Assembly: GCA_964342465.1 (NCBI GenBank)
Contig: CAYFFQ010000001.1
Span: 279,691-343,690 of the forward strand
Direction of reading: 5' to 3'
From: an uncultured Candidatus Poseidoniales archaeon
Lineage (GTDB): Archaea; Thermoplasmatota; Poseidoniia; Poseidoniales; Thalassarchaeaceae
Length of the DNA stretch: 64,000 bases
Shown: one piece after another, positions 1 through 64,000 of the stretch
Numbering within the stretch: the stretch's first letter is position 1
How the letters are laid out: each line of letters begins with the position of its first letter
Made by a program: the position numbers and the translations under genes
The notes under the pieces: model-generated
Told to the model about the DNA's origin: nothing
Seen by the model: the letters and a program-made list of their open reading frames with translations, nothing else
Database searches by the model: none

Positions 1-1
1 T

Positions 2-964
2 CTGACTAGACCGGGTGACAGGATTACCGCAGTCTCAACAGCTGATGGGGGGCATATCTCGCATGCGAGGATGGGCGCGGTTGGCCTGAGAGGATTAGAC
101 CTCTTCACCTATCCATGGGATGAGGAGAGAATGGAGCCGGATGTTGATGCTGCATGTGCAATGATAAGGGAGACCGAACCTGCACTCGCACTCGTTGGTC
201 AGTCGGTGTTTCTCTTCCCTACCCCCCTTGAAGAGATGGCGGATGCTGCTCATGAGGTGGGTGCGAGGGTGATGTACGATGGTGCCCATGTCCTCGGTCT
301 TGTGGCCGGTGGACAATTCCAAGACCCCTTGCGTGAAGGAGCCGATGTGATGACAGGTTCCTCTCACAAGACCTTCCCTGGCCCTCAGGGTGGTTTCCTT
401 TTTTCGGACAGTAGTGATGAGAAGTTTCATCGTCGCCTCAACGCGGCCATCTTTCCCGGCACCAACTCATCCTACCATCTTCACCACATGGCCGGCAAGG
501 TTGTCGCACTGGCAGAATTCCAAGAATTCGGGGCAGAATATGCGCATGATATCATCGCCAATGCGAAGGCGTTCGCCGCAGCGATGGCCGCTGAAGGATT
601 CGATGTGTTGGCAGAAGAGAGAGGATACACGGCCAGCCATCAGATTCTGACGAGGCATGGTGAACTTGATTCCGGCGCCGGAGCGAAGGCGGCGCGGTTG
701 CTTGAGGATGCAGGTATCATTACCAACATGAACATGCTACCCGGCGACACCAAGGCGCTACATCCGAGCGGGTTGCGTCTCGGTGTTCAGGAACTGACCA
801 GGGTTGGCATGGGTATCAGCGAAATGGAAGAAGTCGCACATCTCTATGCGCGGGTTCTGCTGGCCGGCGAAGAGCCGGCTTCTGTGAAAGCGGATGTACA
901 TGCGATGAAGGGTGACTACCAGATGGTCAGATACTGCTTTGATGAGGGGTCGGCATATCCTTGA
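2..964 (+). CDS. glyA: serine hydroxymethyltransferase, C-terminal ~320 codons; 5' end lies outside the window
   Basis: Frame 2 is open from nt 2 (LTRPGDRITAVSTADGGHISHARMGAV...), so the ATG at 71 is internal. PLP-lysine motif DVMTGSSHKTFPGPQGG matches the SHMT signature (..THKT..GP.GG). Confidence 0.85.
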   Translation: MTRPGDRITAVSTADGGHISHARMGAVGLRGLDLFTYPWDEERMEPDVDAACAMIRETEPALALVGQSVFLFPTPLEEMADAAHEVGARVMYDGAHVLGLVAGGQFQDPLREGADVMTGSSHKTFPGPQGGFLFSDSSDEKFHRRLNAAIFPGTNSSYHLHHMAGKVVALAEFQEFGAEYAHDIIANAKAFAAAMAAEGFDVLAEERGYTASHQILTRHGELDSGAGAKAARLLEDAGIITNMNMLPGDTKALHPSGLRLGVQELTRVGMGISEMEEVAHLYARVLLAGEEPASVKADVHAMKGDYQMVRYCFDEGSAYP

Positions 965-965
965 A

Positions 966-2240
966 TCAGAGTTTGGCGAGGATTCTGCTTCCGTCCTCGA
1001 CCCTGCAATCAGATATTGTGAGAGCCTCCTCCACCTTCCTCAACAGACCACCATCAAGTTGTCCACGATGATAGATGGTGACCCAAACTTCACCTCGCTC
1101 AACCTGCGATGAAACTCCGACTTCCAACAGCATCCCAACCTGCATGTCGATGTTCTCATCAACCCGCTTGCGGCCGGCTCCGAGGTCGCGGCAGACCTCG
1201 GCGAGAGCGAGGGCATCAATCGATTGCACCCAACCTGAATCGGCAGCCTTGATTTCCGTAGTCTTCAGGGTGTCATCCAATAATCCGAGGCCGACCATCA
1301 GAGAATGTTCGCTTCCGAATAGAGAGGGAGATGCCCCCTGATTTGTTGACATAGCGATGAATTTCGCAAGCGCTGAGCCATCATGGAGGGAATTGAATAT
1401 CATCCGAGCCCCCTCATCCTCATCGTCTGTCAATCCGGCTGCTGCGAGCATAATGCCGCCCTGCACGCATACCAACTCTTCCAAGTCGCGTGGCCCGTTG
1501 CCGAGCAATGTCTCCACCGATTCAATAACTTCCAGTGCATTGCCGATTGCATACCCGATTGGATTATCCATCTCTGTCAGTAATACCGAGGTGTCAATTC
1601 CCAAATCACGACCCGATGAAGCCAAGCATTTCGCCAACTCTTGCGCTTCCTCTACTGTCTTCATGAAGGCCGCCCTTCCAACCTTTACATCCATGACGAG
1701 AGCCGAGAGGCCGGCGGCCGCCTTCTTGGAAATGATGGAACCCGTCACAAGAGGAGTGGAGGCGATGAAGCCACTCACATCCCGTAGTGCATACATCCGT
1801 TTGTCGGCAGGTGCCATGTCAGCGGTTTGACCGACTATAGCGCATCCGATTTCTGCCACCTGCGTTTGAAACCGTTCGATGGAGAGTGATACAGTATATC
1901 CCGGCATCGCTTCCAGTTTGTCAAGAGTTCCTCCTGTATGGCCCAAACCCCTTCCAGAGACCATCGGAACCTTGGCCCCACACGCAGCGACGGCAGCCGC
2001 AAGAGGCAAGGAGACCTTATCGCCAACACCTCCAGTACTGTGTTTGTCGACCACTAGGTGCGCATACTCATCCGGCCATGAGAGTACGGTGCCTGAATAG
2101 GTCATCGCCTCTGTCAGTTCGGCGATCTCACCCCTGTTCATCCCGTTGTCAAAGACATCTTGAAGCCAATCTATGACCTCTGCATCACTCATCGAGCCAT
2201 CGACGACTCCGTCCACAATCTGTTGGATGGTCTCTCTCAT
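966..2240 (-). CDS. deoA: thymidine/pyrimidine-nucleoside phosphorylase family protein
   Basis: 424 aa. Family signatures VVDKHSTGGVGDKVSLPLA and SGRGLGHTGGTLDKLEAMPG; convergent with glyA, with 1 nt between the stops. Confidence 0.85.
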   Translation of the reverse strand: MRETIQQIVDGVVDGSMSDAEVIDWLQDVFDNGMNRGEIAELTEAMTYSGTVLSWPDEYAHLVVDKHSTGGVGDKVSLPLAAAVAACGAKVPMVSGRGLGHTGGTLDKLEAMPGYTVSLSIERFQTQVAEIGCAIVGQTADMAPADKRMYALRDVSGFIASTPLVTGSIISKKAAAGLSALVMDVKVGRAAFMKTVEEAQELAKCLASSGRDLGIDTSVLLTEMDNPIGYAIGNALEVIESVETLLGNGPRDLEELVCVQGGIMLAAAGLTDDEDEGARMIFNSLHDGSALAKFIAMSTNQGASPSLFGSEHSLMVGLGLLDDTLKTTEIKAADSGWVQSIDALALAEVCRDLGAGRKRVDENIDMQVGMLLEVGVSSQVERGEVWVTIYHRGQLDGGLLRKVEEALTISDCRVEDGSRILAKL

Positions 2241-2270
2241 TCAACATCCTCTCTGAACTGTCCACTTCCC

Positions 2271-5200
2271 TCATTTCCTGTTCTGGTTGTAGTGTTCACG
2301 CAACTGTTCGACCGTCCAGCCAGCAGCCAACGCCTCCTGCACCTGTTGTGGGGTCCAACCCTCGAACTCAAAACCGTCCATCAGAGGTGCCCCATGCACC
2401 CCGTCGTGTCTGCCGATGGCATTGTCTCGGCCTGAGAGAATTTTCGGCTCACCCGTCGCCGTCGAACTGTCAAGAACAAAGGTATCACCCTCGGCGGATG
2501 GATGGTGGTGCGAAGTGGATTGATTGATGCTGCCGAGGTCAGACGGCGAATCATCGATGAATGCTGCTTCGGTAAAATCAAGGAGGGTGTCCGATACCAC
2601 TCCGCTGGCATTTTCGCGACCGCTGAGGAGGACTGCGAGAAGAGCAATTACTAGCGCGATCATCGCCACACCGACGATGCTAAGGAGGATTCTTGCAGCC
2701 GTTGAATCTAGAGGGTTATCTGCTTCAGGCAATTGAGGTCCTTGGTCAACTGTGCCATTGGAGTTGTCATCTCCGTTGCCGTTGGTTATTCCAGCGATGT
2801 TGCTTCCGCATTCTGTCTCTTCGCCATCCGCCACGCCGTTGTTATCGGCGTCGGCGAAGAGGATGGCGTCAGTAGCAGCCACGCCAGCAGCCGTGGCGAA
2901 CAACAGTTCAGCCATGTCATCGACGCAGTCGCCATCGGTGTCGGCGTTGTGGGGGTCGCCGCCTACCTCCATCTCCCTGAAGTTATCCAATCCATCTTCA
3001 TCGAAGTCGTGTGACTGCTCGGGAAGTGATGAGCCAGGAATTACTGAACTGGTTCTGTTCAGTCCATACTCCAACTCCCATGCATCTGGAAGATTGTCGC
3101 CATCACTGTCCGTTGAATTGTCCAAGCGATACCAATCCTCTTCGAAAGAGGCGGTGTACCACTGTGCCAAGGCGGCGTTGTTGACCACGATTCCCATTTC
3201 GCGATTGCGCAGAATCGCATTCGAATTCCAGTTGATGGAAGATATCAATACCGACTCTCCATCGACGATAACGCCCTTGTTGTGCAATTTCGTGATACGT
3301 GCTCCCGGTGCCATCAGAATAGCGGTGGCGTCATATCCGTCGCTCCGGTTCCATTGATTGTTGAAATGGTCGACACTCTCCCGAATGTCGTTGTCAGTCC
3401 ACACATAGTAACCGTTGATGAGAAGTCTTACCTTCACCCCTCTTTGCAATGCTCTTTCAATCGCCGCTGAGAGGGGGTTGTCACCGAAACCCCAGTGCCA
3501 GCCGAGGTCAAATCCCTGAAGTGAGAGGTCGATGCTCGTTTCTGCTGAGTCGAGCAGGTTGACTATTCCAGAGACACAGTCGTCAGGGCAGGTGAAAACT
3601 TGACCATTGATTTCTCCGGTGATGGTGGGCGGAGTTTCAGTAGGGGGTGGTGCATCCAGTCCACTTGGGCCTGCGGAGGTCCACCCGCTCGGGCGTCCGG
3701 TCGATGGGTCAACAGTGCTGTATGCATTGAGGTGTGGATGGCTCACATCCTCATCCCATTCTAGACGAGTCAATACGAGTTGGGCTACATCGGCGGAGTC
3801 AATTATGAGGCTCCAGTCGCGATTTGAAGACCAGTCGCCGGGAGGTAATGTGGATTCTTTCAGGTTCCCTGAACTTACCCAGACAGATTCTCCATCACGA
3901 ACCGCAACCTTGCTGTGTAGGTATTGGTATGGGGCTGGTGGTGCATTTTCGCCGCGTGGATTCCCCATCCAGTAGACATCGACTCCACCGGCATACAGTT
4001 CGTAAGCCATTCCTCTTATCTTGTAGAGGTCTTCACCCTCTTCGAGGGGGTCTTCTTCCAAGACCACCGTGATGTCGACATCAGCAGCCGCCAACTCCAC
4101 CAGTTTGGCAACGATGTCGCCCCCCATCAACTCATAGACATGGATGTGAAGTTCAGTCTGTGTTCCATCCAACCACTCAAGGAATTGGTACAAACTACCA
4201 TCTGGAGAAACCATCGGTGTCACGCTTCCGGTGGTGGTGAAAACTCCAGAATCACAGAAGAGGCTCGCCCCGAGGCGAATCCAGCGCACCTCCCAATCAG
4301 CACTGCTGTTCGTGTCATCAACATCGCTACAGCCATCGCCACGCATGAAAATCAACCCTTGGAAGGTGGCAGGTGGTTTGGAGACAGCAGGGCCACTCCA
4401 CCCCTCAACACTCGTCAATCCATCACCATAAGCCACCGTGTCAGCGACCAACCCTTCGGGGGAAATCAACTGCAATGTGGCCCCCGAATCATACATCCAA
4501 GGTGAGTAATCTAGGACATCATCCATGTCCACGGCTGACAACCCGCCATCTTCGCTCAGATTCTCAGGGGATTGCGAGAGAATCACCGATTCTCTCGGCG
4601 CGAGGCTATACGCTGTGAAAGTGCCTGAATTCGAGCTTCCATCACTTTTGATGCGGTTAAGGTGCCATCCAGAGAGGTCGAGGACGCTGGTTCCCATGTT
4701 GGTTATCTCGATGAACTCGTTGTCACGGTTGTGCACTTGGCCGGGCATGATGCGAGTGAACCACACTGGGTCTTCGGGATTCCAAGGAGTAGGCGTGGGG
4801 TTCTCCTCCCCCGGGGTTGGCCACATGGTGTTGAGCCAATCCTCCTGCCATGCGGAAGAGTCTCCTTCGATGCTCCTACAATTTTCAGAACTCGTCCAGC
4901 GCGCTTCCTGTCTGACATTCCCATTCGGGTCTCTGAGGTCCACCATCTCATTGAAATTTGAAAGGAAACCGTTGTTTTCAGGCACGACTACAACATAATC
5001 ATCGGGTTGGAGATTCCACCAATCGGTTGGCGCTGTGGGTGAGCCAGTCTCAAAATGCTGCAAGAAGTTATCCCTGAGAACGAGTGCATCACCATTGTCG
5101 TTGGCGACTATCCATCTCGATAGATTGATTGTCTCGCTGCCGCTGTTGTGCAGTTCCAACCAGTCGCCATCGATGTCCAATCCTCCAGCAGTGCATTGTG

Positions 5201-7214
5201 CCATGACTTCTGATATTTCCAGCGTGACAGCCCCAATGTAGGGGTCTTCAAACTGGGGGTTTTCCTGACCGGGAGTGGGCCAAGGGGATGCTACCCAAGT
5301 GGAGGTAGGGTCATTTCCTGCGACCAGTGTGCCATTGAGAGGAGTGAGCCCATAGACAACCGTCTGCACAACTTCATCTTGAGAGTCGTGAAGGGTCACT
5401 GCATCACCACTGTTCTGAAGATTCATGGAAGTGCCGTTGCGATAGACGACGAGGTGGCCACCCGCTTCCAGCATCCAGTCATCACCGTTCGCTTCATCGA
5501 GTCCGGGTATGGTGGTCGAGTCGAATCTAAGTGATGAGTTGCGTCCATCCTTCATTCGCCAGTTCTGGAAACTTGCTGATTCATTGCCGACATTGACAAT
5601 TTCAATCCATTCTCCTTCGGGGTGGATATTGCTGTCAGAACCCGTCGGGTTGGCCATGATTTCAGAGATTCTGAACTGGGCACTTTCGTTCACGGATGAG
5701 GAAATCTGATTTGGATTCGGCCCCGCGGGTGTCGCCCAATTGGAAATTGAGAGGGGCTGGGCAGGGAGGTCGGCATCTATTGGGATGGCGGTTCGGTTGG
5801 TTCCGGGGTCAGAATCCCAGTGGATAGAATCGACGATGACACCGTCAGGGGTGAGGAGGGAGAGTGTGTCACCGCTAATCAACATCTGAGCGGTTGTCTG
5901 TGGAGCCGTGAGGACGACGTATGTTTGCGCATCAACAGTCATACCATTTCCACTGTCGCGGTCGACAAAACCCGCATCGAGCGAGAACGACTGACCACTG
6001 CCTGTGCGAATTTCCCATCCGGTCAGGTCGACGCCAGCACCACTACCGCGGTGGGAAAGTTCAAACCACTCTCCGTTGGGATATGCGAGCCAACTGTTGG
6101 TGGCGTTGACCATCACCTCGTTTATGCGAACATCGCTACTGCCGTTGACATTGCGGGCAGCAGGCTCAAGCGGAGTGGGGAATAGAGACTGAACCCAATT
6201 CCCCCCACCTGTGAGAGGAGGGACGAATGAATGGCCAGCCTTGCCGTTGCCGCTGTAATTTGCGGCAGAGACATATTCTCCCTCTGGATTTACGAGAAAC
6301 GCTGAATCGCCACCGTTGTTGAAGACGCCATACTGGTTCATGCCATTGGTGGCGACGACCCTTCGCTCGCCAGGGTTGATTACAGCTGATATAGCGTGGT
6401 CGACCAGATGGCTGGCGTTGATGGCCAAGATGTTGCCGGTTTGGTCTTTTATCGTCCAATTGTCCAGTGAAATCGGGTTGGAGCCATCGTTGATGATCTC
6501 AACCCATTCACCAGCCGGATAGGTCCCATTGTCATTCGATGGCCACGCATCGGCGAGCACTTCCGTGATTCGCAAGTCGCTGACGTTCCAAGTGGGGCCC
6601 CCACTACCACTGCCCGAGTTCACTGCGCCCGGTGTGATGGTGGAAACTTCTGGCCAGTCTGCGCTAGGTGAGGCACCCTCGACCAGTGAATTGCCCTGAT
6701 TGGCGTAGATCGACCATGTGGCCTGATGCTGGAGGTTTCCGTTGGAATCATAGAGGGAGGAGACACCCTGTCCATTGGTCATGCAGTACCCGCAAGACTG
6801 CCCATCTCCGTTGCGAGCGACGACCATGTAATCTCCAGCTTGGATGACCAGATTCTGTGGATTCTGCGGCCAGACGACGGTCATCGGAGATGATGTGATG
6901 GAGATGTCAAGTTGACGTGAGGAGTGGTCTTGCAAATACCAACCCGTGACATCAACGCTGGTGGTGCCGGAATTATACAATTCAACCCATTCGCCGCTTG
7001 TCCAATCTGTGGGGCCGACGGCATCCGTCTCAGAGCCCACCGCATTGACGAACAACTCGTTCAAGCAGACCGCGCCGACGCAACCGCTGCTCTTGGCTGC
7101 GCCTCTGATGGTAGGCGCCTCTCTGAGAAAAAGTGCGGTTTGGCTGCTTAGAATCAGTAATATCAGTATCAGGTAGATGGGTGTCTGCTTCGCTTGCATG
7201 GGGTCCACTCTCAA
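2271..7214 (-). CDS. giant cell-surface protein: signal peptide, 6 LTD-like modules, PLD-superfamily (2 x HKD) domain, Ca-binding D-x-D-x-D-G repeats, C-terminal TM anchor and 115-aa cytoplasmic tail
   Basis: 1647-aa ORF. Signal peptide TPIYLILILLILSSQTALF. LTD pattern is seen e.g. in ISEIMANPTGSDSNIHPEGEWIEIVNVGNESASFQNWRM. HKD motifs are YLHSKVAVRDGESVWVSSGNL (His codon 3917-3915) and KLHNKGVIVDGESVLISSINW (His codon 3284-3282). Ca-type repeats DSDGDNLPDAWE, DEDGLDNF, DTDGDCVDD. TM ILLSIVGVAMIALVIALLAVLL. Start is TTG 7214 (MRVD...) or ATG 7199. Confidence 0.9.
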   Translation of the reverse strand: MRVDPMQAKQTPIYLILILLILSSQTALFLREAPTIRGAAKSSGCVGAVCLNELFVNAVGSETDAVGPTDWTSGEWVELYNSGTTSVDVTGWYLQDHSSRQLDISITSSPMTVVWPQNPQNLVIQAGDYMVVARNGDGQSCGYCMTNGQGVSSLYDSNGNLQHQATWSIYANQGNSLVEGASPSADWPEVSTITPGAVNSGSGSGGPTWNVSDLRITEVLADAWPSNDNGTYPAGEWVEIINDGSNPISLDNWTIKDQTGNILAINASHLVDHAISAVINPGERRVVATNGMNQYGVFNNGGDSAFLVNPEGEYVSAANYSGNGKAGHSFVPPLTGGGNWVQSLFPTPLEPAARNVNGSSDVRINEVMVNATNSWLAYPNGEWFELSHRGSGAGVDLTGWEIRTGSGQSFSLDAGFVDRDSGNGMTVDAQTYVVLTAPQTTAQMLISGDTLSLLTPDGVIVDSIHWDSDPGTNRTAIPIDADLPAQPLSISNWATPAGPNPNQISSSVNESAQFRISEIMANPTGSDSNIHPEGEWIEIVNVGNESASFQNWRMKDGRNSSLRFDSTTIPGLDEANGDDWMLEAGGHLVVYRNGTSMNLQNSGDAVTLHDSQDEVVQTVVYGLTPLNGTLVAGNDPTSTWVASPWPTPGQENPQFEDPYIGAVTLEISEVMAQCTAGGLDIDGDWLELHNSGSETINLSRWIVANDNGDALVLRDNFLQHFETGSPTAPTDWWNLQPDDYVVVVPENNGFLSNFNEMVDLRDPNGNVRQEARWTSSENCRSIEGDSSAWQEDWLNTMWPTPGEENPTPTPWNPEDPVWFTRIMPGQVHNRDNEFIEITNMGTSVLDLSGWHLNRIKSDGSSNSGTFTAYSLAPRESVILSQSPENLSEDGGLSAVDMDDVLDYSPWMYDSGATLQLISPEGLVADTVAYGDGLTSVEGWSGPAVSKPPATFQGLIFMRGDGCSDVDDTNSSADWEVRWIRLGASLFCDSGVFTTTGSVTPMVSPDGSLYQFLEWLDGTQTELHIHVYELMGGDIVAKLVELAAADVDITVVLEEDPLEEGEDLYKIRGMAYELYAGGVDVYWMGNPRGENAPPAPYQYLHSKVAVRDGESVWVSSGNLKESTLPPGDWSSNRDWSLIIDSADVAQLVLTRLEWDEDVSHPHLNAYSTVDPSTGRPSGWTSAGPSGLDAPPPTETPPTITGEINGQVFTCPDDCVSGIVNLLDSAETSIDLSLQGFDLGWHWGFGDNPLSAAIERALQRGVKVRLLINGYYVWTDNDIRESVDHFNNQWNRSDGYDATAILMAPGARITKLHNKGVIVDGESVLISSINWNSNAILRNREMGIVVNNAALAQWYTASFEEDWYRLDNSTDSDGDNLPDAWELEYGLNRTSSVIPGSSLPEQSHDFDEDGLDNFREMEVGGDPHNADTDGDCVDDMAELLFATAAGVAATDAILFADADNNGVADGEETECGSNIAGITNGNGDDNSNGTVDQGPQLPEADNPLDSTAARILLSIVGVAMIALVIALLAVLLSGRENASGVVSDTLLDFTEAAFIDDSPSDLGSINQSTSHHHPSAEGDTFVLDSSTATGEPKILSGRDNAIGRHDGVHGAPLMDGFEFEGWTPQQVQEALAAGWTVEQLREHYNQNRK
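4425..7073 (-). repeat. intragenic array of six ~110-aa lamin-tail-domain-like modules (protein-level repeats)
   Basis: Approximate module aa ranges are 48-180, 212-331, 359-466, 512-622, 662-773 and 817-930. Each has [IL].E[VI][ML]...GEW[VIF]E[IL].N.G....[VL].L..W followed by a G[DN]...L.D..G segment. Confidence 0.7.
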
Positions 7215-7262
7215 TTGTTCCTTCGGTTTCGCTCAATGCCATTACAATTAGCGTTTTCCGAT

Positions 7263-7279
7263 TTCGCCCTATGGGCGAA
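7263..7279. promoter_or_regulatory. perfect palindrome TTCGCCC-TAT-GGGCGAA upstream of the LTD-PLD giant gene
   Basis: 7-bp arms with a 3-nt A/T centre, 49 nt upstream of TTG 7214. A run of 7 T (7288-7294; A7 on the gene strand, TATA-like) flanks it. Function is not established. Confidence 0.3.
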
Positions 7280-7371
7280 CCCATTCATTTTTTTACCGAC
7301 GATGGGTGGAGTGCTGTCTCATTATTGTGATGGTTGAACTACTCGTCAGGAGATAATCCGGCTCTCATGTA

Positions 7372-9249
7372 TCATGTGAATCCGAACGAATCCATCCTCG
7401 CTGCGAATGTGTAAATCATTATCGGTACGAGAATGATACCCATGCCGTGGCTTCTGCGAATGCCGATACGAGGTGGCATCAATCCGAGGACAGTGCCGGC
7501 GATGAGTACACCTATGCCTATCCACCCAGTAGTGAGCCAGACAAGAGCGGAGACAAATATGATGACGCTCATGACGAGTGAGCGCAGAGGAATGAGTTCG
7601 TGCAACTTCAACATACCCTGTCCGACTTTGACCATGATGGGAACAGCGAGCAGTCCTGAAGCGACTGTGACTGCGAGCAATCTGATGAAGTCTGGTGGCG
7701 GTTCGATTGCTGACCATGGGTCTATAGGATACATCATGTTGAGGGCGAGTGCCGCCCCTGAACGAGGCCGCCCCACCAGATAGAGGAAGGCGAGAACCAT
7801 CACCGTGACGGCGGTGTTTGTCGCCGAGAGGATGGCGATGACTTCGAGGTCCTGTTCACTCGATGTCATCTCAAGGTCGAGGTCGGGGGATATCTCCCTC
7901 TCCTCCCTCGCCGCACTGAGGAGAGCGAGGTCTTCAGCGCTCAGTCCACCACCAGTCAATCCCATCATGGCGTTTTCATCATCAACGAGTTGGCGACCAC
8001 CCCTCACTGAGCCATCGAGAACGATACCACCTGATGAGAAGGGGGCCGCTGCTGACCCTCCACCGTCTTGACCAGTGACAGAAGTGGAAACTCCTGACGG
8101 TGAGACGGCTTCCGGCATGGCGGTGGATGCGAGAGTGATGCTTCCTGCCGCTGGGTCAGTTGCAAGAGTGGTGACTCGTGCAGTCGGTTCGGTATTTTGG
8201 CTGGTGGCGGCGAGGGCTTCTGCTTCCTTCCTCCTAGCCATCGCCTGCATCGCCGGATGATTCGCTTGACCTGGGCCAAATTCAAAATCGGCGGGGATAT
8301 AATCTGGGTCTCGCAGTTTACCGAAGAAATTGCGTACGCTCATCACCACAACCGTCGCTTGGGCGGCGGTCATTCCAGGAAGAATAGCCATCACCGCGGC
8401 ACAGATGGAAGAGAGGAAACATGGAATCACCAGTGGCCCTGCCGGCGGCAGGTCCCACTCATCATCTTGCGAGGGCATCTCGCTCGTCGTGACATAGATG
8501 TCCAATAGATTGGCGATCCCGAAGAGACCAGCCAACCCAGGCATCAACATCGTCGCGCTCGGCATACCGACTGGTGAACGGCCCGGCAGTTCAAAGACCG
8601 CCCAGCCGTAGAAACCGCTCAACAGGAAGAAGGCGGCGGCGACGATGACTCCGACCACATTTGAATTGTCGGAGAAGGAGAAGTCCAACTCGCGGCCAGC
8701 CACTTTCACCTGCCACTTCTTCGACAGTGCCTGCATCCAGCGCGGCCAAGGCAGTCTCGTCGTCTCGGTCAGAATCAGAAAACTGGAGATGGCCAACAGC
8801 AACCACGGAAGAATCTCACGACTCTCTTCATAGAAACCGAGCCCCGGGTTCTGACCGAACAGGAATCGGGCGAACAGTAGTAGTGGAATGGATAGGAGTA
8901 GACCCAACTGTGACCCTCGCGCAGAATAGGCTACACCCTGCGTAGCCTTGCCGGCGAGCAACATACGATGGCCGGGCAACAGCGCCAACGCGGTGTCACC
9001 GTCAGGAGCACCCACCAGCGCACTCGGAATGTAGTTGAGGAAGGTATGCACAGTACCCATGGCGACGATTATCGCCGCAACCGCTGAGAGAGGAATGCCC
9101 ACTCCCACCGCCAAGGGGGAGAGACTCAGTGCGATGAGGGCCACATTGTTGACATGGAATCCAGGGATGAGTCCAGTCATGCAGCCGAGAAAGACCCCGA
9201 TGAAGAATGACGCCATCAGCCAGAGCCATTCACTCAACCAGATCTCCAT
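7372..9249 (-). CDS. polytopic membrane protein, TctA/DUF112-like, with a ~155-aa low-complexity cytoplasmic insert
   Basis: N-terminal FLGCMTGLIPGFHVNNVALIALSL and ~12 hydrophobic helices resemble archaeal TctA-family/DUF112 proteins (recognised from memory, not searched). The likely start is ATG 9249 (MEIWLSEW, GGTGAG 3 nt upstream). TTG 9303 would overlap the upstream stop at 9266. Confidence 0.6.
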   Translation of the reverse strand: MEIWLSEWLWLMASFFIGVFLGCMTGLIPGFHVNNVALIALSLSPLAVGVGIPLSAVAAIIVAMGTVHTFLNYIPSALVGAPDGDTALALLPGHRMLLAGKATQGVAYSARGSQLGLLLSIPLLLFARFLFGQNPGLGFYEESREILPWLLLAISSFLILTETTRLPWPRWMQALSKKWQVKVAGRELDFSFSDNSNVVGVIVAAAFFLLSGFYGWAVFELPGRSPVGMPSATMLMPGLAGLFGIANLLDIYVTTSEMPSQDDEWDLPPAGPLVIPCFLSSICAAVMAILPGMTAAQATVVVMSVRNFFGKLRDPDYIPADFEFGPGQANHPAMQAMARRKEAEALAATSQNTEPTARVTTLATDPAAGSITLASTAMPEAVSPSGVSTSVTGQDGGGSAAAPFSSGGIVLDGSVRGGRQLVDDENAMMGLTGGGLSAEDLALLSAAREEREISPDLDLEMTSSEQDLEVIAILSATNTAVTVMVLAFLYLVGRPRSGAALALNMMYPIDPWSAIEPPPDFIRLLAVTVASGLLAVPIMVKVGQGMLKLHELIPLRSLVMSVIIFVSALVWLTTGWIGIGVLIAGTVLGLMPPRIGIRRSHGMGIILVPIMIYTFAARMDSFGFT

Positions 9250-9265
9250 GCTCTCACCCAGTCCT

Positions 9266-10807
9266 TCACCGACGGTCAATACAGAGTTGCACTTCTCGCT
9301 CAATCACATTCTCCTGTGTAGTGAGTCTTCCACTCCAGTCTAGAGGAACCTGCCCAGTGGCGTTCTGGGTGGCCATCTCCGTGCCATCTCCTAGGAGACA
9401 GAGTTTCTCACCGAGTTGTGTTCCTTCCCTATTCACCCATAGAGTTCCATTGTCCTCACTGACGATGCCGTTGATCTTCACCAATTTGTTGATGTCCCAC
9501 TGCCACGAGTCATAGCCCTCAGTCCAAGCGAGGGTGACCACAGGTATCGGCTCTTCAACCCAGATTGACATGGTGTGAACCTGAAGGAGCAGCCGTGCAT
9601 CAACGGAGTCCCAGATGAGTGTAGCAGAGACCGTCACCTTGGTGCCGGCTTCGACCCATTCGTCACGCGCCCCTTCCAAGACGATTCTCAGTTTCGTTGA
9701 GCGGCTGAAGTAGTCCGGTCCGTCAGCGAGGTATCCCTTGTTGTAGTCGGGGGAAATCGGGCTGTCAATCCAACCGACGAGGTCCAATGTCTGATTGCGG
9801 TAGGCGTTGGGGTCGCGCACAAGGTCGGACAAGGGGGTGGTATCGCCTCCGATGTCTCCAGTCGGGTTGATGAGTTCTGTGGATTGTCCGTGGTCGAGAC
9901 AGAGTTGGATTCTCTCCTCTTCCCACACCAGTCTGCCGGAAAAATCACCGATGTCACCATGACTGTCATTTTCATGGGGGAGTAGACATAGTTTGTTGTT
10001 CTCCCCCGGTCCCATTATCCACCACGCACCGCTGTCGTTATTGGCTTCACCTTCGATGGTGACCAGCGAGCCGATATCATAGGACCAAGTTGTCGAATCT
10101 GCGCTCCAAGAGAGCCTCTTGGCACCGGCGGCGTGGATGATGGTTATCTGGGTCGAATGAGTCTGAAGTTGCCAGCGGAAATCACGCTCAGACCAGCGTA
10201 CCCAACCGGTCACGATGATTTTTGAACCAGCCTCATAACTCTCATTGAGCCGCCCCTCAATCGCCAGTGAGATGATGTGGTCGGCATTTCCGTATGATGG
10301 ATGGTCCATCAGTGATGAAACTTGGCGGGTGACATTCCCTTCGAGCACATCACCCGAATATCCGACCAGTGAGATGAGGTCACCCTCGAACGCTGCAGGG
10401 TCGTGCGATACGCCAGTGAGATTCATGTTGTGAACCTCAGGAACCCAATCGCGGTCCCACTGAACCGCACCAGCACCCTTTGATGAGAGCCAGATTCTGC
10501 CATTCCACTCAGTCACCTCGCCTACTACCTGCACCAATGTCCCGATTGGTGGGAGGATGCCTGTCTCGGTCCATCTCACCTCACTGACATTGTAGCCATC
10601 CTCGACCAGCAGGTCGATTCTGTCCGTACCACTATCGTAGGGGTCACGCACATAGGAGGTCAATTCCCCACGAATTTTCACTGACTCCCTGATGTGTTCA
10701 TGCAGGTCAGCGATTTCCACGATGTCAGGTTCCCTGACAACAGCATAGAAATTCATCACGCTGACGAGGAGAATGCTCAGGAAGAACATCGCCCATAGTT
10801 TCGCCAT
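9266..10807 (-). CDS. N-terminally anchored/secreted hypothetical protein with duplicated two-part module
   Basis: 513 aa. N-terminal hydrophobic segment MAKLWAMFFLSILLVSVMNFYAVV. Internal duplication is described in the findings. It lies 16 nt upstream of the next gene on the same strand. Confidence 0.75.
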   Translation of the reverse strand: MAKLWAMFFLSILLVSVMNFYAVVREPDIVEIADLHEHIRESVKIRGELTSYVRDPYDSGTDRIDLLVEDGYNVSEVRWTETGILPPIGTLVQVVGEVTEWNGRIWLSSKGAGAVQWDRDWVPEVHNMNLTGVSHDPAAFEGDLISLVGYSGDVLEGNVTRQVSSLMDHPSYGNADHIISLAIEGRLNESYEAGSKIIVTGWVRWSERDFRWQLQTHSTQITIIHAAGAKRLSWSADSTTWSYDIGSLVTIEGEANNDSGAWWIMGPGENNKLCLLPHENDSHGDIGDFSGRLVWEEERIQLCLDHGQSTELINPTGDIGGDTTPLSDLVRDPNAYRNQTLDLVGWIDSPISPDYNKGYLADGPDYFSRSTKLRIVLEGARDEWVEAGTKVTVSATLIWDSVDARLLLQVHTMSIWVEEPIPVVTLAWTEGYDSWQWDINKLVKINGIVSEDNGTLWVNREGTQLGEKLCLLGDGTEMATQNATGQVPLDWSGRLTTQENVIEREVQLCIDRR

Positions 10808-10915
10808 ACCTTCGCACGGTCAACTATTCGGCTTGAAGGTTGGGGGGAATGAAGTGAGAGAACAGATGGAAAAATCGTAGAGTGGTTTATCCTCTATCGC
10901 TATAGTGGTAGGGCT

Positions 10916-12262
10916 GTGAAGCAACCGCCAAGCCACTCCCGTCTTCTCTTCGCATTGACCATCTTCGCCCTCTGTGCCACATTGAGCACACCACCTCACA
11001 ATTCTCTCGGGAACATCTATTCCGGACAATCATCCGATGCTGATACAGCGGGCGACTCTGAGAGAGTCACTTCCAATTGGACAGCGCATCTCCCAGTTTG
11101 GCAGGTGGGTGAAAAGTGGGTCTACGACATCGTCCTCGACGCGAGGGAGATGGTGGCTAACTCGTCCGACCTTGAAGGTGCGGAATTGGACCCATTGGTG
11201 GGAGAAGCGACCATTGAAGTCATGGGTGTGGAAGAGAGAGATGTTGGCGGTGCAATCACTCCTGTCTATCGAATACTCACTGATGCCGAGGTAGTAGGAG
11301 ATGGGAGGGATTTCCCTGCCCCTATCCTTGGAAGGGTGGATGGTTATCTTACCTCTGGATTCACCCTCACCGAATACCTCAGGGTCGGCGACTTGGCGCT
11401 GGTGGAATATGACAAAGAGATTCAAATGAGATTCACTGCTGAGGTCGCCTTCGTTGAACAGACGGTGGAAGTTGCTGATTTCGTTGAGTCAGGCGCATAT
11501 ACACCGCCCCTAGAGTTCTATGATTACCCGATGGCGGACAACGAATCGTGGAATTTAGTGACCAATCTGACCAAGACTTACAGTGGAAGCAGTGATGTGG
11601 TCACCCTACCCGAGCAACCCGAATACTTTGACCAAGAGTGGTTGTTCAACATCAATGAGAGTGGGGATGGTGGTTACGCTGGTTGTGAGAACAGCACCCG
11701 AGTCTGGCAGACCAACCCCGACGGAGAGGTTGAAGAGTGGAGGTGGTGGTGTCCAGCCGTCAATCAGTATTCGCGACGATGGACCAACGATATCGCCCTC
11801 GGTGGAGTGGATGCGGACCTTCAGTTGACCGCATACACAACCCCGACTTCCTCGATGTTCGTAGAAGTGGTTGTGCAACCGGAATCTACTCCCCTGAACA
11901 GCGAAGTTGATATTGTGGTCAACATCACTGACTCATTCGGGAATGCTGTTGTAGGGGAGTCTGGGTTCATTTATCTTCATGGTGTCACACCACTGACATT
12001 CATTACCGACGAAAACGGAACATCACAAGTGAGGATGCAGGTCGGGAACAGTATGGATGACACCCCCACTGCTGATGATTGGGCCACTCATGGGATCGTC
12101 GCCTATCTGCACGCCGACCAAAGTGTCGGGGCGACAACCGTGACGCTTGAAGGAAGTGCGATAGGTGGTCTGTTGAGAATTCATGCCAATAATCTTGCAT
12201 ATCACGCCTCATCAACGATGGCCTCCCAATCGGCAATGTTTGAGGCTTCGGTTAGATACTGA
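10916..12262 (+). CDS. secreted hypothetical protein with C-terminal Ig-like segment
   Basis: 448 aa, GTG start. Signal peptide SRLLFALTIFALCATLSTPP. The segment VVQPESTPLNSEVDIVVNITDSFGNAVVGESGFIYLHG looks like a bacterial Ig-like (Big) strand pattern. No C-terminal TM. Confidence 0.7.
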   Translation: MKQPPSHSRLLFALTIFALCATLSTPPHNSLGNIYSGQSSDADTAGDSERVTSNWTAHLPVWQVGEKWVYDIVLDAREMVANSSDLEGAELDPLVGEATIEVMGVEERDVGGAITPVYRILTDAEVVGDGRDFPAPILGRVDGYLTSGFTLTEYLRVGDLALVEYDKEIQMRFTAEVAFVEQTVEVADFVESGAYTPPLEFYDYPMADNESWNLVTNLTKTYSGSSDVVTLPEQPEYFDQEWLFNINESGDGGYAGCENSTRVWQTNPDGEVEEWRWWCPAVNQYSRRWTNDIALGGVDADLQLTAYTTPTSSMFVEVVVQPESTPLNSEVDIVVNITDSFGNAVVGESGFIYLHGVTPLTFITDENGTSQVRMQVGNSMDDTPTADDWATHGIVAYLHADQSVGATTVTLEGSAIGGLLRIHANNLAYHASSTMASQSAMFEASVRY

Positions 12263-12267
12263 ACTCC

Positions 12268-13374
12268 TCACAGGTCAAGGTCATCCAAGGGGTCGTGTGG
12301 CTCGTCTTCTCCACTCTCATCTGCCGCCTCGCTGTCGCTTACAATCGGAATCACCGGAGCGGTCATTCGTGGTTTCGGCACCATACTCAGCCCGAATCGA
12401 GTGGCTCCGATTCCGATGACGACAAGAACCGCGAAACAGGCGAGCAGTATAGGCATCAGAGAATTAGTTGATTCATTCGCGTCGTGCGGTTCAGTGACAT
12501 AATATCGATAGTCGACCAAGGTGGCCGAAAGGGTCAATGTTCCATTGTGCCATCTCTCCGTGCGCGCAAGAAATCCCTCAGAGCGGAAGAAATCGACGGT
12601 CGTGGTGTTATCGGAAAGGTCAACCCTCTCGACAGCCAAGGTGTCGTGCCTCTTTTCGTTGAGGTCGCCATAGTGAACATCCCTCTCACCTAACACACGA
12701 AATGCAACCTGTGTCACATTGGAGTGGTTGTATTCCCTCTCAGACCAGAGGCCGTGGTTTTCGCGAACCCTCTCAGTGCCACTCACTTCAACCCTCTCTT
12801 CGACATCCCAGATTCCTCCGAGTTCAACTCTCACGGGGAAATGCCCAACCCTCTCGACGAGTTTGACTTCTCTCAGTTCGTGTTCAAGGAGGTTTTCTTC
12901 CCCCCCACCGGAAAATGTCGTGGTGGTGCTCGTCACGCTGTCCAGTTTTTCCCAACCGGCAGTTCCACGCGCCTGCCAATGGGTCGCGTAGTGAGTGATG
13001 CTCATGTTCAGGGTGTCGTTGTCGTAGTTGGTGGTATTTGCCTGCCAACCGACGGAGATGTTGACGGTGTGACTGATTTCCGCCTTGATACAATCACCGG
13101 ACCAAGAGAGGATGGTGCATACTTCGTTTCCCTTATGGGTGACGCGCAATTCTTCCACATCGTTCAGGGTTACCCCTTCGAAGTTCTCTTCGCCTTCCCA
13201 CTGTTCTCTCAGTTTTGCTGTCAGTGATTCAGAGTATCCCTCGTAGACGAACCAGTCATCGGGAGTGTAGTCCGGATTGCTCACCATCTCTATTGCCGAT
13301 ACATGAGGCAGAGGGATGAAGAGGATGATTAATAGGCAGATGAAAGCGTTACGCCCACACTTGACCAGCCTCAT
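12268..13374 (-). CDS. type I membrane protein, hypothetical, acidic DDLDL C-terminus
   Basis: 368 aa, ATG start. Signal peptide NAFICLLIILFIPLPHVSA, C-terminal TM LMPILLACFAVLVVIGIGA, tail ending DEPHDPLDDLDL. Confidence 0.7.
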   Translation of the reverse strand: MRLVKCGRNAFICLLIILFIPLPHVSAIEMVSNPDYTPDDWFVYEGYSESLTAKLREQWEGEENFEGVTLNDVEELRVTHKGNEVCTILSWSGDCIKAEISHTVNISVGWQANTTNYDNDTLNMSITHYATHWQARGTAGWEKLDSVTSTTTTFSGGGEENLLEHELREVKLVERVGHFPVRVELGGIWDVEERVEVSGTERVRENHGLWSEREYNHSNVTQVAFRVLGERDVHYGDLNEKRHDTLAVERVDLSDNTTTVDFFRSEGFLARTERWHNGTLTLSATLVDYRYYVTEPHDANESTNSLMPILLACFAVLVVIGIGATRFGLSMVPKPRMTAPVIPIVSDSEAADESGEDEPHDPLDDLDL

Positions 13375-13442
13375 GTTGTAGCAAGGTGAGAGTTTTTGTT
13401 TTCAGCGTGACGGCGGAATGGGGCAGATTCAAAGCGATTAGG

Positions 13443-13461
13443 GCTCACCCAAAGGGTGAGC
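13443..13461. promoter_or_regulatory. perfect palindrome GCTCACCC-AAA-GGGTGAGC, 21 nt upstream of the subtilase ATG
   Basis: 8-bp arms with an AAA centre. Its core ACCCAAAGGGT is identical to the site at 49615-49625. It sits between a T-rich box (13393-13402) and the GGAG at 13473-13476. Confidence 0.4.
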
Positions 13462-13482
13462 GATATGCAGGTGGAGTCAGGT

Positions 13483-15474
13483 ATGAACCTCAAGCGAGTC
13501 GTCATTTTGACGATAAACCTCTCAGTGATGGCCCTGTTCATCATGCCGTTGATTGGTGCTGCTGCTACCATTCCCGCTTCTGAGGGGGGCGCTCTGAAAC
13601 CGTGGTGGGAGACTACCAACATGGACAAGGATGGCGATAAGATTCACGATGCCATTCCGATAGCAATTCGTAGCACTCAGCGCGATTGGGTTGACGCTGA
13701 GGGGCGCATCGGAGTCATCGTTGATTTTGACCACACACCGACTGAAGCGGATGAAAGAATGTTGGAAAAGAGGGTGGATTTCAGAGTTGAGTTCAGGTAT
13801 CATCTGATAGATTCAATCGCCGGAACCGTCGAAACCAGCAGGATTGGGACTCTTGCCAATCTCCCCGGTGTCGTGCTGGTCGAAATTGACGGAATACTGA
13901 CCATCCAAATGGAGGATGTGAAAGAAGTTCACGGGGTCACTAATGTTTGGGATGAGACAGGTTACACAGGTGCAGGCTCAGTCGTGGCCATCATCGATAC
14001 CGGTATTGACGGCAACCACACTGGTCTTGATGACCTTGATGATGACAATTCCACAAATGACCCGAAAATCATAGGATTCTATGATGTAATCAACGCCCCC
14101 GACCAGACCAACGGTACCGATGTCACGCCTTATGACGACCAAGGTCACGGAAGTCACTGCGCCGGTATCACTGCGGGAACCGGAGCGCCGACCTACGAGC
14201 ATGTCGGCATCGCCCCAGAGGCGCAACTCGTCGGGGTGAAGGTACTCGACTCCGGCGGTTCTGGTTCATTCGCACAGGTGATGCAGGGGATGCAGTGGAC
14301 GGTTGACAATCGTCACAAATTCAACATCAGAGCCGCCTCGATGAGTCTCGGCGGCCCTGGTGCATCAGAATGGACCGCAAGTGAACAGGAGAGCACCAAC
14401 CGGATGGCCAACGAGATGGTCAGGGCAGGTATTGCCCTCTTCATCGCTGCCGGCAATTCAGCCTTTTCCGCCCAGATAGGAACCCCCGGCAGCGCCGAGG
14501 ATGTCATCACGGTGGGTGCGCTGGACAAGGACACCGGCATCGCCATCTATTCATCTCAAGGACCGACTGAAGAGGGTAGAATCAAGCCAAACATAGCCTT
14601 TGTCGGAAGCAATGTCATGTCAGTGGAAGCAAACAGCGGCGATGGCTACACATCTATGTCTGGGACCAGCATGGCGACTCCCGGAGCCGCCGGCCTCGCC
14701 GCTCTCATGTATCAAGCCAATCCAGACCTCTCACCTTTCGATGTCCGTAACATCATGCAGGAGACTGCCACCTATCGGCAATGTCACTACCTGCTCAAGA
14801 ACGAACCTTGTGCTGAAGACCTCATCCCCAAGAATCGTCAGAACAATGTCTACGGACATGGTCATACGAATGCAGAACCCTCGGTAATGGAAGCAGCCAA
14901 CAGGGTGTTCGGCTTAACCCTCTCAATCAATGTATCATCCTTGACAGAAACCGCTAGTGACAACAAGGTTCACATCGGACCGGGTGAAGTGGTTGATTTC
15001 AACATCATTGGAGAACCTGCCGGCAAGGTTCAATGGCGAACATGGGATATGCGTGACTACTGGTCTGACCATCCTGATTTCATAGCCGGTGATACAGATT
15101 TCGCCATCACGCACGCCATGCTGAATGACCGACTCAAGTACCTGCCGGGCAACGAGGTGGTGGGCAACCAGACCATCATCGTTAGGGCTATCACAGGGGA
15201 TAACGCATCAACCAACGCGGTGGTTCACCTGCATGTCATGGGCGACACTCCTCTCACAGTTGGGCAAGAGGGTGGGGGAATTGATGGATTGGTTCTGCTT
15301 CTCGCAGCCCTGTTGTTCATCTTCGCCATCGGCTTGGTGGTCATGTTCCTCATGCTCCGTGGCGTCATCTCCTCTCCTGACAGATGGGCGGAGGTCATTG
15401 AAGGCGATGACTTCGGTGACCGCGAGATGATGGATGGAGAGTTGCTCGACATCATCTCAGGCGACTCCGGTTGA
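13483..15474 (+). CDS. subtilisin-like serine protease (S8), secreted, C-terminal TM anchor
   Basis: Catalytic motifs VVAIIDTGIDGNH (Asp), HGSHCAGI (His), SGTSMATPGAAG (Ser). Signal peptide MNLKRVVILTINLSVMALFIMPLIGAAA, with GGAG 6 nt before ATG 13483 (the ORF is open from GTG 13456). C-terminal TM GLVLLLAALLFIFAIGLVVMFLML plus an acidic tail. Confidence 0.9.
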   Translation: MNLKRVVILTINLSVMALFIMPLIGAAATIPASEGGALKPWWETTNMDKDGDKIHDAIPIAIRSTQRDWVDAEGRIGVIVDFDHTPTEADERMLEKRVDFRVEFRYHLIDSIAGTVETSRIGTLANLPGVVLVEIDGILTIQMEDVKEVHGVTNVWDETGYTGAGSVVAIIDTGIDGNHTGLDDLDDDNSTNDPKIIGFYDVINAPDQTNGTDVTPYDDQGHGSHCAGITAGTGAPTYEHVGIAPEAQLVGVKVLDSGGSGSFAQVMQGMQWTVDNRHKFNIRAASMSLGGPGASEWTASEQESTNRMANEMVRAGIALFIAAGNSAFSAQIGTPGSAEDVITVGALDKDTGIAIYSSQGPTEEGRIKPNIAFVGSNVMSVEANSGDGYTSMSGTSMATPGAAGLAALMYQANPDLSPFDVRNIMQETATYRQCHYLLKNEPCAEDLIPKNRQNNVYGHGHTNAEPSVMEAANRVFGLTLSINVSSLTETASDNKVHIGPGEVVDFNIIGEPAGKVQWRTWDMRDYWSDHPDFIAGDTDFAITHAMLNDRLKYLPGNEVVGNQTIIVRAITGDNASTNAVVHLHVMGDTPLTVGQEGGGIDGLVLLLAALLFIFAIGLVVMFLMLRGVISSPDRWAEVIEGDDFGDREMMDGELLDIISGDSG

Positions 15475-15516
15475 GCCATCCAGTTTGGATTCCTCTCTAT
15501 CGTGAGGTGTTGAATA

Positions 15517-16368
15517 ATGGGTTGGCCAATCCTCATCTCAGCACTTATCGCCGGGTTGGCGGCGATAACTGTCACAGTGGTGATTGAGAAATGGGGTGGC
15601 CTACATGGTGGGGCGTTGGCTACAGTACCCTCAACCATCATTCCTGCAGCCATCGGTATTTGGTATGGCTCAGAAAGTGTTGAGACATTTCAGTCGGCCA
15701 TGTACATAGTTCCTCTCGGGTTGGTGGTCAATGGGCTCTTCCTTTACATGTGGCGTATCCTCCCCTCGAGAATACCGCACCACCCCCTCACTCTTCGTCT
15801 GACCATGATTTCGACCCTTTCTCTCATTGTCTGGGCTGCTGCTGCCGCTGCCGGCATTGAATTATTCATCAGATTGATTGCTATCGGGGTTCCTAGCCTC
15901 ACTCTCGCTGTCGCATGGCTATGCACAGGTCTTATTTTCGGTCTGCTCTCGACCCGCACCCATCGTCCAACTCCGCGCGGTAAGAGGAAGGTAAGCACAT
16001 TGACACTCGTAGCCCGCGGTTTGGCTGCCGCCATTTCCATCGGGGCTGCAGTCTGGTTGGCTGGTATCGGCATACCGCTGCTGAGCGGAATAATGACCAT
16101 ATTTCCAGCCATATTCCTCACCAGCATGGTCGCCCTCTGGCTGGCTCAAGGCGAAGCCGTTCCAGCAGGAGCAATCGGACCGATGATATTCGGGGCTCAA
16201 TCGGTATCCCTCTTCGCGATACTAGTGGCTAGCCTATACCCTCACACATCTACCATTGTCGGTCTTTCCGTTACAACAATGGCGGCTTGGGTGGTCTCGG
16301 TGGGGGCAGTCAACTTGCCAGTTTGGTATTATCTAAGGAGCAGGTCAGAGGGAGTTGAATTGGTGTAG
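15517..16368 (+). CDS. polytopic membrane protein (about 8 TM), hypothetical
   Basis: 283 aa, almost entirely hydrophobic helices. GAGGTG (15504-15509) lies 7 nt before the ATG. The gene starts 43 nt after the subtilase stop on the same strand. Two similar halves are possible (..GGALATVPSTIIPAAIG.. vs ..SGIMTIFPAIFLTSMVA..). Confidence 0.7.
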   Translation: MGWPILISALIAGLAAITVTVVIEKWGGLHGGALATVPSTIIPAAIGIWYGSESVETFQSAMYIVPLGLVVNGLFLYMWRILPSRIPHHPLTLRLTMISTLSLIVWAAAAAAGIELFIRLIAIGVPSLTLAVAWLCTGLIFGLLSTRTHRPTPRGKRKVSTLTLVARGLAAAISIGAAVWLAGIGIPLLSGIMTIFPAIFLTSMVALWLAQGEAVPAGAIGPMIFGAQSVSLFAILVASLYPHTSTIVGLSVTTMAAWVVSVGAVNLPVWYYLRSRSEGVELV

Positions 16369-16605
16369 GATGGTGGATGCTACACCCACTCCTAAACATC
16401 GTTTATTCACCAATCGGAGCAATAACTCAGGACGATTAACCTACTACCCCCGAGACATTGAAACTTGATGTACAGGAGTAATACGATTTTGAGCCGTATT
16501 GAAAGCCATACCTCTCCTTGGCCCCATCAGGGCGGAGATAGTGTAATGGGGATAGGTGCATTGAAAATGAACAACAAGCCCCCGTCACTGATGGAGGGGT
16601 GACTG

Positions 16606-17856
16606 TTGGGCGACAAGCGATACATCAGAGATGCCCTTCATGGAGACATCATCCTTCCCGACACAGTCAGCAGAATCGTCGATACTCAGACCTTTCAGCG
16701 GCTCCGCTACATCCAACAGTTGGCAACATGTCATTACGCATTTCCTTCGGCGACACATACCCGTTTTTCCCATTCCATAGGGGTTTTTCACCTCGCTACC
16801 CGCTTGGTTGCGTTACTCAGAGAGCGACACCCTCGAAAAATTAGTGACCGAGATGCTGAACTCGTCCCCCTCGCGGCCCTCTTACACGACGTCGGGCATC
16901 CACCCTTCTCACACATGTTCGAGACACCTGAGGTTTTCACAACCTACGCCTCCCATGAACAGTGGGGTAGGGCGATGATGGTTGACCATGAGTGTGACCT
17001 CTCACGTTCGCTATGTGAACAACTTGGGGATGATGTCAAGAGATTGCTCGCCATCATGGAAGGTGATGAGTCAGTGGAACCATTTCTACATGAGATTGTT
17101 TCATCACAACTCGATGTCGACCGCCTTGATTATCTGATGCGTGACCAGTTTGTGACCGGAGCGGATGTCGGTGGATTCGATATGGAGCGGATTCTCAGAG
17201 CCATCAGGATTTCAACTGATGGACACCTCGTCATCAGCGAAGAATCGGTCTCAGCGGTGGAAGCGTATCTAGTCACCAGACTACACATGTATCAATCAGT
17301 ATATTTCCACAAACTCACCATGCTCACTTCCGTCTACTATGTCAGAGCCCTGAACAGAGCGCGACAATTGCACGAAGAAGGCTCACTCCCTCTCTCATTG
17401 AAGATGCGAGACATGCTTTCGAGCAGGACACTAACCCCCTATCGATACTCCCAGTTGACCGACCCGTTCGTCATCGCTGATGTTTTCCATTGGTCGGACC
17501 ATGATGATGAGATTCTTTCCGGTTATGCGCGAAGACTCTCCAGCCGCGACCATTTTCACAAGAGAATTAGAATTGTCATGGATGAAAACTCAGTTTCTGA
17601 TGTGCGAGACGGACTTTCGGACATTCTGCAAGAACACGGTTATGATGAGCAACATGACTTGATACACACTCGCCTCTCCAAGGAGGGATACATGCCCTAC
17701 AAAGGTGGTGTCAGGCTTGAGGATGGGAGGGATGTTTCTGAGGTATCTCCGATGATTGCCTCGATGTCCGAGCCGTTCACCTCATCGATGCTCTTCGTGC
17801 CGGCTGATGTGCGAGAGGAATGCGAGCGTTACATACGAGCCACCCAAGTCCGATGA
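16606..17856 (+). CDS. HD-domain phosphohydrolase, SAMHD1/dGTPase-like
   Basis: IRDALHGDI...FQRLRYIQQL, THTRFSHSIGV, LLHDVGHPPFSH and QLDVDRLDYLMRD match the HD ..H..HD..D pattern of SAMHD1-like dNTP triphosphohydrolases. TTG start as given by the ORF track; the true start is uncertain. Confidence 0.8.
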   Translation: MGDKRYIRDALHGDIILPDTVSRIVDTQTFQRLRYIQQLATCHYAFPSATHTRFSHSIGVFHLATRLVALLRERHPRKISDRDAELVPLAALLHDVGHPPFSHMFETPEVFTTYASHEQWGRAMMVDHECDLSRSLCEQLGDDVKRLLAIMEGDESVEPFLHEIVSSQLDVDRLDYLMRDQFVTGADVGGFDMERILRAIRISTDGHLVISEESVSAVEAYLVTRLHMYQSVYFHKLTMLTSVYYVRALNRARQLHEEGSLPLSLKMRDMLSSRTLTPYRYSQLTDPFVIADVFHWSDHDDEILSGYARRLSSRDHFHKRIRIVMDENSVSDVRDGLSDILQEHGYDEQHDLIHTRLSKEGYMPYKGGVRLEDGRDVSEVSPMIASMSEPFTSSMLFVPADVREECERYIRATQVR

Positions 17857-17863
17857 AGGGCTT

Positions 17864-17960
17864 GGTTGCGGCCATCGCTGTTCACATCCTGATGTGCAGT
17901 AGTTTGCGCCTCGTAGGTAGGATGAGTGGCTAGGTTGCAGCCATCGCTGTTCACATCCTG
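17864..17960. repeat. 28-bp direct repeat x2 (27/28 identical), period 69 bp
   Basis: GGTTGCGGCCATCGCTGTTCACATCCTG (17864-17891) and GGTTGCAGCCATCGCTGTTCACATCCTG (17933-17960). They lie in the convergent gap between the HD gene stop (17856) and the tRNA 3' end (17999). Confidence 0.85.
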
Positions 17961-17998
17961 GTCTGCGACAAATAATGAAGAGCAGAGATGAATCAAGG

Positions 17999-18073
17999 TG
18001 GGCCTGACCGGATTCGAACCGATGGCTACTCGGTTATGAGCCGAGTGCTCTAACCAGACTAAGCTACAGGCCC
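17999..18073 (-). tRNA. tRNA with anticodon CAU (elongator tRNA-Met, or tRNA-Ile2 if C34 is modified)
   Basis: A 75-nt cloverleaf folded by hand: acceptor GGGCCTG/CAGGCCC, D stem GCTT/GAGC, anticodon stem CTCGG/CCGAG with loop CTCATAA, 5-nt variable loop, T arm ATCGG-TTCGAAT-CCGGT, discriminator A. CCA is not fully encoded. G1:C72 argues against an initiator. Confidence 0.9.
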
Positions 18074-18165
18074 CCGCTCCGCCGGTGATGCCTGCCATTG
18101 TTGAAAGTTGGCTTTGATACGGATGCGCCCGCACGCTGAAATAGGATTGGCTGAGAGGCGCAATC

Positions 18166-19185
18166 ATGCGGTGCGAAAAGTTCGCTTCGGCGGTGACCAC
18201 ATCCCTTCTCATCGGCACCATCCTTGCCCTCTTTGCCGCGCCTGCGTCGGCGCAGTTGGGCAATCCCAACCCCGCAATCAATCTGACCTGTGAGGGAGAA
18301 ATTGTGGAAATCGATGTCAGTCCGGGTGCCAGCAGGGTGGGCTCATTGGATTGCTTGTTGGAGAACCCCTCTATCCATCAAGAGGATGTCAATATCTCAG
18401 TCGATGAGATAGACCTTCAGGTCTCCTATCCCAACAGCATCTCGGTGGCGCCGAACAGTGATACAACATTCACCGTCAGTTGGGCGGGCGAAATCGGCGC
18501 ACCGGTAGCCTCGTTCTCCACCATAGTGGAAGCGACCGTCACCACAGTGAACGGTCTGCCGTACCCCTTGGGTGAATCAAAGAGTGAGAGTGTGACGGTT
18601 GACATTCTTCCGTTTGGGCGGCCGTGGATTGACATTTCAGGGCAGGAGTTGGCGCTTGAACATGGTCAGAGTTCGACGGTGAATTTCTCACTTCGCAACA
18701 CTGGAAATGCCGAGGATACGCTGCGGGTCACCATTGAAAACCAGAGCGGTTTGGAACAGTTCGGATTCACCTTCGACTACTCAGCCACTTCTGCGAGGTT
18801 GGGGGTCAACGAATCAGAGGAGATCACCCTCACCATCACCGCATCTGAAGAGATTCTTGACGGCTCATTCGTCGTCATCCTTCAGGCTACGAGCGAGATG
18901 GCAGAAGATGATGGTGAACCTTGGGTGGTGGAGGAGAACTTCAGATTACAATCTCTTGCCAAGGAAGAATCCTTCCTCACGACATCAGTTGACAGTGTAC
19001 CTGCTTGGGCCATCACCACAACTATGGTGCTGGCCGGTTTGGCTGTCGTTGGTGTCATCGTGGTGGCTGTCAGAGTGATGCTTTCCAAGCGTGGTGGGAT
19101 GAAAATATCCGGCGACAGCGCCGCAGACGTTGATTTTGAATTCGACGATGAGGAGTTCGCAGATTTCGAGTTGGATGACCTTTGA
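18166..19185 (+). CDS. cell-surface protein, two-domain, TM-anchored, acidic tail (paralog of 19266..20222)
   Basis: 339 aa. Signal peptide LLIGTILALFAAPASA. The segment FSLRNTGNAEDTLRVTIEN resembles CARDB/COG1470-type surface domains. TM WAITTTMVLAGLAVVGVIVVAV; tail ends DVDFEFDDEEFADFELDDL. Confidence 0.8.
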   Translation: MRCEKFASAVTTSLLIGTILALFAAPASAQLGNPNPAINLTCEGEIVEIDVSPGASRVGSLDCLLENPSIHQEDVNISVDEIDLQVSYPNSISVAPNSDTTFTVSWAGEIGAPVASFSTIVEATVTTVNGLPYPLGESKSESVTVDILPFGRPWIDISGQELALEHGQSSTVNFSLRNTGNAEDTLRVTIENQSGLEQFGFTFDYSATSARLGVNESEEITLTITASEEILDGSFVVILQATSEMAEDDGEPWVVEENFRLQSLAKEESFLTTSVDSVPAWAITTTMVLAGLAVVGVIVVAVRVMLSKRGGMKISGDSAADVDFEFDDEEFADFELDDL

Positions 19186-19265
19186 ATCAGTTGCAACTAT
19201 CAAGCATCCTACTGCCCCATATCCTTAAAACCGATGGACTGTGACAACTCACCGTAGGTGAGGAT

Positions 19266-20222
19266 ATGGATGGACGAGTGATGCGCAGGATGGCTTTTAT
19301 CTTGGTGCTTTATACCTTGAGCATGTGGGCTGGGGTCGCCACCAGCAATGTCGCAGCGCAGGGTGTTTCACCCAATCCGACCGTAGCAGTCACCTGCTCT
19401 CCGGCGGCTATTCCGATTGAGGTCTACCCCGGCGCCCCTCGAACTGGCACGACCTACTGCACTGCCACCAATCCGACTCAATATGTTGAGGATGTGACCA
19501 TCACCGTGACTGCAGGTGGTCTCGCTGTTGCCCACCCCGGTCTCATCACGGTGGGCGCCTACGATTCCACGACATTCGAAGTGGTTGTTCGTGGGGACAA
19601 CAGAATGGCCGAAGGAAGCCGTACAATCACCATCGTCGCCCGTGTGACTTCCGCAAGTGGGGTACCCTGTACAACCTGCCCCTCAGTCCAGTCAGCGGTG
19701 ATGGCGACCATCATGCAGTTCAGCAGACTGCGTGTGGAAGCAGAAGAACCATTTAGACAACTCAGGCCAAAGGTCGATTACATCTTCGAGTTCAAGGTCT
19801 ATAACGACGGCAACGCATACGACCGATTCAATGTTGACATCGTCAATCGTGATGACTTGGAGGAGAAGGATTTCCAAATCGTTCTGCCAACCATCAGCAC
19901 CGAGATTGAGCCACAGGCCCCACCGGATAAAATGCGGGTGCAGATACGTACTCCCAAGATTCAAGGATGGTCGGACGACTATCATCAACTTCAGTTCAGA
20001 GCGACAAGTGATTACAGTGTCAGAACTGAAGGGGTGGCTAACTATCAAACTCAGATGGTGACCATCTATGTTCGTGGCATCTATCTGCCCGGTTTTGAAC
20101 TCCTCCCTTCCATCTCCATGGTGGCTCTAGGAGCCGCATTCGCAGCCCGCCGTCGCAATTCTGACAGTGAGGAGATGATTGACTTTGACGACCTCACTCC
20201 ACTCGGCGCTCCCGGACTCTGA
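19266..20222 (+). CDS. cell-surface protein, paralog of 18166..19185
   Basis: 318 aa. N-terminal regions align: AQGVSPNPTVAVTCSPAAIPIEVYPGAPRTGTTYCTATNPTQYVEDVTITV vs AQLGNPNPAINLTCEGEIVEIDVSPGASRVGSLDCLLENPSIHQEDVNISV. Second domain has FKVYNDGNAYDRFNVDIVN. C-terminal TM and tail EEMIDFDDL. The start (19266, 19281 or 19290) is uncertain. Confidence 0.8.
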   Translation: MDGRVMRRMAFILVLYTLSMWAGVATSNVAAQGVSPNPTVAVTCSPAAIPIEVYPGAPRTGTTYCTATNPTQYVEDVTITVTAGGLAVAHPGLITVGAYDSTTFEVVVRGDNRMAEGSRTITIVARVTSASGVPCTTCPSVQSAVMATIMQFSRLRVEAEEPFRQLRPKVDYIFEFKVYNDGNAYDRFNVDIVNRDDLEEKDFQIVLPTISTEIEPQAPPDKMRVQIRTPKIQGWSDDYHQLQFRATSDYSVRTEGVANYQTQMVTIYVRGIYLPGFELLPSISMVALGAAFAARRRNSDSEEMIDFDDLTPLGAPGL

Positions 20223-20539
20223 ACACTTTCCTTTGTCCATGGGGTTCGGTCGTATCGAACGATGTGTTTCTCTCTGCTTGACGGGGCGATTATCCCATCT
20301 CCACGAGGTGGTTGGGGCGAAAACATAACGCAAAACACATCTCATTTATTTATGTGGAAATGTAGTGCTGAAATAGATTCATAATTCCCTTTGTCGGTGA
20401 GATGCACGAGAACAACGGTCAATTCTCGGCTCCCGAAAATGAGGACATCAAGGATAAACAGTTCTTTCCTATTGCCACTAAGGCAACGGGTTCATAACTG
20501 TTGGTGAATCACAAACCACCGTATTGAGGGGTTTGCTGG

Positions 20540-21895
20540 ATGACAGGTGGTTTACTTGAAAAAGCGAAAAGTCAGGAGATTGAGTTATCCCCAGATTCAG
20601 ATGACGAGGTCGAAGCAGCCGTGCAACAGATTGATGATGGCGCTGGTGGACTTCTCGCCAAAGTTTCAGCATCTGAGGATTCGGCCCATCCTACTCAAAT
20701 GGACAAGATTCTCGCAGGTCTCTCCGTCGCGCTGATGCTCTTCTCGATGTACGGCCTTTTCAATCTCAGTTCACTCTTTTCATCAACTCCGGTTATCGGT
20801 GACAATGCTGGCTGGCTCATCCTAGTGACCACGATTGCTGCACTGGCTACAGGTTCGTACGCCTTGAGGAATCTCGTAAATGGGGGGACACCTCTTTCCA
20901 AAGCGCAATGGATGGCCCTCGTCGGGGCGTGGTTGGTGCTCTCGCTCGGACCATACTTGGCGGCGATGAACTTCGCTGGTTCGGTAGCCATTACCGGCAT
21001 GACCCACGACGAGGATTCAAATTCCATCTCCTTTGATTACCGTTATTCATCATCCCTTTTATCCTCCTCCGGACCGTTTGAGACAGTAGATGTGCGCGTA
21101 ACTCAAGGAGGTGAAGAGGTCTGGAGTGGTACGGCTGTGGCAGAGGAAAGTTCTCCCGGACTCGGTTCCTTCACCCTCTCAATATCCGATTTTTATTCAG
21201 AAAACGCCTTCCAAGTGACGGGCAAGAAGGTCACCTTGGAGACAAATGATGGTTCATCATACAGCGCGACCACCACCGAGGTTCCGTATCGCGTTCACGC
21301 CGCCCTTTCAGGTTTGAGTGAGGGTATGGCGGTGCTTGACAGCCGCTCCCTGACTCGTACGATTGACGATGCAGACGGAGCCATGACCGGTGTTATCGAC
21401 GACTGTGACAACTGCAAGGATTTGCTCGGTGTGGTCTTGGATGTGTGGGCTGGGTCCGGCCTCTTAGATGTGGACAGCGATACAAGGCCGGCGCCGGCAC
21501 AGGGGGATTACACGATTCTTGGAGAGGTCTTCGGCCCCGATGGCAATATCGCATTCACCTACCCGTTGGTGACTGTGGATGGCACGGTAGCGTCGTGGGA
21601 CAATTCGGCAGGTCACGGTTCGGGGAATGGAGTCATCGGCGACTACGGCTCCCAACTCAATTTGCCGGGGACCACCACGGATGGCGACCCCTTGGGTAGG
21701 GAGTACATCGAGAGAGACGATGTCCTCAGTGACTACGGCTGCTACGAGTTCAAGGTGACCGTCACCATGTTGGAAGATTGGGCCTCAGGCCTTGCGCCGA
21801 CAGTATCTACTGACGAGTTCACATTCCAGCGTGAGATGAACAGCGATGAGAGTGGTGAGCAGGGCATAGAAACCCTTACTCTCGGGTGCAACTGA
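20540..21895 (+). CDS. membrane protein: acidic N-terminal cytoplasmic segment, ~4 TM, large extracytoplasmic C-terminal domain; hypothetical
   Basis: 451 aa. The N-terminus has two GGLL.K motifs (MTGGLLEKA, GAGGLLAKV) around EIELSPDSDDEVE. Hydrophobic helices span aa ~57-155. The TGA stop lies inside the first degenerate unit of the downstream 21-bp array. Confidence 0.7.
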   Translation: MTGGLLEKAKSQEIELSPDSDDEVEAAVQQIDDGAGGLLAKVSASEDSAHPTQMDKILAGLSVALMLFSMYGLFNLSSLFSSTPVIGDNAGWLILVTTIAALATGSYALRNLVNGGTPLSKAQWMALVGAWLVLSLGPYLAAMNFAGSVAITGMTHDEDSNSISFDYRYSSSLLSSSGPFETVDVRVTQGGEEVWSGTAVAEESSPGLGSFTLSISDFYSENAFQVTGKKVTLETNDGSSYSATTTEVPYRVHAALSGLSEGMAVLDSRSLTRTIDDADGAMTGVIDDCDNCKDLLGVVLDVWAGSGLLDVDSDTRPAPAQGDYTILGEVFGPDGNIAFTYPLVTVDGTVASWDNSAGHGSGNGVIGDYGSQLNLPGTTTDGDPLGREYIERDDVLSDYGCYEFKVTVTMLEDWASGLAPTVSTDEFTFQREMNSDESGEQGIETLTLGCN

Positions 21896-21914
21896 CCCAT
21901 CCTTCAGAGCCGAC

Positions 21915-22126
21915 TGGCCTTGCGTGGGGTGCAACTGACCTTTCTTTGGGATGCGCCTGGCTTTGCGTGTGGTGCAACTGGCCTTGCGTGGGGTGCAACT
22001 GACCTTGCGTGTGGTACAACTGGCCTTGCGTGTGCTGCAACAGGACTTGCGTGGGGTGCAACTGACCTTGCGTGGGGTGCGACTGGCCTTTCCTTGGGAT
22101 GCTCCTGGCCTTGCGTGGGACGAAAC
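21915..22126. repeat. 21-bp tandem repeat array, about 10 units (consensus TGRCCTTGCGTGKGGTGCAAC)
   Basis: Units start at 21915, 21936 (22-nt variant), 21958, 21979, 22000, 22021, 22042, 22063, 22084 (22-nt variant) and 22106. Degenerate copies extend to ~21876 and ~22135. The array fills the convergent gap between the stops at 21895 and 22222. All overlapping ORFs are repeat artefacts. Confidence 0.9.
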
Positions 22127-22221
22127 TGACAATCCAACCTGCTCGGATGCCGTCAGTCCACACCGTTCTGCGGTCTGTTTTGTTCTATAGAATAAATGTT
22201 CTTTCCGAGGTGTGTGCCGAT

Positions 22222-23964
22222 TCACAAGTCGTCCAAATCCTCATCTAGATGGTTGATTACTTCCCGTGAGATGGTGATGGTCTTGGGACTTGCATCCTTG
22301 TCGCGAGTTGCGGTGAAGTAGACCACGAGTCCTAAACCGACGACCAGAGCGACTATGAAACTGATGAGTAGCGCACTATCTCCCTCACTCACTTCAGCGG
22401 CGGTGCTCCATTCGGTTGTAAGGGTGCTATCACCTCCACCGAGGGTGCCATTCACAACCACTTGCGACGGGGTCATCGGCATACACCTCAATGTATGATT
22501 ACCACTTGATGGTACTCCCCATTTGAGGTCAATCGTGGCGGTTTCACCAACTCCGAGGAGTGCTGCTGGATAGGGTGGTGAAATATCCGCCCTAACTTCT
22601 CCGACATGACACTCCAGTGGTACACTCGCTGCGGCGAGGCCGTTATTGGTTATGGTCACCCTCACCTCTGCTCTCTTACCGACCGAGGCCGCTTTCTCCA
22701 ATGAGATACCGGTCACCGAAACATCAGGTAGAATTGGGAAAAGGACTTCCACATCACTGCTCTTCTCAAGTGAGTTGTTGGCTCCATAGTAAGTGCCCCA
22801 GGCGGTGAACCATTCAACATCGGAGATTCTCGCATCCTCACTCCAAACCGTTCCGTTGGCATACCCAATCTCGACGATGCGAGGTCCCTGTTGATAGTTG
22901 GCTGGGACGATGTAGGAGCCATCAACCATGGAATGACCGAAGAGAGTCTTTTCTTGAGGCCCGACGCCAGTCAGATTGAATGTGATGCCGGAGCCGGGGA
23001 AATGAAGAGTCTGTTCTCCCACCTGCCTCTCCCAGAGGTCGATTATTCCACCTGAGCCATCTACTTCGCTCAATGATATCTCAGCCGCGGCATCTGCTTT
23101 GATGTCATGGTCCTCCCTGCTTCCACTGAAAGAGCCGCCGCTCATGGTAATCGATGCTGATTCCCCCGCCAATATCAATGGGCCAGAGGTATTGATGTCT
23201 GTTGAAGTTGAGGAAAATGCGCCGTTGATGGTCACATCAGCCCCATTCATCTCTGAGTCAATGGCGACAAGAGTGCCGCCTTCGGAGATGTGGAGAGAGA
23301 ATCCGGCGCTTCCTCGCAGCAACCAGTTTTCATTGTCGAGGTCCGCTGCTTCATAGACATTGGTGGTGGTCGCCCGATTGACTTCAATTCTGTCCACCAC
23401 CAGTTGCCCATATTCACCGACATTCTGATTGAAGTAGAGTGTACCACCTCCGCCGCTGACAACTCCGGCGGTGATGGTGTGGCTGTCTCCTGACATGTCC
23501 TCGTTCGGCCCTTCATTCCAGCGCACCGTGAAATTCGACAGATTGTAATCTGTGGAACTGAAGATGGTGATTGTGAACAGACCGAACTGCTCAGGCACGA
23601 ACAATGTCGCTTCGTCTCCATAACCAGCCCACATCTGGAGGTCAGAGGGTGGATACTGCGAACTGAGAGATGCGTTTTCAAGAACGACTCCGCCGTTAAT
23701 CACGATACTTGTACCGTTGGCAATTGATAGGTTGCCATCAATCCTCAGAGTGGCGCCAGCCGCGACGGTCACCATTCCATCAAGAACCATATTCCCCGAC
23801 CAGTCGGTGTCATCTGAAATGGTGACGGCGGAGCCATCTTGCGGGGGGGGGTCTCCAGCAACAACCAGTGCACTGTTCATCATCATAGTGAGGCATACCA
23901 AGACGACCAACCCAGTCACTAGCGTTCCTCTCGCCATACTTCCTGCGAGTCGGTGGTAGGCCAT
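22222..23964 (-). CDS. TM-anchored surface protein with beta-helix-like N-terminal half and CARDB-like domain
   Basis: The likely start is ATG 23964 (MAYHRLAGSMARGTLVTGLVVLVCLTMMMNSALVVA) or 23937. The TTG-extended ORF to 24102 would overlap carS. CARDB-like VSVTGISLEKAASVGKRAEVRVTITNNGLAAASVPLECHVG. TM ALLISFIVALVVGLGLVVYF; tail ends HLDEDLDDL. Confidence 0.8.
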   Translation of the reverse strand: MAYHRLAGSMARGTLVTGLVVLVCLTMMMNSALVVAGDPPPQDGSAVTISDDTDWSGNMVLDGMVTVAAGATLRIDGNLSIANGTSIVINGGVVLENASLSSQYPPSDLQMWAGYGDEATLFVPEQFGLFTITIFSSTDYNLSNFTVRWNEGPNEDMSGDSHTITAGVVSGGGGTLYFNQNVGEYGQLVVDRIEVNRATTTNVYEAADLDNENWLLRGSAGFSLHISEGGTLVAIDSEMNGADVTINGAFSSTSTDINTSGPLILAGESASITMSGGSFSGSREDHDIKADAAAEISLSEVDGSGGIIDLWERQVGEQTLHFPGSGITFNLTGVGPQEKTLFGHSMVDGSYIVPANYQQGPRIVEIGYANGTVWSEDARISDVEWFTAWGTYYGANNSLEKSSDVEVLFPILPDVSVTGISLEKAASVGKRAEVRVTITNNGLAAASVPLECHVGEVRADISPPYPAALLGVGETATIDLKWGVPSSGNHTLRCMPMTPSQVVVNGTLGGGDSTLTTEWSTAAEVSEGDSALLISFIVALVVGLGLVVYFTATRDKDASPKTITISREVINHLDEDLDDL

Positions 23965-23984
23965 CAATGCGCCGCTCTCGGGGG

Positions 23985-23994
23985 ATAGATTATA
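23985..23994. promoter_or_regulatory. TATA-like box ATAGATTATA in the 56-nt divergent gap
   Basis: It lies 21-30 nt from ATG 23964 (minus gene) and 27-36 nt from ATG 24021 (carS). This fits one bidirectional archaeal promoter driving near-leaderless transcripts. Inference only. Confidence 0.3.
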
Positions 23995-24020
23995 CCACCA
24001 TCTGCACAGCCGAGGGAGTG

Positions 24021-24701
24021 ATGGCAGGGACACCTCCTTGGGATTCGCTGTGGATGGCTCCTCTATTGGTCCTATGGCTCTATCTGCCGGGCTACCTGTC
24101 AAACACCACGGCGATGCTCGGGGGCAGGTGGATCCCAGCTCTCATCGGTGTATCATCCAAACCGATTGATGGGGGTCGGATTCATAGTGACGGCAACCGC
24201 TTGCTGGGGGACGGCAAGACTTGGAACGGCCTTGTCGGGGGAACCATCGGTGGTGGTCTTGTCGGCATGCTCACACATTGGCTCGGGAGTGCATCTCTTT
24301 CCTCCGCTCCGTTTCTCGACCCGCTCGGCGAATATCCTTCACTAGGGATGGGAGACATCACTTCTGCGTGGTATTGGGTCGGTGGTCAATGGGGTGCATC
24401 TCTCATACTCGGAATGGTGCTGGGATTCGGTTGTATGGTAGGTGATTCCACAGGTTCATTCTTCAAGAGAAGAAAAGGGCTGAAGCGAGAGGGCGAGGTG
24501 AGCAGCAGTGCTCCACTCCTTGACACAATACCGTTCGCCATATCCACATTCATCTTCGGCCAGCTTTTCCTCGCTCCTTCCATAGTATCGGATTCTGAGT
24601 TGTTGGTCGGTATGGTGCTGTTGCTCCTCCTTACGCCAATCATTCACCGTTCATTCAATGTCATGGGCTACAAACTCGGGTTGAAATCGGTCCCTTACTG
24701 A
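24021..24701 (+). CDS. carS: CDP-archaeol synthase (CDP-2,3-bis-O-geranylgeranyl-sn-glycerol synthase, DUF46/CarS family)
   Basis: Polytopic. YLPGYLSNTTAMLGG...KPIDGG...DGNRLLGDGKTWNGLVGGTIGG matches the CarS pattern (..PAY.AN....LGG..PID.G....G.R..GDGKTW.G). Start is ATG 24021 or nearby; the ORF is open from 23967. Confidence 0.75.
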   Translation: MAGTPPWDSLWMAPLLVLWLYLPGYLSNTTAMLGGRWIPALIGVSSKPIDGGRIHSDGNRLLGDGKTWNGLVGGTIGGGLVGMLTHWLGSASLSSAPFLDPLGEYPSLGMGDITSAWYWVGGQWGASLILGMVLGFGCMVGDSTGSFFKRRKGLKREGEVSSSAPLLDTIPFAISTFIFGQLFLAPSIVSDSELLVGMVLLLLLTPIIHRSFNVMGYKLGLKSVPY

Positions 24702-24819
24702 TGTCATCTCTAAGCGAATCAAGAGCCTACACTTCGATAATCGTGAAGTACCTCCCCCCAAATTATCTGATAATGGTAAGAGGGATTGCTTATTTCCCCC
24801 TTCCCGCCGAGTCGTCCTC

Positions 24820-26088
24820 ATGGCAGAGGCGTGTGTGCTGGTGGTTGGCGGCGGCGGAAGGGAGCACGCCCTTGTCATGGGATTGGTTGCTTCGCCATCG
24901 GTGGGAGAGGTACATGTCGCCCCCGGTAACGCTGGAACCTCTCAGGTAGCCACCAATCACCCAATTTCTACGGAAGATACCGATTCACTCGTCGGGCTTG
25001 CTCAATCACTCGGATGTGACCTCGTCGTCGTCGGGCCAGAGGGCCCTCTTGTCAATGGAATAAGTGAAAGATTGAGGGTCGTGGGAATCCCCTGTTTCGG
25101 CCCGCATTCAGCCGGTGCTAGCCTTGAAGGCAGCAAATTGTACGCCAAGCAGGTGATGGACTCGCTCGACATTCCTACAGCCCGCTTCAAGATGCTAGAG
25201 CATGAATCTGAAATCGAGGAAGCAGTTGACGGATTCCCGTCACCGTGGGTGGTAAAGCGAGATGTGCTCGCCGGTGGCAAGGGCGTGACGGTCACATCAA
25301 AACGGAGTGATGCGATTGAGGCCCTCACGGATGGACTGAGGAGAGATGGATATGTGCTCCTCGAGGAGTTTCTAACCGGAGAGGAGGCCAGTATGTTGGT
25401 GATGATGGATGAAAGTGGCTGGGTCGCACTTCCTGCATCTCAGGACCACAAGCGGGTTGGCGAAGGGGACACTGGGCCAAACACGGGGGGTATGGGTGCT
25501 TATGCTCCCGCCCCCATAGTGACTGAATCGGTCAGGCAGAGGGTGTTCTCACGGATTGTCGAGCCGATGCACGAATGGCTATCCTCCGAGGAGGAACCCT
25601 ACCGAGGCTGCCTCTATGTCGGTTTGATGATTGATGAGAATGGTGACCCATCTGTAGTCGAATACAATGTGAGATTCGGTGACCCTGAGACTCAGGTCAC
25701 TGTTCCGCTCATCAGAAGCGACCTCTATCGCCTCTTGTCTGCGGTGGCGATGGGGAGAGTTGTAGGAGAAGAGCCGGAGTTCAGTGAGGGTCATGCGATG
25801 ACCGTAGTTCTCGCTTCGGAAGGTTATCCCGGCCCACCGAGAGTAGGACTTCCAATCAATATCGAGACGGCGATGATAGCCAACGAAGATGGGGGGGCGT
25901 TCATCCATCACGCTGGAACCACCTGGGGGGTCAAGGGGGAATTGCTCTCAACAGGCGGCCGGGTTCTCGCCTGCACCGGCATCGCTCCGACACTGCATGA
26001 GGCGAGAGCCCTCTCATACTCGTTGATGGAAGGTATCGTGTTGGAGGGTTCCCATTTCCGGAATGACATAGGACACCACGCCCTCTGA
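24820..26088 (+). CDS. purD: phosphoribosylamine--glycine ligase
   Basis: 422 aa. N-terminal VLVVGGGGREHALV, ATP-grasp core WVVKRDVLAGGKGV, and GPNTGGMGAYAP and VEYNVRFGDPE motifs. Confidence 0.9.
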   Translation: MAEACVLVVGGGGREHALVMGLVASPSVGEVHVAPGNAGTSQVATNHPISTEDTDSLVGLAQSLGCDLVVVGPEGPLVNGISERLRVVGIPCFGPHSAGASLEGSKLYAKQVMDSLDIPTARFKMLEHESEIEEAVDGFPSPWVVKRDVLAGGKGVTVTSKRSDAIEALTDGLRRDGYVLLEEFLTGEEASMLVMMDESGWVALPASQDHKRVGEGDTGPNTGGMGAYAPAPIVTESVRQRVFSRIVEPMHEWLSSEEEPYRGCLYVGLMIDENGDPSVVEYNVRFGDPETQVTVPLIRSDLYRLLSAVAMGRVVGEEPEFSEGHAMTVVLASEGYPGPPRVGLPINIETAMIANEDGGAFIHHAGTTWGVKGELLSTGGRVLACTGIAPTLHEARALSYSLMEGIVLEGSHFRNDIGHHAL

Positions 26089-26258
26089 CCTTGGCCGCCG
26101 ATAAAACGCCGATTCAGGAGAAAAAACAGCCATACTCGGCCTGTTGGATTAGGGGGATGTGGTTTGGATTTCTTACCCGCCTCTGCGAATCGCCACCACA
26201 TCGGCATCACGCCATGCCTGTGCGGGCTCGCGGGCGCAGGTGAATTGAATCGGCAACC

Positions 26259-26268
26259 ATTAAAAAAA
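26259..26268. promoter_or_regulatory. TATA-like A-rich box ATTAAAAAAA upstream of the giant aglB-like gene
   Basis: It lies 59-68 nt upstream of ATG 26327. GAGGT (26315-26319) sits 7 nt before the ATG. Position-based guess only. Confidence 0.25.
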
Positions 26269-26326
26269 GGGGTCAGGTGGCGGCGACGCTGACAGTCGAG
26301 AGACTGGCTAAACCGAGGTAATGTAA

Positions 26327-29300
26327 ATGGAAAACGAAACGAAGTCACCGATGCCGTTCAATGCGGCGTGGGGGCTGGCCAGAGCGCCTTTGGCAGCGAT
26401 GATTCTGCTGCTGATGACGATGGCCATCTACCCTCTTGGCGTGACATACGACAGTGAAACAGCGATAATGACGGTAGTGTTGCCATTCGTCCTTCTGACG
26501 ATTGGCGCAATGTTCGGCAGTGTGCCCCGCATCATCTTCTCCCACCTCGGTGTGAAGCCTGCACAGGTCACTCTGCTTATCTACGCGCCACTTGTCATCG
26601 CTGCTGCCATCCCACAACTGGTCATCGGCAACACCCTGCTCGGGGTTCTGTTCCTCGTGCTCGCTCTAGGTGTCCATTTCTTTGACAGGGTTGGACGAAA
26701 TGAGGAAGCGACAATCCTGATGTGGGCGGTGATGGGCTTTTGGGCGGCTCTGACAGTCGCCTCAGCGGCAGCACCAGTCTGGAATGGCGCATACTTCACC
26801 AATGGTGCATGGTTGCCAGCGATGGGTGAAGACAACTGGGCATCAATTGATGGCCACAGAGCAGCGACAGCCTATCTATTCTTCAACGGCTGGATGACCG
26901 CTATTCTAACAGGGGTCATCTTCTCCCTCGCCACTCGTGGTCGTTTCATCAAGGCTAGTGGAAGTGGTTGGTTCGAGAATCTTCCTGCGAAGTTGTCTGA
27001 CAAGGCGTTCGCACCGCTCTACGGAGGCTTCGGAGTATGGTTGTTCGCCCATCTGCTCTCATTCGCCTCATTCTTCACGGCATCAGAATCGGAGCGATTA
27101 GCTGGCGATACCATCGGCATCTGGTGGCCACTGTTCACCGGATTGGTGGCCCTTTTCGTCGCATACTGCTACGCAGAGAACCACAGAACCCGCGGTTCAC
27201 TCGTTGCCGTAAACTGGTTCATCTATTCTCTTGGAAGTTTCCAAGAAAACGGAATCATCCTCGATGGTTCAGCCGATTGGCACTCTTACTTCACCGAATC
27301 GAACGGTCTGGTGGTCTGGGTTGCAATCTTCTTCTGGCTCAATGTTCTAGCGGTGATGCTGAGCGTGAAGGGTAAACTGGGGGACATCTCCCCTCGCCGG
27401 CAACCCGGTCTAGCCAGCCAGTTCTGGTCGAACAATTGGTATGTATTGACAGTAGGCAGCGCTCTCTTCGTTGGCTTGTTGGTTCGTGTGGTGTGGAATG
27501 TTCTGCCCTTCATGAACGCAAGTGGTACACATGAATGGGACCTGACCGGTGGTTCTGACCCGTGGTACATGATGAGGACAGTCGAGTACATCCTCGCTGA
27601 GCACAACCATTTCATCATTGATATGGACCGCTCCTACCCGCTCGGTGCTATCAATCCAAGGCCCCCCCTCTTCTCTTGGTCACTCGCTCTTGGTGGTATG
27701 TTGCTGGCACCTCTGCTAGGTGTGCCCGCTTCCGAGGCTGTTTGGTGGTCGGTCGCTGCTCTGCCGGCAATCTACGGGGCTCTCTGTGTGCTGCCGATTG
27801 CCGGTATTGGCAGCCGCTTCTTTGGCAGGGCCACAGGCGCGGTATCTGCTTGGTTGATTGCTCTGATGCCCGGTCACGTTGGACACAGCACATTCGCCCT
27901 TGCCGACCACGACGCGTTCGCCATCCTCTTCCTATCACTAGGATTCTATTTCTGGCTCAAAGCGGTTCAGGCTGCAGGCGATGACAAATTAGTCGCCGAT
28001 GCGACTTGGAACCCAGCCTACCTGTTGAAGGGGGTAAGGGCCACATTCGAACAGCGGCCAGCCGCAATCGCCAATGCGGTGCTGTCGGGGATTTCATTCG
28101 CCACCGTCGCCCTCGGTTGGAAAGGGTTCGTCTATGGTCTCGGCATCGTGTTCCTCGCATTCTTCGCTCAGATAGTTCTCAACCAATTCAGGAGGAGGGA
28201 CAGCATGGCACTCTATGTGTCAGCATTGACCATGATGGTGGTGGCTTTTCTGCTACCTCTCCCGTTCTATGCTCACATGCAACTCGGTCTGATTTGGGAC
28301 GCAAGCGGATTCCAACCGATGTTCTATATCGTCGGATTCACATTCGCCGCAGGTTGGGTGGCCGTCTCATTCCGTGACAAGCCTTGGCTTCTGGTTCTCG
28401 TCAGCGGTGCCGGCCTTGCAGGTGCGATTCTCGGCATACTTTGGCTACTCCAGTTTGCAGGGATCTACAATGGCTGGGACGTTCTGTTCACCGGTGGTTA
28501 CTACCTCTCGAAGAACAAGATATTCGACACTATCGCTGAAGCTCAGGCGCCGAGTCGGGCTATGCTTTTCGCTTCTTTCGGGCCGATTGTCGCTCTCGCC
28601 GCACTCGGGGCGGGAATCATCGCCTTGTGGCAGGGATTGAGGAAGCGAGATGCGAGCCGGCTCGTTCTTGCAATCTGGATTCTCGTCGCCGGTGTCATGG
28701 CATGGCGAGCGGGACGATTCGTCTTCAACGCCACCCCCCCCGTCGCGGTGATGGGGGCTTGGGCCTTTGTCATCATCTGGCAATGGGTCGGTGGAACGGA
28801 TTTCGCCAAATCGTGGCGCAGGTTTGGAATCAGTACACCCGCCTCACGCTTCCGCTCGACTCGAAAGGCGTCTAGGAAATATCCCGGTGTAGTCGCCGTC
28901 CTGATGATTTTCATGCTCGTCGGAGCGCAACACGCCACCTACGGCCTCGATTCCGGCATTCCAAGCGGAAACTCCGCAGCCAAGGAGATTGACTCTAACA
29001 TCTACAACATCACTCCTAACATCCTCCGAGCGCAAGCACCTCTGTTCGGTTGGTCTCTCCTCGACTCCACTGCCTACAACCCCCCTAACCACTGTCGTGG
29101 GGTCACCAAGGAGACGAGTTGTTGGTACATGGGTGCCTTTGGACCCGGATTCAACGGTCAATACTGGAACGATGGCTATCAATGGTTGGAAGAACAGGAT
29201 TCAGATGTTCCATTCGGTCAGAAACCGGCATTTGTCTCATGGTGGGATTACGGTTTCCAAGCACTCGCACAGGGCCAACATCCAACGGTGGCGGACAACT

Positions 29301-32300
29301 TCCAGTCTGGCATTCCAGCAGCAGGAAACATGCTTCTCGCCCAGAGTGACGAGGACCTCCTCGCTCTATATGTGATGACTCTAGCAGAGGGTGACCTTAG
29401 GTACAACGACGGCGAGTGGACGAGAGACTTCTCACGCTCCATTGACAAATACTTCAACGATGCTCAGATGGAAGAGTTCTATCTGATTAACACGCTCGGC
29501 GGCGAAAATGGCGCCGACCTGCTGCAAGCCCGTTCCATCAGAATCATTCGTCAGGCAGGTGATATTTCGCTCGGCAAGGGGTTCACCATCGACTCGAGTG
29601 GCCTCCCGACGATAGCCACGGTCTACCGCGTCTATGAGAGTGAAGTTCAGGTTGCATCTGATTTCACTTCGCTGAATGAGGCCCTCTCGCAATTCAATCA
29701 GTCCAAAGACCGAAATGACGAAGTGACCGAGGAGTTCACCCATCAAGTGATTGGAAACTACTGGTACACAAGCGACATCGTAAATGATTTTGACGATGTT
29801 TCTTCTTCCATTCACCGCCAGAACTCACGCCTCGCCCTTGGCAAGGTCTTCCTCACCGAGGCGCTCGACTACGACGAATTGGTATCCCTTTACCACACCC
29901 TGACCCACGATGTCGAATACACGGTTGCAGATTCAGAAGGAAACCCCGGAGATACACTGACTCGCAACCACGACATCCGCTACTTCGCCGTCGACAACCG
30001 CCTCTACCCAGTCGGCGGTTCATACTCCAGTTCGGGTGGAAACCCAACCGGTATTTTCTATGCGCCGACGACGCTCTCGGGACTCGACCCCGAGACCTAC
30101 ATGAACACTTGGTATGTCACCCAGAGAGGCTCATCCGGATTCTATGTGGACATGACTCAAGAGGAGTATGAGGAGCAATACCGCAACGATGTTATTCTTT
30201 CTCAGTCGCAGAACACTCAGGATGTGATTCAGGCGGTCGATGTGCGCGTCGACCAGCAACCGGAGTTCTTCGACACGATGGTTGCGCGCGCCTATGTCGG
30301 CTATGGTAGCCCTCAACTCGGACTTCCGGGAAACCCAGCACAACCAGGTCAACACTTCGACCTGAGAGGAACCACCAACAGTTCACTCCAGAACGCCTTC
30401 CCTCTCCCCGGTGCGATGATGAACAACTTTGTAATCGCCAACTGGTATGACGAGGAAGCAGATGAGAACACTCAATGGTACGCCGCCAACACCGGTGTGA
30501 AGATTCTCAAGTACTATTCCGGTGCAACACTTGCGGGCGAGGTCAAATTAGGTGACTTCGGGAATGTCCCGAAGGCGCGCCTGCTTATTGAGAGAGATGC
30601 ATACAGCGGCGAAGGAGTCAGCGATGAGGACCCACGGGAATACTGGATTCCAATAGGTGCGGTAGATGCCGATGACCTCGGTCGATTTGAGTTCCGCGTT
30701 CCCGCTGGACACATCAGAGTAACGGCCTTCTCCGGATTTGCTGAAGACCCCGATGTTCTACGCAACCAAGACCGTGACGAGATTGTCTCGGCTCAGAACG
30801 ATTTTCAGGCATGGCAGGCGTGGTTCGCCGACATCCTCGGGCAGTCATTGACCGATGGCGAACGGGAGGTCAATCCCATCACCGCGATTCTCGCCAATGT
30901 CAGCGGCGGTAAGATGCTCGGCGAAATCGAGTTCAATGTGACAGGTAGCCAAGCCGACACAGATGGGGGCGCAGTGATATCGCAATCTCTCAACGTCGCT
31001 GCATCCAGCGCCACCGGAGTAGTCAAGTGGCAGGGCCACTCATCGTTCAACGACCAACCCCTCTCATCCCATGAATTGATTTTCACGGATATCTGGACCG
31101 AGGATGAACTCCCACATGTGTGGACCAACAACGGTACAGTCGTGACCGATGGTGAACACCCCAGAGTCTTCCGAGGCGAGGGTGAGGTGACCTTCACAGG
31201 TGCAGGATTGATGATGAGCGACGGTGATGTACTAGTCTCCGACTTCACCGGAAACTACACCCGTCAGATAGCCAACAACCATTCATTCACTGGCGAGGGA
31301 ATGTTCTCTGGAGCAGGTTCGTTTGTTGGTACCATCACCAGCGATGAAACCTTGACATCATGTGTGAATGGCACTCTACCGGCGACCCACGAGATCTGTT
31401 CAGTGGCTGGCTCAAACCCACCCGAATACTTGTTTGAAGGGGTCTTTGACGGAGTTGGCAGGGCGACAGCCAACGGCACAGTTGACTTCACCGCGGCACT
31501 CTACCGTGAGACATTGGTCGGAAACGGCATTTTCATGGTCACTGGTGACGACGATTCTCTCGAGACATTCGGCACGATAAATGGGAGCGGAACATTCAGT
31601 GGAGAGGGAATCTTCAGCGGTCCGATGGTCGAGCCAGGCAGTTTCCATGTCGTTGACGCACTGCCCGGTTCATACCGTGTCTTCGTCGTGTTGCCGAACG
31701 GTAACATCACCCGTCTTTCCACTCCGCTCGAGATTGATACCACTCCGACTACCGATGTTGACCTCTTCCTCCCCGGTTCTTGGATAGATGGTGAATTGGT
31801 CTGGTTCAATGGTACTCCGATAGCGGACACCGCCCTTCATCTCACAGACATCAGCCTAGACGAGGAAGCGACACAGAGTTGTGAAGATGTGCTCTTCGCA
31901 CCATGTATCATCTACACTGATGAGAATGGTTCGTTTGGTTATGGGCCAATCCCTGATGGTTCGTACGAACTGGCTATGGACCACGATGGAGACGGCTTTT
32001 ACGAGTGCGTACCGTGGTTGACCCCGACCAGTACGAATGCTTGTGATGGCACCGCCGCGGTCCGCGTCTCGATAGACCCGACAAACACCACACTCGCCAA
32101 GACCAACACACCAGTACCTATTCATCACGACATTGAATTCATCCTCCTTGAGGATATAGGTGGTGGCACGGTTCAGACCGTTAGTGATGTTGAAGTCAAT
32201 TTCCATGGCGCCATGCTTGCGGATGATGAGTACATACAAGCGGTCTACGATGAAGAGTCAGCGACATACCGTGTTGAACTTCCAGAGGGTGAATGGGTGG

Positions 32301-35300
32301 CCAACGCCTCTGCTGAGGGCGGATTGATGTTGTGGGAAGAGTTTGAACTCTTGGAGGAGATGGAAGGCATCTCGTGGGAGTTGCGCCGTAGCATCAATGT
32401 GAGCGGACAGATTCTCGTCCAGACTTTCAAGGAGGAGTCACCTGAAGAGGGCGTCCCCAACCTCGAAGTGAAATTCCAGTGGGGTGGAATCACCACCAGC
32501 ACTCAGACCGGATTCGGAGCGGAGGCGGGCAACTTCTCAATCTTCTTGCCCGAGGGGATATCTGTCAACATGACCACTGTGTCGATTGCGAGTCAGATGG
32601 TAAACGGAACCAACTTTGTAGTTTCACAGGAAGTATCGCCTGTAATTCTGATAATCGAAAATGGAATCTCTGTTACTGGTGCGGTCACTCTGAACGACAA
32701 TGTGACGGCCTATACTCCCGATGTTCCTGGATTCACACCTCTCCACCTCGAGGCATACAATGCTGATAGGGATGTGTGGTGGTATTACGATATTGATGTT
32801 GACACCGGTCGATTCTCAGAGAAACTTCAGCCGGGGAACTGGACCATCGGCCTTGATGATGTTCGGTTGAATGTCCCGACTCAGCAGATAGAAGTGAGCG
32901 CCGAGACAGCAGATGAACTACTCCATCTTCAATTCATTGCCCAACCTGACAATGTCTCTGTTGAAATCACCACATTCCTAGACCACACCGGCGATGGAAA
33001 TGTCAGCAATGGCACTCTCGTGGACATTGATTTCTCACTCACACCACTATCCGATGGTGGAATCGGGGAGCGCATCAATGTCACTGCCGAGATGATGGTA
33101 AATGGCGTAGTATCTCTCGATTTGGAACCGGGGGCGTACGCGGTTCTCGTAGACCCCCAACCTGCCGTCAACGGCAGCGATTGGGACACAGTGGCTACGG
33201 TATCGGAAACCGTTCTCATTCTTGGATTGGACAACACCACTACCGTTTATGAGGAGATCTCATTGCAGCCACGATGGCTCGTGAGCGGAGAATTGAACAA
33301 CCAATACGGCGGAAATGTCAGCAATGAGTCGATTTCCTTCACCAGAGTTGATTCTACAGAATCCTTCACTCTCATCACCGACGAAAACGGCACTTTCAGC
33401 CGCTACATCGATGAGGGTGAATGGCAAGTAGTAGTCACCCGCAGAGTCATGGTGGATGTTGAAGAGGAATTCCGCGGCATACTCACGGTCGATGCAGAAT
33501 CGAATCGAGGCGACCTAGTGTGGAGAACACTCGAATCCGCAGAACTGGCCATCCATCTCTCAGTGGAAGATACTGGAGACGCCCTGGCCGGATTTTCACT
33601 TATCGCCACCAACAACGACGGATTGGGCGAAGTGACACTTCCCCCCACCAGTGACACAGGGGATGTCACAGGATATCTCTATCCCGGAAATTGGACATTG
33701 TCACTCAACTTCACCGAATCACAGGACCGTTGGATTCTCAGTGAACAAGAGATTGGAATCCTCTCCGCAGGCCAACCCTTCACCCAGAACTACTCGGTGG
33801 AACACTGGGTCATGTTGGGCGGGAACCTGTTTTGGGATTTGGATTCGGACGACGAATACGATTTCAATGAGGGTGTTGAGGATGCCAACATCACAGTCTC
33901 AGGCGGGGGCCTGAACGAGAGTGTGAATCTGACGAGTTCCGCCCAAGGAACTTGGACTCTTTTCGTCCCGACATTGGAAAACTACACCGTCGAGGCGGCG
34001 AAACTTGGATTCAGCGATGTTACAATCGTCGTCGAGGTTGGCACTATCACCAATTCAACAGATATTGAACTTTCAGCGGGTAATGTGACCATCAGTGGAA
34101 CCATCGACTATGTACAGATGGATATTTGGGATGACATCTCCGATGATGTCACCATCCGACTCCTCCCCAAGGCCGGAATTGAGAGAGAAGTGCGCACCCC
34201 CACCAAGGTGATGGCCGGAGATGGCACTTGGGATGGGGAGTGGAGTGCCGATGTCGAACCAGGGGATTGGGTCATCCACGCTTCAGTTGAATCAGCCGGA
34301 ATTGTCGGCGTCGCCAATGTCGAAGCGGGAGTCCACGACGGTGCAGTCGTCAACATGACGATGGCACCGGGAGGCACTCTGCATCTTTTCACCGAATGGA
34401 TTGATTTCAATGGCGTTGTGCATGACCTCGGCGATGTTGACATCGAAGAGGCGGATATCATCGGAGTGCCGAAGGTCAAGGTCACAACAGGTGGGGCAAT
34501 TTCATGGAACATCACCGTTGACTCCAATGGAGAATACGACTTCCTGCTACCTGCGGGAGACCTCTACTTTGAAGGGGAATTTGAGAGTGATGAGAAGGGT
34601 ATGGTCATGACCTATCGTGCTGGCCTGACGAGTACCATCGCTTCGCAACAGGGAGCGCCGGACACAACCTTGACATTCAGCAGAATCTTGGAGCACGGAG
34701 TCTCGTTCAACGTATCAGAAATGGCTGGAGCGACCCCTCTTGAAGACCTGAACAACGAGGTAGTAGCAGATTATCTCAACGATACCACCTACCAGCCAAT
34801 CGAGTTCACAATAGACTTGGAATACGAAGGCAACGAAGGTTTCGACGAGTACACAGTTGGCACGGTGTTCGACGCCGAAGATGTCGCCTATTGGGAGGTG
34901 GAGTTCTTCAACGGAAGCGGTGAGGATGGTGAGGAATCGTGGGAGTCTGAGATTCCCGTCAGCCTCGGCCTTGACGACGACGCTTCAACACAGATTCGTA
35001 TGCGCGTCACTCCCGCCGATGTCGAAAACGCCCGTTCCATTGAGGGCGGTCATGTCATTAAACTGAGGACGACCCACTCAACCGGTACGTGGAGTGAATA
35101 CATAATCAAGGTACATATCCCGCAGACCTTCTCCATAGAAGTCGTATCTGCGCCAACTGGTACGGTTGGTGTCTTCCCAGGCGAGGAAGAGAGAGTCGAA
35201 TTCTCAATCCTCAACACAGGAAATGGTCAAGACATGCTCTCCTTCACCATCGACAAGACATGGTTGCCGGATGGCTGGAGTGCCACAGGTCCTTCCTCAT

Positions 35301-35911
35301 CACCGTGGGCCAGCGGAGAGGAGAGAACCTACTCCTTCACTGTCGTCGCGCCCGCTGATGCTGGAACCACTCCGTTCACTCTCTCGGTTCAGGTCAACAG
35401 CTCGGATGGCACGAGTTATGACCCTCTTGAGGTGACGGTGAAGGCAGCGAAGCCGATTCTGAAGTTCATCACTGAAGATACCGGTACTTTCGATGGCAAG
35501 GATGCGGTGACTGGCAAGAGCAACAAGATGATTGTCAGGGTGCAGAACAGTGGATTGGTGAGGGCGGAGCACATCCGCGTGAACATCACCATTGAGGGAT
35601 ATCCAGATGTCTATATTCTATCAGACATGGAGGACATCGCTGCGGACTCCACAGTAGAATACATCATGTTCATCGACCTCGATGGAGTCGGAATCGGCAA
35701 GCAGAATTTCTTCTTCACTCTTGAGAGCGAATTTGGAATGGACCTCGATGAGGAGTCGGAGGAGAGCCTGACTAGGAAGATACAGGTCTCAACACCGCCA
35801 CCAGAGGATGTCAATGTCTGGGTTCCACTCATCATCATAGCAGTATTCGTTCTCGGATTTTTCGGATTCCGTAGAATACGTGACTCGCTCTCGGGACAGA
35901 TGCCATTCTGA
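26327..35911 (+). CDS. aglB: giant oligosaccharyltransferase-family protein: extra polytopic N-terminal region + STT3/AglB core + ~2000-aa beta-sandwich repeat region + C-terminal TM
   Basis: 3194 aa. WWDYG motif (FVSWWDYGFQ, aa 972-976, nt 29240-29254). First-loop acidic motif GGSDPWYMMR (D411, nt 27557). ADHDAF second acidic motif. About 9 TM lie before the STT3-type TM1 (NNWYVLTVGSALFVGLLV). CarboxypepD_reg-like motifs include IYTDENGSFGYGPIPDGSYEL and LITDENGTFSRYIDEGEWQVVV. CARDB/COG1470-like motifs include VEFSILNTGNGQDML and MIVRVQNSGLVRAE. Final TM is WVPLIIIAVFVLGFFGF. Confidence 0.85.
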   Translation: MENETKSPMPFNAAWGLARAPLAAMILLLMTMAIYPLGVTYDSETAIMTVVLPFVLLTIGAMFGSVPRIIFSHLGVKPAQVTLLIYAPLVIAAAIPQLVIGNTLLGVLFLVLALGVHFFDRVGRNEEATILMWAVMGFWAALTVASAAAPVWNGAYFTNGAWLPAMGEDNWASIDGHRAATAYLFFNGWMTAILTGVIFSLATRGRFIKASGSGWFENLPAKLSDKAFAPLYGGFGVWLFAHLLSFASFFTASESERLAGDTIGIWWPLFTGLVALFVAYCYAENHRTRGSLVAVNWFIYSLGSFQENGIILDGSADWHSYFTESNGLVVWVAIFFWLNVLAVMLSVKGKLGDISPRRQPGLASQFWSNNWYVLTVGSALFVGLLVRVVWNVLPFMNASGTHEWDLTGGSDPWYMMRTVEYILAEHNHFIIDMDRSYPLGAINPRPPLFSWSLALGGMLLAPLLGVPASEAVWWSVAALPAIYGALCVLPIAGIGSRFFGRATGAVSAWLIALMPGHVGHSTFALADHDAFAILFLSLGFYFWLKAVQAAGDDKLVADATWNPAYLLKGVRATFEQRPAAIANAVLSGISFATVALGWKGFVYGLGIVFLAFFAQIVLNQFRRRDSMALYVSALTMMVVAFLLPLPFYAHMQLGLIWDASGFQPMFYIVGFTFAAGWVAVSFRDKPWLLVLVSGAGLAGAILGILWLLQFAGIYNGWDVLFTGGYYLSKNKIFDTIAEAQAPSRAMLFASFGPIVALAALGAGIIALWQGLRKRDASRLVLAIWILVAGVMAWRAGRFVFNATPPVAVMGAWAFVIIWQWVGGTDFAKSWRRFGISTPASRFRSTRKASRKYPGVVAVLMIFMLVGAQHATYGLDSGIPSGNSAAKEIDSNIYNITPNILRAQAPLFGWSLLDSTAYNPPNHCRGVTKETSCWYMGAFGPGFNGQYWNDGYQWLEEQDSDVPFGQKPAFVSWWDYGFQALAQGQHPTVADNFQSGIPAAGNMLLAQSDEDLLALYVMTLAEGDLRYNDGEWTRDFSRSIDKYFNDAQMEEFYLINTLGGENGADLLQARSIRIIRQAGDISLGKGFTIDSSGLPTIATVYRVYESEVQVASDFTSLNEALSQFNQSKDRNDEVTEEFTHQVIGNYWYTSDIVNDFDDVSSSIHRQNSRLALGKVFLTEALDYDELVSLYHTLTHDVEYTVADSEGNPGDTLTRNHDIRYFAVDNRLYPVGGSYSSSGGNPTGIFYAPTTLSGLDPETYMNTWYVTQRGSSGFYVDMTQEEYEEQYRNDVILSQSQNTQDVIQAVDVRVDQQPEFFDTMVARAYVGYGSPQLGLPGNPAQPGQHFDLRGTTNSSLQNAFPLPGAMMNNFVIANWYDEEADENTQWYAANTGVKILKYYSGATLAGEVKLGDFGNVPKARLLIERDAYSGEGVSDEDPREYWIPIGAVDADDLGRFEFRVPAGHIRVTAFSGFAEDPDVLRNQDRDEIVSAQNDFQAWQAWFADILGQSLTDGEREVNPITAILANVSGGKMLGEIEFNVTGSQADTDGGAVISQSLNVAASSATGVVKWQGHSSFNDQPLSSHELIFTDIWTEDELPHVWTNNGTVVTDGEHPRVFRGEGEVTFTGAGLMMSDGDVLVSDFTGNYTRQIANNHSFTGEGMFSGAGSFVGTITSDETLTSCVNGTLPATHEICSVAGSNPPEYLFEGVFDGVGRATANGTVDFTAALYRETLVGNGIFMVTGDDDSLETFGTINGSGTFSGEGIFSGPMVEPGSFHVVDALPGSYRVFVVLPNGNITRLSTPLEIDTTPTTDVDLFLPGSWIDGELVWFNGTPIADTALHLTDISLDEEATQSCEDVLFAPCIIYTDENGSFGYGPIPDGSYELAMDHDGDGFYECVPWLTPTSTNACDGTAAVRVSIDPTNTTLAKTNTPVPIHHDIEFILLEDIGGGTVQTVSDVEVNFHGAMLADDEYIQAVYDEESATYRVELPEGEWVANASAEGGLMLWEEFELLEEMEGISWELRRSINVSGQILVQTFKEESPEEGVPNLEVKFQWGGITTSTQTGFGAEAGNFSIFLPEGISVNMTTVSIASQMVNGTNFVVSQEVSPVILIIENGISVTGAVTLNDNVTAYTPDVPGFTPLHLEAYNADRDVWWYYDIDVDTGRFSEKLQPGNWTIGLDDVRLNVPTQQIEVSAETADELLHLQFIAQPDNVSVEITTFLDHTGDGNVSNGTLVDIDFSLTPLSDGGIGERINVTAEMMVNGVVSLDLEPGAYAVLVDPQPAVNGSDWDTVATVSETVLILGLDNTTTVYEEISLQPRWLVSGELNNQYGGNVSNESISFTRVDSTESFTLITDENGTFSRYIDEGEWQVVVTRRVMVDVEEEFRGILTVDAESNRGDLVWRTLESAELAIHLSVEDTGDALAGFSLIATNNDGLGEVTLPPTSDTGDVTGYLYPGNWTLSLNFTESQDRWILSEQEIGILSAGQPFTQNYSVEHWVMLGGNLFWDLDSDDEYDFNEGVEDANITVSGGGLNESVNLTSSAQGTWTLFVPTLENYTVEAAKLGFSDVTIVVEVGTITNSTDIELSAGNVTISGTIDYVQMDIWDDISDDVTIRLLPKAGIEREVRTPTKVMAGDGTWDGEWSADVEPGDWVIHASVESAGIVGVANVEAGVHDGAVVNMTMAPGGTLHLFTEWIDFNGVVHDLGDVDIEEADIIGVPKVKVTTGGAISWNITVDSNGEYDFLLPAGDLYFEGEFESDEKGMVMTYRAGLTSTIASQQGAPDTTLTFSRILEHGVSFNVSEMAGATPLEDLNNEVVADYLNDTTYQPIEFTIDLEYEGNEGFDEYTVGTVFDAEDVAYWEVEFFNGSGEDGEESWESEIPVSLGLDDDASTQIRMRVTPADVENARSIEGGHVIKLRTTHSTGTWSEYIIKVHIPQTFSIEVVSAPTGTVGVFPGEEERVEFSILNTGNGQDMLSFTIDKTWLPDGWSATGPSSSPWASGEERTYSFTVVAPADAGTTPFTLSVQVNSSDGTSYDPLEVTVKAAKPILKFITEDTGTFDGKDAVTGKSNKMIVRVQNSGLVRAEHIRVNITIEGYPDVYILSDMEDIAADSTVEYIMFIDLDGVGIGKQNFFFTLESEFGMDLDEESEESLTRKIQVSTPPPEDVNVWVPLIIIAVFVLGFFGFRRIRDSLSGQMPF

Positions 35912-36010
35912 GCGACAATCAGTGAGGGTGATAACCTTCCTTCACTCCGGTATGGATGAGCGTAGCCGATGGTCGGCGGTGGTCAGTGAGAATAGTCTGA
36001 GGTGAATGGA

Positions 36011-37273
36011 ATGATTCCTGGATTCAAGGACTCTGAACTACTGCCCGAACCGGAGGACCCGAGGATGCTTTCCATCATTGACGAGAAGGCTGAAGGATAT
36101 CCTGCAGAGGCGTATGGACTCCCTCCAGAGCGAGACCCTCAGGCATGGAAGGATGCAGATGCCGTGAAACCGAAGAGACCGCGCCGCCTACCTTGGGGGG
36201 TTTGGCTCGTCACCGGATTGGTCATCGTCATTCTCGTGACCTATTCATCAATCGTCGGGTTCATCGATGAGTTCGTCCCCGATTCGGAATGGGCTTACGA
36301 ATCGACAGGAATCAGGTCTCTGAATGGAGAGGGGTGGTATGGTTCAGGTATCCGAGTTTGTATCGTGGATACTGGGATAGAGGTCACTCATCCCGACCTC
36401 ATCTCTGTTAATCTCGTTGGATTCAAAGATTTCATCGATGGCACTGAAGGGGCGCCGCATGACAACGATGTCTCCCAATCACACGGCACGATGATGGCCG
36501 GCATTCTCGTCGCCAACGGCACATTTCAAGGTGCGGCGCCGAGGGTCCAGTTGATTGTCGCCGCCGCCCTAGGCTCAGATGGTGCCTCTGGCTCTGAAGT
36601 CGCCGTAGCAGATGCCATCACTTGGTGTTGGGCGGAGATGGGCGCTCAGATAATCAGCCTCAGTCTCGGTGGAAAACCAGACATTATTTCCACCTTCGGT
36701 GGCCGTACCGAGGCGGCAGTGGAGGATGCTCTTGACAACGGTGTCTTCGTCGTCGCCGCGGCTGGTAATCACGGCGGTCTGGGTCAGGATTACCCCGATG
36801 TGTCAGTCCCATCGAATGTTGAGGGGGTGATCAGCGTCGGCGCAGTACATCGCAACGGGACCCTTTGGGCTCAATCCAGTGGTGGCTCTGCAACCGATGC
36901 CGCAGGGGATGTGAGAGAATGGCCAAACCAGAAACCGGAGATTGTGGCTCCGGGTGTTGACATCCACTCGACCTTCTACTCTGAAAGAACTGGTCCAACT
37001 TGGTCTCGTAGTGACGGCACCAGTGATGCGACGGTCTTTGTCACCGCTGCTCTCTGTCTGATTCTTCAGAAGTATCAAGGAAATCCGGGTATGGAACAGA
37101 GCCACGCAGGCGACAGGGCGCCACTTGAACTGGTCAAGGCTGCGCTCGCCAAATCCGCTTCACCAGCACTCTTCCAAGAAGCAGGAACCCATCATCTGCG
37201 CTATGGATATGGCTCATTGGATGCCGATGCGTGGGCCGATGAAGTCGGCGAGGCGTTGGCTTCTGTCGAATGA
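36011..37273 (+). CDS. subtilisin-like serine protease (S8), N-terminal signal-anchor
   Basis: VCIVDTGIEVTHPDL (Asp), SQSHGTMMAGIL (His), SDGTSDATVFVTAA (Ser). There is a ~60-aa acidic cytoplasmic N-tail, then TM LPWGVWLVTGLVIVILVTYSSIVGF. GAGGTGA (35999-36005) lies 5 nt before ATG 36011; the ORF is open from GTG 36002. Confidence 0.85.
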   Translation: MIPGFKDSELLPEPEDPRMLSIIDEKAEGYPAEAYGLPPERDPQAWKDADAVKPKRPRRLPWGVWLVTGLVIVILVTYSSIVGFIDEFVPDSEWAYESTGIRSLNGEGWYGSGIRVCIVDTGIEVTHPDLISVNLVGFKDFIDGTEGAPHDNDVSQSHGTMMAGILVANGTFQGAAPRVQLIVAAALGSDGASGSEVAVADAITWCWAEMGAQIISLSLGGKPDIISTFGGRTEAAVEDALDNGVFVVAAAGNHGGLGQDYPDVSVPSNVEGVISVGAVHRNGTLWAQSSGGSATDAAGDVREWPNQKPEIVAPGVDIHSTFYSERTGPTWSRSDGTSDATVFVTAALCLILQKYQGNPGMEQSHAGDRAPLELVKAALAKSASPALFQEAGTHHLRYGYGSLDADAWADEVGEALASVE

Positions 37274-37338
37274 GGCGTCATCCCTCTTCTACAACGGTGA
37301 AAAGTGGATGGGAGAGGAGTGCTTCATAGAGAGCCCGA

Positions 37339-37418
37339 ATGATATTTTTCATCGGAAATGATACTTTGATAGAATATGCGGCGGAAAAATAATGATACAA
37401 ACGAACCAATTATGATAC
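37339..37418. promoter_or_regulatory. four direct copies of ATGATAY upstream of the beta-helix giant gene
   Basis: ATGATAT at 37339, and ATGATAC at 37358, 37392 and 37412. The last two are ATGATACAA exactly 20 bp apart. They lie in the AT-rich 200-bp gap after the stop at 37273. Confidence 0.4.
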
Positions 37419-37440
37419 AATTTCAATTGCAGCAAGGCAT

Positions 37441-37450
37441 TTGATTATAA
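37441..37450. promoter_or_regulatory. TATA-like box TTGATTATAA bracketed by inverted repeat AAGGCA(N17)TGCCTT
   Basis: It lies 43-52 nt upstream of ATG 37493. GGAG lies 9 nt before the ATG. The inverted-repeat arms are at 37434-37439 and 37457-37462. Confidence 0.3.
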
Positions 37451-37492
37451 CTAAGGTGCCTTTCAACAGGTTTGACCAAGGAGTCTGTATCA

Positions 37493-40400
37493 ATGAATGT
37501 GAATAATCGAACAACCAGTCTGTTTCTCGTCGTTTTGTTCTTGGCCAGTTCGCTGACGACCATCGTCAGTGTGGTGCCCGAAGCGATGCCGACAGTGGTG
37601 GCTAGCAATGAAACAACAAGCGGAACCATCACCGGTACGGAGGTGTGGCAGGGTGGGCACATTCTGTCGGGAGATGTTGAGATTGCACCGGGTGCGAAAT
37701 TGATCATCCAACCCGGAACTACTGTGACCTTCCCCAATGGCACCTTCCTCCATGTCAAGGGGAACCTCTGTGCGGCCGATACATCCTGTGGGGCGAATGG
37801 GATGGGTAGCAATTCTAGCCGCGTGACCTTCACTTGGAGCACTCCAACCAATCAATCGCAGACCGGTCGTTGTTATCGGATGCTCAATCCTGCGAGTGGA
37901 CAACCTCTGTGGCATCCCGATGCTTCCTGCTTTGAGGGTGTCTTGGTTCGTGACACGATTGATATCGCCCAAACACGATTCAACCATGTCACCATACAGA
38001 ACGCCTACGGTATGCCGAGGTATGTGCAAGACCTTGGCGAAATCAGGTGGGGTGCATTGATCCTCGATGGTGCCAGCCCAACACTGACCGAGATGAACTT
38101 CAACAACATCAACACCTCAAGTGTACTGACGTTGGACCTCGCTGCACCGATTTTCAATGGTGGAACCTTCCAAGTCGGAGTCGAGGCGGCAGTTGAAACT
38201 CTGGCTGGAAACGCAGTTCAGACCTATGGGGCAGGGAATTCAATCAGTCCGGTACAATTCAACAGTCCAGTGTTTACCGGGACTCAGAATGGCTGTTCAT
38301 CTCAGGACAACGGCAGGCATGTTCTATGGGCTCAGAAATCGTTTGTCGACATCGACCACGGAGTTGTGGCGAGTGCGGATTACGGCTACCGTTACACTGA
38401 CTCTGCCGGCACAATCCATGCCAGTACGATTCAGACAGATTGCACAGGAATTGACATCAATGGTCGATATTCCAATTTCGGCATCGACCATACTTTGGCA
38501 GTGACGAGTAATACCATCACCACCACCGACAATTCTCCTCTCACTGTATACAACCGTGCCCTATCCCATATCGCAGATAATGTGCTCAGCGGCGCCGACC
38601 AAGGTTCGGGGATTCAGGTTGTCTCCTCGGCAGCAGCCGGCCCGACCGAGGCGAGGATAACCAACAACGCTATCGGGCCCATCACCGGCTACAATGGAAT
38701 CTGGGGTGTCGGCAGTTTCGATATGGAGATTGACAACAACACCTTCACCGACATCAACCGCGAACCCCTCATCATCGGCGAGTATCACTACAGCGACAAC
38801 GGTTGGTCCGTCGACGCACCGTCATCCGCCCGCGCAGTCGTGACGGACAATGTGATTACCGGAGTCACGGGAACCTGTGATTCAGAGAAGGTTTGGGACG
38901 AGTCATTCAACTGTCCAGCATTCCACGTGTTCAGAGCCTCGGCAACCATTCAGAGGAACACCGTTTCAGGAGTGGCGGGAGATGCCATCCGCGCCATCGG
39001 TGCGCTCCTCGATGTCCGTGACAACGATTTCGATGTCGGTGGCGAGGGTGCCAAGATAGTTGACCACGGGCACATTTACGCCTCACTTGCGTTCTTCTCT
39101 GGCAACCAGTGGACCAATGTGAGCGACATAGTCTACAATGTCACCAAGAGTTCTCTGACCATTCAGTCTGAAACGATTCCACCGCTGGCCGGCCCAACCT
39201 CACCGATGCCGATTCAACTCAACTGGGATAGGGGTGAGGCATACGAATACAACAACTGGGACAATCAGGTTGTTCTTCCACCGACGACATCCATGCCACC
39301 GCGGGATTTTCCCCTCGCCCTCTCAGCGGTCAACAATTCGACGGTACTGACCTTCGCCAACATGTCGGGACTCAATCTCGCCAAGATACAGATCGCCGCA
39401 TCGCCCAGCATCTGGTCAGTCCAAGTGAGGGAAGCGGCACTGGTTCGCATCCGCGCTACTGTCGGCGGAGTCAGAGTTCCAGGGGCAACCATTCTGTTGG
39501 AAGATGCTCATGGAAACGACCTCTACAACATGCTGACAGACTCACAGGGATTCGCACCGTGGGTCGCCCTGCCCTCAGATTTCCATCTCGACATCAGGGG
39601 TAATGGCCCCAATCCCGATGGCTTCGCCGACGATGAAGGCGAGGACTCCTGTTCCGACGGGATGGATAACGACGGAGACCTGCTATACGATTCTGCCGAC
39701 CCAGATTGCGCAGCAGGCTCGTCGACACGTGAACTCTCGATGTACTTCGTCACAGCATACAAGTTCGGAAAGGGATACCACAAGTCTCAGTTCAACCTCA
39801 CAGGAACCTACGAGGACACAGTGGCGATGACCAACCTCGCTCCAACCACCGTGGTGACTCAGAGTGACGGGCATTCGTTCCTTCGGGTTGTGAACTTCAC
39901 CGGATACGCTTGGGATGGGAATGTCGGTACCGGCGTTTTCGCCACCGATGAAGTCGCCCAGTGGGCACAACAGGGGGCCGTTCAGAGAGTTGAGGTCAAG
40001 ACACCGGATTCATCGTCGTGGAGCGATGTCAGATATGCAACTGATGACAGTGGAGCAAACGGAGAGGTCACCCGCAACAACAGGCCGTTCAAGAACTGGC
40101 ATTTCGAATATGACATGTCCGACCAACCGGAAGGGGATTACACTTTCGACTTCAGAGCCTACGACGGCGTCGACCACAGCCCAATAATCACTCGCACCAT
40201 CAAACTCAACACCAATGCCCCGACGGTGAATGTAGCCTCACCTGTGAACGGGTCTATGCACAATTCTGGAAGCGTAGTCTTCTCAGGAACCGCACATGAC
40301 GATTATGCCGGCGCATTAGGGAGTGACATTCAGGAGATCCATTTCCAGATGTCGAGCCCTACTTGGCCTACCACGACCACTTCGTTGGCTCGCGACCTAG

Positions 40401-41908
40401 ATGGGAACGGAAACCCGATTGGCAGCCTAGCCGAATGGTCATGGGAGTGGGATTTCTCGGTCATGCCGAAGGTTCGTGAGACATGGATTTTCACTATCTG
40501 GGCCTCTGATTCGGGATTCTGCAAAGAGACAATCGGGTCGTGTCAATCAGTCACTTTGATGTTGGATATCGACAACAGCAACGCGGCCCCTGTGGTATCA
40601 CTGCTGGCTCCGTATGAGAATGAGGTGATTACCGCCTCACCGGACACTCTAATCAGTGGAATAGCACGCGATACCGATGGCGCGGTGAGCCGCGTCGAGG
40701 TTGTGATTCTCGACCCGCAGGATGCCCTTAGGGAACTTCCCAACTCGCCACCGTATGTCACTCAGATCGCTGAAAACGGAGTGTGGGAGACCTCTTGGGA
40801 CACCAGCAATCTCATCCATGACTTCCATTACCTGATCCGCGCTCGCTCATTTGACGGACATTCGTATAGTCAGTGGTCGGAGGTTGAGGTAATCATCCAC
40901 AACCCCTTGGACGCTGACAATCGCCCACCTGTGTTTGACAACACCGGTTGGGATGGCGAAGTGATAATCTTCTGTGAGGAAGGCAGCCAAGCATTGGACC
41001 GCTGCGGCAACGGTGGAATTGTGGACCTCGCCCCATTCTTTAGCGACGAGGATGGGGACGAACTCGCATTCGATGTTTGGGATGACCCTGATGTCATCGC
41101 CAACAGCGACCTGAATCACGACCTGCTCTGTGCCGACATCATCTCCATCGCCATCAACGGCCGAGCCACATACGACCCCGTCGGAATGTCGTTCCACACC
41201 TCCGACATGGACCTGTGGAGTTGTGAGGGCATGAAGTTCATCGCCCGAGACGGCTCTTCAACCACCTACAGCATGAATGTAGACTTCATCGTCCGAGCCG
41301 TCACCTTCTCTGTGGAACGGATTGACGGCATCGAGGAGTTGGCAGACGAGCAGACAGTCATACTCACTGGGCAGGGGCGACCTGGTGTCGAAGTTGTTGC
41401 CCGTTCCACCAACACCGGTCTGCGCCTGAACAACACACTGGTCGGTGAGGACGGCACATGGACCATTGAAATCCCGAGCCAAAAACTTGAGACCGGTCTG
41501 AACACGATAGCCTTTGAGTATGACGGTCAACAGACCGGCCAGTCACTTCCTGTTCAGGTCGGCATAGCCGAAAGTGAGGGGGGTCTCGGCTGGGTGCTCT
41601 ATGCAGCGCTCGCACTGTTCGCATTGGCTGTGCTGGTAGGTATCGGCCTCTTCTTCTTCGTGGAGTTTGAGGAAGAATTTGATGAATCAGTTGTCGACGA
41701 GGCCGCCACCCAGCACCACGAAGACCCCTATGCTTGGGGTAAGGAGAGAGAGCAGATAGGGGTCCAATCCGATGCTCATCAGGCGCAAGCGGCATATCAA
41801 CAGCAGGTGGCACAACAACACCAAGCCCAGCATGTCGCCCAACCACAACCCACCTACCCTGGCTGGAAGTGGGACCCTGAGACCAATCAGTGGGTGCCGG
41901 ACCAGTGA
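37493..41908 (+). CDS. giant surface protein with right-handed beta-helix (PbH1-like) repeats, Ig-like modules, TM anchor and Q-rich cytoplasmic tail
   Basis: Signal peptide MNVNNRTTSLFLVVLFLASSLTTIVSV. PbH1-like repeats include ITNNAIGPITGYNGIWG, IDNNTFTDINREPLIIG, VTDNVITGVTG and IQRNTVSGVAGDAIRA. Cys/Asp motif CSDGMDNDGDLLYDSADPDC (~39650-39710). TM GWVLYAALALFALAVLVGIGLFFFV. Tail runs EFEEEFDE...QAQAAYQQQVAQQHQAQ...PGWKWDPETNQWVPDQ. Confidence 0.85.
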   Translation: MNVNNRTTSLFLVVLFLASSLTTIVSVVPEAMPTVVASNETTSGTITGTEVWQGGHILSGDVEIAPGAKLIIQPGTTVTFPNGTFLHVKGNLCAADTSCGANGMGSNSSRVTFTWSTPTNQSQTGRCYRMLNPASGQPLWHPDASCFEGVLVRDTIDIAQTRFNHVTIQNAYGMPRYVQDLGEIRWGALILDGASPTLTEMNFNNINTSSVLTLDLAAPIFNGGTFQVGVEAAVETLAGNAVQTYGAGNSISPVQFNSPVFTGTQNGCSSQDNGRHVLWAQKSFVDIDHGVVASADYGYRYTDSAGTIHASTIQTDCTGIDINGRYSNFGIDHTLAVTSNTITTTDNSPLTVYNRALSHIADNVLSGADQGSGIQVVSSAAAGPTEARITNNAIGPITGYNGIWGVGSFDMEIDNNTFTDINREPLIIGEYHYSDNGWSVDAPSSARAVVTDNVITGVTGTCDSEKVWDESFNCPAFHVFRASATIQRNTVSGVAGDAIRAIGALLDVRDNDFDVGGEGAKIVDHGHIYASLAFFSGNQWTNVSDIVYNVTKSSLTIQSETIPPLAGPTSPMPIQLNWDRGEAYEYNNWDNQVVLPPTTSMPPRDFPLALSAVNNSTVLTFANMSGLNLAKIQIAASPSIWSVQVREAALVRIRATVGGVRVPGATILLEDAHGNDLYNMLTDSQGFAPWVALPSDFHLDIRGNGPNPDGFADDEGEDSCSDGMDNDGDLLYDSADPDCAAGSSTRELSMYFVTAYKFGKGYHKSQFNLTGTYEDTVAMTNLAPTTVVTQSDGHSFLRVVNFTGYAWDGNVGTGVFATDEVAQWAQQGAVQRVEVKTPDSSSWSDVRYATDDSGANGEVTRNNRPFKNWHFEYDMSDQPEGDYTFDFRAYDGVDHSPIITRTIKLNTNAPTVNVASPVNGSMHNSGSVVFSGTAHDDYAGALGSDIQEIHFQMSSPTWPTTTTSLARDLDGNGNPIGSLAEWSWEWDFSVMPKVRETWIFTIWASDSGFCKETIGSCQSVTLMLDIDNSNAAPVVSLLAPYENEVITASPDTLISGIARDTDGAVSRVEVVILDPQDALRELPNSPPYVTQIAENGVWETSWDTSNLIHDFHYLIRARSFDGHSYSQWSEVEVIIHNPLDADNRPPVFDNTGWDGEVIIFCEEGSQALDRCGNGGIVDLAPFFSDEDGDELAFDVWDDPDVIANSDLNHDLLCADIISIAINGRATYDPVGMSFHTSDMDLWSCEGMKFIARDGSSTTYSMNVDFIVRAVTFSVERIDGIEELADEQTVILTGQGRPGVEVVARSTNTGLRLNNTLVGEDGTWTIEIPSQKLETGLNTIAFEYDGQQTGQSLPVQVGIAESEGGLGWVLYAALALFALAVLVGIGLFFFVEFEEEFDESVVDEAATQHHEDPYAWGKEREQIGVQSDAHQAQAAYQQQVAQQHQAQHVAQPQPTYPGWKWDPETNQWVPDQ

Positions 41909-41978
41909 ACTACATCGGTCCACCCGACCAAACCATTGAATGTGTATGGGTGGCGAGCAGAGAGGGGGAGGTGTAGGG

Positions 41979-44498
41979 ATGACGTCAGTGAAGCCGGGTG
42001 TGCAGGAGCGAATCCTTCTACATCTGCGGGACTATGCCGACTATACCGAGAGGGTAGAGGTGCCCTTCGCTCTCTCCCAGATGGGAATAGCCAATGCAGT
42101 GGCCATCGCTCGCAGCAATGTCCCGCGCGCCATCGCTGGCCTCAAGGACAAGGGACTGTTGATTGAAAGACAGACTCATGTCACCGGTGTGACCCGCAAG
42201 CGGAAGGCCTACTTTCTGACCAGCCCTGGAATGACCGTTGCTGACGAGACTTGGGAGCGGCTCTCTTCGCATCCGCTACGAGTCATTTCCGAAGATGGAG
42301 CAGTGCAACACACGACACTTTCAAACGCCATAGAGACCACTCCGTTCACGATTCGTGCAGTTGACATTATCCGCTATATGGATGACAACGGCTTGGTCGA
42401 CCTACGCTCTCTCAATCCGGAATTGATTGAGAGGGATCTTTCCAAACATGTTGAGAAGCAACTCGTCACCTCATTGGAAGACCTGCCGAGAATCCGCAGT
42501 TTCTATGGGCGAGGAAATGAATTGAAAACGATGGTCGACCTTCTGGATGCTCGTTCGACCACAATCCTAGTCCCCGGTATCGCCGGTATAGGAAAGACCG
42601 CTCTCGCTGGAAAACTCATCGAGACCTTCACCCACAAGAGGAATCTTTTCTATCACCGAGTGCAGGATTGGGAGGGCTCACGCGCCTTCTTAGAGGCACT
42701 GAGCGAGTGGCTGGCAGCAATCGGAAATGATTCGTTAGCCACATATCTGTCTGTTACACCCGTTCCGACACCTCAGATGGCTGTTGACTTGGTTGTCGAC
42801 TCACTCGCAGATGTTCCAGCACTGGTAATAGTAGATGACCTGCACAAAGTAGCGGATGAGATTCTCTACGCGGTGATTCGCGGTCTCACCCAACGGATGG
42901 ACGACTTGGATGAGACGGGGCTCATTCTCTTCTCTCGCTCATTCCGGACAGTCGTTCCCCTCAAGGACGCAGAAGGGAAGATCACCACCCTCGTGGTACC
43001 ACTAGACGGGCTAGACAGAGAGGCGTGCAGAAACCTCCTCCCCTCCTTGGAACCTGTGGACGAGGTGACGTACCAACACATCTACGGACTTTCGCGAGGA
43101 CACCCTCTGGTCTTGGACCTCATTAACAGAGGTTCAATTGGAACGACATTCTATGAAACGCTGGAGATGTATGTGGAGAAGGAGATTTTCTCTAAACTAT
43201 CAGGCGGAGAGAAGCGTCTTCTCGGCGCCATAGCGGTGTTCCGTGAACCGATGCCACTTGAGGCACTGAGTGGCCATGACCTAGAGACCGACCTGTTGGA
43301 TGGTCTGGTGGAGAAGGGACTTGTTCGGCTTGCTGACTCGGAGATGTACGATGTTCACGACCTCATAAGAGAGTTCATGACTCGCTCGATTGACGCGGCG
43401 ATGCATACTGAATTGCACGCCCGTGCCTGTGAATGGTATCGGATGCGTCGAGAGCGGCCTGAACATCGGATTGAGTTTCTCTACCACCTGTCACATACCG
43501 GCGATTCGGACGAGTTGGGGACGGAATTGGCTGAAACCGGTGCGGAACTGGTCAACTCGGGTCATATGGAACTATATGCGACTCTTGACCATGTCTCGCG
43601 GGACGATGTGACTGATAGCACCTGGCCGGTCATCTTGGAATTGAAGGCCAATATCCTCTCAATGCAGGGTAGATGGGATGAGGCTCGAGACGATTACAAC
43701 GAGGCCATCGAGATGCTCTCTTCTTCGCGTAAGGATGAACTGATGAGAGCTAGAATCAAATCGAGCCTCGCTGATATTTCCGTGACTCAGGGCAACGCCG
43801 AGGAAGCACTCGCATTGCACAAGGAAGCACTCGAGTCCTTCATCAAACTCGATGACCCGCGCGGGGCAGCGAGAACATACAACAACATGGGCTACATCTA
43901 TCGAAGGTTGAGAGATGATAAACTTGCCATGGAAGTCTATGAGAACGTTGAGGGGCTCCTCGATTCCGAGCAGGACCCTGAACTGGTGGAATCGCGTATC
44001 AAGTTGGCGTCGGCTCTGTTGGAGATGGGAGATTCCGAGAGAGCGAAGGAACACGCCTTCAAGTCGTACGACGAGACCAACGAAGGGGATGATGCTGGAT
44101 TGGCGGCGCGCGCCCGCGCCGTGTTGGGGCGGTATTACTCTAAGACCGGCGACTCCGAACTCGCTCTTCACCACTACACCGAAGCGCTGGCGGGACTCTC
44201 AGAGGAGAGTGATAGTCACGCCGAAGTCGAAATCACCCTGCTGCTCGGTGAAGTTCTCGTCGATGCCGGCCGCAGAGAGGAAGCGATGGACTGCTATCGT
44301 GATGCACTGATGTTGGCCGAGTCGAACGACTACCGCATGCTCATCGGTGAACTGCTCGCTCGCCTCGGCGAGGCTGCTCCTGACAGAAGTCGGCGAATGG
44401 ACTACCTGCAGCGTTCACTGACCGTCTTCAGAGAACTGGGTGCGCGTGAGAGAATGCGGGACATTCAGACCAAGGTCCACCGCGCCTTGATGGGATGA
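41979..44498 (+). CDS. wHTH - STAND/AAA-type P-loop NTPase - TPR regulator
   Basis: GGAGGTG (41967-41973) lies 5 nt before ATG 41979. The N-terminal winged-helix-like segment is LSQMGIANAVAIARSNVPRAIAGLKDKGLLIERQ. Walker A is ILVPGIAGIGKTALAGK and Walker B is ALVIVDDLHKV. The C-terminal third is TPR-like (ARTYNNMGYIYRRLRDDKLAMEVYE, ELALHHYTEALAG, EEAMDCYRDALML). Confidence 0.8.
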   Translation: MTSVKPGVQERILLHLRDYADYTERVEVPFALSQMGIANAVAIARSNVPRAIAGLKDKGLLIERQTHVTGVTRKRKAYFLTSPGMTVADETWERLSSHPLRVISEDGAVQHTTLSNAIETTPFTIRAVDIIRYMDDNGLVDLRSLNPELIERDLSKHVEKQLVTSLEDLPRIRSFYGRGNELKTMVDLLDARSTTILVPGIAGIGKTALAGKLIETFTHKRNLFYHRVQDWEGSRAFLEALSEWLAAIGNDSLATYLSVTPVPTPQMAVDLVVDSLADVPALVIVDDLHKVADEILYAVIRGLTQRMDDLDETGLILFSRSFRTVVPLKDAEGKITTLVVPLDGLDREACRNLLPSLEPVDEVTYQHIYGLSRGHPLVLDLINRGSIGTTFYETLEMYVEKEIFSKLSGGEKRLLGAIAVFREPMPLEALSGHDLETDLLDGLVEKGLVRLADSEMYDVHDLIREFMTRSIDAAMHTELHARACEWYRMRRERPEHRIEFLYHLSHTGDSDELGTELAETGAELVNSGHMELYATLDHVSRDDVTDSTWPVILELKANILSMQGRWDEARDDYNEAIEMLSSSRKDELMRARIKSSLADISVTQGNAEEALALHKEALESFIKLDDPRGAARTYNNMGYIYRRLRDDKLAMEVYENVEGLLDSEQDPELVESRIKLASALLEMGDSERAKEHAFKSYDETNEGDDAGLAARARAVLGRYYSKTGDSELALHHYTEALAGLSEESDSHAEVEITLLLGEVLVDAGRREEAMDCYRDALMLAESNDYRMLIGELLARLGEAAPDRSRRMDYLQRSLTVFRELGARERMRDIQTKVHRALMG

Positions 44499-44560
44499 AC
44501 CGTCATGCTTCTGTGGGGTGAGACCATCCTTCATCTGTCACCATTCGGGGTATCTCTGTT

Positions 44561-44620
44561 CAAGTGCTCAACAGTTCTCCACTCAAGTAGTTCCGTCCAA
44601 GTGCTCGATAGTTCGCCACT
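44561..44620. repeat. 23-bp direct repeat x2 (20/23), period 37 bp, in a convergent gap
   Basis: CAAGTGCTCAACAGTTCTCCACT (44561-44583) and CAAGTGCTCGATAGTTCGCCACT (44598-44620). The second copy overlaps the TAG stop (44619-44621) of the 158-aa pilin-like gene. Confidence 0.75.
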
Positions 44621-45095
44621 AAAACCCGGGTTGGGAGGTGCGGATGGTGATGTTTCCACCCTGTGAGGTCACCCAGACCTGTTTAATCCCCGCCAATTCG
44701 ACTTCCCCTGAGTGATGCGTACTCCCAGTGCCAGAGATTGAACGAGTGGCACTCATTCCTCCCGATTTATCCTGCATCAACAACTCCTCGTCGTCAAGTA
44801 GCATTCTGAACTCCATGTTGACCGCTCCTGACAAGAGCAGGTCCACAGGCTCGGCGTAGGTGACATTTCCATCAAGACGGCTGGCACTCTCGGCTCTCTC
44901 GACTGCTGCAGCGACAGAGTCGAGATTCTCCTCCATCGCCTGTTCCATCCACACCTCACCTCTCGCATCCTGCATCTGCCAAGTTACAACGCTGAAGAAC
45001 GACATGAAGGAGAGCCACATCAGGAATGTCAGAACATATCCGAGTTCGGTTGCCGCTGCGTTATCGTCTCTGACGAACTCCTTTACTCGCCTCAT
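44619..45095 (-). CDS. small pilin-like protein (class III signal-peptide-type N-terminus)
   Basis: 158 aa. The N-terminus MRRVKEFVRDDNAAATELGYVLTFLMWLSFMSFFSVV has a basic-acidic leader followed by a ~22-aa hydrophobic helix. Its ATG overlaps the upstream stop (ATGA, 45092-45095). Confidence 0.65.
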   Translation of the reverse strand: MRRVKEFVRDDNAAATELGYVLTFLMWLSFMSFFSVVTWQMQDARGEVWMEQAMEENLDSVAAAVERAESASRLDGNVTYAEPVDLLLSGAVNMEFRMLLDDEELLMQDKSGGMSATRSISGTGSTHHSGEVELAGIKQVWVTSQGGNITIRTSQPGF

Positions 45096-47302
45096 TCTGT
45101 CACCTCGGTTGTGATTGAAATCTGACTGAGTTGCAAATTGAATTGAATCTGTTCACCGCTGGCATGGTAAATCGCTTCAGGGCTGGAGTGGGTCAGTTGC
45201 ACCCACCCCACATAGTCTGTCAGCAGGTCAACCTGACCGGGGAAGGTGAGCCAGTCGGAAGAAAAGGCCAGTTCTCTAGCTGCGTCGGCGGCTATGGCTG
45301 CACCATAAGGTCCATCCCAGCCGCGGCGGATTTCGTGGGCTTGCAGGGAGGCGAGTTGTTCTCTGAGGTCCAACCTGACAGTCATCTCGATTTCACTGCT
45401 CCCCATCGCATCTCCACTGTTTGGCATTGTTAGGGGGATGGTTGCCGCAAGACGGGGGCCCGGTCCCTCTCTCGATGGTGGCTCCTTTAGGACATCGGGC
45501 TGATACTCGGGATGATTGGTGCCGACGAAACCACCTCTGAATCCTATCTCCATTCCAGAGACAGAACTCTCAAATCGGTAATTCAACCGTGGAAGATGGA
45601 TACCCCAACCTGTTGCCAGTGTGGAGTGTGGGGCTGCCTCTTGTGGGCCGAGCACCGAGACCTCCAACCCCAACGGGTGACTGCCATCGAACCACGCCAC
45701 TCTCGCTTGAGAATCACTGGAGAGAGAGAGGTCTGTCCACGGTAGGTCAAGAAGCACCCAACCGGATGCCCAACCTGATATCGGTTGGCACCTCTCCTTG
45801 CCATCGTGTGCGACTTCCATCAACCCGTCATCACCACTCTGAACGATAATTCTGAATGGGGCATCTTTGAGCGCGTCACTTGAATTGACCGCTGTTCTCA
45901 CCAAAGTCGAGATAGGTGAAAGAGTTCTCGTGGTGCTTGTCTCTGAATCATTGAAAATGACCTGAGGAGACTCTCCTACATTCAGGTCTGTGAGAATCGT
46001 CAAACTCGTCTCCGGTGCTGCCGGTTGAATCAGAAGAATCTCGTCTCCAGTGGAAGATGGAGTTGAGAAAATGTGACTATGCCCGCTCGCTCGGCCGCTG
46101 TCCTGTGCAGGAACCACTTCCAAGGAACCACTTCTGCTGCTGCCAGTAGACTGCTCGGCTAGCCAATGGACGGTCACGGGTCCCGTTGAAGTGATTTGTT
46201 TTCCGACTCCACCCCAGTTGATTCGGGTCATCCCCTGAGCGGGAACCGTGTTGTATAGGCCATCGATTTTCACCGCCACCGATGTGGTGGCGCTGTTCTC
46301 GACCATAATGCTTCCACCAGCACCCGGAAGCGTGTGGGTGATGCCGATGCCACTTCCACCGTCATCAGGCCAGACAGTGGCCCCTGTGCCGTTCCCCCAC
46401 ACCATCAGCAGGCGGCCATCAGAGCTAGATTCGAGGTTTAGCACATCACCCTGTGCAGCATTGAATTGGGTGGACCAAGATGGCACAGAACCGCTGCTGA
46501 ATCCGTCGCCGGATGCTGAACCAGCGGCCCAAGTCACAGTGGCGAGCACATCTGTCTGGAGGTGAAGCGACACCCCTCCCTGTGGGAGTGGAACAGTCCA
46601 GGACCTGCCCTTTCCGTCTACCGAGTCAGCCCCTATCGGAGAGACGATTGTCGCACCACTGTTCCCTCTCAGGAAGAGCACTTTGAGGGGGGTGGTCGAG
46701 GTGAGCCAACTGTTCCCAGCCGTGTTGCTCTCGAGAGTTTCGCCTTGTCGCAGATTGAAAGTCTGACTGCTGGTTTCGTTGGCGAGAACCACTTCACTCT
46801 CCCACAACGATTGTTGGAGGGTTGAGATCGGTGTGGCTATGACCTTGCCACTTGTCAGGGGGAGTCGATAATTCCACTTGGCAAGACTGCTCGCCCTAAG
46901 GTCACTGAAACAGACCGATGAGGTTTCACCACTCGGGTATCTGATTCTGGCAACATCATCCAAATCGAGAAGGTCGTCGAAGCGTAATGAGGTTCCCGGT
47001 GAATATGTGGTGGTGTACCATGTACCTCCTCTAGCGAAATCCCAATCCAATTCGCCGCGGTGCGGGTGAAGCGGTATTGTCGCCTCTTCACCCGGCACTC
47101 CAGTTTCAGAGAGGCGTACGGTTTCCTCGACGAGGTCTAGCATCTGACCGGCCATCGCCTGCCTTTCGATAGAACCGTGTTTCTCCTCAATGACGGGGAT
47201 GATAGTGACCATCATCCCAGAGATGATGGTCAGCACTCCAGCGAACAGCAGAACCGTGGCGATAGCGGCTGACACCGCCTCCTCATCCATTCTTCTGCGC
47301 AT
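45092..47302 (-). CDS. large (736 aa) pilin-like protein with class III signal-peptide-type N-terminus
   Basis: MRRRMDEEAVSAAIATVLLFAGVLTIISGMMVTIIPVI resembles the archaeal type IV pilin N-terminal domain (consensus ..RAVSPVIGVILLVAITVILAA). The rest is S/T/G-rich with no other TM. Its start shares 1 nt with the upstream stop (TGATG at 47300-47304). Confidence 0.7.
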   Translation of the reverse strand: MRRRMDEEAVSAAIATVLLFAGVLTIISGMMVTIIPVIEEKHGSIERQAMAGQMLDLVEETVRLSETGVPGEEATIPLHPHRGELDWDFARGGTWYTTTYSPGTSLRFDDLLDLDDVARIRYPSGETSSVCFSDLRASSLAKWNYRLPLTSGKVIATPISTLQQSLWESEVVLANETSSQTFNLRQGETLESNTAGNSWLTSTTPLKVLFLRGNSGATIVSPIGADSVDGKGRSWTVPLPQGGVSLHLQTDVLATVTWAAGSASGDGFSSGSVPSWSTQFNAAQGDVLNLESSSDGRLLMVWGNGTGATVWPDDGGSGIGITHTLPGAGGSIMVENSATTSVAVKIDGLYNTVPAQGMTRINWGGVGKQITSTGPVTVHWLAEQSTGSSRSGSLEVVPAQDSGRASGHSHIFSTPSSTGDEILLIQPAAPETSLTILTDLNVGESPQVIFNDSETSTTRTLSPISTLVRTAVNSSDALKDAPFRIIVQSGDDGLMEVAHDGKERCQPISGWASGWVLLDLPWTDLSLSSDSQARVAWFDGSHPLGLEVSVLGPQEAAPHSTLATGWGIHLPRLNYRFESSVSGMEIGFRGGFVGTNHPEYQPDVLKEPPSREGPGPRLAATIPLTMPNSGDAMGSSEIEMTVRLDLREQLASLQAHEIRRGWDGPYGAAIAADAARELAFSSDWLTFPGQVDLLTDYVGWVQLTHSSPEAIYHASGEQIQFNLQLSQISITTEVTE

Positions 47303-48330
47303 CAGTAGACCTCCACCGATTGCAGGGTGACATGTAGTGATATCCGCTCACCCTGTGGGTGAACTGTGATGCCGTCAAGGCCGGATAGCCGACCTGTCGG
47401 CCCGAATCCTTGGTATTGACCGATAGCCCCACCAGCGAGGTAGATGTTGTAGTCACCACTCCAATGGTTGATGTATTGCGGCTCAATCACCGATTCTGTG
47501 GCTACATCGAACTCAACGATGAGATTCCTCGCCTCACCGTCAAACAGGCTCTTCTGACCACCTGAATCGATGTGGATGTTGGTCATCTGACTGCGTGATG
47601 TGGTGGTGATATCGATGTCGAGAAGAACCAGTGACACCCGTGCTGTGCCGTTGAGTAGCAGGTCTGTGGAGAAGCGAGGGAATTGTTGCACACTTATCGC
47701 CTGTCCGGGAAGTTGTTCATGGCGCGCCCCATTGACCAAGTCCACTTCGTAATTGCCTTCCGCAAGCCGGTTGTTCAATTGGACACCGTCGAGGCTAATC
47801 TCAACGAACCGGTGCGAGGTCGCTCCGAAGATGTCTTCTACATCGACGACGACATTGCCCTGAAGATTGGAGAGGGTGAAGTTTCCGCTGCCGTTGTTCA
47901 GCGAGAAGGTCTGAGTGGTATTATCATCGGTGACATGTATGCGAGCAGCAGTTCTGTTGATGCTATCTACCGTGAGTTGATTGCCAGACAACTCTACAGT
48001 GGTTCGGTCAACTCCCGCGAGACCGGCCTGAATCGTCCAAGTTTCGGCGTTCCTCAGCGGATGGATGGAGCGAGAAACCACGGAGTTATGTTGCACGACG
48101 CCGGTCCCATCGGGCGACTGGGCGACAATCAGAATTCTGTCGTTCAATTGCGTAGCAGCGACAGAACTCGATGACCAGACACGATTGTCATCTATATCCT
48201 CCATGAATGGCATGACGAGGACGAAGACCCCACCAGTGACGGCCACCACCATCGCCAACAGCATGGTGACACCGAGAATCTCGCTGACCGCATCGGCCTC
48301 GCCCATCTCCCTGCGCCTCACGGCACACAC
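47302..48330 (-). CDS. pilin-like protein (about 342 aa) with class III signal-peptide-type N-terminus
   Basis: ..VRRREMGEADAVSEILGVTMLLAMVVAVTGGVFVLV matches the AVS..I.GV pilin N-terminal pattern. The likely start is GTG 48330 (GAGGTGG at 48342-48336, 5-nt spacer). The ORF is open to TTG 48366, and ATG 48306 is also possible. Confidence 0.7.
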   Translation of the reverse strand: MCAVRRREMGEADAVSEILGVTMLLAMVVAVTGGVFVLVMPFMEDIDDNRVWSSSSVAATQLNDRILIVAQSPDGTGVVQHNSVVSRSIHPLRNAETWTIQAGLAGVDRTTVELSGNQLTVDSINRTAARIHVTDDNTTQTFSLNNGSGNFTLSNLQGNVVVDVEDIFGATSHRFVEISLDGVQLNNRLAEGNYEVDLVNGARHEQLPGQAISVQQFPRFSTDLLLNGTARVSLVLLDIDITTTSRSQMTNIHIDSGGQKSLFDGEARNLIVEFDVATESVIEPQYINHWSGDYNIYLAGGAIGQYQGFGPTGRLSGLDGITVHPQGERISLHVTLQSVEVY

Positions 48331-48362
48331 TAATCCCACCTCTCTCTTATGGGTTGCCTTAT

Positions 48363-48382
48363 CCAACCGCTATAGCGGTTGG
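48363..48382. promoter_or_regulatory. perfect 20-bp palindrome CCAACCGCTA|TAGCGGTTGG with TATA centre
   Basis: It sits between the MBL stop (48432) and the first pilin-like gene, 33-52 nt upstream of GTG 48330. Confidence 0.45.
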
Positions 48383-48431
48383 TTCGATGTTCGTTGCAGA
48401 ACAACCGAAATCTCGTTAGTTGACGCACCAT

Positions 48432-49232
48432 TCATTGAGTCACTTTTTCCGCCTCACTTTGGCCGAGGAAATGGGAGAATTCCGGACCATCCTGCCTACT
48501 GATGGCCAAGTCGCCCCCGAATAATTCTTCAATCTCCAACAACACCTCGCTCTCAGCCATGTGTGGTGCGTTGTTCTGTGCCGAAAGGTGACAAAGTGTG
48601 ATGCTCCGAGTTTTGTCACTCACAGTGTTGGCCAGCAGTTCCGCTGTCTGCTGATTTGAAAGATGGCCTCCTCGGCTGGCGATTCTCTGTTTCAGCCGAT
48701 GCGGGTAGGGGCCATTCCAAAGTCGGGAAGCGTCGTAGTTTGACTCGATGGAGATGTGGACACACTTTGAGAGATGGCGCGCCAACTCATCATTCCATGA
48801 GCCGAGGTCGGTGACCACCGCCGCCCTCTCGCCTCTGTGGCTGGCGATGAATCCGACATTATCTGCGCCATCATGATTGACACTAACTGGCAGAACGGCG
48901 AGGTCATCTGAAATCTCAATCAGGTCCAGTGCCTCAAACAGTCGGCATTCATTGACTGGGTCAAGACCCATTCTCGCACAGGTCTCAAAATTGGCCTGTA
49001 TCGGCACACCCCACTTCCTCGATACGATAGTGGCGCCGGCAGAATGGTCGCTGTGATGATGGCTGATGAGAATCGCATCAAGGTCACTTGGAGACAATTC
49101 AAGCAGCCCCAATCTCTTCTCCAATTGCCTGCCTGAGAAGCCACAATCCAGCAGAACTCTCGTCTCCTCCGTGGCGAGAAGGGTGGCATTTCCCTTGGAG
49201 CCGGAACCGAGATGAGTAATGGACAGGGTCAT
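48432..49232 (-). CDS. metallo-beta-lactamase-fold hydrolase (YycJ/PhnP-like)
   Basis: N-terminal MTLSITHLGSGSKGNATLL, then HxHxDH motif ILISHHHSDHSAG, and later VNHDGADNVGF and GHLSN. The likely start is ATG 49232 (GAGGGGG 5 nt upstream). The ORF is open to GTG 49364, but the extension has no family-like sequence. Confidence 0.8.
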   Translation of the reverse strand: MTLSITHLGSGSKGNATLLATEETRVLLDCGFSGRQLEKRLGLLELSPSDLDAILISHHHSDHSAGATIVSRKWGVPIQANFETCARMGLDPVNECRLFEALDLIEISDDLAVLPVSVNHDGADNVGFIASHRGERAAVVTDLGSWNDELARHLSKCVHISIESNYDASRLWNGPYPHRLKQRIASRGGHLSNQQTAELLANTVSDKTRSITLCHLSAQNNAPHMAESEVLLEIEELFGGDLAISRQDGPEFSHFLGQSEAEKVTQ

Positions 49233-49353
49233 GGTGTCCCCCTCGCAGCGCGCCAGCACCTTGAACCACACCCCTCCTCCATGACGATTTTCACTATTCT
49301 CTAGAGTAGGTGTCGTAGCGCCGAAGCAACTCGCCTCATACCTATCAATCAGA

Positions 49354-49435
49354 GACATCCCCACGATTGGGAGTCTAGCGATTCACGCATCGGTTTTGGT
49401 CATCGGTGAAGGCGACATTCCGACGATTGGGGGTC
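49354..49435. repeat. 22-bp direct repeat x2 (19/22), period 60 bp
   Basis: GACATCCCCACGATTGGGAGTC (49354-49375) and GACATTCCGACGATTGGGGGTC (49414-49435), in the 426-bp divergent gap 49233-49658. Confidence 0.7.
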
Positions 49436-49612
49436 AAGAGACGATGGTGGATGGCCACGATGTTTCCGTCCAATAAAATACATTAGTTTCAAGATGGAAA
49501 TAGCGATGGTTAATCGTTATCCTGACCCTTTCTTCTTGTTCTCCAGATTTTGATTTTACAAGCGAAATGCTGCCGACACCTGTACGAACTGTGCTCCATA
49601 GGCATGATAAGG

Positions 49613-49627
49613 CAACCCAAAGGGTTG
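49613..49627. promoter_or_regulatory. perfect palindrome CAACCC-AAA-GGGTTG, 31 nt upstream of ATG 49659
   Basis: The core ACCCAAAGGGT is identical to 13446-13456. It is preceded by ATGATAA (49604-49610) and a T-rich box ATTTTGATTTTA (49547-49558). Confidence 0.4.
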
Positions 49628-49658
49628 AGATACCGCAGCGAATGCTGTGGGTGGACAC

Positions 49659-52600
49659 ATGCGCAGAAATCAGACGGTACTAATCATCACCTTGCTTCTC
49701 CTCAGCAGCCTCACATTCGTTTCGTGGACGCGACCCACATCCGAAGTCGATTCAGTTCATCCTGACGATACCACGGGTGAGGGGCCGCCTGTCACTGATA
49801 CCGACAAGGACACGATTCCCGACCTACACGAACAGATGTATAGTTCGGAACGAAATATCACCCTTGACGAGGTGATTTACACTATTCCGGGCCTTGATTA
49901 CCAAAATGCATCTGACAATGAATCAGATTTCGACCAAGACGGTTTGAACGCTCTAGAAGAGTATTGTTGGCCCTACGACCTGACCCACTGTTTCACCGAC
50001 CGCAAATCATTGACCGGTATTCCTCCCGAGGAGAGCGAGTCAGGGATGCGGGAGTTCCTCGACCCTCGACTGGGAGACACAGACGGGGATGGTTTGCCGG
50101 ACGGTTACGAGGTTTGGATGTGTATGCGCGAGAGCGGGGCCAAGAATGAATCGATGGCGTGGGAATGTGATGGATTTGACCCCCTTAATTCACAAGATGG
50201 GCATAACGATTCTGACCGATGCTGGGATGGGGAGATGGGCTGTGGAGATGGCTTCGATGTCGACCGAGATGGGGTTATAGAAGTTCATGAGTGGTACACC
50301 AATGCCGAAGAGTACAGTTATGGTGCTCCGGACAATTGGACGACCGAAATTCACGGGTTGAGATGTCTTGGGTTGATGGATGCCTGCGCTGACAATGTCA
50401 CCCGCCCAACCGGCTCAGATGGCTGGTTGGGAACTGACCCGCTGAGAAATGACAGCGATTTCTACTACTGGTCGGGCAGCAGGGAGTTGGCGAAGAGCGC
50501 GAGGGGGGATGCCATACCTGATGGTTGGGAGGTCTTCTTCGGATTGGACCCTCTCAATGAGAGTGACAGCCTTCTCGACAGTGATTTGGATGGCTGGGAC
50601 CTCGACCGCGACGGCATGGTGATGCCGGATGGCTCGAGGGCGACAATTCACATCGGTGAAGCCTATTCAAATCTTGAAGAGTACTACACATTCATCGACA
50701 ATGGCGCTTGGGTCATTTCCGGCTTGAAATCGACGATACTCGACGCGGTGGATGCTGATGTCAACTTGTACGACCAAGGCACCACCCCGTCCATCATGCA
50801 CCACGACATCCGCTCTCTCGTCGCTGATGAGAGCCTCGGTTTCATCTATGTCGCCACCAAGAGAGGAGTGACGATTCTTGACCCGGAGAGTGGTGGAAGT
50901 TGGGACCTCGCTCTGCCTCCCGGTGATGAATTGAACGAGATGATGATGTGGGAGGACCAAGGTGGCGAGAAGCGGCTCATACTTGCCACCGACAGTGGTG
51001 TCGAGGTGTGGACTTTGGCTGCTGATGGATTTCTCAATCCAGCCACTGCCATCAATGGTGTGGAAATCGGTTATGTCACCCATCTGACGCGGTTGCAGAC
51101 AGGGTCTGGAAATCTTGACCTGCTGGCCGCAGGCCCCGACTCGACGGCATGGACCATGACGATTGATGGTGCTGGCCAGGTGGGCGACCTGAGGGTCGCC
51201 GAGACTTTAGTCGAGGCACTGCAGGCGGAGAATGCCACCATCCAAACCACCGCGCAGGCTTCAGTGGATGGTGGTACGATGAAACTCTATGTGGGTACTG
51301 ACAAGGGATTCTTCGTCGCCAACACCGCCGATGCAACAGGTGATTTTCCCGCCCTGTGGATTTTCAATGAGACCGATGCTGAGGACTATGTGAGGCAGGC
51401 GAACCCACAGAACATCTCACACTCAGCCAATGTGCGCACTTTGGTGGTGGATGGGCCGAGGCAACCGGATGGTTCGCTCTCAAGCGCTCAGACCATTTGG
51501 GTCGGAACCGCAGGCGGAGTTCACCATTTTTCACTTCTCGATGAAGCAGACCCCGCAGTCGCCTTCAGCCGAGACAGAATGCAGAACGATGAGTTTGACC
51601 TACAGGGTGCCAATGATGTCCACGCCATTCTCCCCCTCGGCGAGGAGGTCTTGATAGGTTCTCGTTATGGGACTTGGGTGCTGGATGGAGACCATGCGAA
51701 ATCCCTCGGTGTTGATTCTGAGCAGACGAGAATCCCAGGATTCGTCACTGAACTGCTGGTCATGGAAGTGAATGGGGCGGAGACGGTCTTCGCTGGCTTG
51801 CACCCAGGCAAGTTCTCCAACAGGATGCTGATCAATCCATTCAGTAATGACTCAGACCTCGATGGGATGCCTGATGGCTGGGAAATCGCACATGGCCTAG
51901 ACCCGACAGACCCCTATGACAGAGACGAGGACTTGGATGTTGACGGCATCAACCTCAACCCCTTCACCGATGATCTGATAGACCACAACTGGACCAATCT
52001 CGACGAATACAGATACATCGCCAGCACGCCGGATGGGTGGAATGGTACAGACCCGAGGCTCGCAGACACCGATGGAGACGGTCTTCTCGACGGTGCCGAA
52101 TACTGGGGTTGGTTCTTTGATGAGACCAACTTCACCTGCCACTACGAAGTGGGTGAGTATGTCTGTGACCAGACGGCAGGTGACTTGGCTGCGCAGGTAT
52201 ATGCTGTCGGGTATCCCGGCACGCAGGCGAGTGGGGGTACGGACCGAACGACAGACCCCACAAACTCTGACTCTGATGGCGACGGTATGCCCGACGGTTG
52301 GGAGATCCTCAACCGAAGATGGTTAGGGACAGAGTTCCACGGCGGCAATGAGTGGTCGATGGACCCGAGAGACCCGACTGACGCATACGAAGATGCAGAC
52401 GGCGATGGACTGACCAATCTCTGCGAATATCAGTGGGAACTCCTGCTCCAAGATGTCCTTGAAAATGGACTTCCTTCACATGGCGAGAGTGCTGAAGCAG
52501 CTGTTGATTGGGTAAAGATTGACCCCAACAACCCAGACTCCGACGGTGATTCTCTGCCGGATGGGTGGGAATCGAGGTATTCGTGTTCATGGTCGGTCTC

Positions 52601-55391
52601 CAACATAGGAATCAATCCACTCAATGGGAGCGATGCACTTTCTAATCCGGATGGCGACGGCTATGATGTCAATCTCGATGGCAACATCAGCGCCGATGAG
52701 GAATTCAACAACTGGATGGAATATCACATCCAACACGCACAGGTGTTTGGCAACAACACCGATGATGGTACGCCCCTCCCTGAAGGATTCAGCACCGCTC
52801 TGTGGAATGCCACTTGGCTGTCCAGCGCCTCACGCCCCTTCGGAGAGTTTGCTTCACCGACCGTCACCGGCTCCGTTCCGGGGATGATTCTCGAAGACAA
52901 GGGTTCTGCCAACCCGCTTTCGGCAGACAGCGACGGCGACGGTATGCCTGATGGATGGGAGGTCTACTTCGCCCGCTGGGACGCATTTGACTCACTCTGG
53001 ACGCTTAATCCAGTCAACGAATCAGATGTCTTCCTCGACCCTGATGGTGACGGGATGACCAACTGGGAGGAATACAACTCCATCTCCGCAGTGAAGAGCG
53101 AAACCGATTCTAATCAGACTTCCCCACAATACCATCCTTTCAAGTTGGGCAACTCGATAATCCTCACTCCATGGGCAACGGCCTCTGGGACACCGTCGTT
53201 CGGAGCCTACCTCACACCCGAACAATACGCCATCTCCGGCCCGACCTGTGACCCCAACGACAGCGACACCGACAACGATGGTCTGCTCGACGGTATTGAA
53301 CTTCTGTTCACTCAGTGGAACTCCACCTTTGAAAATTGGACTCTGAACCCACTCGTCTCCGGCGATGGTGGTGCTGATGGTGACCAAGACGCGCTGACCG
53401 ACAGGCAGGAGTTGAACCTCACTTACGAGAACCCCCTCAATGGTGGACTGGCCCCTCCCGATGCCCCCAAGATGTGGGAGGAGGCATTTGGTCTCGAACC
53501 GGCCAACTTCACAAGTCGCCTTCAGTCCATACTCGACACCAAACTGGGTCGCGCCTACCTCGCCCTCGAACAACACTCCGAATGGGTGGTCACCGGAGTT
53601 CCCGGCCCTCTGCTATCCACCCTTATAGGAATCACTGACCCGACCAACAATGACACCGATGATGATGGGATGATTGATGGATATGAATATTGGTTCACCG
53701 AATGGGATTTGGACGACAACCGTTGGTCGATGAACCCGCTGACACAATCAGACATCGATGCGGACAGTGATGACGATTCCTTTGACTGCAATGAGGATGG
53801 AATCATCCAGATGGATGAAAGATACACCAATCTGCGCGAATACGAAGCGAGAATCTACGGCAAGGAATCACTCCGTTATCAATTCCCGCCCGGTTCAGGA
53901 TTGGTGGACTTCGGTGATGATGCGATTGATGCACAGATGGGCGAGAACGGACTCGATTTTTCACAAGCGAGAATGGCCATCGTCAATCTCTTCGCTGCCA
54001 AGGATGCGACCAGCGCAGAGCGGTTGAACAGAATCAACAGCGCTTGGCCTGACAACTTTAACCTCTCACTGTTCGGCATCTCCGACCCGACCCACCCTGA
54101 CAGCGACCTCGACGGGATGCCTGATGGCTGGGAATTCTGCTACGGTGTCTATGATGAGGTGATGCCGGTCAATGAATATCGCTGGACATTGAATCCCGTC
54201 AATCCACTGGATGTCGACTATGACCCTGACGAAGATGGATGGTTTGACAGAACTTCTGGAGATACGCCGGCCACACAGGGGAGGTGGTCCGACCATCAGT
54301 TCACTCCGGGTGGGGTGGATGACCAATATGCACCGGGTAACACCCCCCTCTTCTTCACCAACTGGATGGAGTACGACAACGGCACCCGGCCCGATAAAAA
54401 CGACACCGATGGAGATGCGGTCAACATGGTCAGGGTGGCGAATGCTGTTGATGATACGCTCACTGACGATTATTACCGAAGTTATGACCTCTCAGATGGA
54501 CGCGAGGTGTTCAAGTATGGTACTGACCCCATCGACAACGACACTGATTGGGATATGTTGCCAGATTGGTATGAACTGCACCACGGCTGGAACGAGAGCA
54601 ACGACAACTGGTCTAGTTACAAACAGGTTCAGGTGGTGTGGGAGCAATACTCCATCCTCGGCAACATCGCCATGCGACCACTACACGCCAACGGAAGTCT
54701 CCTCGAAAGACCTCTGCTGAACTATACATGGGTGACTTTCGACGCTACAGACCCATCTGACGCGCTGGATGACCCTGACATGGATGGAAATTGGGACTGC
54801 ACCAATGCTGGATGTACCTACACTCCATACAACAATTTTCAGGAGTTCTTCGGTCTGACCAATCAGTCGGTCACTTCAGCCAGCCTTGCTCGGGCTACAC
54901 CCATCACTATCGCTGGAACTGAACCACCTATACAGATAGTACCAGAGGAGTGGTGGGAACTTCGTAACGCTCTGCTGGCCAAGGGGCGAGCCAACGAGTA
55001 CGATTGGAATTATTTCAGGATGTACAGAATCAACCAGATGAGCGACCAACTCTACGCCTTGGTTATGAATGACCATGACTCCGACTACCTCACCATCAAC
55101 GGCAGCGACGACACACCAATTGTCAAGGGTGATTGGACTGCCGATTGGAACCGCGTGTTCGGTGACCAATATCACCTTCCCAACACCGGATTGGGAGAGA
55201 TGGTCTACGGTTGGTGGCTACTCGATATCGATGGCGACCAGATGGCCGACGGCACAGACCCTGTAAACTGGGACACCGATGGAGATTGGCTGAACGATTG
55301 GTTCGAGATTGAGAACGACATGTTGGACGGCATCAGGGGCAACGGACCTTCGCCCATCAGATACGATGACAGGACAACCAGTCCAAACTGA
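49659..55391 (+). CDS. giant secreted protein with about two dozen thrombospondin-type-3-like Ca-binding repeats and a central propeller-like region
   Basis: Signal peptide MRRNQTVLIITLLLLSSLTFVSW (ATG 49659; the ORF is open from GTG 49647). Repeats include DTDGDGLPDGYE, DSDLDGMPDGWE (x2), DSDGDGMPDGWE (x2), DPDGDGMTNWEE, DTDNDGLLDGIE and DTDDDGMIDGYE. The central region has VATKRGVTILD, LATDSGVEVWTL, YVGTDKGFFVAN, WVGTAGGVHHFSL and LIGSRYGTWVLDG. No C-terminal TM. Confidence 0.85.
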   Translation: MRRNQTVLIITLLLLSSLTFVSWTRPTSEVDSVHPDDTTGEGPPVTDTDKDTIPDLHEQMYSSERNITLDEVIYTIPGLDYQNASDNESDFDQDGLNALEEYCWPYDLTHCFTDRKSLTGIPPEESESGMREFLDPRLGDTDGDGLPDGYEVWMCMRESGAKNESMAWECDGFDPLNSQDGHNDSDRCWDGEMGCGDGFDVDRDGVIEVHEWYTNAEEYSYGAPDNWTTEIHGLRCLGLMDACADNVTRPTGSDGWLGTDPLRNDSDFYYWSGSRELAKSARGDAIPDGWEVFFGLDPLNESDSLLDSDLDGWDLDRDGMVMPDGSRATIHIGEAYSNLEEYYTFIDNGAWVISGLKSTILDAVDADVNLYDQGTTPSIMHHDIRSLVADESLGFIYVATKRGVTILDPESGGSWDLALPPGDELNEMMMWEDQGGEKRLILATDSGVEVWTLAADGFLNPATAINGVEIGYVTHLTRLQTGSGNLDLLAAGPDSTAWTMTIDGAGQVGDLRVAETLVEALQAENATIQTTAQASVDGGTMKLYVGTDKGFFVANTADATGDFPALWIFNETDAEDYVRQANPQNISHSANVRTLVVDGPRQPDGSLSSAQTIWVGTAGGVHHFSLLDEADPAVAFSRDRMQNDEFDLQGANDVHAILPLGEEVLIGSRYGTWVLDGDHAKSLGVDSEQTRIPGFVTELLVMEVNGAETVFAGLHPGKFSNRMLINPFSNDSDLDGMPDGWEIAHGLDPTDPYDRDEDLDVDGINLNPFTDDLIDHNWTNLDEYRYIASTPDGWNGTDPRLADTDGDGLLDGAEYWGWFFDETNFTCHYEVGEYVCDQTAGDLAAQVYAVGYPGTQASGGTDRTTDPTNSDSDGDGMPDGWEILNRRWLGTEFHGGNEWSMDPRDPTDAYEDADGDGLTNLCEYQWELLLQDVLENGLPSHGESAEAAVDWVKIDPNNPDSDGDSLPDGWESRYSCSWSVSNIGINPLNGSDALSNPDGDGYDVNLDGNISADEEFNNWMEYHIQHAQVFGNNTDDGTPLPEGFSTALWNATWLSSASRPFGEFASPTVTGSVPGMILEDKGSANPLSADSDGDGMPDGWEVYFARWDAFDSLWTLNPVNESDVFLDPDGDGMTNWEEYNSISAVKSETDSNQTSPQYHPFKLGNSIILTPWATASGTPSFGAYLTPEQYAISGPTCDPNDSDTDNDGLLDGIELLFTQWNSTFENWTLNPLVSGDGGADGDQDALTDRQELNLTYENPLNGGLAPPDAPKMWEEAFGLEPANFTSRLQSILDTKLGRAYLALEQHSEWVVTGVPGPLLSTLIGITDPTNNDTDDDGMIDGYEYWFTEWDLDDNRWSMNPLTQSDIDADSDDDSFDCNEDGIIQMDERYTNLREYEARIYGKESLRYQFPPGSGLVDFGDDAIDAQMGENGLDFSQARMAIVNLFAAKDATSAERLNRINSAWPDNFNLSLFGISDPTHPDSDLDGMPDGWEFCYGVYDEVMPVNEYRWTLNPVNPLDVDYDPDEDGWFDRTSGDTPATQGRWSDHQFTPGGVDDQYAPGNTPLFFTNWMEYDNGTRPDKNDTDGDAVNMVRVANAVDDTLTDDYYRSYDLSDGREVFKYGTDPIDNDTDWDMLPDWYELHHGWNESNDNWSSYKQVQVVWEQYSILGNIAMRPLHANGSLLERPLLNYTWVTFDATDPSDALDDPDMDGNWDCTNAGCTYTPYNNFQEFFGLTNQSVTSASLARATPITIAGTEPPIQIVPEEWWELRNALLAKGRANEYDWNYFRMYRINQMSDQLYALVMNDHDSDYLTINGSDDTPIVKGDWTADWNRVFGDQYHLPNTGLGEMVYGWWLLDIDGDQMADGTDPVNWDTDGDWLNDWFEIENDMLDGIRGNGPSPIRYDDRTTSPN

Positions 55392-55523
55392 ACCGCGCCA
55401 AGAAGAACCCACCTCAGAGTTCCCGAATCGGTTGTTGTTTTGGAGATACGATGCTGACCATCCCGTTGAGTTTTTTGTAGCCAGAAATTTGTTTTGGGTG
55501 GTGCTGGAAACTATGCATTGATA

Positions 55524-55540
55524 TCTGGCCTTAGGCCAGA
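55524..55540. promoter_or_regulatory. perfect palindrome TCTGGCC-TTA-GGCCAGA between two giant genes
   Basis: 7-bp arms with a 3-nt A/T centre. It lies 133 nt after the stop at 55391 and 67 nt before TTG 55608. It is followed by CACCAAAGGGG (55552-55562), a one-base-shorter version of the ACCCAAAGGG core. Confidence 0.3.
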
Positions 55541-55607
55541 GTCAACCGTGACACCAAAGGGGAGATTTCAAAGGTGGCGTTTGACTGTCCGAGCGGGAGG
55601 GGATGTC

Positions 55608-58600
55608 TTGAGAGTGGACAAGAGGAACAATTGTCTTCCTCTCTTCATCTTCCTTCTTTTCGTTATCTCGTCACTCACCCCCCTCATGGAGTTCACCGCC
55701 TCCACCGTATCTGCTAGTGGCGGCGGTCGTCATGTCTACACATTCAGTGATGGCTCCACCGAAGCCATCGCCCTCTATCACAGTGGCCAAAAGGCTACCA
55801 ACATCAAGGTGTCCCTGCCGAAAGGAGCTGAAGTCACGGATGTCGAGATGACTCTTTCGGGCGCTTCTTCGACTGGTTGGAATCAGATCAACCACAACCT
55901 CCGTCCAGATTGGATGGCCGGCGAAGCGCAAGGCACTGACACCCGCTCTGATGACATCTCTCTCGGCTTTACATCCTCAACCCTCAATTTTTCCACCCAC
56001 GGAATGGGTGAGGAATCAGCGTCTGGCACGGCTTGGAGGGACAACGGTTCATTCAGCATACGCCAACCCCATCAGTCCAACGCCTCGGAGACTAGGTTCA
56101 ATCCACAGAGAACCTCGACCTCTCCGTTCTCAAATCAAGGAGCGGGGGCCACCCTGAACTACCGTGGTTGGACCTATGTGTCGACATTTTCCTCCCAGAA
56201 TCTGAACCAACTGGTGAAAAAGACCTATCCGAACAATCTATCGACAGCCTCAACAGTTGTTTTCGAGGAGGGAACTTGCAACATCCCTGCACCAACCGGC
56301 AATCAGTGGTCAGCCTACTATGGATTCAGAGATTGGACCATCGGCGATGACGAGAGGATGTACGGTATTCTTGGCCTTAACCGCCAGAGCGCCGGGGTGA
56401 ACGACCTTGTAATGGTGGTCATGGATGTGCGCTACGAAGATGTCTGGACTTGCATCAACACCTACGACATCTCGGTCAATTCTTTCGGGCCATATACCGG
56501 TATTTCCTACGACAGAAGTAGGGATTTAGTCTGGGTTCTTCACTCTGTTCGGAGTTCTATCCTACCCTACACTTTCAACGACGACGGCACATTTGAGAGG
56601 GATTCATCCCTGCAATACTCATTCTTCACGAGTTATAGTGAGGTGAATGGGCTGGTCGCTCACAACAACCTCTTCTTCTTCCGCAGTAAGGCAAGTTGGA
56701 GTCAGGACCGTCTGGAAGCGTATGCCATCAGCGGGACCTCCACAACCCTCGCAAAACAGACCGGTGAACGCACCATCAGTGCCACCGGTTTCGGCCTCTA
56801 CTACGACGGCAAACGCCTCTCTCTGATTGACCACTATCAGTGGTCGGCGAGATACTTTCGGGAATATGGAAGTGGCTGGGCCTACCCGATTTCAGCCCAG
56901 CCGGGGACTTCAACATGGATTTCCGAGCCGATTGATACACAATCCGATGTGGTTGCCGCCAACATCGGAACCGAATGGAGCGCCAGTTCTGCTGGTGACA
57001 GAGTCGATTACTGGGTCAGTGCTGACAACGGAACACATTGGGTTTCGGTGACCAACAATGAGACAGTCCACTTCGTTAATTCAGGGAATCAACTCCGTTG
57101 GAAACTGCAGTTGGTCGGTGGCACTGCGGTTTCTTGGTGGGTTTCAATGGAGTACTCCACCGACTATGCTGCCACAGGCACTTGGACATCACCGATAATT
57201 CCCACAGGAACACAGGTAGGAACTCTGAAGCCAGCATGGAGTTCCACCACTCCCGCTGGCACATCATTGGATGTCGAAGTCAGTAATGACAATGGTACAA
57301 ATTGGCATACAGCAAGCAACAATCAGATGATAGAGTTGCAGACTCAAGGGGCGCAACTGAAATATCGCCTGACCATGGCGAGTCAGAATTCCGACATCAC
57401 ACCCCTTCTCCACTCTTTCACTCTCGACTATGAAGAAGGATACCCCACCGCGGTCCGACTGGATATCGGAAATGACAATGTCAATGATTACATCGGTTCT
57501 GGTCTGTTGAACTCGCCTGTTGACATCAGTGGGCCGGAACTCGTCAACGCCTTCAATGCGCACATCATCGACAACGGTGTCGGAGTCTCCAACATCACAC
57601 TCGCACTCTCTGCCGGTTCTCCCGGCAGGATAAAAGTCTCCAATCTCGACATCACATACCGTCTCAACACGAGAGTCTTGGATGTTTCAATCGAAGGGGA
57701 CATGTTGGTTCCAGACGGTGAAAACCGCGTGATGCAGGTGCGGGTCGCCGAAGGGGATGAGGCCGACAGAATCGTACAGGTGCAGGTTGAACTGTTGGCT
57801 GATAACTTCAACAACTCAGTGCTTCAGTGGCAGAGTGGCAATTCCTGCGACCTAGTCAGTGACAGTGACAACCTCATCATTTTTGATGCTGGAAACTGCT
57901 CTTCATCGGTGGGGCAAGATGGTTTTCTCTCTCTCCATCTCCCCATACAATCCACTTGGGAATGGAATGACCAGAACGAGGTCGAGGCGGCCATCACGGT
58001 CGATGACGACCTCGGACGACAGGTGAACGGCTGGCAGACCACCGACATGAATGTCAGGGTTGAGAATGATATCTTACTCACCGACTTGGGTGTCGTTGAC
58101 GAGACTGGTCGGGTTCTCCAATCGTCAGACTGGGTCAGAGGTGGTATGACCCTCACATTCTCCGGCGGAATCTACTTTGAAGGAACGACATACACTCCGA
58201 AGGCCGGCCAGTTCAACATTGAACTGACCGGCCAGAACCTCACCATCAATGGTGACCCTGAGGAACCAGAGAAACAGTTCCACATCGAACCGAATCCGAG
58301 CCACGGTGCCTACTCCTTTACCATTGTATCACCTATTGAATCATCACAAGGTGGAATGCTTTTCCGCGTGAAGGCAGTGGCGATGCAGAACGATTCTCTC
58401 TATGTAAATCCGGAGTTCAACTCGGTGAGAATCGTCCTCGACGGCAACAGTCCACTGGTAGTCGATGCCGACCCCGTAGACGGCTCAGAGAGGCACAAAG
58501 GAAACCCGAATCAACCAATTCGCATTGTGGTGCAGGATTCGGTAGACCCCCCTACCCTGTTGACCCTTCACTACTGGCGTCAAGGTCAGGACGACCTGAA

Positions 58601-61259
58601 TTACGACCAGATTCCCGATGAGAATGAATATGTCACAATGTCGCTGAGGACCCCCGAACTCCAGCCAGGAGGTATCAACATCTTCGAGGGTTTGATTACT
58701 GATTCGATGAACAAACACGGCGAACGGGTCTCCTTCTATCTCACCGGCGCAGACGAACAGGGAAATGAACTGGCCATGGGTGGGGGTGCGGTATGTCCGA
58801 GCGACGCTGCTCCGTGCGGGAACCTTCCAAGCCAAACGCTGCCCGACTGGGATGCAGATTTGGTGACCTACCGAATACGAGAGGAATTTGAACCAGAATT
58901 GGTGTTGGATGGCAACACCACCATCGTTGGGCACGATGATTCTGCACCGTTGCACCCCGGTATGACCTACAAGGCGAACCTCAGAGTCTGGGATAACAAC
59001 GGCTGGACCGATATTGAGAACATCAAGATATCACTCGGGGGCTCGTTCGATGACAATGATTCAGCAATCTGGGCCAACTTCACCAAGTTGGCGAATGGCT
59101 CATTGTCGATGTATCTTGAATCTGGGAGTTCTGGTCTCGCCGTCTCGAATCTCTACAGTTCGTTCTCGATAGTGAATGATACTGCCATCGACCTCTCCAT
59201 CAATTTCCAACTCACTTGGCTCTTTCCGGAGGAGTGGGACACAGACGGCGAAGAGACATTCATCCCCGTGATAGAGGTGTTGGATTGGCCGTGTCACGAC
59301 GGCTCAACCCTACCCTGTTTTGAACATCGCGGGGGGTTGGGTAATGACCGCTGGAGCCTAGACAACGACCTCCGTTTCGACATGGCTCCCGGCCATTTCA
59401 CCGCCATCGACCTCGCCACCGGCAGGAATCTCTACACCGGTGGAGATGAGCAGGCGACTATCGCTGCCGGACAGGTCGTCAGAGTGAATGGGCGGATTCT
59501 GTTCAGTGAGGATGAGACTCCCGCCCCAGAAGGTGCTTTCGACATAGTGGTCGGAAACCTCGAACTTGAATGGCGGGCAGTGCCGAGAGAAGGAGGCGAG
59601 TTCACCAGCGATATTCTCGTACCCAACGTCAGAAGCGGACACCTCGACATGATTGCTTGGCTCGAAGAACTGCCCGGACTCGCTTCTGACGAGACCGAAG
59701 AGGCGCCAAGAATCCTGTTGGAGGTGGATGGGGTCTCACCTCAGATAAATGCCATTTCCCCATCGGGTGATATCACCATAGACGGAGCGTCAGCGATTGA
59801 TGTCTTCGTCAATTCGAGCGACGACCACGGATTTATCCCCCAGAGAACGGCAGTTCTCCATTACAAGGTGAAGGCGGGGGAGTCGGAGGTTTCGCGCGGT
59901 TCACAGGAACTTGGAACTCTCCTCGAGGCGTATGGATATGGGCATTGGACGGGTAGTGTCGACCTCACCGATGGCGGTGTCACTGAACTCCTACCGGGTT
60001 ATACAGTGGATGTCTGGGTGACTGGTGCAGATGCCGCCGGTAATCCCTATGTCTCAGAAAACAACACCGAACACGCCCCCCTCACGGTGTGGAGAATCAT
60101 CAGGGTTGGTCCTACAGTGACTCTCACTTCCCTCGATGTTCGCTGGTCTGACGCAACACCCGAATCGGGTGATAATGTTACACTGCACATCTCCGGTGTG
60201 AATGAGAACAGCGAGGAGGGTTCTTTGACTTTCCAATTACAACAGAAGACGAAGGATGGAGATTGGGTTGATGTTCAAGATGGTTCAACAGATTCTTTGT
60301 TGAGACCTGAGGGTGAATTTATCGCCGACATCACGATTGCCACCAACGAAGTCGATGAGGAGACAGTCGAGAGGTATCGATTGGTGGTCAAGGATGGGCA
60401 TGTGATTCTTGACCGAATGTCTCTCGACCCCTTGATTCTACAGCCGCCCATCGCTAGAGATGGGGCCGCCATCAGCGAACAGTTCACAGAGAGAACGGGA
60501 ACGGTTCTGCTCTATCTAGCATTGATGGTGGCCCTCATTGCAATCGTTATTCTTGTCGTCATGAACAGACAGTTGACAGCGCTTGAAATCGACTTGGATG
60601 AAGATGACCATACTGCACAGTTGGCATTAGAGATGGAGCCACCACCGCCGACGGGATTTGACCCCAACTCAGCCCCGCCGCCCGCTGGTTTCGACCCCAA
60701 TGCCCCCCAACCCACCTTCATAGCAGGCGTTGGGGCCGCGAGTTCTCAGGCGACGGACTCAGCGGCGCTAGGACTACATCCTCCAGCAGAAGAGAGAGCA
60801 AATGTCCATCAGACCCATTCATCAGTTCAATCAGCCCAATGGACAGATGAGATGCTGCTGGGGCAGGGTTGGACTCAATGGCAGATAGACACATGGAGGG
60901 CTGGACAAGAGGGGACCTCTTCTCCAACAGGTGGCGACAGCCCGCTTACTACTTCCTCAGCAGTCGTGACTGGCGACCCCTCGCTAGGAGCAGCCACTCA
61001 AGACATCGGCGCGGGGAGCGGAGCGGCCATCTCCACCACAGGAGGTGCCGATGAGCCAGCCTCGCAAGAGTTGCCCGCCAACCATCCCGCTGCCGGATTC
61101 AATTTCAGCGACTCGGTGGTTGATTCAGTCATGTCGGAACACGGCATCACCGACAGGCAAGCCTTCCTCACACATGCGATAGAATTTGACTTCGATGGCA
61201 ACAACTATCTGAACCACAAGGAACTGCAAGAGGCGGCAAAATCGTTCACTAAGAAGTGA
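55608..61259 (+). CDS. giant surface protein, TM-anchored, ~230-aa cytoplasmic tail with Pro-rich repeats and an EF-hand-like loop
   Basis: The ORF is open from 55494. The probable start is TTG 55608 (GGAGG at 55596-55600, 7-nt spacer), giving MRVDKRNNCLPLFIFLLFVISSLTPLMEFTASTVSA. GTG 55614 is the alternative. TM VLLYLALMVALIAIVILVVM (~60501-60565). EF-hand-like DFDGNNYLNHKE (61188-61223). Confidence 0.85.
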   Translation: MRVDKRNNCLPLFIFLLFVISSLTPLMEFTASTVSASGGGRHVYTFSDGSTEAIALYHSGQKATNIKVSLPKGAEVTDVEMTLSGASSTGWNQINHNLRPDWMAGEAQGTDTRSDDISLGFTSSTLNFSTHGMGEESASGTAWRDNGSFSIRQPHQSNASETRFNPQRTSTSPFSNQGAGATLNYRGWTYVSTFSSQNLNQLVKKTYPNNLSTASTVVFEEGTCNIPAPTGNQWSAYYGFRDWTIGDDERMYGILGLNRQSAGVNDLVMVVMDVRYEDVWTCINTYDISVNSFGPYTGISYDRSRDLVWVLHSVRSSILPYTFNDDGTFERDSSLQYSFFTSYSEVNGLVAHNNLFFFRSKASWSQDRLEAYAISGTSTTLAKQTGERTISATGFGLYYDGKRLSLIDHYQWSARYFREYGSGWAYPISAQPGTSTWISEPIDTQSDVVAANIGTEWSASSAGDRVDYWVSADNGTHWVSVTNNETVHFVNSGNQLRWKLQLVGGTAVSWWVSMEYSTDYAATGTWTSPIIPTGTQVGTLKPAWSSTTPAGTSLDVEVSNDNGTNWHTASNNQMIELQTQGAQLKYRLTMASQNSDITPLLHSFTLDYEEGYPTAVRLDIGNDNVNDYIGSGLLNSPVDISGPELVNAFNAHIIDNGVGVSNITLALSAGSPGRIKVSNLDITYRLNTRVLDVSIEGDMLVPDGENRVMQVRVAEGDEADRIVQVQVELLADNFNNSVLQWQSGNSCDLVSDSDNLIIFDAGNCSSSVGQDGFLSLHLPIQSTWEWNDQNEVEAAITVDDDLGRQVNGWQTTDMNVRVENDILLTDLGVVDETGRVLQSSDWVRGGMTLTFSGGIYFEGTTYTPKAGQFNIELTGQNLTINGDPEEPEKQFHIEPNPSHGAYSFTIVSPIESSQGGMLFRVKAVAMQNDSLYVNPEFNSVRIVLDGNSPLVVDADPVDGSERHKGNPNQPIRIVVQDSVDPPTLLTLHYWRQGQDDLNYDQIPDENEYVTMSLRTPELQPGGINIFEGLITDSMNKHGERVSFYLTGADEQGNELAMGGGAVCPSDAAPCGNLPSQTLPDWDADLVTYRIREEFEPELVLDGNTTIVGHDDSAPLHPGMTYKANLRVWDNNGWTDIENIKISLGGSFDDNDSAIWANFTKLANGSLSMYLESGSSGLAVSNLYSSFSIVNDTAIDLSINFQLTWLFPEEWDTDGEETFIPVIEVLDWPCHDGSTLPCFEHRGGLGNDRWSLDNDLRFDMAPGHFTAIDLATGRNLYTGGDEQATIAAGQVVRVNGRILFSEDETPAPEGAFDIVVGNLELEWRAVPREGGEFTSDILVPNVRSGHLDMIAWLEELPGLASDETEEAPRILLEVDGVSPQINAISPSGDITIDGASAIDVFVNSSDDHGFIPQRTAVLHYKVKAGESEVSRGSQELGTLLEAYGYGHWTGSVDLTDGGVTELLPGYTVDVWVTGADAAGNPYVSENNTEHAPLTVWRIIRVGPTVTLTSLDVRWSDATPESGDNVTLHISGVNENSEEGSLTFQLQQKTKDGDWVDVQDGSTDSLLRPEGEFIADITIATNEVDEETVERYRLVVKDGHVILDRMSLDPLILQPPIARDGAAISEQFTERTGTVLLYLALMVALIAIVILVVMNRQLTALEIDLDEDDHTAQLALEMEPPPPTGFDPNSAPPPAGFDPNAPQPTFIAGVGAASSQATDSAALGLHPPAEERANVHQTHSSVQSAQWTDEMLLGQGWTQWQIDTWRAGQEGTSSPTGGDSPLTTSSAVVTGDPSLGAATQDIGAGSGAAISTTGGADEPASQELPANHPAAGFNFSDSVVDSVMSEHGITDRQAFLTHAIEFDFDGNNYLNHKELQEAAKSFTKK

Positions 61260-61358
61260 GTGGGTCAGCCCCTATCCCAACGGCCGAGGCTCAAAAGGAG
61301 CCTATCCTTCTATTGCCACCTCCATGTAGCCCACAACTCACTGGATACTCTCTACCTT

Positions 61359-61552
61359 GGTGGTCGGCGAGGAGTCTGCATCCGGCGTAGTTACCCCTCA
61401 TGGTGGTCAGTTAGAAGTCTCGATGACCGGATATTTTCCCTCATGGTCGCCGGCAAGGAGTCCGCATCCGGCGTAGTTACCCCTTGTGGTGGTCAGTTAG
61501 AAGTCTCGATGACCGGATATTTTCCCTCATGGTGGCCGGCAAGGAGTCTGCC
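61359..61552. repeat. 86-bp tandem repeat, ~2.25 copies, each unit an older 43-bp duplication
   Basis: Copies are at 61359-61444, 61445-61530 and a partial one at 61531-~61552. Each 86-bp unit consists of two 43-nt halves that both start GGTGGTC and end CCCTCAT. Confidence 0.85.
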
Positions 61553-61583
61553 CACCCCATGTCTCCTTGAGAATGCGTGGCGC

Positions 61584-61760
61584 GGTGTCACTCCACCCAA
61601 TATCCTTCGCCCAGCCCGACCCGCTGTGCCTTGCTACTCGCCGCCCCCATTACGGTGTCACTCCACCCAATATCCTTCGGCCAGCCCGACCCGCTGTGCC
61701 TTGCTGCTCGCCGCCCCCATTCCGGTGTCACTCCACCCAATATCCTTCGCCTAGCCCGAC
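61584..61760. repeat. 70-bp tandem repeat, ~2.5 copies
   Basis: GGTGTCACTCCACCCAATATCCTTCG.. starts at 61584, 61654 and 61724. The first two units are near-identical over 70 bp. Confidence 0.85.
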
Positions 61761-61769
61761 TGGTCGGGC
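61754..61769. terminator. hairpin GCCCGAC-TG-GTCGGGC at the end of the 70-bp array
   Basis: 7-bp perfect arms, 33 nt downstream of the stop (61802) of the minus-strand gene 61802..62149. In the earlier repeat units GCCCGAC is followed by CCGCTGT instead, so the palindrome is unique to the last unit. Confidence 0.3.
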
Positions 61770-61801
61770 AATCCACCGCCCCCACAGAGAGCCCCTTCGC
61801 C

Positions 61802-62149
61802 TCATGCGACATTCTGACTGGCGACCGAAAGCATCGCATTCTGATAGGCATCAAAGAGGGACCAGAGCCAGAGAAGGGGCCACAGTAGGCAGAAGAGCAA
61901 CGGAATCTGTAGGGCAAACCAATCGAACGCCTTGCCGTGTTGCCGGTTGAAATGTTGGCCTAGGAATAGGAAGGGAACAACCGCCAATGCCGTAGCAATG
62001 AGAGGCCTGAGCGCACCCCACGGCCCGACACCTCCGGTGATTTCACTGATTACCACCATGACTACATGGAACGGGGTCGCCAAACGGGATGAATTCTCCA
62101 ACCTCTCGCGCAGACGCTCGCCAACACGGTCTGAGAATCCACCACTCAC
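61802..62149 (-). CDS. small membrane protein (3 TM), hypothetical
   Basis: 115 aa, GTG start. Hydrophobic helices FHVVMVVISEITGGVGPW, LIATALAVVPFLFLG and IPLLFCLLWPLLWLWSLF. No recognisable family. Confidence 0.5.
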   Translation of the reverse strand: MSGGFSDRVGERLRERLENSSRLATPFHVVMVVISEITGGVGPWGALRPLIATALAVVPFLFLGQHFNRQHGKAFDWFALQIPLLFCLLWPLLWLWSLFDAYQNAMLSVASQNVA

Positions 62150-62203
62150 ATACCCCCCGTCGGTGTTCGTATATTTTGAGTCACACGGTCGTAGGTGTTG
62201 GAA

Positions 62204-62755
62204 TCAGGCTAATTGGTTGTAATCGTCATCCTTGTCGATGAGTCTGAACCAGTACAGTGAGAGCAGGAGCAGAGCCAATGCGACAGCATAGATGACGAGA
62301 TGGAACTCCAGACCTACTCGAGTCGTCAGTCCTGAGTGTGAAACAGAGATTCTCCAGCCAGCGATGAAGGAGAGGGCAGAGGCGATGGCGAGTGTGTAAG
62401 CCCTCCGGATGCGCGCTCCCCTCGATTGCTCGGCGAACTCCTTCGGGCCGATGCTCATCCGCAACACCATCCTCAACCAGAGGGGCAGAAGCCGTTTGAA
62501 ATCGTTGAGAGATTGGGAACATAGCCAGAGGAGCAGGCCACAGGATAAGAGAAGGAAATCGCCATCTGCCAATCGCCATTCACTGGGTGAGATTCCGGTG
62601 GTTATTTTGAAGAATTCAAGGATGAAACAGATGAATCCTATGGCGTAAACCATCGCATCCGCCAACAGGAGACCGTTGTTGGCGACTGCTTCACCTCCGA
62701 CACTGTGGAATCTCTCTCGTGATTGTCTTAGCGACAACTCCTCGATGTCTTCCAT
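62204..62755 (-). CDS. membrane protein (4 TM), hypothetical
   Basis: 183 aa, ATG start. Four hydrophobic segments. Divergent from the Pcp-Nudix gene across a 77-nt gap. Confidence 0.5.
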   Translation of the reverse strand: MEDIEELSLRQSRERFHSVGGEAVANNGLLLADAMVYAIGFICFILEFFKITTGISPSEWRLADGDFLLLSCGLLLWLCSQSLNDFKRLLPLWLRMVLRMSIGPKEFAEQSRGARIRRAYTLAIASALSFIAGWRISVSHSGLTTRVGLEFHLVIYAVALALLLLSLYWFRLIDKDDDYNQLA

Positions 62756-62832
62756 CGTAGTGGCGGCGACCTTCTGTGCAATAATTCATGTCCCTTCGCC
62801 ACCGCCGCAGTGTCGGGTTTGAGGGGAAGCAG

Positions 62833-63891
62833 ATGGCCGTCGAGATTCTTCTCACCGGATTCGAAGCCTTCGGTGGGGCAGAGACAAACATCAGCGAAAC
62901 CATAGCCAATCGCCTCGATGGAATAACCAAATTGGTTCGACTCGCTGATGAAACGGGTCCTATGTCAGCACCGGAGAGGGAGTTGGAGATTACCATCGAA
63001 TCGCACATTCTTTCAGTCGATGAGGCTGGAAGTGAGAAAGTATCCGAACTTCTGAGAGGCACCTTGCGCACAAACCCTCAGGTGGTTGTGTTGCTCGGAA
63101 TGTCATCTCGAAGCGGAAGCATCCGCATAGAAGAGGTGTCTTACAACGAACAGAATTTCTCCTTTCCGGACAATTCGGGGCGGAAACTCGTCGACTCCTT
63201 CATCAGTGACAGCGGTCACAGCGTCCTCCACTCTACAGCACCAATCAATCTCCTCAAAGAGGAACTACGACAGGAAGAGAATCTCACATTCAGCAGCGAC
63301 CCAGGCCGATTCGTCTGTAACGAGACCTATTTCAGAACCATCTCAGCAGTTGAAGAACTCGGCTTGCGGGAGCGACATGGAAGAGCTTTGCCGGTTATAT
63401 TCGTACACATCGACGAGTCAGGAATAGACGTGGATGAAGCGAGTGAGCAGATACTCAGAATCGCCGCCATCTGCGCCCAACGGCCGCAGATGCAGGTCGT
63501 CGGTGGGATGCTCCGTGATGGTGGAGGCAGACTGCACGCCGCCCGCAGAGCAGAGGGAGAATACATGGCCGGCTACTGGGAGTTCCCTGGTGGGAAGGTC
63601 GAGAGGGGGGAGAGCAGGCGGGAGGCGCTGATACGAGAATACAAGGAGGAGTTCTCTTGGGACATCACCCCCCTACATATCTGCGAGGAATACTCACATG
63701 CTTGGCCTGAGATGGAGGTTCATCTCACTTTTTTCCACTGTCAATATGATGGAGAATTGCCGCCAGCGGTGATGACTTCACATGATGAGAGCCGCTGGCT
63801 GGCTGAAGAAGAACTGATTTCGGTTGATTGGCTGCCACCCGATGTCAAGTTCATCGAACGACTGATTGAGAAAGGGGTCGCCAACCTGTGA
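62833..63891 (+). CDS. fusion protein: pyroglutamyl-peptidase I (C15)-like N-domain + Nudix (MutT-like) C-domain
   Basis: The Pcp-like part has MAVEILLTGFEAFGG, catalytic-Cys context GRFVCNETYF (Cys codon 63316-63318) and VIFVHID. The Nudix box is GKVERGESRREALIREYKEEFSW (63592-63660, G.5E.7REU.EE.GU). One uninterrupted frame; the ORF is open from ATG 62788, with the likely start at ATG 62833. Confidence 0.75.
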   Translation: MAVEILLTGFEAFGGAETNISETIANRLDGITKLVRLADETGPMSAPERELEITIESHILSVDEAGSEKVSELLRGTLRTNPQVVVLLGMSSRSGSIRIEEVSYNEQNFSFPDNSGRKLVDSFISDSGHSVLHSTAPINLLKEELRQEENLTFSSDPGRFVCNETYFRTISAVEELGLRERHGRALPVIFVHIDESGIDVDEASEQILRIAAICAQRPQMQVVGGMLRDGGGRLHAARRAEGEYMAGYWEFPGGKVERGESRREALIREYKEEFSWDITPLHICEEYSHAWPEMEVHLTFFHCQYDGELPPAVMTSHDESRWLAEEELISVDWLPPDVKFIERLIEKGVANL

Positions 63892-64000
63892 AACAGCCAT
63901 CAACTACCGCCTCCATCTCACGCCACCCTGTCACGAGGTGGGCGCCCCTTGCGCACCAACCCGTCAGCAAGACCGATGGTGAAGGAGATATGCAACAATA

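What the first reader, a model, noticed from the sequence alone, without database searches (positions are those of the whole stretch)
36011..61259. 25-kb envelope module: anchored subtilase, three giant surface proteins, a wHTH-STAND-TPR regulator and an MBL + three-pilin-like operon
Seen: from 36.0 to 61.3 kb every gene is envelope-related or regulatory.
- N-anchored S8 protease (36011-37273).
- 1471-aa beta-helix protein (37493-41908).
- wHTH/P-loop/TPR protein (41979-44498).
- A convergent operon of an MBL hydrolase followed by three proteins with pilin-type N-termini, joined by 1-nt and 4-nt stop/start overlaps (49232 down to 44619).
- A 1910-aa Ca-repeat protein (49659-55391).
- A 1883-aa protein with an EF-hand-bearing tail (55608-61259).
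Established: class III signal peptides mark subunits of archaeal type IV pilus-like filaments, and STAND NTPases act as ligand-gated regulatory switches.
Inference: this is one co-regulated attachment or particle-processing apparatus. Filament subunits, giant adhesins, a protease and a dedicated regulator are encoded together, while the assembly ATPase, platform protein and prepilin peptidase lie elsewhere. I know of no characterised system with this composition.
Basis: partly seen in the sequence, partly recalled or inferred. Interest (0 to 1): 0.8.

Follow-up and report, generated by a model that had tools for sequence, protein, structure and literature searches.

The report
Orphan pilin-like trio in conserved MGII surface locus
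Marine Group II archaea, the most abundant planktonic archaea at the ocean surface, all carry the same ~35-kb block of cell-surface genes; its least expected part is three tightly coupled pilus-subunit-like proteins encoded without any pilus motor nearby, but whether the block works as one machine is unproven.

Summary
All listed genes are present at the stated coordinates. The three small genes 44619-48306(-) have conserved class III (type IV pilin-like) N-termini and overlapping stop/start codons.

The block is longer than reported. It begins with a 3194-aa AglB/STT3 oligosaccharyltransferase at 26327-35911.

In 82 of 82 related loci, all Poseidoniales (both families, down to 34% identity), gene order and strand are identical. 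275 species genomes encode the middle protein.

The trio is an order-specific pilin set:
- p354 and p736 match Pfam DUF7289, but only in the N-terminal helix.
- p158 resembles DUF7266.
- In another Thermoplasmatota contig, a DUF7289 to DUF7266 pair sits directly behind a PilB ATPase and two TadC genes.
- AlphaFold models show a ~60-residue N-terminal helix followed by beta-sandwich domains.

No ATPase, platform protein or prepilin peptidase lies within the window or 10 kb on either side.

The "single co-regulated apparatus" reading is only partly supported. All loci descend from one lineage, and a housekeeping Nudix gene is syntenic too, so the gene order may simply be inherited. The EF-hand and beta-helix calls are weak in this copy, and the MBL is a generic cytoplasmic hydrolase.

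I found no paper that describes the locus. I rate it a new variant of a known kind, of moderate interest.

The parts
26327..35911 (+). Giant (3194 aa) AglB/STT3 oligosaccharyltransferase. About 14 N-terminal TM helices, catalytic WWDYG at residue 972, roughly 2100 aa of extracellular domains (CarboxypepD_reg, CARDB) and a C-terminal TM helix.
   Evidence: Pfam STT3 E=4.4e-14. TM map. WWDYG. Present in the same place and strand in 52 loci, that is, wherever the contig reaches it.
36002..37273 (+). N-terminally membrane-anchored S8 subtilase (alternative start 36011).
   Evidence: Peptidase_S8 134 bits. TM helix 67-85. D123/H161/S341. 40-73% identical orthologues in 60 loci.
37472..41908 (+). 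1478-aa type I surface protein: signal peptide, Ig-like domains, C-terminal TM helix 1379-1397 and a Q-rich cytoplasmic tail. Orthologues carry a Beta_helix domain.
   Evidence: Beta_helix in orthologues.
41940..44498 (+). Cytoplasmic wHTH - P-loop (AAA_16/STAND) - MalT-like TPR regulator. Within the block it has the highest maximum identity to orthologues (51-87%; the MBL, at 55-79%, has a higher minimum).
   Evidence: TPR_MalT 50.3 bits, AAA_16, HTH_Crp_2. Walker A GIAGIGKT and Walker B VIVDD. Identity range.
44619..45095 (-). p158, a small pilin-like protein (DUF7266-like). N-terminal motif D(D/E)xAAATE(L/I)GY(V/I)FTFLLG.
   Evidence: N-terminal conservation. DUF7266 hits in 4/15 orthologues. 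The L088 orthologue matches profile positions 4-141 of 145 at E=2.1e-5. Its start overlaps the p736 stop by 4 nt.
45092..47302 (-). p736, a large pilin-like protein. Leader MRRRMDEEA, then VSAAIATVLLFAGV. The model has a 60-residue helix, multiple beta-sandwich domains and a conserved C-terminal module.
   Evidence: DUF7289 in 14/24 orthologues, best E=1.6e-7, covering only profile positions 2-76. AF2 pLDDT 79, pTM 0.81, helix 7-67. Restricted to Poseidoniales.
47302..48306 (-). p354 (334 aa from the ATG at 48306; the ORF extends to 48366), a pilin-like protein. Motif (R/D)(A/G)VSE(I/V)LGVxMLLAMV, a 60-residue helix and Ig-like sandwiches.
   Evidence: DUF7289 E=3e-3, Pilin_N E=0.26. AF2 pLDDT 82, helix 3-62. 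N-terminus aligns with that of p736 at hhalign probability 90%.
48432..49232 (-). Cytoplasmic MBL-fold hydrolase (266 aa) upstream of the trio on the same strand. Substrate unknown.
   Evidence: Lactamase_B and Lactamase_B_2. HHHSDH. Only generic NCBIfam, PDB and PADLOC similarities. Always adjacent; 55-79% identity. Present in L088 despite a missed gene call.
49233..49646 (.). Divergent intergenic region between the MBL/trio unit and the giant A/B unit. It holds a species-specific 28-nt direct repeat (49354-49381 and 49414-49441).
   Evidence: The repeat is not conserved in relatives.
49647..55391 (+). Giant A: a 1914-aa secreted, very acidic protein with thrombospondin type 3-like Ca-binding repeats. 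Signal peptide, no TM anchor, 39 N-glycosylation sequons.
   Evidence: TSP3_bac 27.7 bits, 7 stretches. DxDxDG sites. Topology.
55494..61259 (+). Giant B: about 1860-1920 aa, start uncertain (55494, 55608 or 55686). Signal peptide, TM helix 1671-1689, ~230-aa cytoplasmic tail with one EF-hand-like loop. Absent from four Poseidoniaceae loci.
   Evidence: EF-hand_1 only E=0.2. Missing in L062, L065, L076 and L079.

Best explanation
This is the core cell-surface gene block of Marine Group II archaea (order Poseidoniales).

Shown:
- Ten genes in three transcription blocks keep the same order and strand throughout the order: (i) giant AglB, anchored subtilase, beta-helix/Ig giant, STAND regulator; (ii) MBL, p354, p736, p158; (iii) giant A, giant B.
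- The trio p354-p736-p158 is translationally coupled. All three proteins have short charged leaders, a small residue at -1, a conserved polar or acidic residue just after it and a hydrophobic helix. For p354 and p736, AlphaFold models extend this into a ~60-residue helix capped by beta-sandwich domains.
- Their N-termini match DUF7289 and DUF7266. These two families occur as an adjacent pair, in the same order (large then small), directly downstream of a PilB-type ATPase and two TadC genes in another Thermoplasmatota contig.

Inferred:
- The trio is an orphan pilin set.
- A prepilin peptidase encoded elsewhere cleaves the three proteins after the conserved A/G.
- A type IV filament motor encoded in trans (archaellum FlaI/FlaJ or a PilB/TadC pair) extracts them from the membrane.
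- Because of their bulky, unequal globular domains, they form a short heteromeric pseudopilus or a filament tip/priming complex rather than a long homopolymer.
- The conserved but low-confidence C-terminal loops (p736 671-709, p354 289-311) are probably subunit or partner interfaces.
- The surrounding giants are probably N-glycosylated (15-39 sequons each) by the co-encoded AglB, and may be trimmed by the anchored subtilase.
- The STAND protein is the likeliest local transcription switch.
- Physical coupling between the trio and the giants is plausible but untested.
For: - Gene content and motifs.
- Order-wide identical order and strand: 82/82 loci, 38 with all ten genes, 275 species with p736. 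This includes the most divergent full-length clade, on a 67% GC contig.
- Coupling: the p354 stop lies 21-36 nt before the p736 motif in 68/69 loci; the p736 stop lies 24-48 nt before the p158 motif in 69/69.
- N-terminal motif conservation.
- DUF7289 in 14/24 p736 orthologues. DUF7266 over the full profile in a p158 orthologue.
- p736 profile positions 1-132 match P0324 residues 8-138 at 30 bits.
- P0324 context: T2SSE/PilB3_C, T2SSF, T2SSF, DUF7289-like, DUF7266, DUF2341. The pair recurs in L090 and L091.
- Lollipop models.
- Euryarchaeal pilin sets are often encoded apart from the ATPase/TadC genes, and large all-beta minor pilins are known (PMC4858521).
Against: - No ATPase, TadC or A24 peptidase lies in the window or 10 kb on either side, or in any of the 82 loci.
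- Half of the Thalassarchaeaceae genera are reported to lack the archaellum operon (PMC6461757). Yet the trio is found in all 82 examined loci from both families and in 275 species genomes. A motor may therefore be missing in some genomes.
- DUF7289 similarity covers only the N-terminal ~70 profile positions, and the window copies score below Pfam thresholds. Pilin_N reaches only E=0.26.
- No small major-pilin candidate is present in the window.
- Fold and sequence searches of the globular parts found nothing informative.
- The PilB/TadC link rests on a single contig.
- Synteny comes from one lineage, and a flanking housekeeping gene is also syntenic.
Confidence: 0.5

Rival explanations
1. Neighbourhood only. 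The ten genes are a vertically inherited, collinear stretch of the streamlined Poseidoniales chromosome. The trio, the giants, AglB, the protease, the MBL and the STAND protein each do their own job (general N-glycosylation, envelope proteins, a housekeeping hydrolase, a global regulator). There is no shared regulation or assembly.
For: - All 82 loci are from one order, and p736 has no relatives outside it. The conserved order therefore counts as one event.
- The Nudix/pyroglutamyl-peptidase gene keeps its flanking position even where giant B is missing.
- Three separate transcription blocks lie on both strands.
- The MBL-to-p354 gap is variable.
- Intergenic repeats are not conserved.
- AglB appears to be a general enzyme; the oligosaccharyltransferase is reported as highly transcribed in MGII (PMC9723583).
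- Many other anchored surface proteins lie upstream in the window.
Against: Order and strand are kept for ten genes down to 25-35% protein identity between the families, without a single rearrangement in 82 loci. That is more than is usual for unlinked genes, although no genome-wide background could be computed here. The trio itself is clearly one operon.
Confidence: 0.3
2. Membrane-anchored complex, not a filament. The pilin-like N-termini are not processed or polymerised. They serve as single TM anchors of a heterotrimeric surface complex, for example a stalk or anchor for envelope proteins, comparable in logic to class III-signal proteins that do not build pili.
For: - No assembly machinery nearby.
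- The archaellum operon is absent from half of the Thalassarchaeaceae genera.
- The subunits are very large and unequal, and there is no major pilin.
- Pilin_N is not significant.
- p158 lacks a charged residue at -2.
Against: - The residues around the putative cleavage site are strictly conserved, and there is an invariant Glu at the start of the hydrophobic helix. A plain anchor would not need either.
- The trio is homologous to a family pair that sits in a PilB/TadC operon.
- The predicted helices are 60 residues long, much longer than a TM span.
Confidence: 0.15
3. Defence or nucleic-acid function. Either the STAND NTPase with the MBL hydrolase (and subtilase) forms an AVAST-like antiviral system, or the MBL with the pilin-like trio forms a competence-type DNA-uptake pseudopilus.
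For: Weak similarities only: NCBIfam Avs1a E=0.005 and ComEC E=0.02 for the MBL. MBL orthologues hit the Anti-Pycsar_Apyc1 Pfam family. STAND-plus-effector architectures are typical of defence systems.
Against: - PADLOC gives only generic TPR, P-loop, MBL-motif and subtilase hits and no system-specific model.
- The genes are universal, single-locus and 51-87% conserved across a whole order. Defence islands are patchy by comparison.
- The STAND protein carries a wHTH rather than a nuclease or protease effector.
- The MBL is a small soluble protein without ComEC channel domains.
Confidence: 0.04

Closest known systems
Euryarchaeal type IV pilus 'pilin sets' (Makarova et al. 2016, PMC4858521), e.g. 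the arCOG02911 minor pilins and the accessory pilins of the Haloferax PilB3/PilB4-type loci
   Same: - Class III-type N-termini.
- Several different pilin-like genes in one operon.
- Large all-beta (Ig-like) subunits.
- Pilin sets that can be encoded apart from the ATPase/TadC genes.
- Lollipop models.
   Different: - The globular domains have no detectable relatives outside Poseidoniales.
- No PilA-type major pilin accompanies them.
- The set is embedded between a STAND regulator, an MBL hydrolase, giant adhesin-like proteins and a giant AglB.
- arCOG membership could not be tested with these tools.
Pfam DUF7289 / DUF7266 pair in a Thermoplasmatota PilB-TadC-TadC operon (locus L089; P0324)
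   Same: - Same order: a large DUF7289-like protein followed by a small DUF7266-like protein.
- Shared N-terminal ~130 residues (p736 profile against P0324, 30 bits).
- Shared G(F/Y)(I/V)LTF motif in the small subunit.
   Different: - L089 has the ATPase and platform genes in cis and a DUF2341 protein downstream.
- Poseidoniales has two DUF7289-like genes, no motor and no DUF2341.
- Central domains differ: HINT/fn3 in P0324 against novel beta-sandwiches in p736.
- The window copies score below Pfam gathering thresholds.
Bacterial minor (pseudo)pilin tip complexes (GspI-J-K of type II secretion; FimU-PilVWX of type IV pili)
   Same: Working analogy only: several unequal, co-translated pilin-like proteins, one of them much larger, that are thought to prime or cap a filament rather than form its shaft.
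   Different: No sequence or fold match was found. This resemblance comes from general knowledge and is a lead, not a test.
MalT-type STAND transcription regulators
   Same: HTH plus P-loop NTPase plus MalT-like TPR sensor region (TPR_MalT 50.3 bits; NCBIfam MalT E=1.5e-12 over the TPR part; Walker A/B).
   Different: The HTH is N-terminal and winged-helix (Crp/MarR-like), not a C-terminal LuxR type. Ligand and target promoters are unknown. AAA_16 is below its Pfam cut-off.
Archaeal AglB oligosaccharyltransferase
   Same: STT3 domain, multi-spanning N-terminus, WWDYG catalytic motif.
   Different: 3194 aa. To my knowledge, characterised AglBs are about 600-1000 aa. About 2100 extra extracellular residues and a second, C-terminal TM anchor. 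Fixed position at the head of this block in all loci that reach it.

Membership tests
Archaeal type IV pilin-like proteins (class III signal peptide) | Short charged leader, small residue (G/A/S) at -1, then an uninterrupted hydrophobic stretch of about 20 residues | tested here: met
   p354 ...(R/D)(A/G)|VSE(I/V)LGVxMLLAMV; p736 ...(D/E)(A/G/S)|VSAA(I/V)ATVLLF; p158 ...AA(A/S)|TE(L/I)GY(V/I)FTFLLG. Conserved across orthologues from 72 loci. Leaders are about 6-15 aa. p158 lacks the charged -2 residue.
Archaeal type IV pilin-like proteins (class III signal peptide) | Extended N-terminal alpha-helix carrying a beta-rich globular head (lollipop) | tested here: met
   AF2: p736 helix 7-67, then all-beta (pLDDT 79, pTM 0.81). 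p354 helix 3-62, then Ig-like sandwiches (pLDDT 82). p158 was not modelled.
Archaeal type IV pilin-like proteins (class III signal peptide) | Significant match to Pfam Pilin_N (PF07790) | tested here: not met
   p354 E=0.26, 12.6 bits against a cut-off of 25.2. No hit for p736 or p158.
Archaeal type IV pilin-like proteins (class III signal peptide) | Cleavage by an A24 prepilin peptidase (PibD/FlaK/EppA) | not testable with these tools
   Needs proteomics or a heterologous cleavage assay. No peptidase gene lies in the window or 10 kb on either side.
Archaeal type IV pilin-like proteins (class III signal peptide) | Genomic or functional association with a PilB/FlaI ATPase and a TadC/FlaJ platform | tested here: inconclusive
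   None in 82 Poseidoniales loci. The related DUF7289/DUF7266 pair does sit behind T2SSE-T2SSF-T2SSF in L089. Whole genomes could not be scanned.
Pfam DUF7289 (PF23960) | Score at or above the gathering cut-off (27 bits) with coverage of the 238-position profile | tested here: inconclusive
   Window p736: no hit. Window p354: 17.5 bits. 14/24 p736 orthologues hit, best 31.6 bits, but only over profile positions 2-76.
Pfam DUF7266 (PF23928) | Score at or above the gathering cut-off (27.6 bits) | tested here: inconclusive
   Window p158: no hit. 4/15 orthologues weak (best E=0.0037). The L088 orthologue scores 24.7 bits over profile positions 4-141 of 145.
STAND NTPase / MalT-like regulator | P-loop NTPase with Walker A and B, a C-terminal TPR sensor array and a DNA-binding domain | tested here: met
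   GIAGIGKT at 213 and VIVDD at 295. TPR_MalT 50.3 bits (cut-off 45) and TPR_12 81.7 bits. AAA_16 (28.4 against 32.6) and HTH_Crp_2 (22.9 against 27) are sub-threshold.
Subtilase S8 | Asp-His-Ser catalytic triad in the S8 order | tested here: met
   DTG at 123, HGT at 161, GTS at 339-341. Peptidase_S8 134 bits.
Metallo-beta-lactamase fold hydrolases | HxHxDH metal-binding motif within the MBL fold | tested here: met
   HHHSDH at residue 58. Lactamase_B 54 bits, Lactamase_B_2 50 bits. No subfamily assignment was possible.
AglB/STT3 oligosaccharyltransferase | STT3 membrane domain and the WWDYG motif | tested here: met
   STT3 53.3 bits. WWDYG at 972. About 14 TM helices.
EF-hand Ca-binding domain (giant B tail) | Significant EF-hand profile match | tested here: not met
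   EF-hand_1 E=0.2, 11.8 bits against a cut-off of 25.4. Only the 12-residue loop pattern DFDGNNYLNHKE is present.
AVAST/STAND anti-phage defence systems | Match to system-specific PADLOC models; patchy distribution | tested here: not met
   Only generic TPR, P-loop, MBL and subtilase hits. The genes are universal and syntenic in the order.

The most novel reading that the evidence does not exclude
The trio, the giant Ca-binding and beta-helix proteins, the anchored protease and the giant AglB together build a Poseidoniales-specific surface organelle. In this reading, a short heteromeric pilin stalk displays or anchors glycosylated giant adhesins. It is assembled independently of the archaellum, is present in every member of the order, and is switched by the co-encoded STAND regulator. 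It would be the universal attachment or particle-contact device of the ocean's most abundant planktonic archaea.
Probability: 0.15. Interest if true: 0.8.

Novelty: new variant of a known kind. Interest (0 to 1): 0.55.

Why it matters
Marine Group II archaea are uncultured and among the most abundant microbes at the ocean surface. How they contact particles and phytoplankton is an open question, so far discussed mainly in terms of the archaellum operon, which half of the MGIIb genera are reported to lack (PMC6461757).

This block occurs in all 82 examined loci from both families of the order and is unannotated ("hypothetical protein" in every source). It contains the only pilin-like genes I found in the window. 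It also holds thrombospondin-type giants already suspected of adhesion and an unusually large oligosaccharyltransferase.

If the trio really is a motor-less pilin set, it gives concrete targets for metaproteomics, cryo-ET and heterologous expression. It also poses a clear question about which machinery assembles it in genomes without an archaellum.

If the block is only a collinear neighbourhood, it is still a useful marker locus and a catalogue of the conserved MGII surface proteome.

Tried and rejected
- Foldseek of both AF2 models against the PDB gave only low-TM jelly-roll or Ig-like hits, which are uninformative.
- Profile searches of the three families against PDB sequences found nothing.
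- P0191 looked like an MBL-p354 fusion. The sequence is frameshifted read-through, so I rejected it.
- L088 appeared to lack the MBL. tblastn finds it at 59% identity; the gene caller had picked an antisense ORF on a 67% GC contig.
- The intergenic direct repeats (49354-49441 and 44550-44623) were tested as possible operator sites. They are unique in the window and absent from relatives, so they are not conserved sites.
- The sigma-70 and terminator scans were at background level, and those models do not apply to archaea.
- The PADLOC scan for a defence reading gave generic hits only.
- tblastn of the L089 DUF7266 protein and the P0324 N-terminus against annotated plasmids, looking for haloarchaeal contexts, found no match.
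- The last homologue search and the metagenome scan for more DUF7266 contexts gave one protein and two short contigs. They confirm the DUF7289 to DUF7266 pair but not the ATPase link.
- hhalign of the trio profiles against single L089 proteins was not significant.
- Rinke et al.'s supplementary files contain no flaK/flaI/flaJ entries that would tell which genera lack a peptidase.
- Nine literature searches found no description of this locus, of DUF7289/DUF7266, or of non-archaellum pilins in MGII.
- Synteny outside the order could not be tested, because p736 has no full-length relatives there.
Full report
**Source and setting**

The window is archaeal. It encodes CDP-archaeol synthase and an AglB/STT3 oligosaccharyltransferase. 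Every relative of its proteins that carries a taxon name is Marine Group II: Poseidoniales, Thalassarchaeaceae or Poseidoniaceae. The source contig is a 231-kb metagenome assembly.

The ORF map reproduces every gene in the finding, allowing for alternative start codons.
- The S8 protease has one N-terminal TM helix and an intact Asp/His/Ser triad.
- The 1478-aa protein has a signal peptide, Ig-like domains, a C-terminal TM helix and a cytoplasmic tail. A Beta_helix domain is called only in orthologues.
- The 852-aa protein is wHTH + P-loop + MalT-like TPR, with Walker A and B motifs.
- On the minus strand, an MBL hydrolase (HHHSDH) is followed by three ORFs of 334/354, 736 and 158 aa. These overlap by 1 nt and 4 nt.
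- Giant A carries thrombospondin type 3-like Ca-binding repeats.
- Giant B has a TM helix and a ~230-aa tail. Its "EF-hand" is only a loop-pattern match (EF-hand_1 E=0.2).

There are two corrections. First, the MBL is a soluble protein of unknown substrate, so it is neither envelope-related nor regulatory. Second, the envelope-rich stretch starts earlier than 36 kb. A 3194-aa AglB with catalytic WWDYG lies immediately upstream at 26327-35911, and more anchored surface proteins lie further upstream.

**The trio is pilin-like**

- Motifs. Across orthologues from 72 loci the N-termini are strongly conserved: (R/D)(A/G)VSE(I/V)LGVxMLLAMV in p354, (D/E)(A/G)VSAA(I/V)ATVLLF in p736 and AAATE(L/I)GY(V/I)FTFLLG in p158. 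Each has a short charged leader, a small residue at the putative -1 position and a hydrophobic helix. p354 and p158 also keep a Glu just after the site, which a plain membrane anchor would not need.
- Specificity. A FlaFind-like scan of all window ORFs returns only p354 and p736, plus one borderline signal peptide.
- Structure. AlphaFold2 models built from homologue alignments are reasonably confident (pLDDT 79 and 82). Both show a ~60-residue N-terminal helix followed by beta-sandwich domains, the pilin lollipop shape.
- Relationship between p354 and p736. They align with each other only in the first 43 residues.
- Pfam. 14 of 24 p736 orthologues match DUF7289 (best E=1.6e-7), but only over the N-terminal ~70 profile positions. 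p354 matches weakly (E=3e-3), and Pilin_N is not significant. p158 orthologues match DUF7266, one of them over the whole profile at E=2.1e-5.
- Globular parts. They have no detectable relatives in the PDB by fold or by sequence.

**The link to type IV filament systems**

An exhaustive HMMER search of the p736 profile against 1.84 billion representative proteins found 135 hits. About twelve are full-length clusters of 715-768 aa, and the rest are fragments of the same family. The one outsider is P0324.

P0324 is a 1205-aa class III-signal protein. Its first ~130 residues match the p736 profile at 30 bits. Its contig (L089) reads: PilB-type ATPase (T2SSE + PilB3_C), TadC, TadC, P0324 (DUF7289-like), a 217-aa DUF7266 protein (E=1.2e-8), then a DUF2341 protein. 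The closest named relative of its DUF7266 protein is from a Thermoplasmatales archaeon, which is the same phylum as Poseidoniales. Two further metagenome contigs repeat the pair of a large DUF7289-like gene followed by a DUF7266 gene.

p736 followed by p158 therefore mirrors a gene pair that belongs to a canonical archaeal type IV pilus operon. Published comparative work describes the same pattern: euryarchaeal pilin sets often encoded apart from the ATPase/TadC genes, and large all-beta minor pilins (PMC4858521).

**Conservation of the block**

275 species-level genomes encode a p736 relative. All 80 retrieved loci, plus three found through exact-protein look-ups, were compared with the window proteins.
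- Order and strand of giant AglB, S8, beta-helix giant, STAND, p158, p736, p354, MBL, giant A and giant B are identical in 82/82 loci.
- 38 loci contain all ten genes. The others are truncated by contig ends or by the 10-kb flank limit.
- The same holds for the most divergent full-length clade, on a 67% GC contig.
- Identity ranges are 51-87% for STAND, 55-79% for the MBL and 31-72% for the trio.
- Coupling inside the trio is invariant. The p354 stop lies 21-36 nt before the p736 motif in 68/69 loci, and the p736 stop lies 24-48 nt before the p158 motif in 69/69.
- The MBL stop lies 87-455 nt before the p354 motif.
- Giant B is missing from four Poseidoniaceae loci.

**What this does and does not show**

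The trio is one operon and is a core Poseidoniales gene set.
- All loci come from one order, and the family does not exist outside it. There is no independent replication and no case of the block moving as a unit.
- The Nudix/pyroglutamyl-peptidase gene next to the block is also syntenic across families. General chromosome collinearity is therefore a live explanation.
- I could not compute a genome-wide background.
- No ATPase, platform protein or prepilin peptidase lies in the window, in 10 kb on either side, or in any related locus.
- Half of the Thalassarchaeaceae genera are reported to lack the archaellum operon (PMC6461757). Which motor serves the trio, if any, is therefore the key open point.

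**Mechanism proposed (inference)**

The three proteins are inserted into the membrane and cleaved after the conserved A/G by a prepilin peptidase encoded elsewhere. A type IV filament motor encoded in trans then assembles them into a short heteromeric pseudopilus or a filament tip/priming complex. Their size and inequality argue against a homopolymeric shaft.

Two conserved segments are modelled with low confidence: p736 671-709 and p354 289-311. Both contain invariant residues, so they are candidate interfaces.

The giants carry 15-39 N-glycosylation sequons each and are plausible substrates of the adjacent AglB. The anchored subtilase may process them, and the STAND protein is the obvious candidate regulator. 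None of these couplings is demonstrated.

**Rivals**

- A collinear neighbourhood without functional integration (0.30).
- An uncleaved, membrane-anchored heterotrimer (0.15).
- A defence system or a DNA-uptake device (0.04). This is disfavoured by generic-only PADLOC hits and by universal, fixed-locus conservation.

**Novelty**

Nine literature searches found no description of this locus, of DUF7289/DUF7266, or of non-archaellum pilin-like genes in MGII. Every source annotates the trio as hypothetical.

The thrombospondin-type genes and archaella of MGII are known (PMC6461757). I classify the finding as a new variant of a known kind: an orphan, order-specific pilin set of the archaeal type IV filament superfamily, embedded in a conserved surface-protein and glycosylation block.

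Noticed in passing
window 26327-35911 (+): A 3194-aa AglB/STT3 oligosaccharyltransferase with WWDYG at residue 972. After the catalytic domain come about 2100 extra extracellular residues (CarboxypepD_reg, CARDB, 50 sequons) and a second, C-terminal TM anchor. To my knowledge it is several times longer than characterised AglBs. It is conserved at the head of the block in all 52 loci that reach it.
   Followed up: partly
window 12268-13374(-), 18166-19185(+), 19266-20222(+), 22222-24102(-): Several unannotated surface proteins share one layout: signal peptide, C-terminal TM helix, then a short, very acidic cytoplasmic tail ending in a D-D-L-type motif (...PLDDLDL, ...FELDDL, ...EDLDDL, ...IDFDDL...). 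This may be a shared sorting or anchoring signal.
   Followed up: no
window 2271-7214 (-): A 1647-aa secreted protein with six lamin-tail domains (LTD, E=1e-79) and two PLD-like phosphodiesterase domains. It is a candidate surface nuclease or phospholipase.
   Followed up: no
window 13456-15474 (+): A second S8 subtilase (672 aa) with a signal peptide and a C-terminal TM anchor, 20 kb upstream of the one in the finding.
   Followed up: no
window 44550-44623 and 49354-49441: A 37-nt tandem direct repeat (78% identity) lies in the convergent STAND/p158 gap. A 28-nt direct repeat (82% identity, 60-nt spacing) lies in the divergent MBL/giant A gap. Both are unique in the window and are not conserved in related loci.
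   Followed up: partly
window 22222-24102 (-): The 626-aa CARDB protein has an N-terminus (MARG|TLVTGLVVLVCL) that passes a FlaFind-like pattern. It could be a further class III signal or an ordinary Sec signal peptide.
   Followed up: no
window 62788-63891 (+): A fusion of a pyroglutamyl peptidase (Peptidase_C15) with a NUDIX hydrolase. It keeps its position next to the block in both Poseidoniales families, even where giant B is absent (L062, L065, L076, L079).
   Followed up: partly
L088 8600-9000: In the 67% GC relative, the MBL-p354 spacer is expanded to about 400 nt. It contains an approximately 40-nt tandem repeat (…CCGTTCAGACCCTCG…). The public gene call there is an antisense ORF that hides the MBL gene.
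   Followed up: partly
L001 12651-16288 and 1-7896: One Poseidoniaceae genome (a 551-kb lagoon contig) has three extra small genes (54, 89 and 281 aa) inserted around the STAND gene. Its giant A region is called as three shorter genes (788, 813 and 334 aa). This is either a real split or long-read frameshifts.
   Followed up: no
window 41700-41908 (C-terminus of the 1478-aa protein): The cytoplasmic tail after the TM anchor is Gln-rich and ends in YPGWKWDPETNQWVPDQ, a Trp-rich motif of unknown significance.
   Followed up: no

What the first reader, a model, noticed from the sequence alone, without database searches (positions are those of the whole stretch)
44619..49232. Translationally coupled operon: MBL hydrolase plus three proteins with archaeal pilin-type N-termini, one of them 736 aa
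Seen: there are four co-directional genes. The last three start with a basic/acidic leader followed by A-[VA]-[ST]-..-[IL] and a ~22-aa hydrophobic helix:
- ..VRRREMGEADAVSEILGVTMLLAMVVAV
- MRRRMDEEAVSAAIATVLLFAGVLTII
- MRRVKEFVRDDNAAATELGYVLTFLMWL
Their stop and start codons overlap (TGATG at 47300-47304; ATGA at 45092-45095).
Established: this N-terminal pattern is the archaeal type IV pilin/class III signal peptide signature. Such subunits need a prepilin peptidase, an assembly ATPase and a platform protein.
Inference: the sizes (342, 736 and 158 aa) suggest minor or tip subunits, or a non-canonical filament, rather than a major pilin. The coupled MBL-fold enzyme (YycJ/PhnP-like, a fold used by nucleases) hints at a processing activity delivered with the filament. 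No assembly genes are in the window.
Basis: partly seen in the sequence, partly recalled or inferred. Interest (0 to 1): 0.7.

Follow-up and report, generated by a model that had tools for sequence, protein, structure and literature searches.

The report
Pilin-like surface protein trio in Poseidoniales
Three overlapping genes of a marine group II archaeon encode previously unnamed surface proteins with type IV pilin-like N-termini. They are conserved across the whole order and probably form a small cell-surface complex; the neighbouring metallo-beta-lactamase-fold (MBL) enzyme is probably just a cytoplasmic neighbour.

Summary
On the minus strand lie an MBL-fold gene (48432-49232) and three genes whose stop and start codons overlap: P2 (47302-48321, 339 aa), P3 (45092-47302, 736 aa) and P4 (44619-45095, 158 aa).

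- **N-termini.** Each of the three has a short K/R leader, an invariant small residue, then one hydrophobic helix. The motifs are kept in 71-74 species genomes: [AG]|VSEILGV, EEA|VSAAIATVLLF and AA|ATELGY.
- **Family matches.** Orthologues give weak but consistent hits to Pilin_N, DUF7289 and DUF7266.
- **Structure.** AlphaFold gives helices of about 60 residues followed by all-beta bodies, with no match to a solved structure.
- **Distribution.** The P3 family is restricted to Poseidoniales (330 species genomes). Gene order was invariant in all 80 loci examined.
- **MBL gene.** It is not translationally coupled and has no signal peptide. A structure-conserved hairpin and a BRE/TATA-like element separate it from P2.
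- **Assembly genes.** No ATPase, platform or peptidase gene lies in the window or within 10 kb of it. The literature reports that most MGIIb lack fla genes.

Best reading: a minor-pilin-like heterotrimeric surface complex, not a major filament. The reading that the MBL delivers a processing activity with the filament is not supported. It is a new member of a known kind, of moderate interest.

The parts
48432..49232 (-). MBL-fold metallo-hydrolase, 266 aa, cytoplasmic, with an HHHSDH motif. It is a conserved upstream neighbour, probably a separate transcription unit.
   Evidence: Pfam Lactamase_B 1.5e-14 and Lactamase_B_2 2.9e-13. All NCBIfam equivalogs fall far below their cut-offs. No hydrophobic segment. 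Orthologue starts fix the ATG at 49232.
48363..48382 (-). Perfect 8-bp GC-rich stem-loop (CCAACCGC-TATA-GCGGTTGG) between the MBL stop and P2.
   Evidence: Read and forms in the minimum-free-energy fold. At the same position in relatives there are hairpins with unrelated stem sequences. Perfect stems of at least 8 bp occur in 46% of loci against 0.7% of background windows.
48345..48357 (-). BRE/TATA-like element GCAACCCATAAGA, with ATAAGA 29 nt upstream of the P2 start codon. Inferred promoter of P2-P3-P4.
   Evidence: CATAAGA is invariant across the window and the 10 relatives aligned, at a fixed distance from the conserved start codon. A related CTAAGAA lies at -27 in L002.
47302..48321 (-). 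P2, a 339-aa pilin-like protein. Leader MRRREMGEADA, predicted cleavage before VSEILGV, one N-terminal helix, beta-rich remainder.
   Evidence: Alignment A2. The motif is present in 71 species genomes with -1 = A52/G19. DUF7289 hits in 15/17 orthologues and Pilin_N in 12/17, all weak.
45092..47302 (-). P3, a 736-aa pilin-like protein. Leader MRRRMDEEA, predicted cleavage before VSAAIATVLLF, helix 7-67, then about 45 beta strands.
   Evidence: AlphaFold pLDDT 83, pTM 0.83. The motif is in 74 species genomes with -1 = A in 71. DUF7289 hits in 28/34 orthologues, two above the gathering score. FlaFind-type regex hit.
44619..45095 (-). P4, a 158-aa pilin-sized protein. Leader MRRVKEFVRDDNAA, motif ATELGYVLTF, helix 12-74, then a 7-strand beta domain.
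   Evidence: Alignment A3. AlphaFold pLDDT 76. AA|ATE[LI]GY in 72/72 species genomes. DUF7266 hits in 6/18 orthologues, weak.

Best explanation
P2, P3 and P4 are a lineage-specific set of type IV pilin-like (class III signal peptide) surface proteins of a marine group II archaeon (Poseidoniales, Thalassarchaeaceae-like).

**Shown**
- The three genes are translationally coupled.
- Each product has a short basic leader, a conserved Ala/Gly, one N-terminal hydrophobic helix that continues as a helix of about 60 residues, and a beta-rich body.
- The N-terminal segment is the best conserved part of each protein. It is homologous to the N-termini of archaeal pilin families.
- The trio is conserved in the same order in hundreds of Poseidoniales species.

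**Inferred**
- The leaders are removed by an A24 prepilin peptidase.
- The coupled genes give roughly equimolar products whose N-terminal helices bundle into a heterotrimer. This would resemble the minor-pilin or pseudopilin cap of bacterial type II secretion and type IV pilus systems.
- The complex either caps a short fibre or stays as a membrane-anchored stub. It presents the large beta-sandwich body of P3 outward for adhesion or ligand binding.
- It is not a major-pilin filament.
- The upstream MBL hydrolase is a cytoplasmic enzyme with its own transcript end. It is a conserved neighbour, not a component.
For: - **Coupling.** Overlapping stop and start codons in the window and in relatives.
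- **Topology.** A single N-terminal hydrophobic segment in each protein.
- **Motif conservation in 71-74 species genomes**. The -1 residue is always A, G or S. K/R is always present in the 12 residues upstream. P2 and P4 keep a Glu at +3 of the predicted mature end, and P3 does not.
- **P2 versus P3.** The two profiles are homologous only over the N-terminal 40 residues (hhalign probability 88.8%).
- **Pfam.** DUF7289 in 28/34 P3 orthologues; two exceed the gathering score, over profile positions 2-71 only. DUF7289 in 15/17 and Pilin_N in 12/17 P2 orthologues. DUF7266 in 6/18 P4 orthologues.
- **Distant relatives.** Three distant hits of the P3 profile share the first ~130 residues. They carry pilin-like N-termini with a small residue before the hydrophobic stretch: RA|VSPVIATILV, PA|VTPVVATILV and HA|VSVALATIMV.
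- **Models.** Helix 7-67 plus all-beta in P3. Helix 12-74 plus a 7-strand domain in P4.
- **Distribution.** Relatives in 330 species-representative genomes, and invariant gene order in all 80 loci examined.
- **MBL.** No signal or transmembrane segment. It is separated from P2 by a structure-conserved hairpin and a BRE/TATA-like motif.
- **Precedent.** Makarova et al. 2016 (PMC4858521) report that euryarchaeal pilin sets are often encoded apart from the ATPase/TadC genes, and that large all-beta minor pilins exist.
Against: - No prepilin peptidase, secretion ATPase or FlaJ/TadC gene lies in the window. None was called in the flanking stretches reached beyond either end, about 10 kb on one side and 4 kb on the other.
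- Published surveys find fla genes only in MGIIa and a few MGIIb clades (PMC6336850, PMC6864105). The trio occurs throughout both families.
- The residue at -2 is usually not K/R (E/D in P3, variable in P2, A/G in P4). The strict FlaFind pattern fits P3 only.
- All Pfam hits for the window's own proteins are below threshold or absent.
- Foldseek found no solved pilin or archaellin similar to P3 or P4.
- Complex formation was not modelled.
Confidence: 0.55

Rival explanations
1. The three proteins are ordinary uncleaved signal-anchor (type II) membrane proteins. They form an ectodomain complex with no involvement of prepilin peptidase or type IV filament machinery. On this view the pilin-like N-terminus is an ancestral relic, kept for helix-helix packing in the membrane.
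For: - No machinery genes nearby.
- The trio is present across MGIIb, where fla genes are mostly reported absent.
- The -2 position is atypical, and the strict FlaFind pattern fails for P2 and P4.
- No structural match to solved pilins.
Against: - An invariant small residue sits exactly where class III cleavage occurs, preceded by a basic leader, in 71-74 species.
- The N-termini are homologous to those of Pilin_N, DUF7289 and DUF7266 families, and to distant relatives with pilin-like N-termini such as RA|VSP.
- The N-terminal helix is a continuous ~60 residues rather than a transmembrane helix plus linker.
Confidence: 0.25
2. The trio forms accessory or minor subunits of the archaellum, assembled by FlaI/FlaJ.
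For: All MGIIa and some MGIIb carry an archaellum operon. Archaellins and pilin-like proteins can share one peptidase.
Against: - The trio is never next to fla genes in the 80 loci.
- It occurs widely in Thalassarchaeaceae, including Thalassarchaeum/MGIIb-P genomes. Fla genes are reported only for a few MGIIb clades.
- No Arch_flagellin match.
Confidence: 0.1
3. One reading: a four-gene unit in which the MBL-fold enzyme is a nuclease or processing activity that works with, or is delivered by, a non-canonical filament. A competence-type DNA-uptake apparatus would be one example.
For: - The MBL gene lies upstream on the same strand in every locus where the flank is present.
- Weak generic hits to RNase Z, beta-CASP and ComEC MBL domains.
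- Orthologues hit the Apyc1 model.
Against: - The MBL protein has no signal peptide or membrane segment.
- It is not translationally coupled to P2. A conserved hairpin and a promoter-like motif intervene.
- Every specific NCBIfam model is far below its cut-off, for example PhnP at 23.6 bits against 272.
- The whole ~30-kb neighbourhood is equally syntenic, so adjacency carries no specific signal.
- The one apparent MBL-P2 fusion (P0190) is frameshift-ridden.
Confidence: 0.05

Closest known systems
Archaeal type IV pilin-like proteins with class III signal peptides (Pfam Pilin_N PF07790; haloarchaeal DUF7289 PF23960 and DUF7266 PF23928)
   Same: Short charged leader, small residue at -1, about 20 hydrophobic residues, a long N-terminal helix and a beta-rich body. 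Weak but consistent HMM hits to the N-terminal region.
   Different: Only the first 60-70 profile positions match. The bodies have no Pfam domain and no structural relative. The residue at -2 is mostly acidic or neutral rather than K/R. The family is confined to Poseidoniales.
Euryarchaeal minor pilins encoded apart from the ATPase/TadC genes (for example arCOG02911, 250-550 aa, all-beta; Makarova et al. 2016, PMC4858521)
   Same: Large all-beta pilin-like proteins in small operons, remote from any assembly genes.
   Different: No sequence link to that arCOG was tested. At 736 aa P3 is larger. No cognate major pilin or ATPase has been identified here.
Bacterial minor pseudopilin tip complex GspI-GspJ-GspK of type II secretion and the type IV pilus priming complex (analogy, from my own knowledge)
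   Same: Three co-expressed pilin-like subunits of graded size. The largest one lacks the conserved N-terminal Glu that the other two keep: P2 and P4 have E at +3 and P3 has A.
   Different: No sequence or fold similarity was detected. The Glu is at +3 rather than +5. Heterotrimer formation is untested.
Sulfolobus bindosome and class III signal peptide substrate-binding proteins (bioRxiv 10.64898/2026.04.22.720090)
   Same: Large non-filament proteins carrying class III signal peptides, proposed to be mounted on a type IV filament-type base. That paper also reports genomes with such proteins and a peptidase but no type IV filament locus.
   Different: P2-P4 have no substrate-binding-protein domain, and no ABC transporter gene is adjacent.
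YycJ/PhnP/Apyc1-like short MBL-fold hydrolases (for the upstream gene)
   Same: About 266 aa, HxHxDH motif, Lactamase_B and Lactamase_B_2 hits. Orthologues hit Apyc1.
   Different: No equivalog model reaches its cut-off. The best solved-structure match is a generic L1 beta-lactamase at 2e-6. The substrate is unknown.

Membership tests
Archaeal class III signal peptide / type IV pilin-like proteins | Short positively charged leader, small residue (G/A/S) at -1, then about 20 hydrophobic residues at the extreme N-terminus | tested here: met
   One N-terminal hydrophobic segment in each protein. The -1 residue is A, G or S, and K/R lies upstream, in all 71-74 species genomes.
Archaeal class III signal peptide / type IV pilin-like proteins | Strict FlaFind motif [KRDE][GA][ALIFQMVED][ILMVTAS]x3 in register with the hydrophobic stretch | tested here: inconclusive
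   P3 matches (EA|VSAAIA). P2 matches only in a register shifted by two residues. The window's P4 does not match. Some P4 orthologues (EA|AAATE) would.
Archaeal class III signal peptide / type IV pilin-like proteins | Significant match to a curated pilin N-terminal model | tested here: inconclusive
   The window proteins are below threshold: P2 against DUF7289 scores 17.6 bits against a cut-off of 27, and Pilin_N has E = 0.27. Two P3 orthologues exceed the DUF7289 cut-off (31.6 and 35.9 bits), but only over profile positions 2-71 of 238.
Archaeal class III signal peptide / type IV pilin-like proteins | Long N-terminal alpha-helix followed by a beta-rich globular domain | tested here: met
   P3 has helix 7-67 followed by all-beta (pLDDT 83). 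P4 has helix 12-74 plus 7 strands (pLDDT 76). P2 was not modelled.
Archaeal class III signal peptide / type IV pilin-like proteins | Fold similarity to solved pilins or archaellins | tested here: not met
   Foldseek against the PDB gave only generic beta-sandwich hits for P3, with TM-scores about 0.1. Nothing below E = 0.2 for P4.
Archaeal class III signal peptide / type IV pilin-like proteins | Leader removed by an A24 prepilin peptidase (PibD/FlaK/EppA) | not testable with these tools
   This needs proteomics or heterologous expression. No peptidase gene lies in the window or its flanks.
Type IV filament system (pilus or archaellum) | Cognate secretion ATPase and FlaJ/TadC platform in the genome | tested here: inconclusive
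   Absent from the 64-kb window and from about 10 kb and 4 kb of flank. The literature reports fla genes in MGIIa and only a few MGIIb clades.
Translationally coupled operon including the MBL gene | Overlapping or abutting stop and start codons between all four genes | tested here: not met
   P2/P3 and P3/P4 overlap. MBL and P2 are separated by a non-coding gap of about 110 nt that holds a conserved hairpin and a BRE/TATA-like motif.
PhnP / RNase Z / YycJ-type MBL nucleases | Score above the curated equivalog cut-off | tested here: not met
   RNase Z scores 31.1 against 293, PhnP 23.6 against 272 and aCPSF1 31.2 against 580. Only the superfamily-level Pfam models pass.

The most novel reading that the evidence does not exclude
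The trio is a pilin-derived surface complex that works without any type IV filament ATPase or platform. On this reading it is a core envelope structure of all Poseidoniales, including the many MGIIb lineages reported to lack fla genes. It could be the anchor or organiser for the giant adhesin-like proteins encoded beside it. That would be an exaptation of type IV pilin-like subunits into a static, machinery-independent cell-surface module in one of the ocean's most abundant uncultured archaeal groups.
Probability: 0.25. Interest if true: 0.65.

Novelty: new member of a known kind. Interest (0 to 1): 0.45.

Why it matters
Marine group II archaea are among the most abundant planktonic archaea and remain uncultured, so their cell surface is essentially unknown. 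This trio appears to be a near-universal, fast-evolving, order-specific surface module that has gone unnamed; every database label seen here is 'hypothetical protein'. If it is displayed on the surface, it is a candidate for particle or cell attachment and for virus recognition.

It also gives a concrete test case. Can class III signal peptide proteins function in lineages that lack a type IV filament assembly machinery? On its own, however, a pilin-like gene set encoded away from its machinery is a pattern already described for euryarchaea.

Tried and rejected
- **Foldseek, P3 against PDB and BFVD, P4 against PDB.** Only generic jelly-roll, lectin or tail-fibre beta-sandwich hits, with TM-scores about 0.1 or E above 0.2. 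Nothing can be assigned.
- **NCBIfam at E <= 1.** No hits for P2-P4 or three orthologues.
- **tblastn against the plasmid collection.** I used the N-terminal 140 aa of P3 and of a distant canonical relative, hoping for an annotated haloarchaeal context. No match.
- **Literature.** No paper mentions DUF7289, DUF7266, DUF7287, DUF7288, DUF7261 or DUF7262. The MGII papers I searched or read do not discuss pili or prepilin peptidases.
- **Walking the source contig.** The two window-edge proteins showed about 10 kb beyond one end of the window and about 4 kb beyond the other. No assembly genes were found there.
- **Apparent MBL-P2 fusion protein P0190.** Rejected as a frameshifted assembly.
- **Rfam.** Nothing in 44400-49700.
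- **Formal covariation count on the hairpin.** Abandoned because MAFFT could not align the unrelated stems. I used a background-frequency control instead.
- **Not done.** A genome-wide search for the peptidase, ATPase and platform was not possible with the caps and access rules.


Full report
**What is there**

The region 44619-49232 holds four minus-strand ORFs.
- An MBL-fold gene at 48432-49232. The longer ORF reaching 49364 is not supported by orthologue starts.
- P2 at 47302-48321.
- P3 at 45092-47302, 736 aa.
- P4 at 44619-45095, 158 aa.

The P2 stop overlaps the P3 start as TGATG. The P3 stop overlaps the P4 start as ATGA. The window is archaeal, since it carries a CDP-archaeol synthase. 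All named relatives of P3 are marine group II / Poseidoniales. The closest, at 58-65% identity, are labelled Thalassarchaeaceae.

**The N-termini**

Each of P2, P3 and P4 has exactly one hydrophobic segment, at its N-terminus; the MBL protein has none. Across six diverse loci and then 80 species-representative genomes, the segment around the start of the hydrophobic helix is the best conserved part of each protein.
- P2: [AG]|VSE[IV][LIM]GV.M[LM][LM]A in 71 genomes. The -1 residue is A in 52 and G in 19.
- P3: (E/D)(E/D)A|VSA[AV][IV][AG]TVLLF in 74 genomes. The -1 residue is A in 71.
- P4: AA|ATE[LI]GY[VI][FL]TF in 72 of 72 genomes.

All have K/R in the preceding 12 residues. A FlaFind-type pattern run over all six frames of the window found four hits. 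P2 and P3 were the only N-terminal ones. P2 matched in a shifted register and the window's P4 did not match, mainly because the -2 residue is not K/R/D/E.

Profile comparison shows that P2 and P3 are homologous only over these first ~40 residues.

Lenient Pfam scans of the orthologue sets give consistent hits, all confined to the N-terminus:
- DUF7289 in 28/34 P3 orthologues. Two are above the gathering score, but only over profile positions 2-71.
- DUF7289 in 15/17 and Pilin_N in 12/17 P2 orthologues.
- DUF7266 in 6/18 P4 orthologues.

An exhaustive profile search of 1.84 billion representative proteins found only 139 hits, about a dozen of them full-length clusters. Three distant proteins share just the first ~130 residues. 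They carry pilin-like N-termini with a small residue before the hydrophobic stretch: RA|VSPVIATILV, PA|VTPVVATILV and HA|VSVALATIMV. I take this as good evidence that the N-termini descend from archaeal type IV pilin-like proteins. It is not evidence that they are cleaved.

**Structures**

AlphaFold with a 34-sequence alignment gives P3 a confident model (pLDDT 83, pTM 0.83). It has one helix spanning residues 7-67, then about 45 beta strands and only two short helices. P4 (pLDDT 76) has a helix at 12-74 followed by a seven-strand domain. A continuous N-terminal helix of about 60 residues on a beta body is the general pilin architecture.

Foldseek, however, found no solved pilin or archaellin. 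P3 gave only generic beta-sandwich matches (vicilin, Cry toxin, GH101; phage tail or lectin-like proteins in BFVD) with TM-scores near 0.1. P4 gave nothing below E = 0.2. P2 was not modelled.

**Conservation and context**

Relatives of P3 are encoded in 330 species-representative genomes. The order MBL, P2, P3, P4, convergent HTH-AAA-TPR (STAND-type) regulator was found in every one of the 80 loci examined, wherever the flank existed. On one side lies a ~1900-aa protein. On the other lies a ~1480-aa protein. In the metagenome loci whose genes were listed, an S8 protease and a giant STT3-containing protein follow.

Because the whole ~30-kb block never rearranges, synteny cannot by itself tie the MBL gene, or any other neighbour, to the trio. 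P2-P4 diverge faster (32-65% identity) than the MBL (55-79%) or the regulator (51-88%). That fits surface exposure.

**The MBL gene**

It is a 266-aa MBL-fold protein with an HHHSDH motif. It passes only the superfamily Pfam models. Every specific NCBIfam model (RNase Z, PhnP, aCPSF1, ComEC) is far below its cut-off. The best solved relative is a generic L1 beta-lactamase at 2e-6.

It is not translationally coupled to P2. In relatives, 99-255 nt separate its stop from the P2 cleavage-site codon. In the window the gap contains a perfect 8-bp hairpin at 48363-48382. Relatives carry hairpins at the same place with at least ten unrelated stem sequences. Perfect stems of at least 8 bp occur in 46% of loci against 0.7% of random windows from the same loci. 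So structure, not sequence, is conserved.

Downstream of the hairpin, relatives at 53-65% identity share an invariant CATAAGA, within a conserved GCGAACCCATAAGA block. It lies 29 nt before a conserved start codon that reads M-R-R in most of these relatives. This looks like an archaeal BRE/TATA promoter driving a leaderless P2-P3-P4 mRNA; that is my inference. It also fixes the P2 start at the GTG at 48321.

A cytoplasmic enzyme with its own transcript boundary is unlikely to be 'delivered with the filament'.

**Assembly machinery**

No ATPase, FlaJ/TadC or A24 peptidase gene is in the window. This includes the ORFs that lack Pfam hits, which I rescanned at E <= 0.1. None was called in the flanks reached beyond the window ends, about 10 kb on one side and 4 kb on the other. 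I could not search the rest of the genome.

Published surveys report an archaellum operon in all MGIIa but only in a few MGIIb clades (PMC6461757, PMC6336850, PMC6864105). The trio is present throughout Thalassarchaeaceae, including Thalassarchaeum/MGIIb-P genomes. Its distribution is therefore broader than that of the only type IV filament machinery so far reported in the order.

Makarova et al. 2016 note that euryarchaeal pilin sets are commonly encoded away from their ATPase/TadC genes and include large all-beta minor pilins. A 2026 preprint reports many genomes with class III signal peptide proteins and a peptidase but no type IV filament locus.

**Interpretation**

The most likely reading (confidence about 0.55) is a three-subunit pilin-like surface complex made in fixed stoichiometry from a coupled operon.
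- The N-terminal helices would hold the subunits together.
- The large beta-sandwich body of P3 would be the outward-facing functional part.
- This is analogous to a minor-pilin or pseudopilin cap rather than a major filament.
- P2 and P4 keep a Glu at +3 of the predicted mature end. The largest subunit, P3, has Ala there. This recalls the bacterial tip subunit GspK, which lacks the conserved Glu. The comparison comes from my own knowledge and was not tested here.

The main rival (about 0.25) is that the leaders are never cleaved and the proteins are simple signal-anchored ectodomain proteins. Archaellum accessory subunits (about 0.1) and a four-gene unit that includes the MBL enzyme (about 0.05) fit the data less well.

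**Verdict**

This is an unnamed, order-specific member of the known class of archaeal pilin-like gene sets. Its interest is moderate. The value lies in its near-universality in an abundant uncultured group, and in the open question of how it functions where no assembly machinery has been reported.

Noticed in passing
window 48363-48382 (minus strand); same position in L011-L090: A perfect GC-rich stem-loop lies between the MBL stop and P2. Its structure is conserved across Poseidoniales, but the stem sequence differs completely between lineages. No T-run follows it. It could be a 3'-end, stability or processing hairpin; it has no Rfam match.
   Followed up: partly
window 48345-48357 (minus strand): The element GCAACCCATAAGA has its CATAAGA core invariant in relatives at 53-65% identity. 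It sits 29 nt upstream of the conserved P2 start codon. It looks like a BRE/TATA promoter for a leaderless mRNA.
   Followed up: partly
window 41940-44498 (+): An 852-aa regulator with HTH, AAA_16 (STAND-type NTPase) and TPR regions is convergent with P4. It is conserved in that position in every locus examined (51-88% identity). It may or may not regulate the trio.
   Followed up: partly
window 26327-35911 (+): A 3194-aa ORF whose orthologues carry an STT3 (oligosaccharyltransferase AglB-like) domain inside a giant protein. It is syntenic with an S8 protease and a ~1480-aa surface protein in the six metagenome loci whose genes were listed.
   Followed up: no
window 49647-55391 and 55494-61259 (+): Two ~1900-aa secreted-looking, very acidic proteins, divergent from the MBL gene. 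The one whose translation I read (49647-55391) is full of repeated D-x-D-G-D-G-x-P-D-G-W-E (thrombospondin type 3-like) motifs and carries 39 N-glycosylation sequons. A 164-aa ORF (61260-61754) starts right after the second one's stop.
   Followed up: no
window 2271-7214 (-): A 1647-aa protein with six lamin-tail domains followed by two PLD-like (phospholipase D / nuclease) domains.
   Followed up: no
P0358 (1205 aa) and P0359 (1600 aa): Distant relatives share only the first ~130 residues with P3 and carry pilin-like N-termini. The same giant proteins also contain repeated segments that look like Hint/intein domains (CF.SGTKVTMADGS...HN) and other repeated extracellular-looking segments. Both calls are by eye and were not scanned. 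Origin unknown.
   Followed up: no
P0190: A 491-aa database protein appears to fuse the MBL and P2. Its sequence is garbled by frameshifts, so it is an assembly or gene-calling artefact, not a real fusion.
   Followed up: yes
L039 and L070 (same MAG, SRP077602_co4_142): Two different P3 copies (41% and 39% identity to the window) sit on two contigs of one MAG. This is either a mixed bin or a rare paralogue.
   Followed up: no
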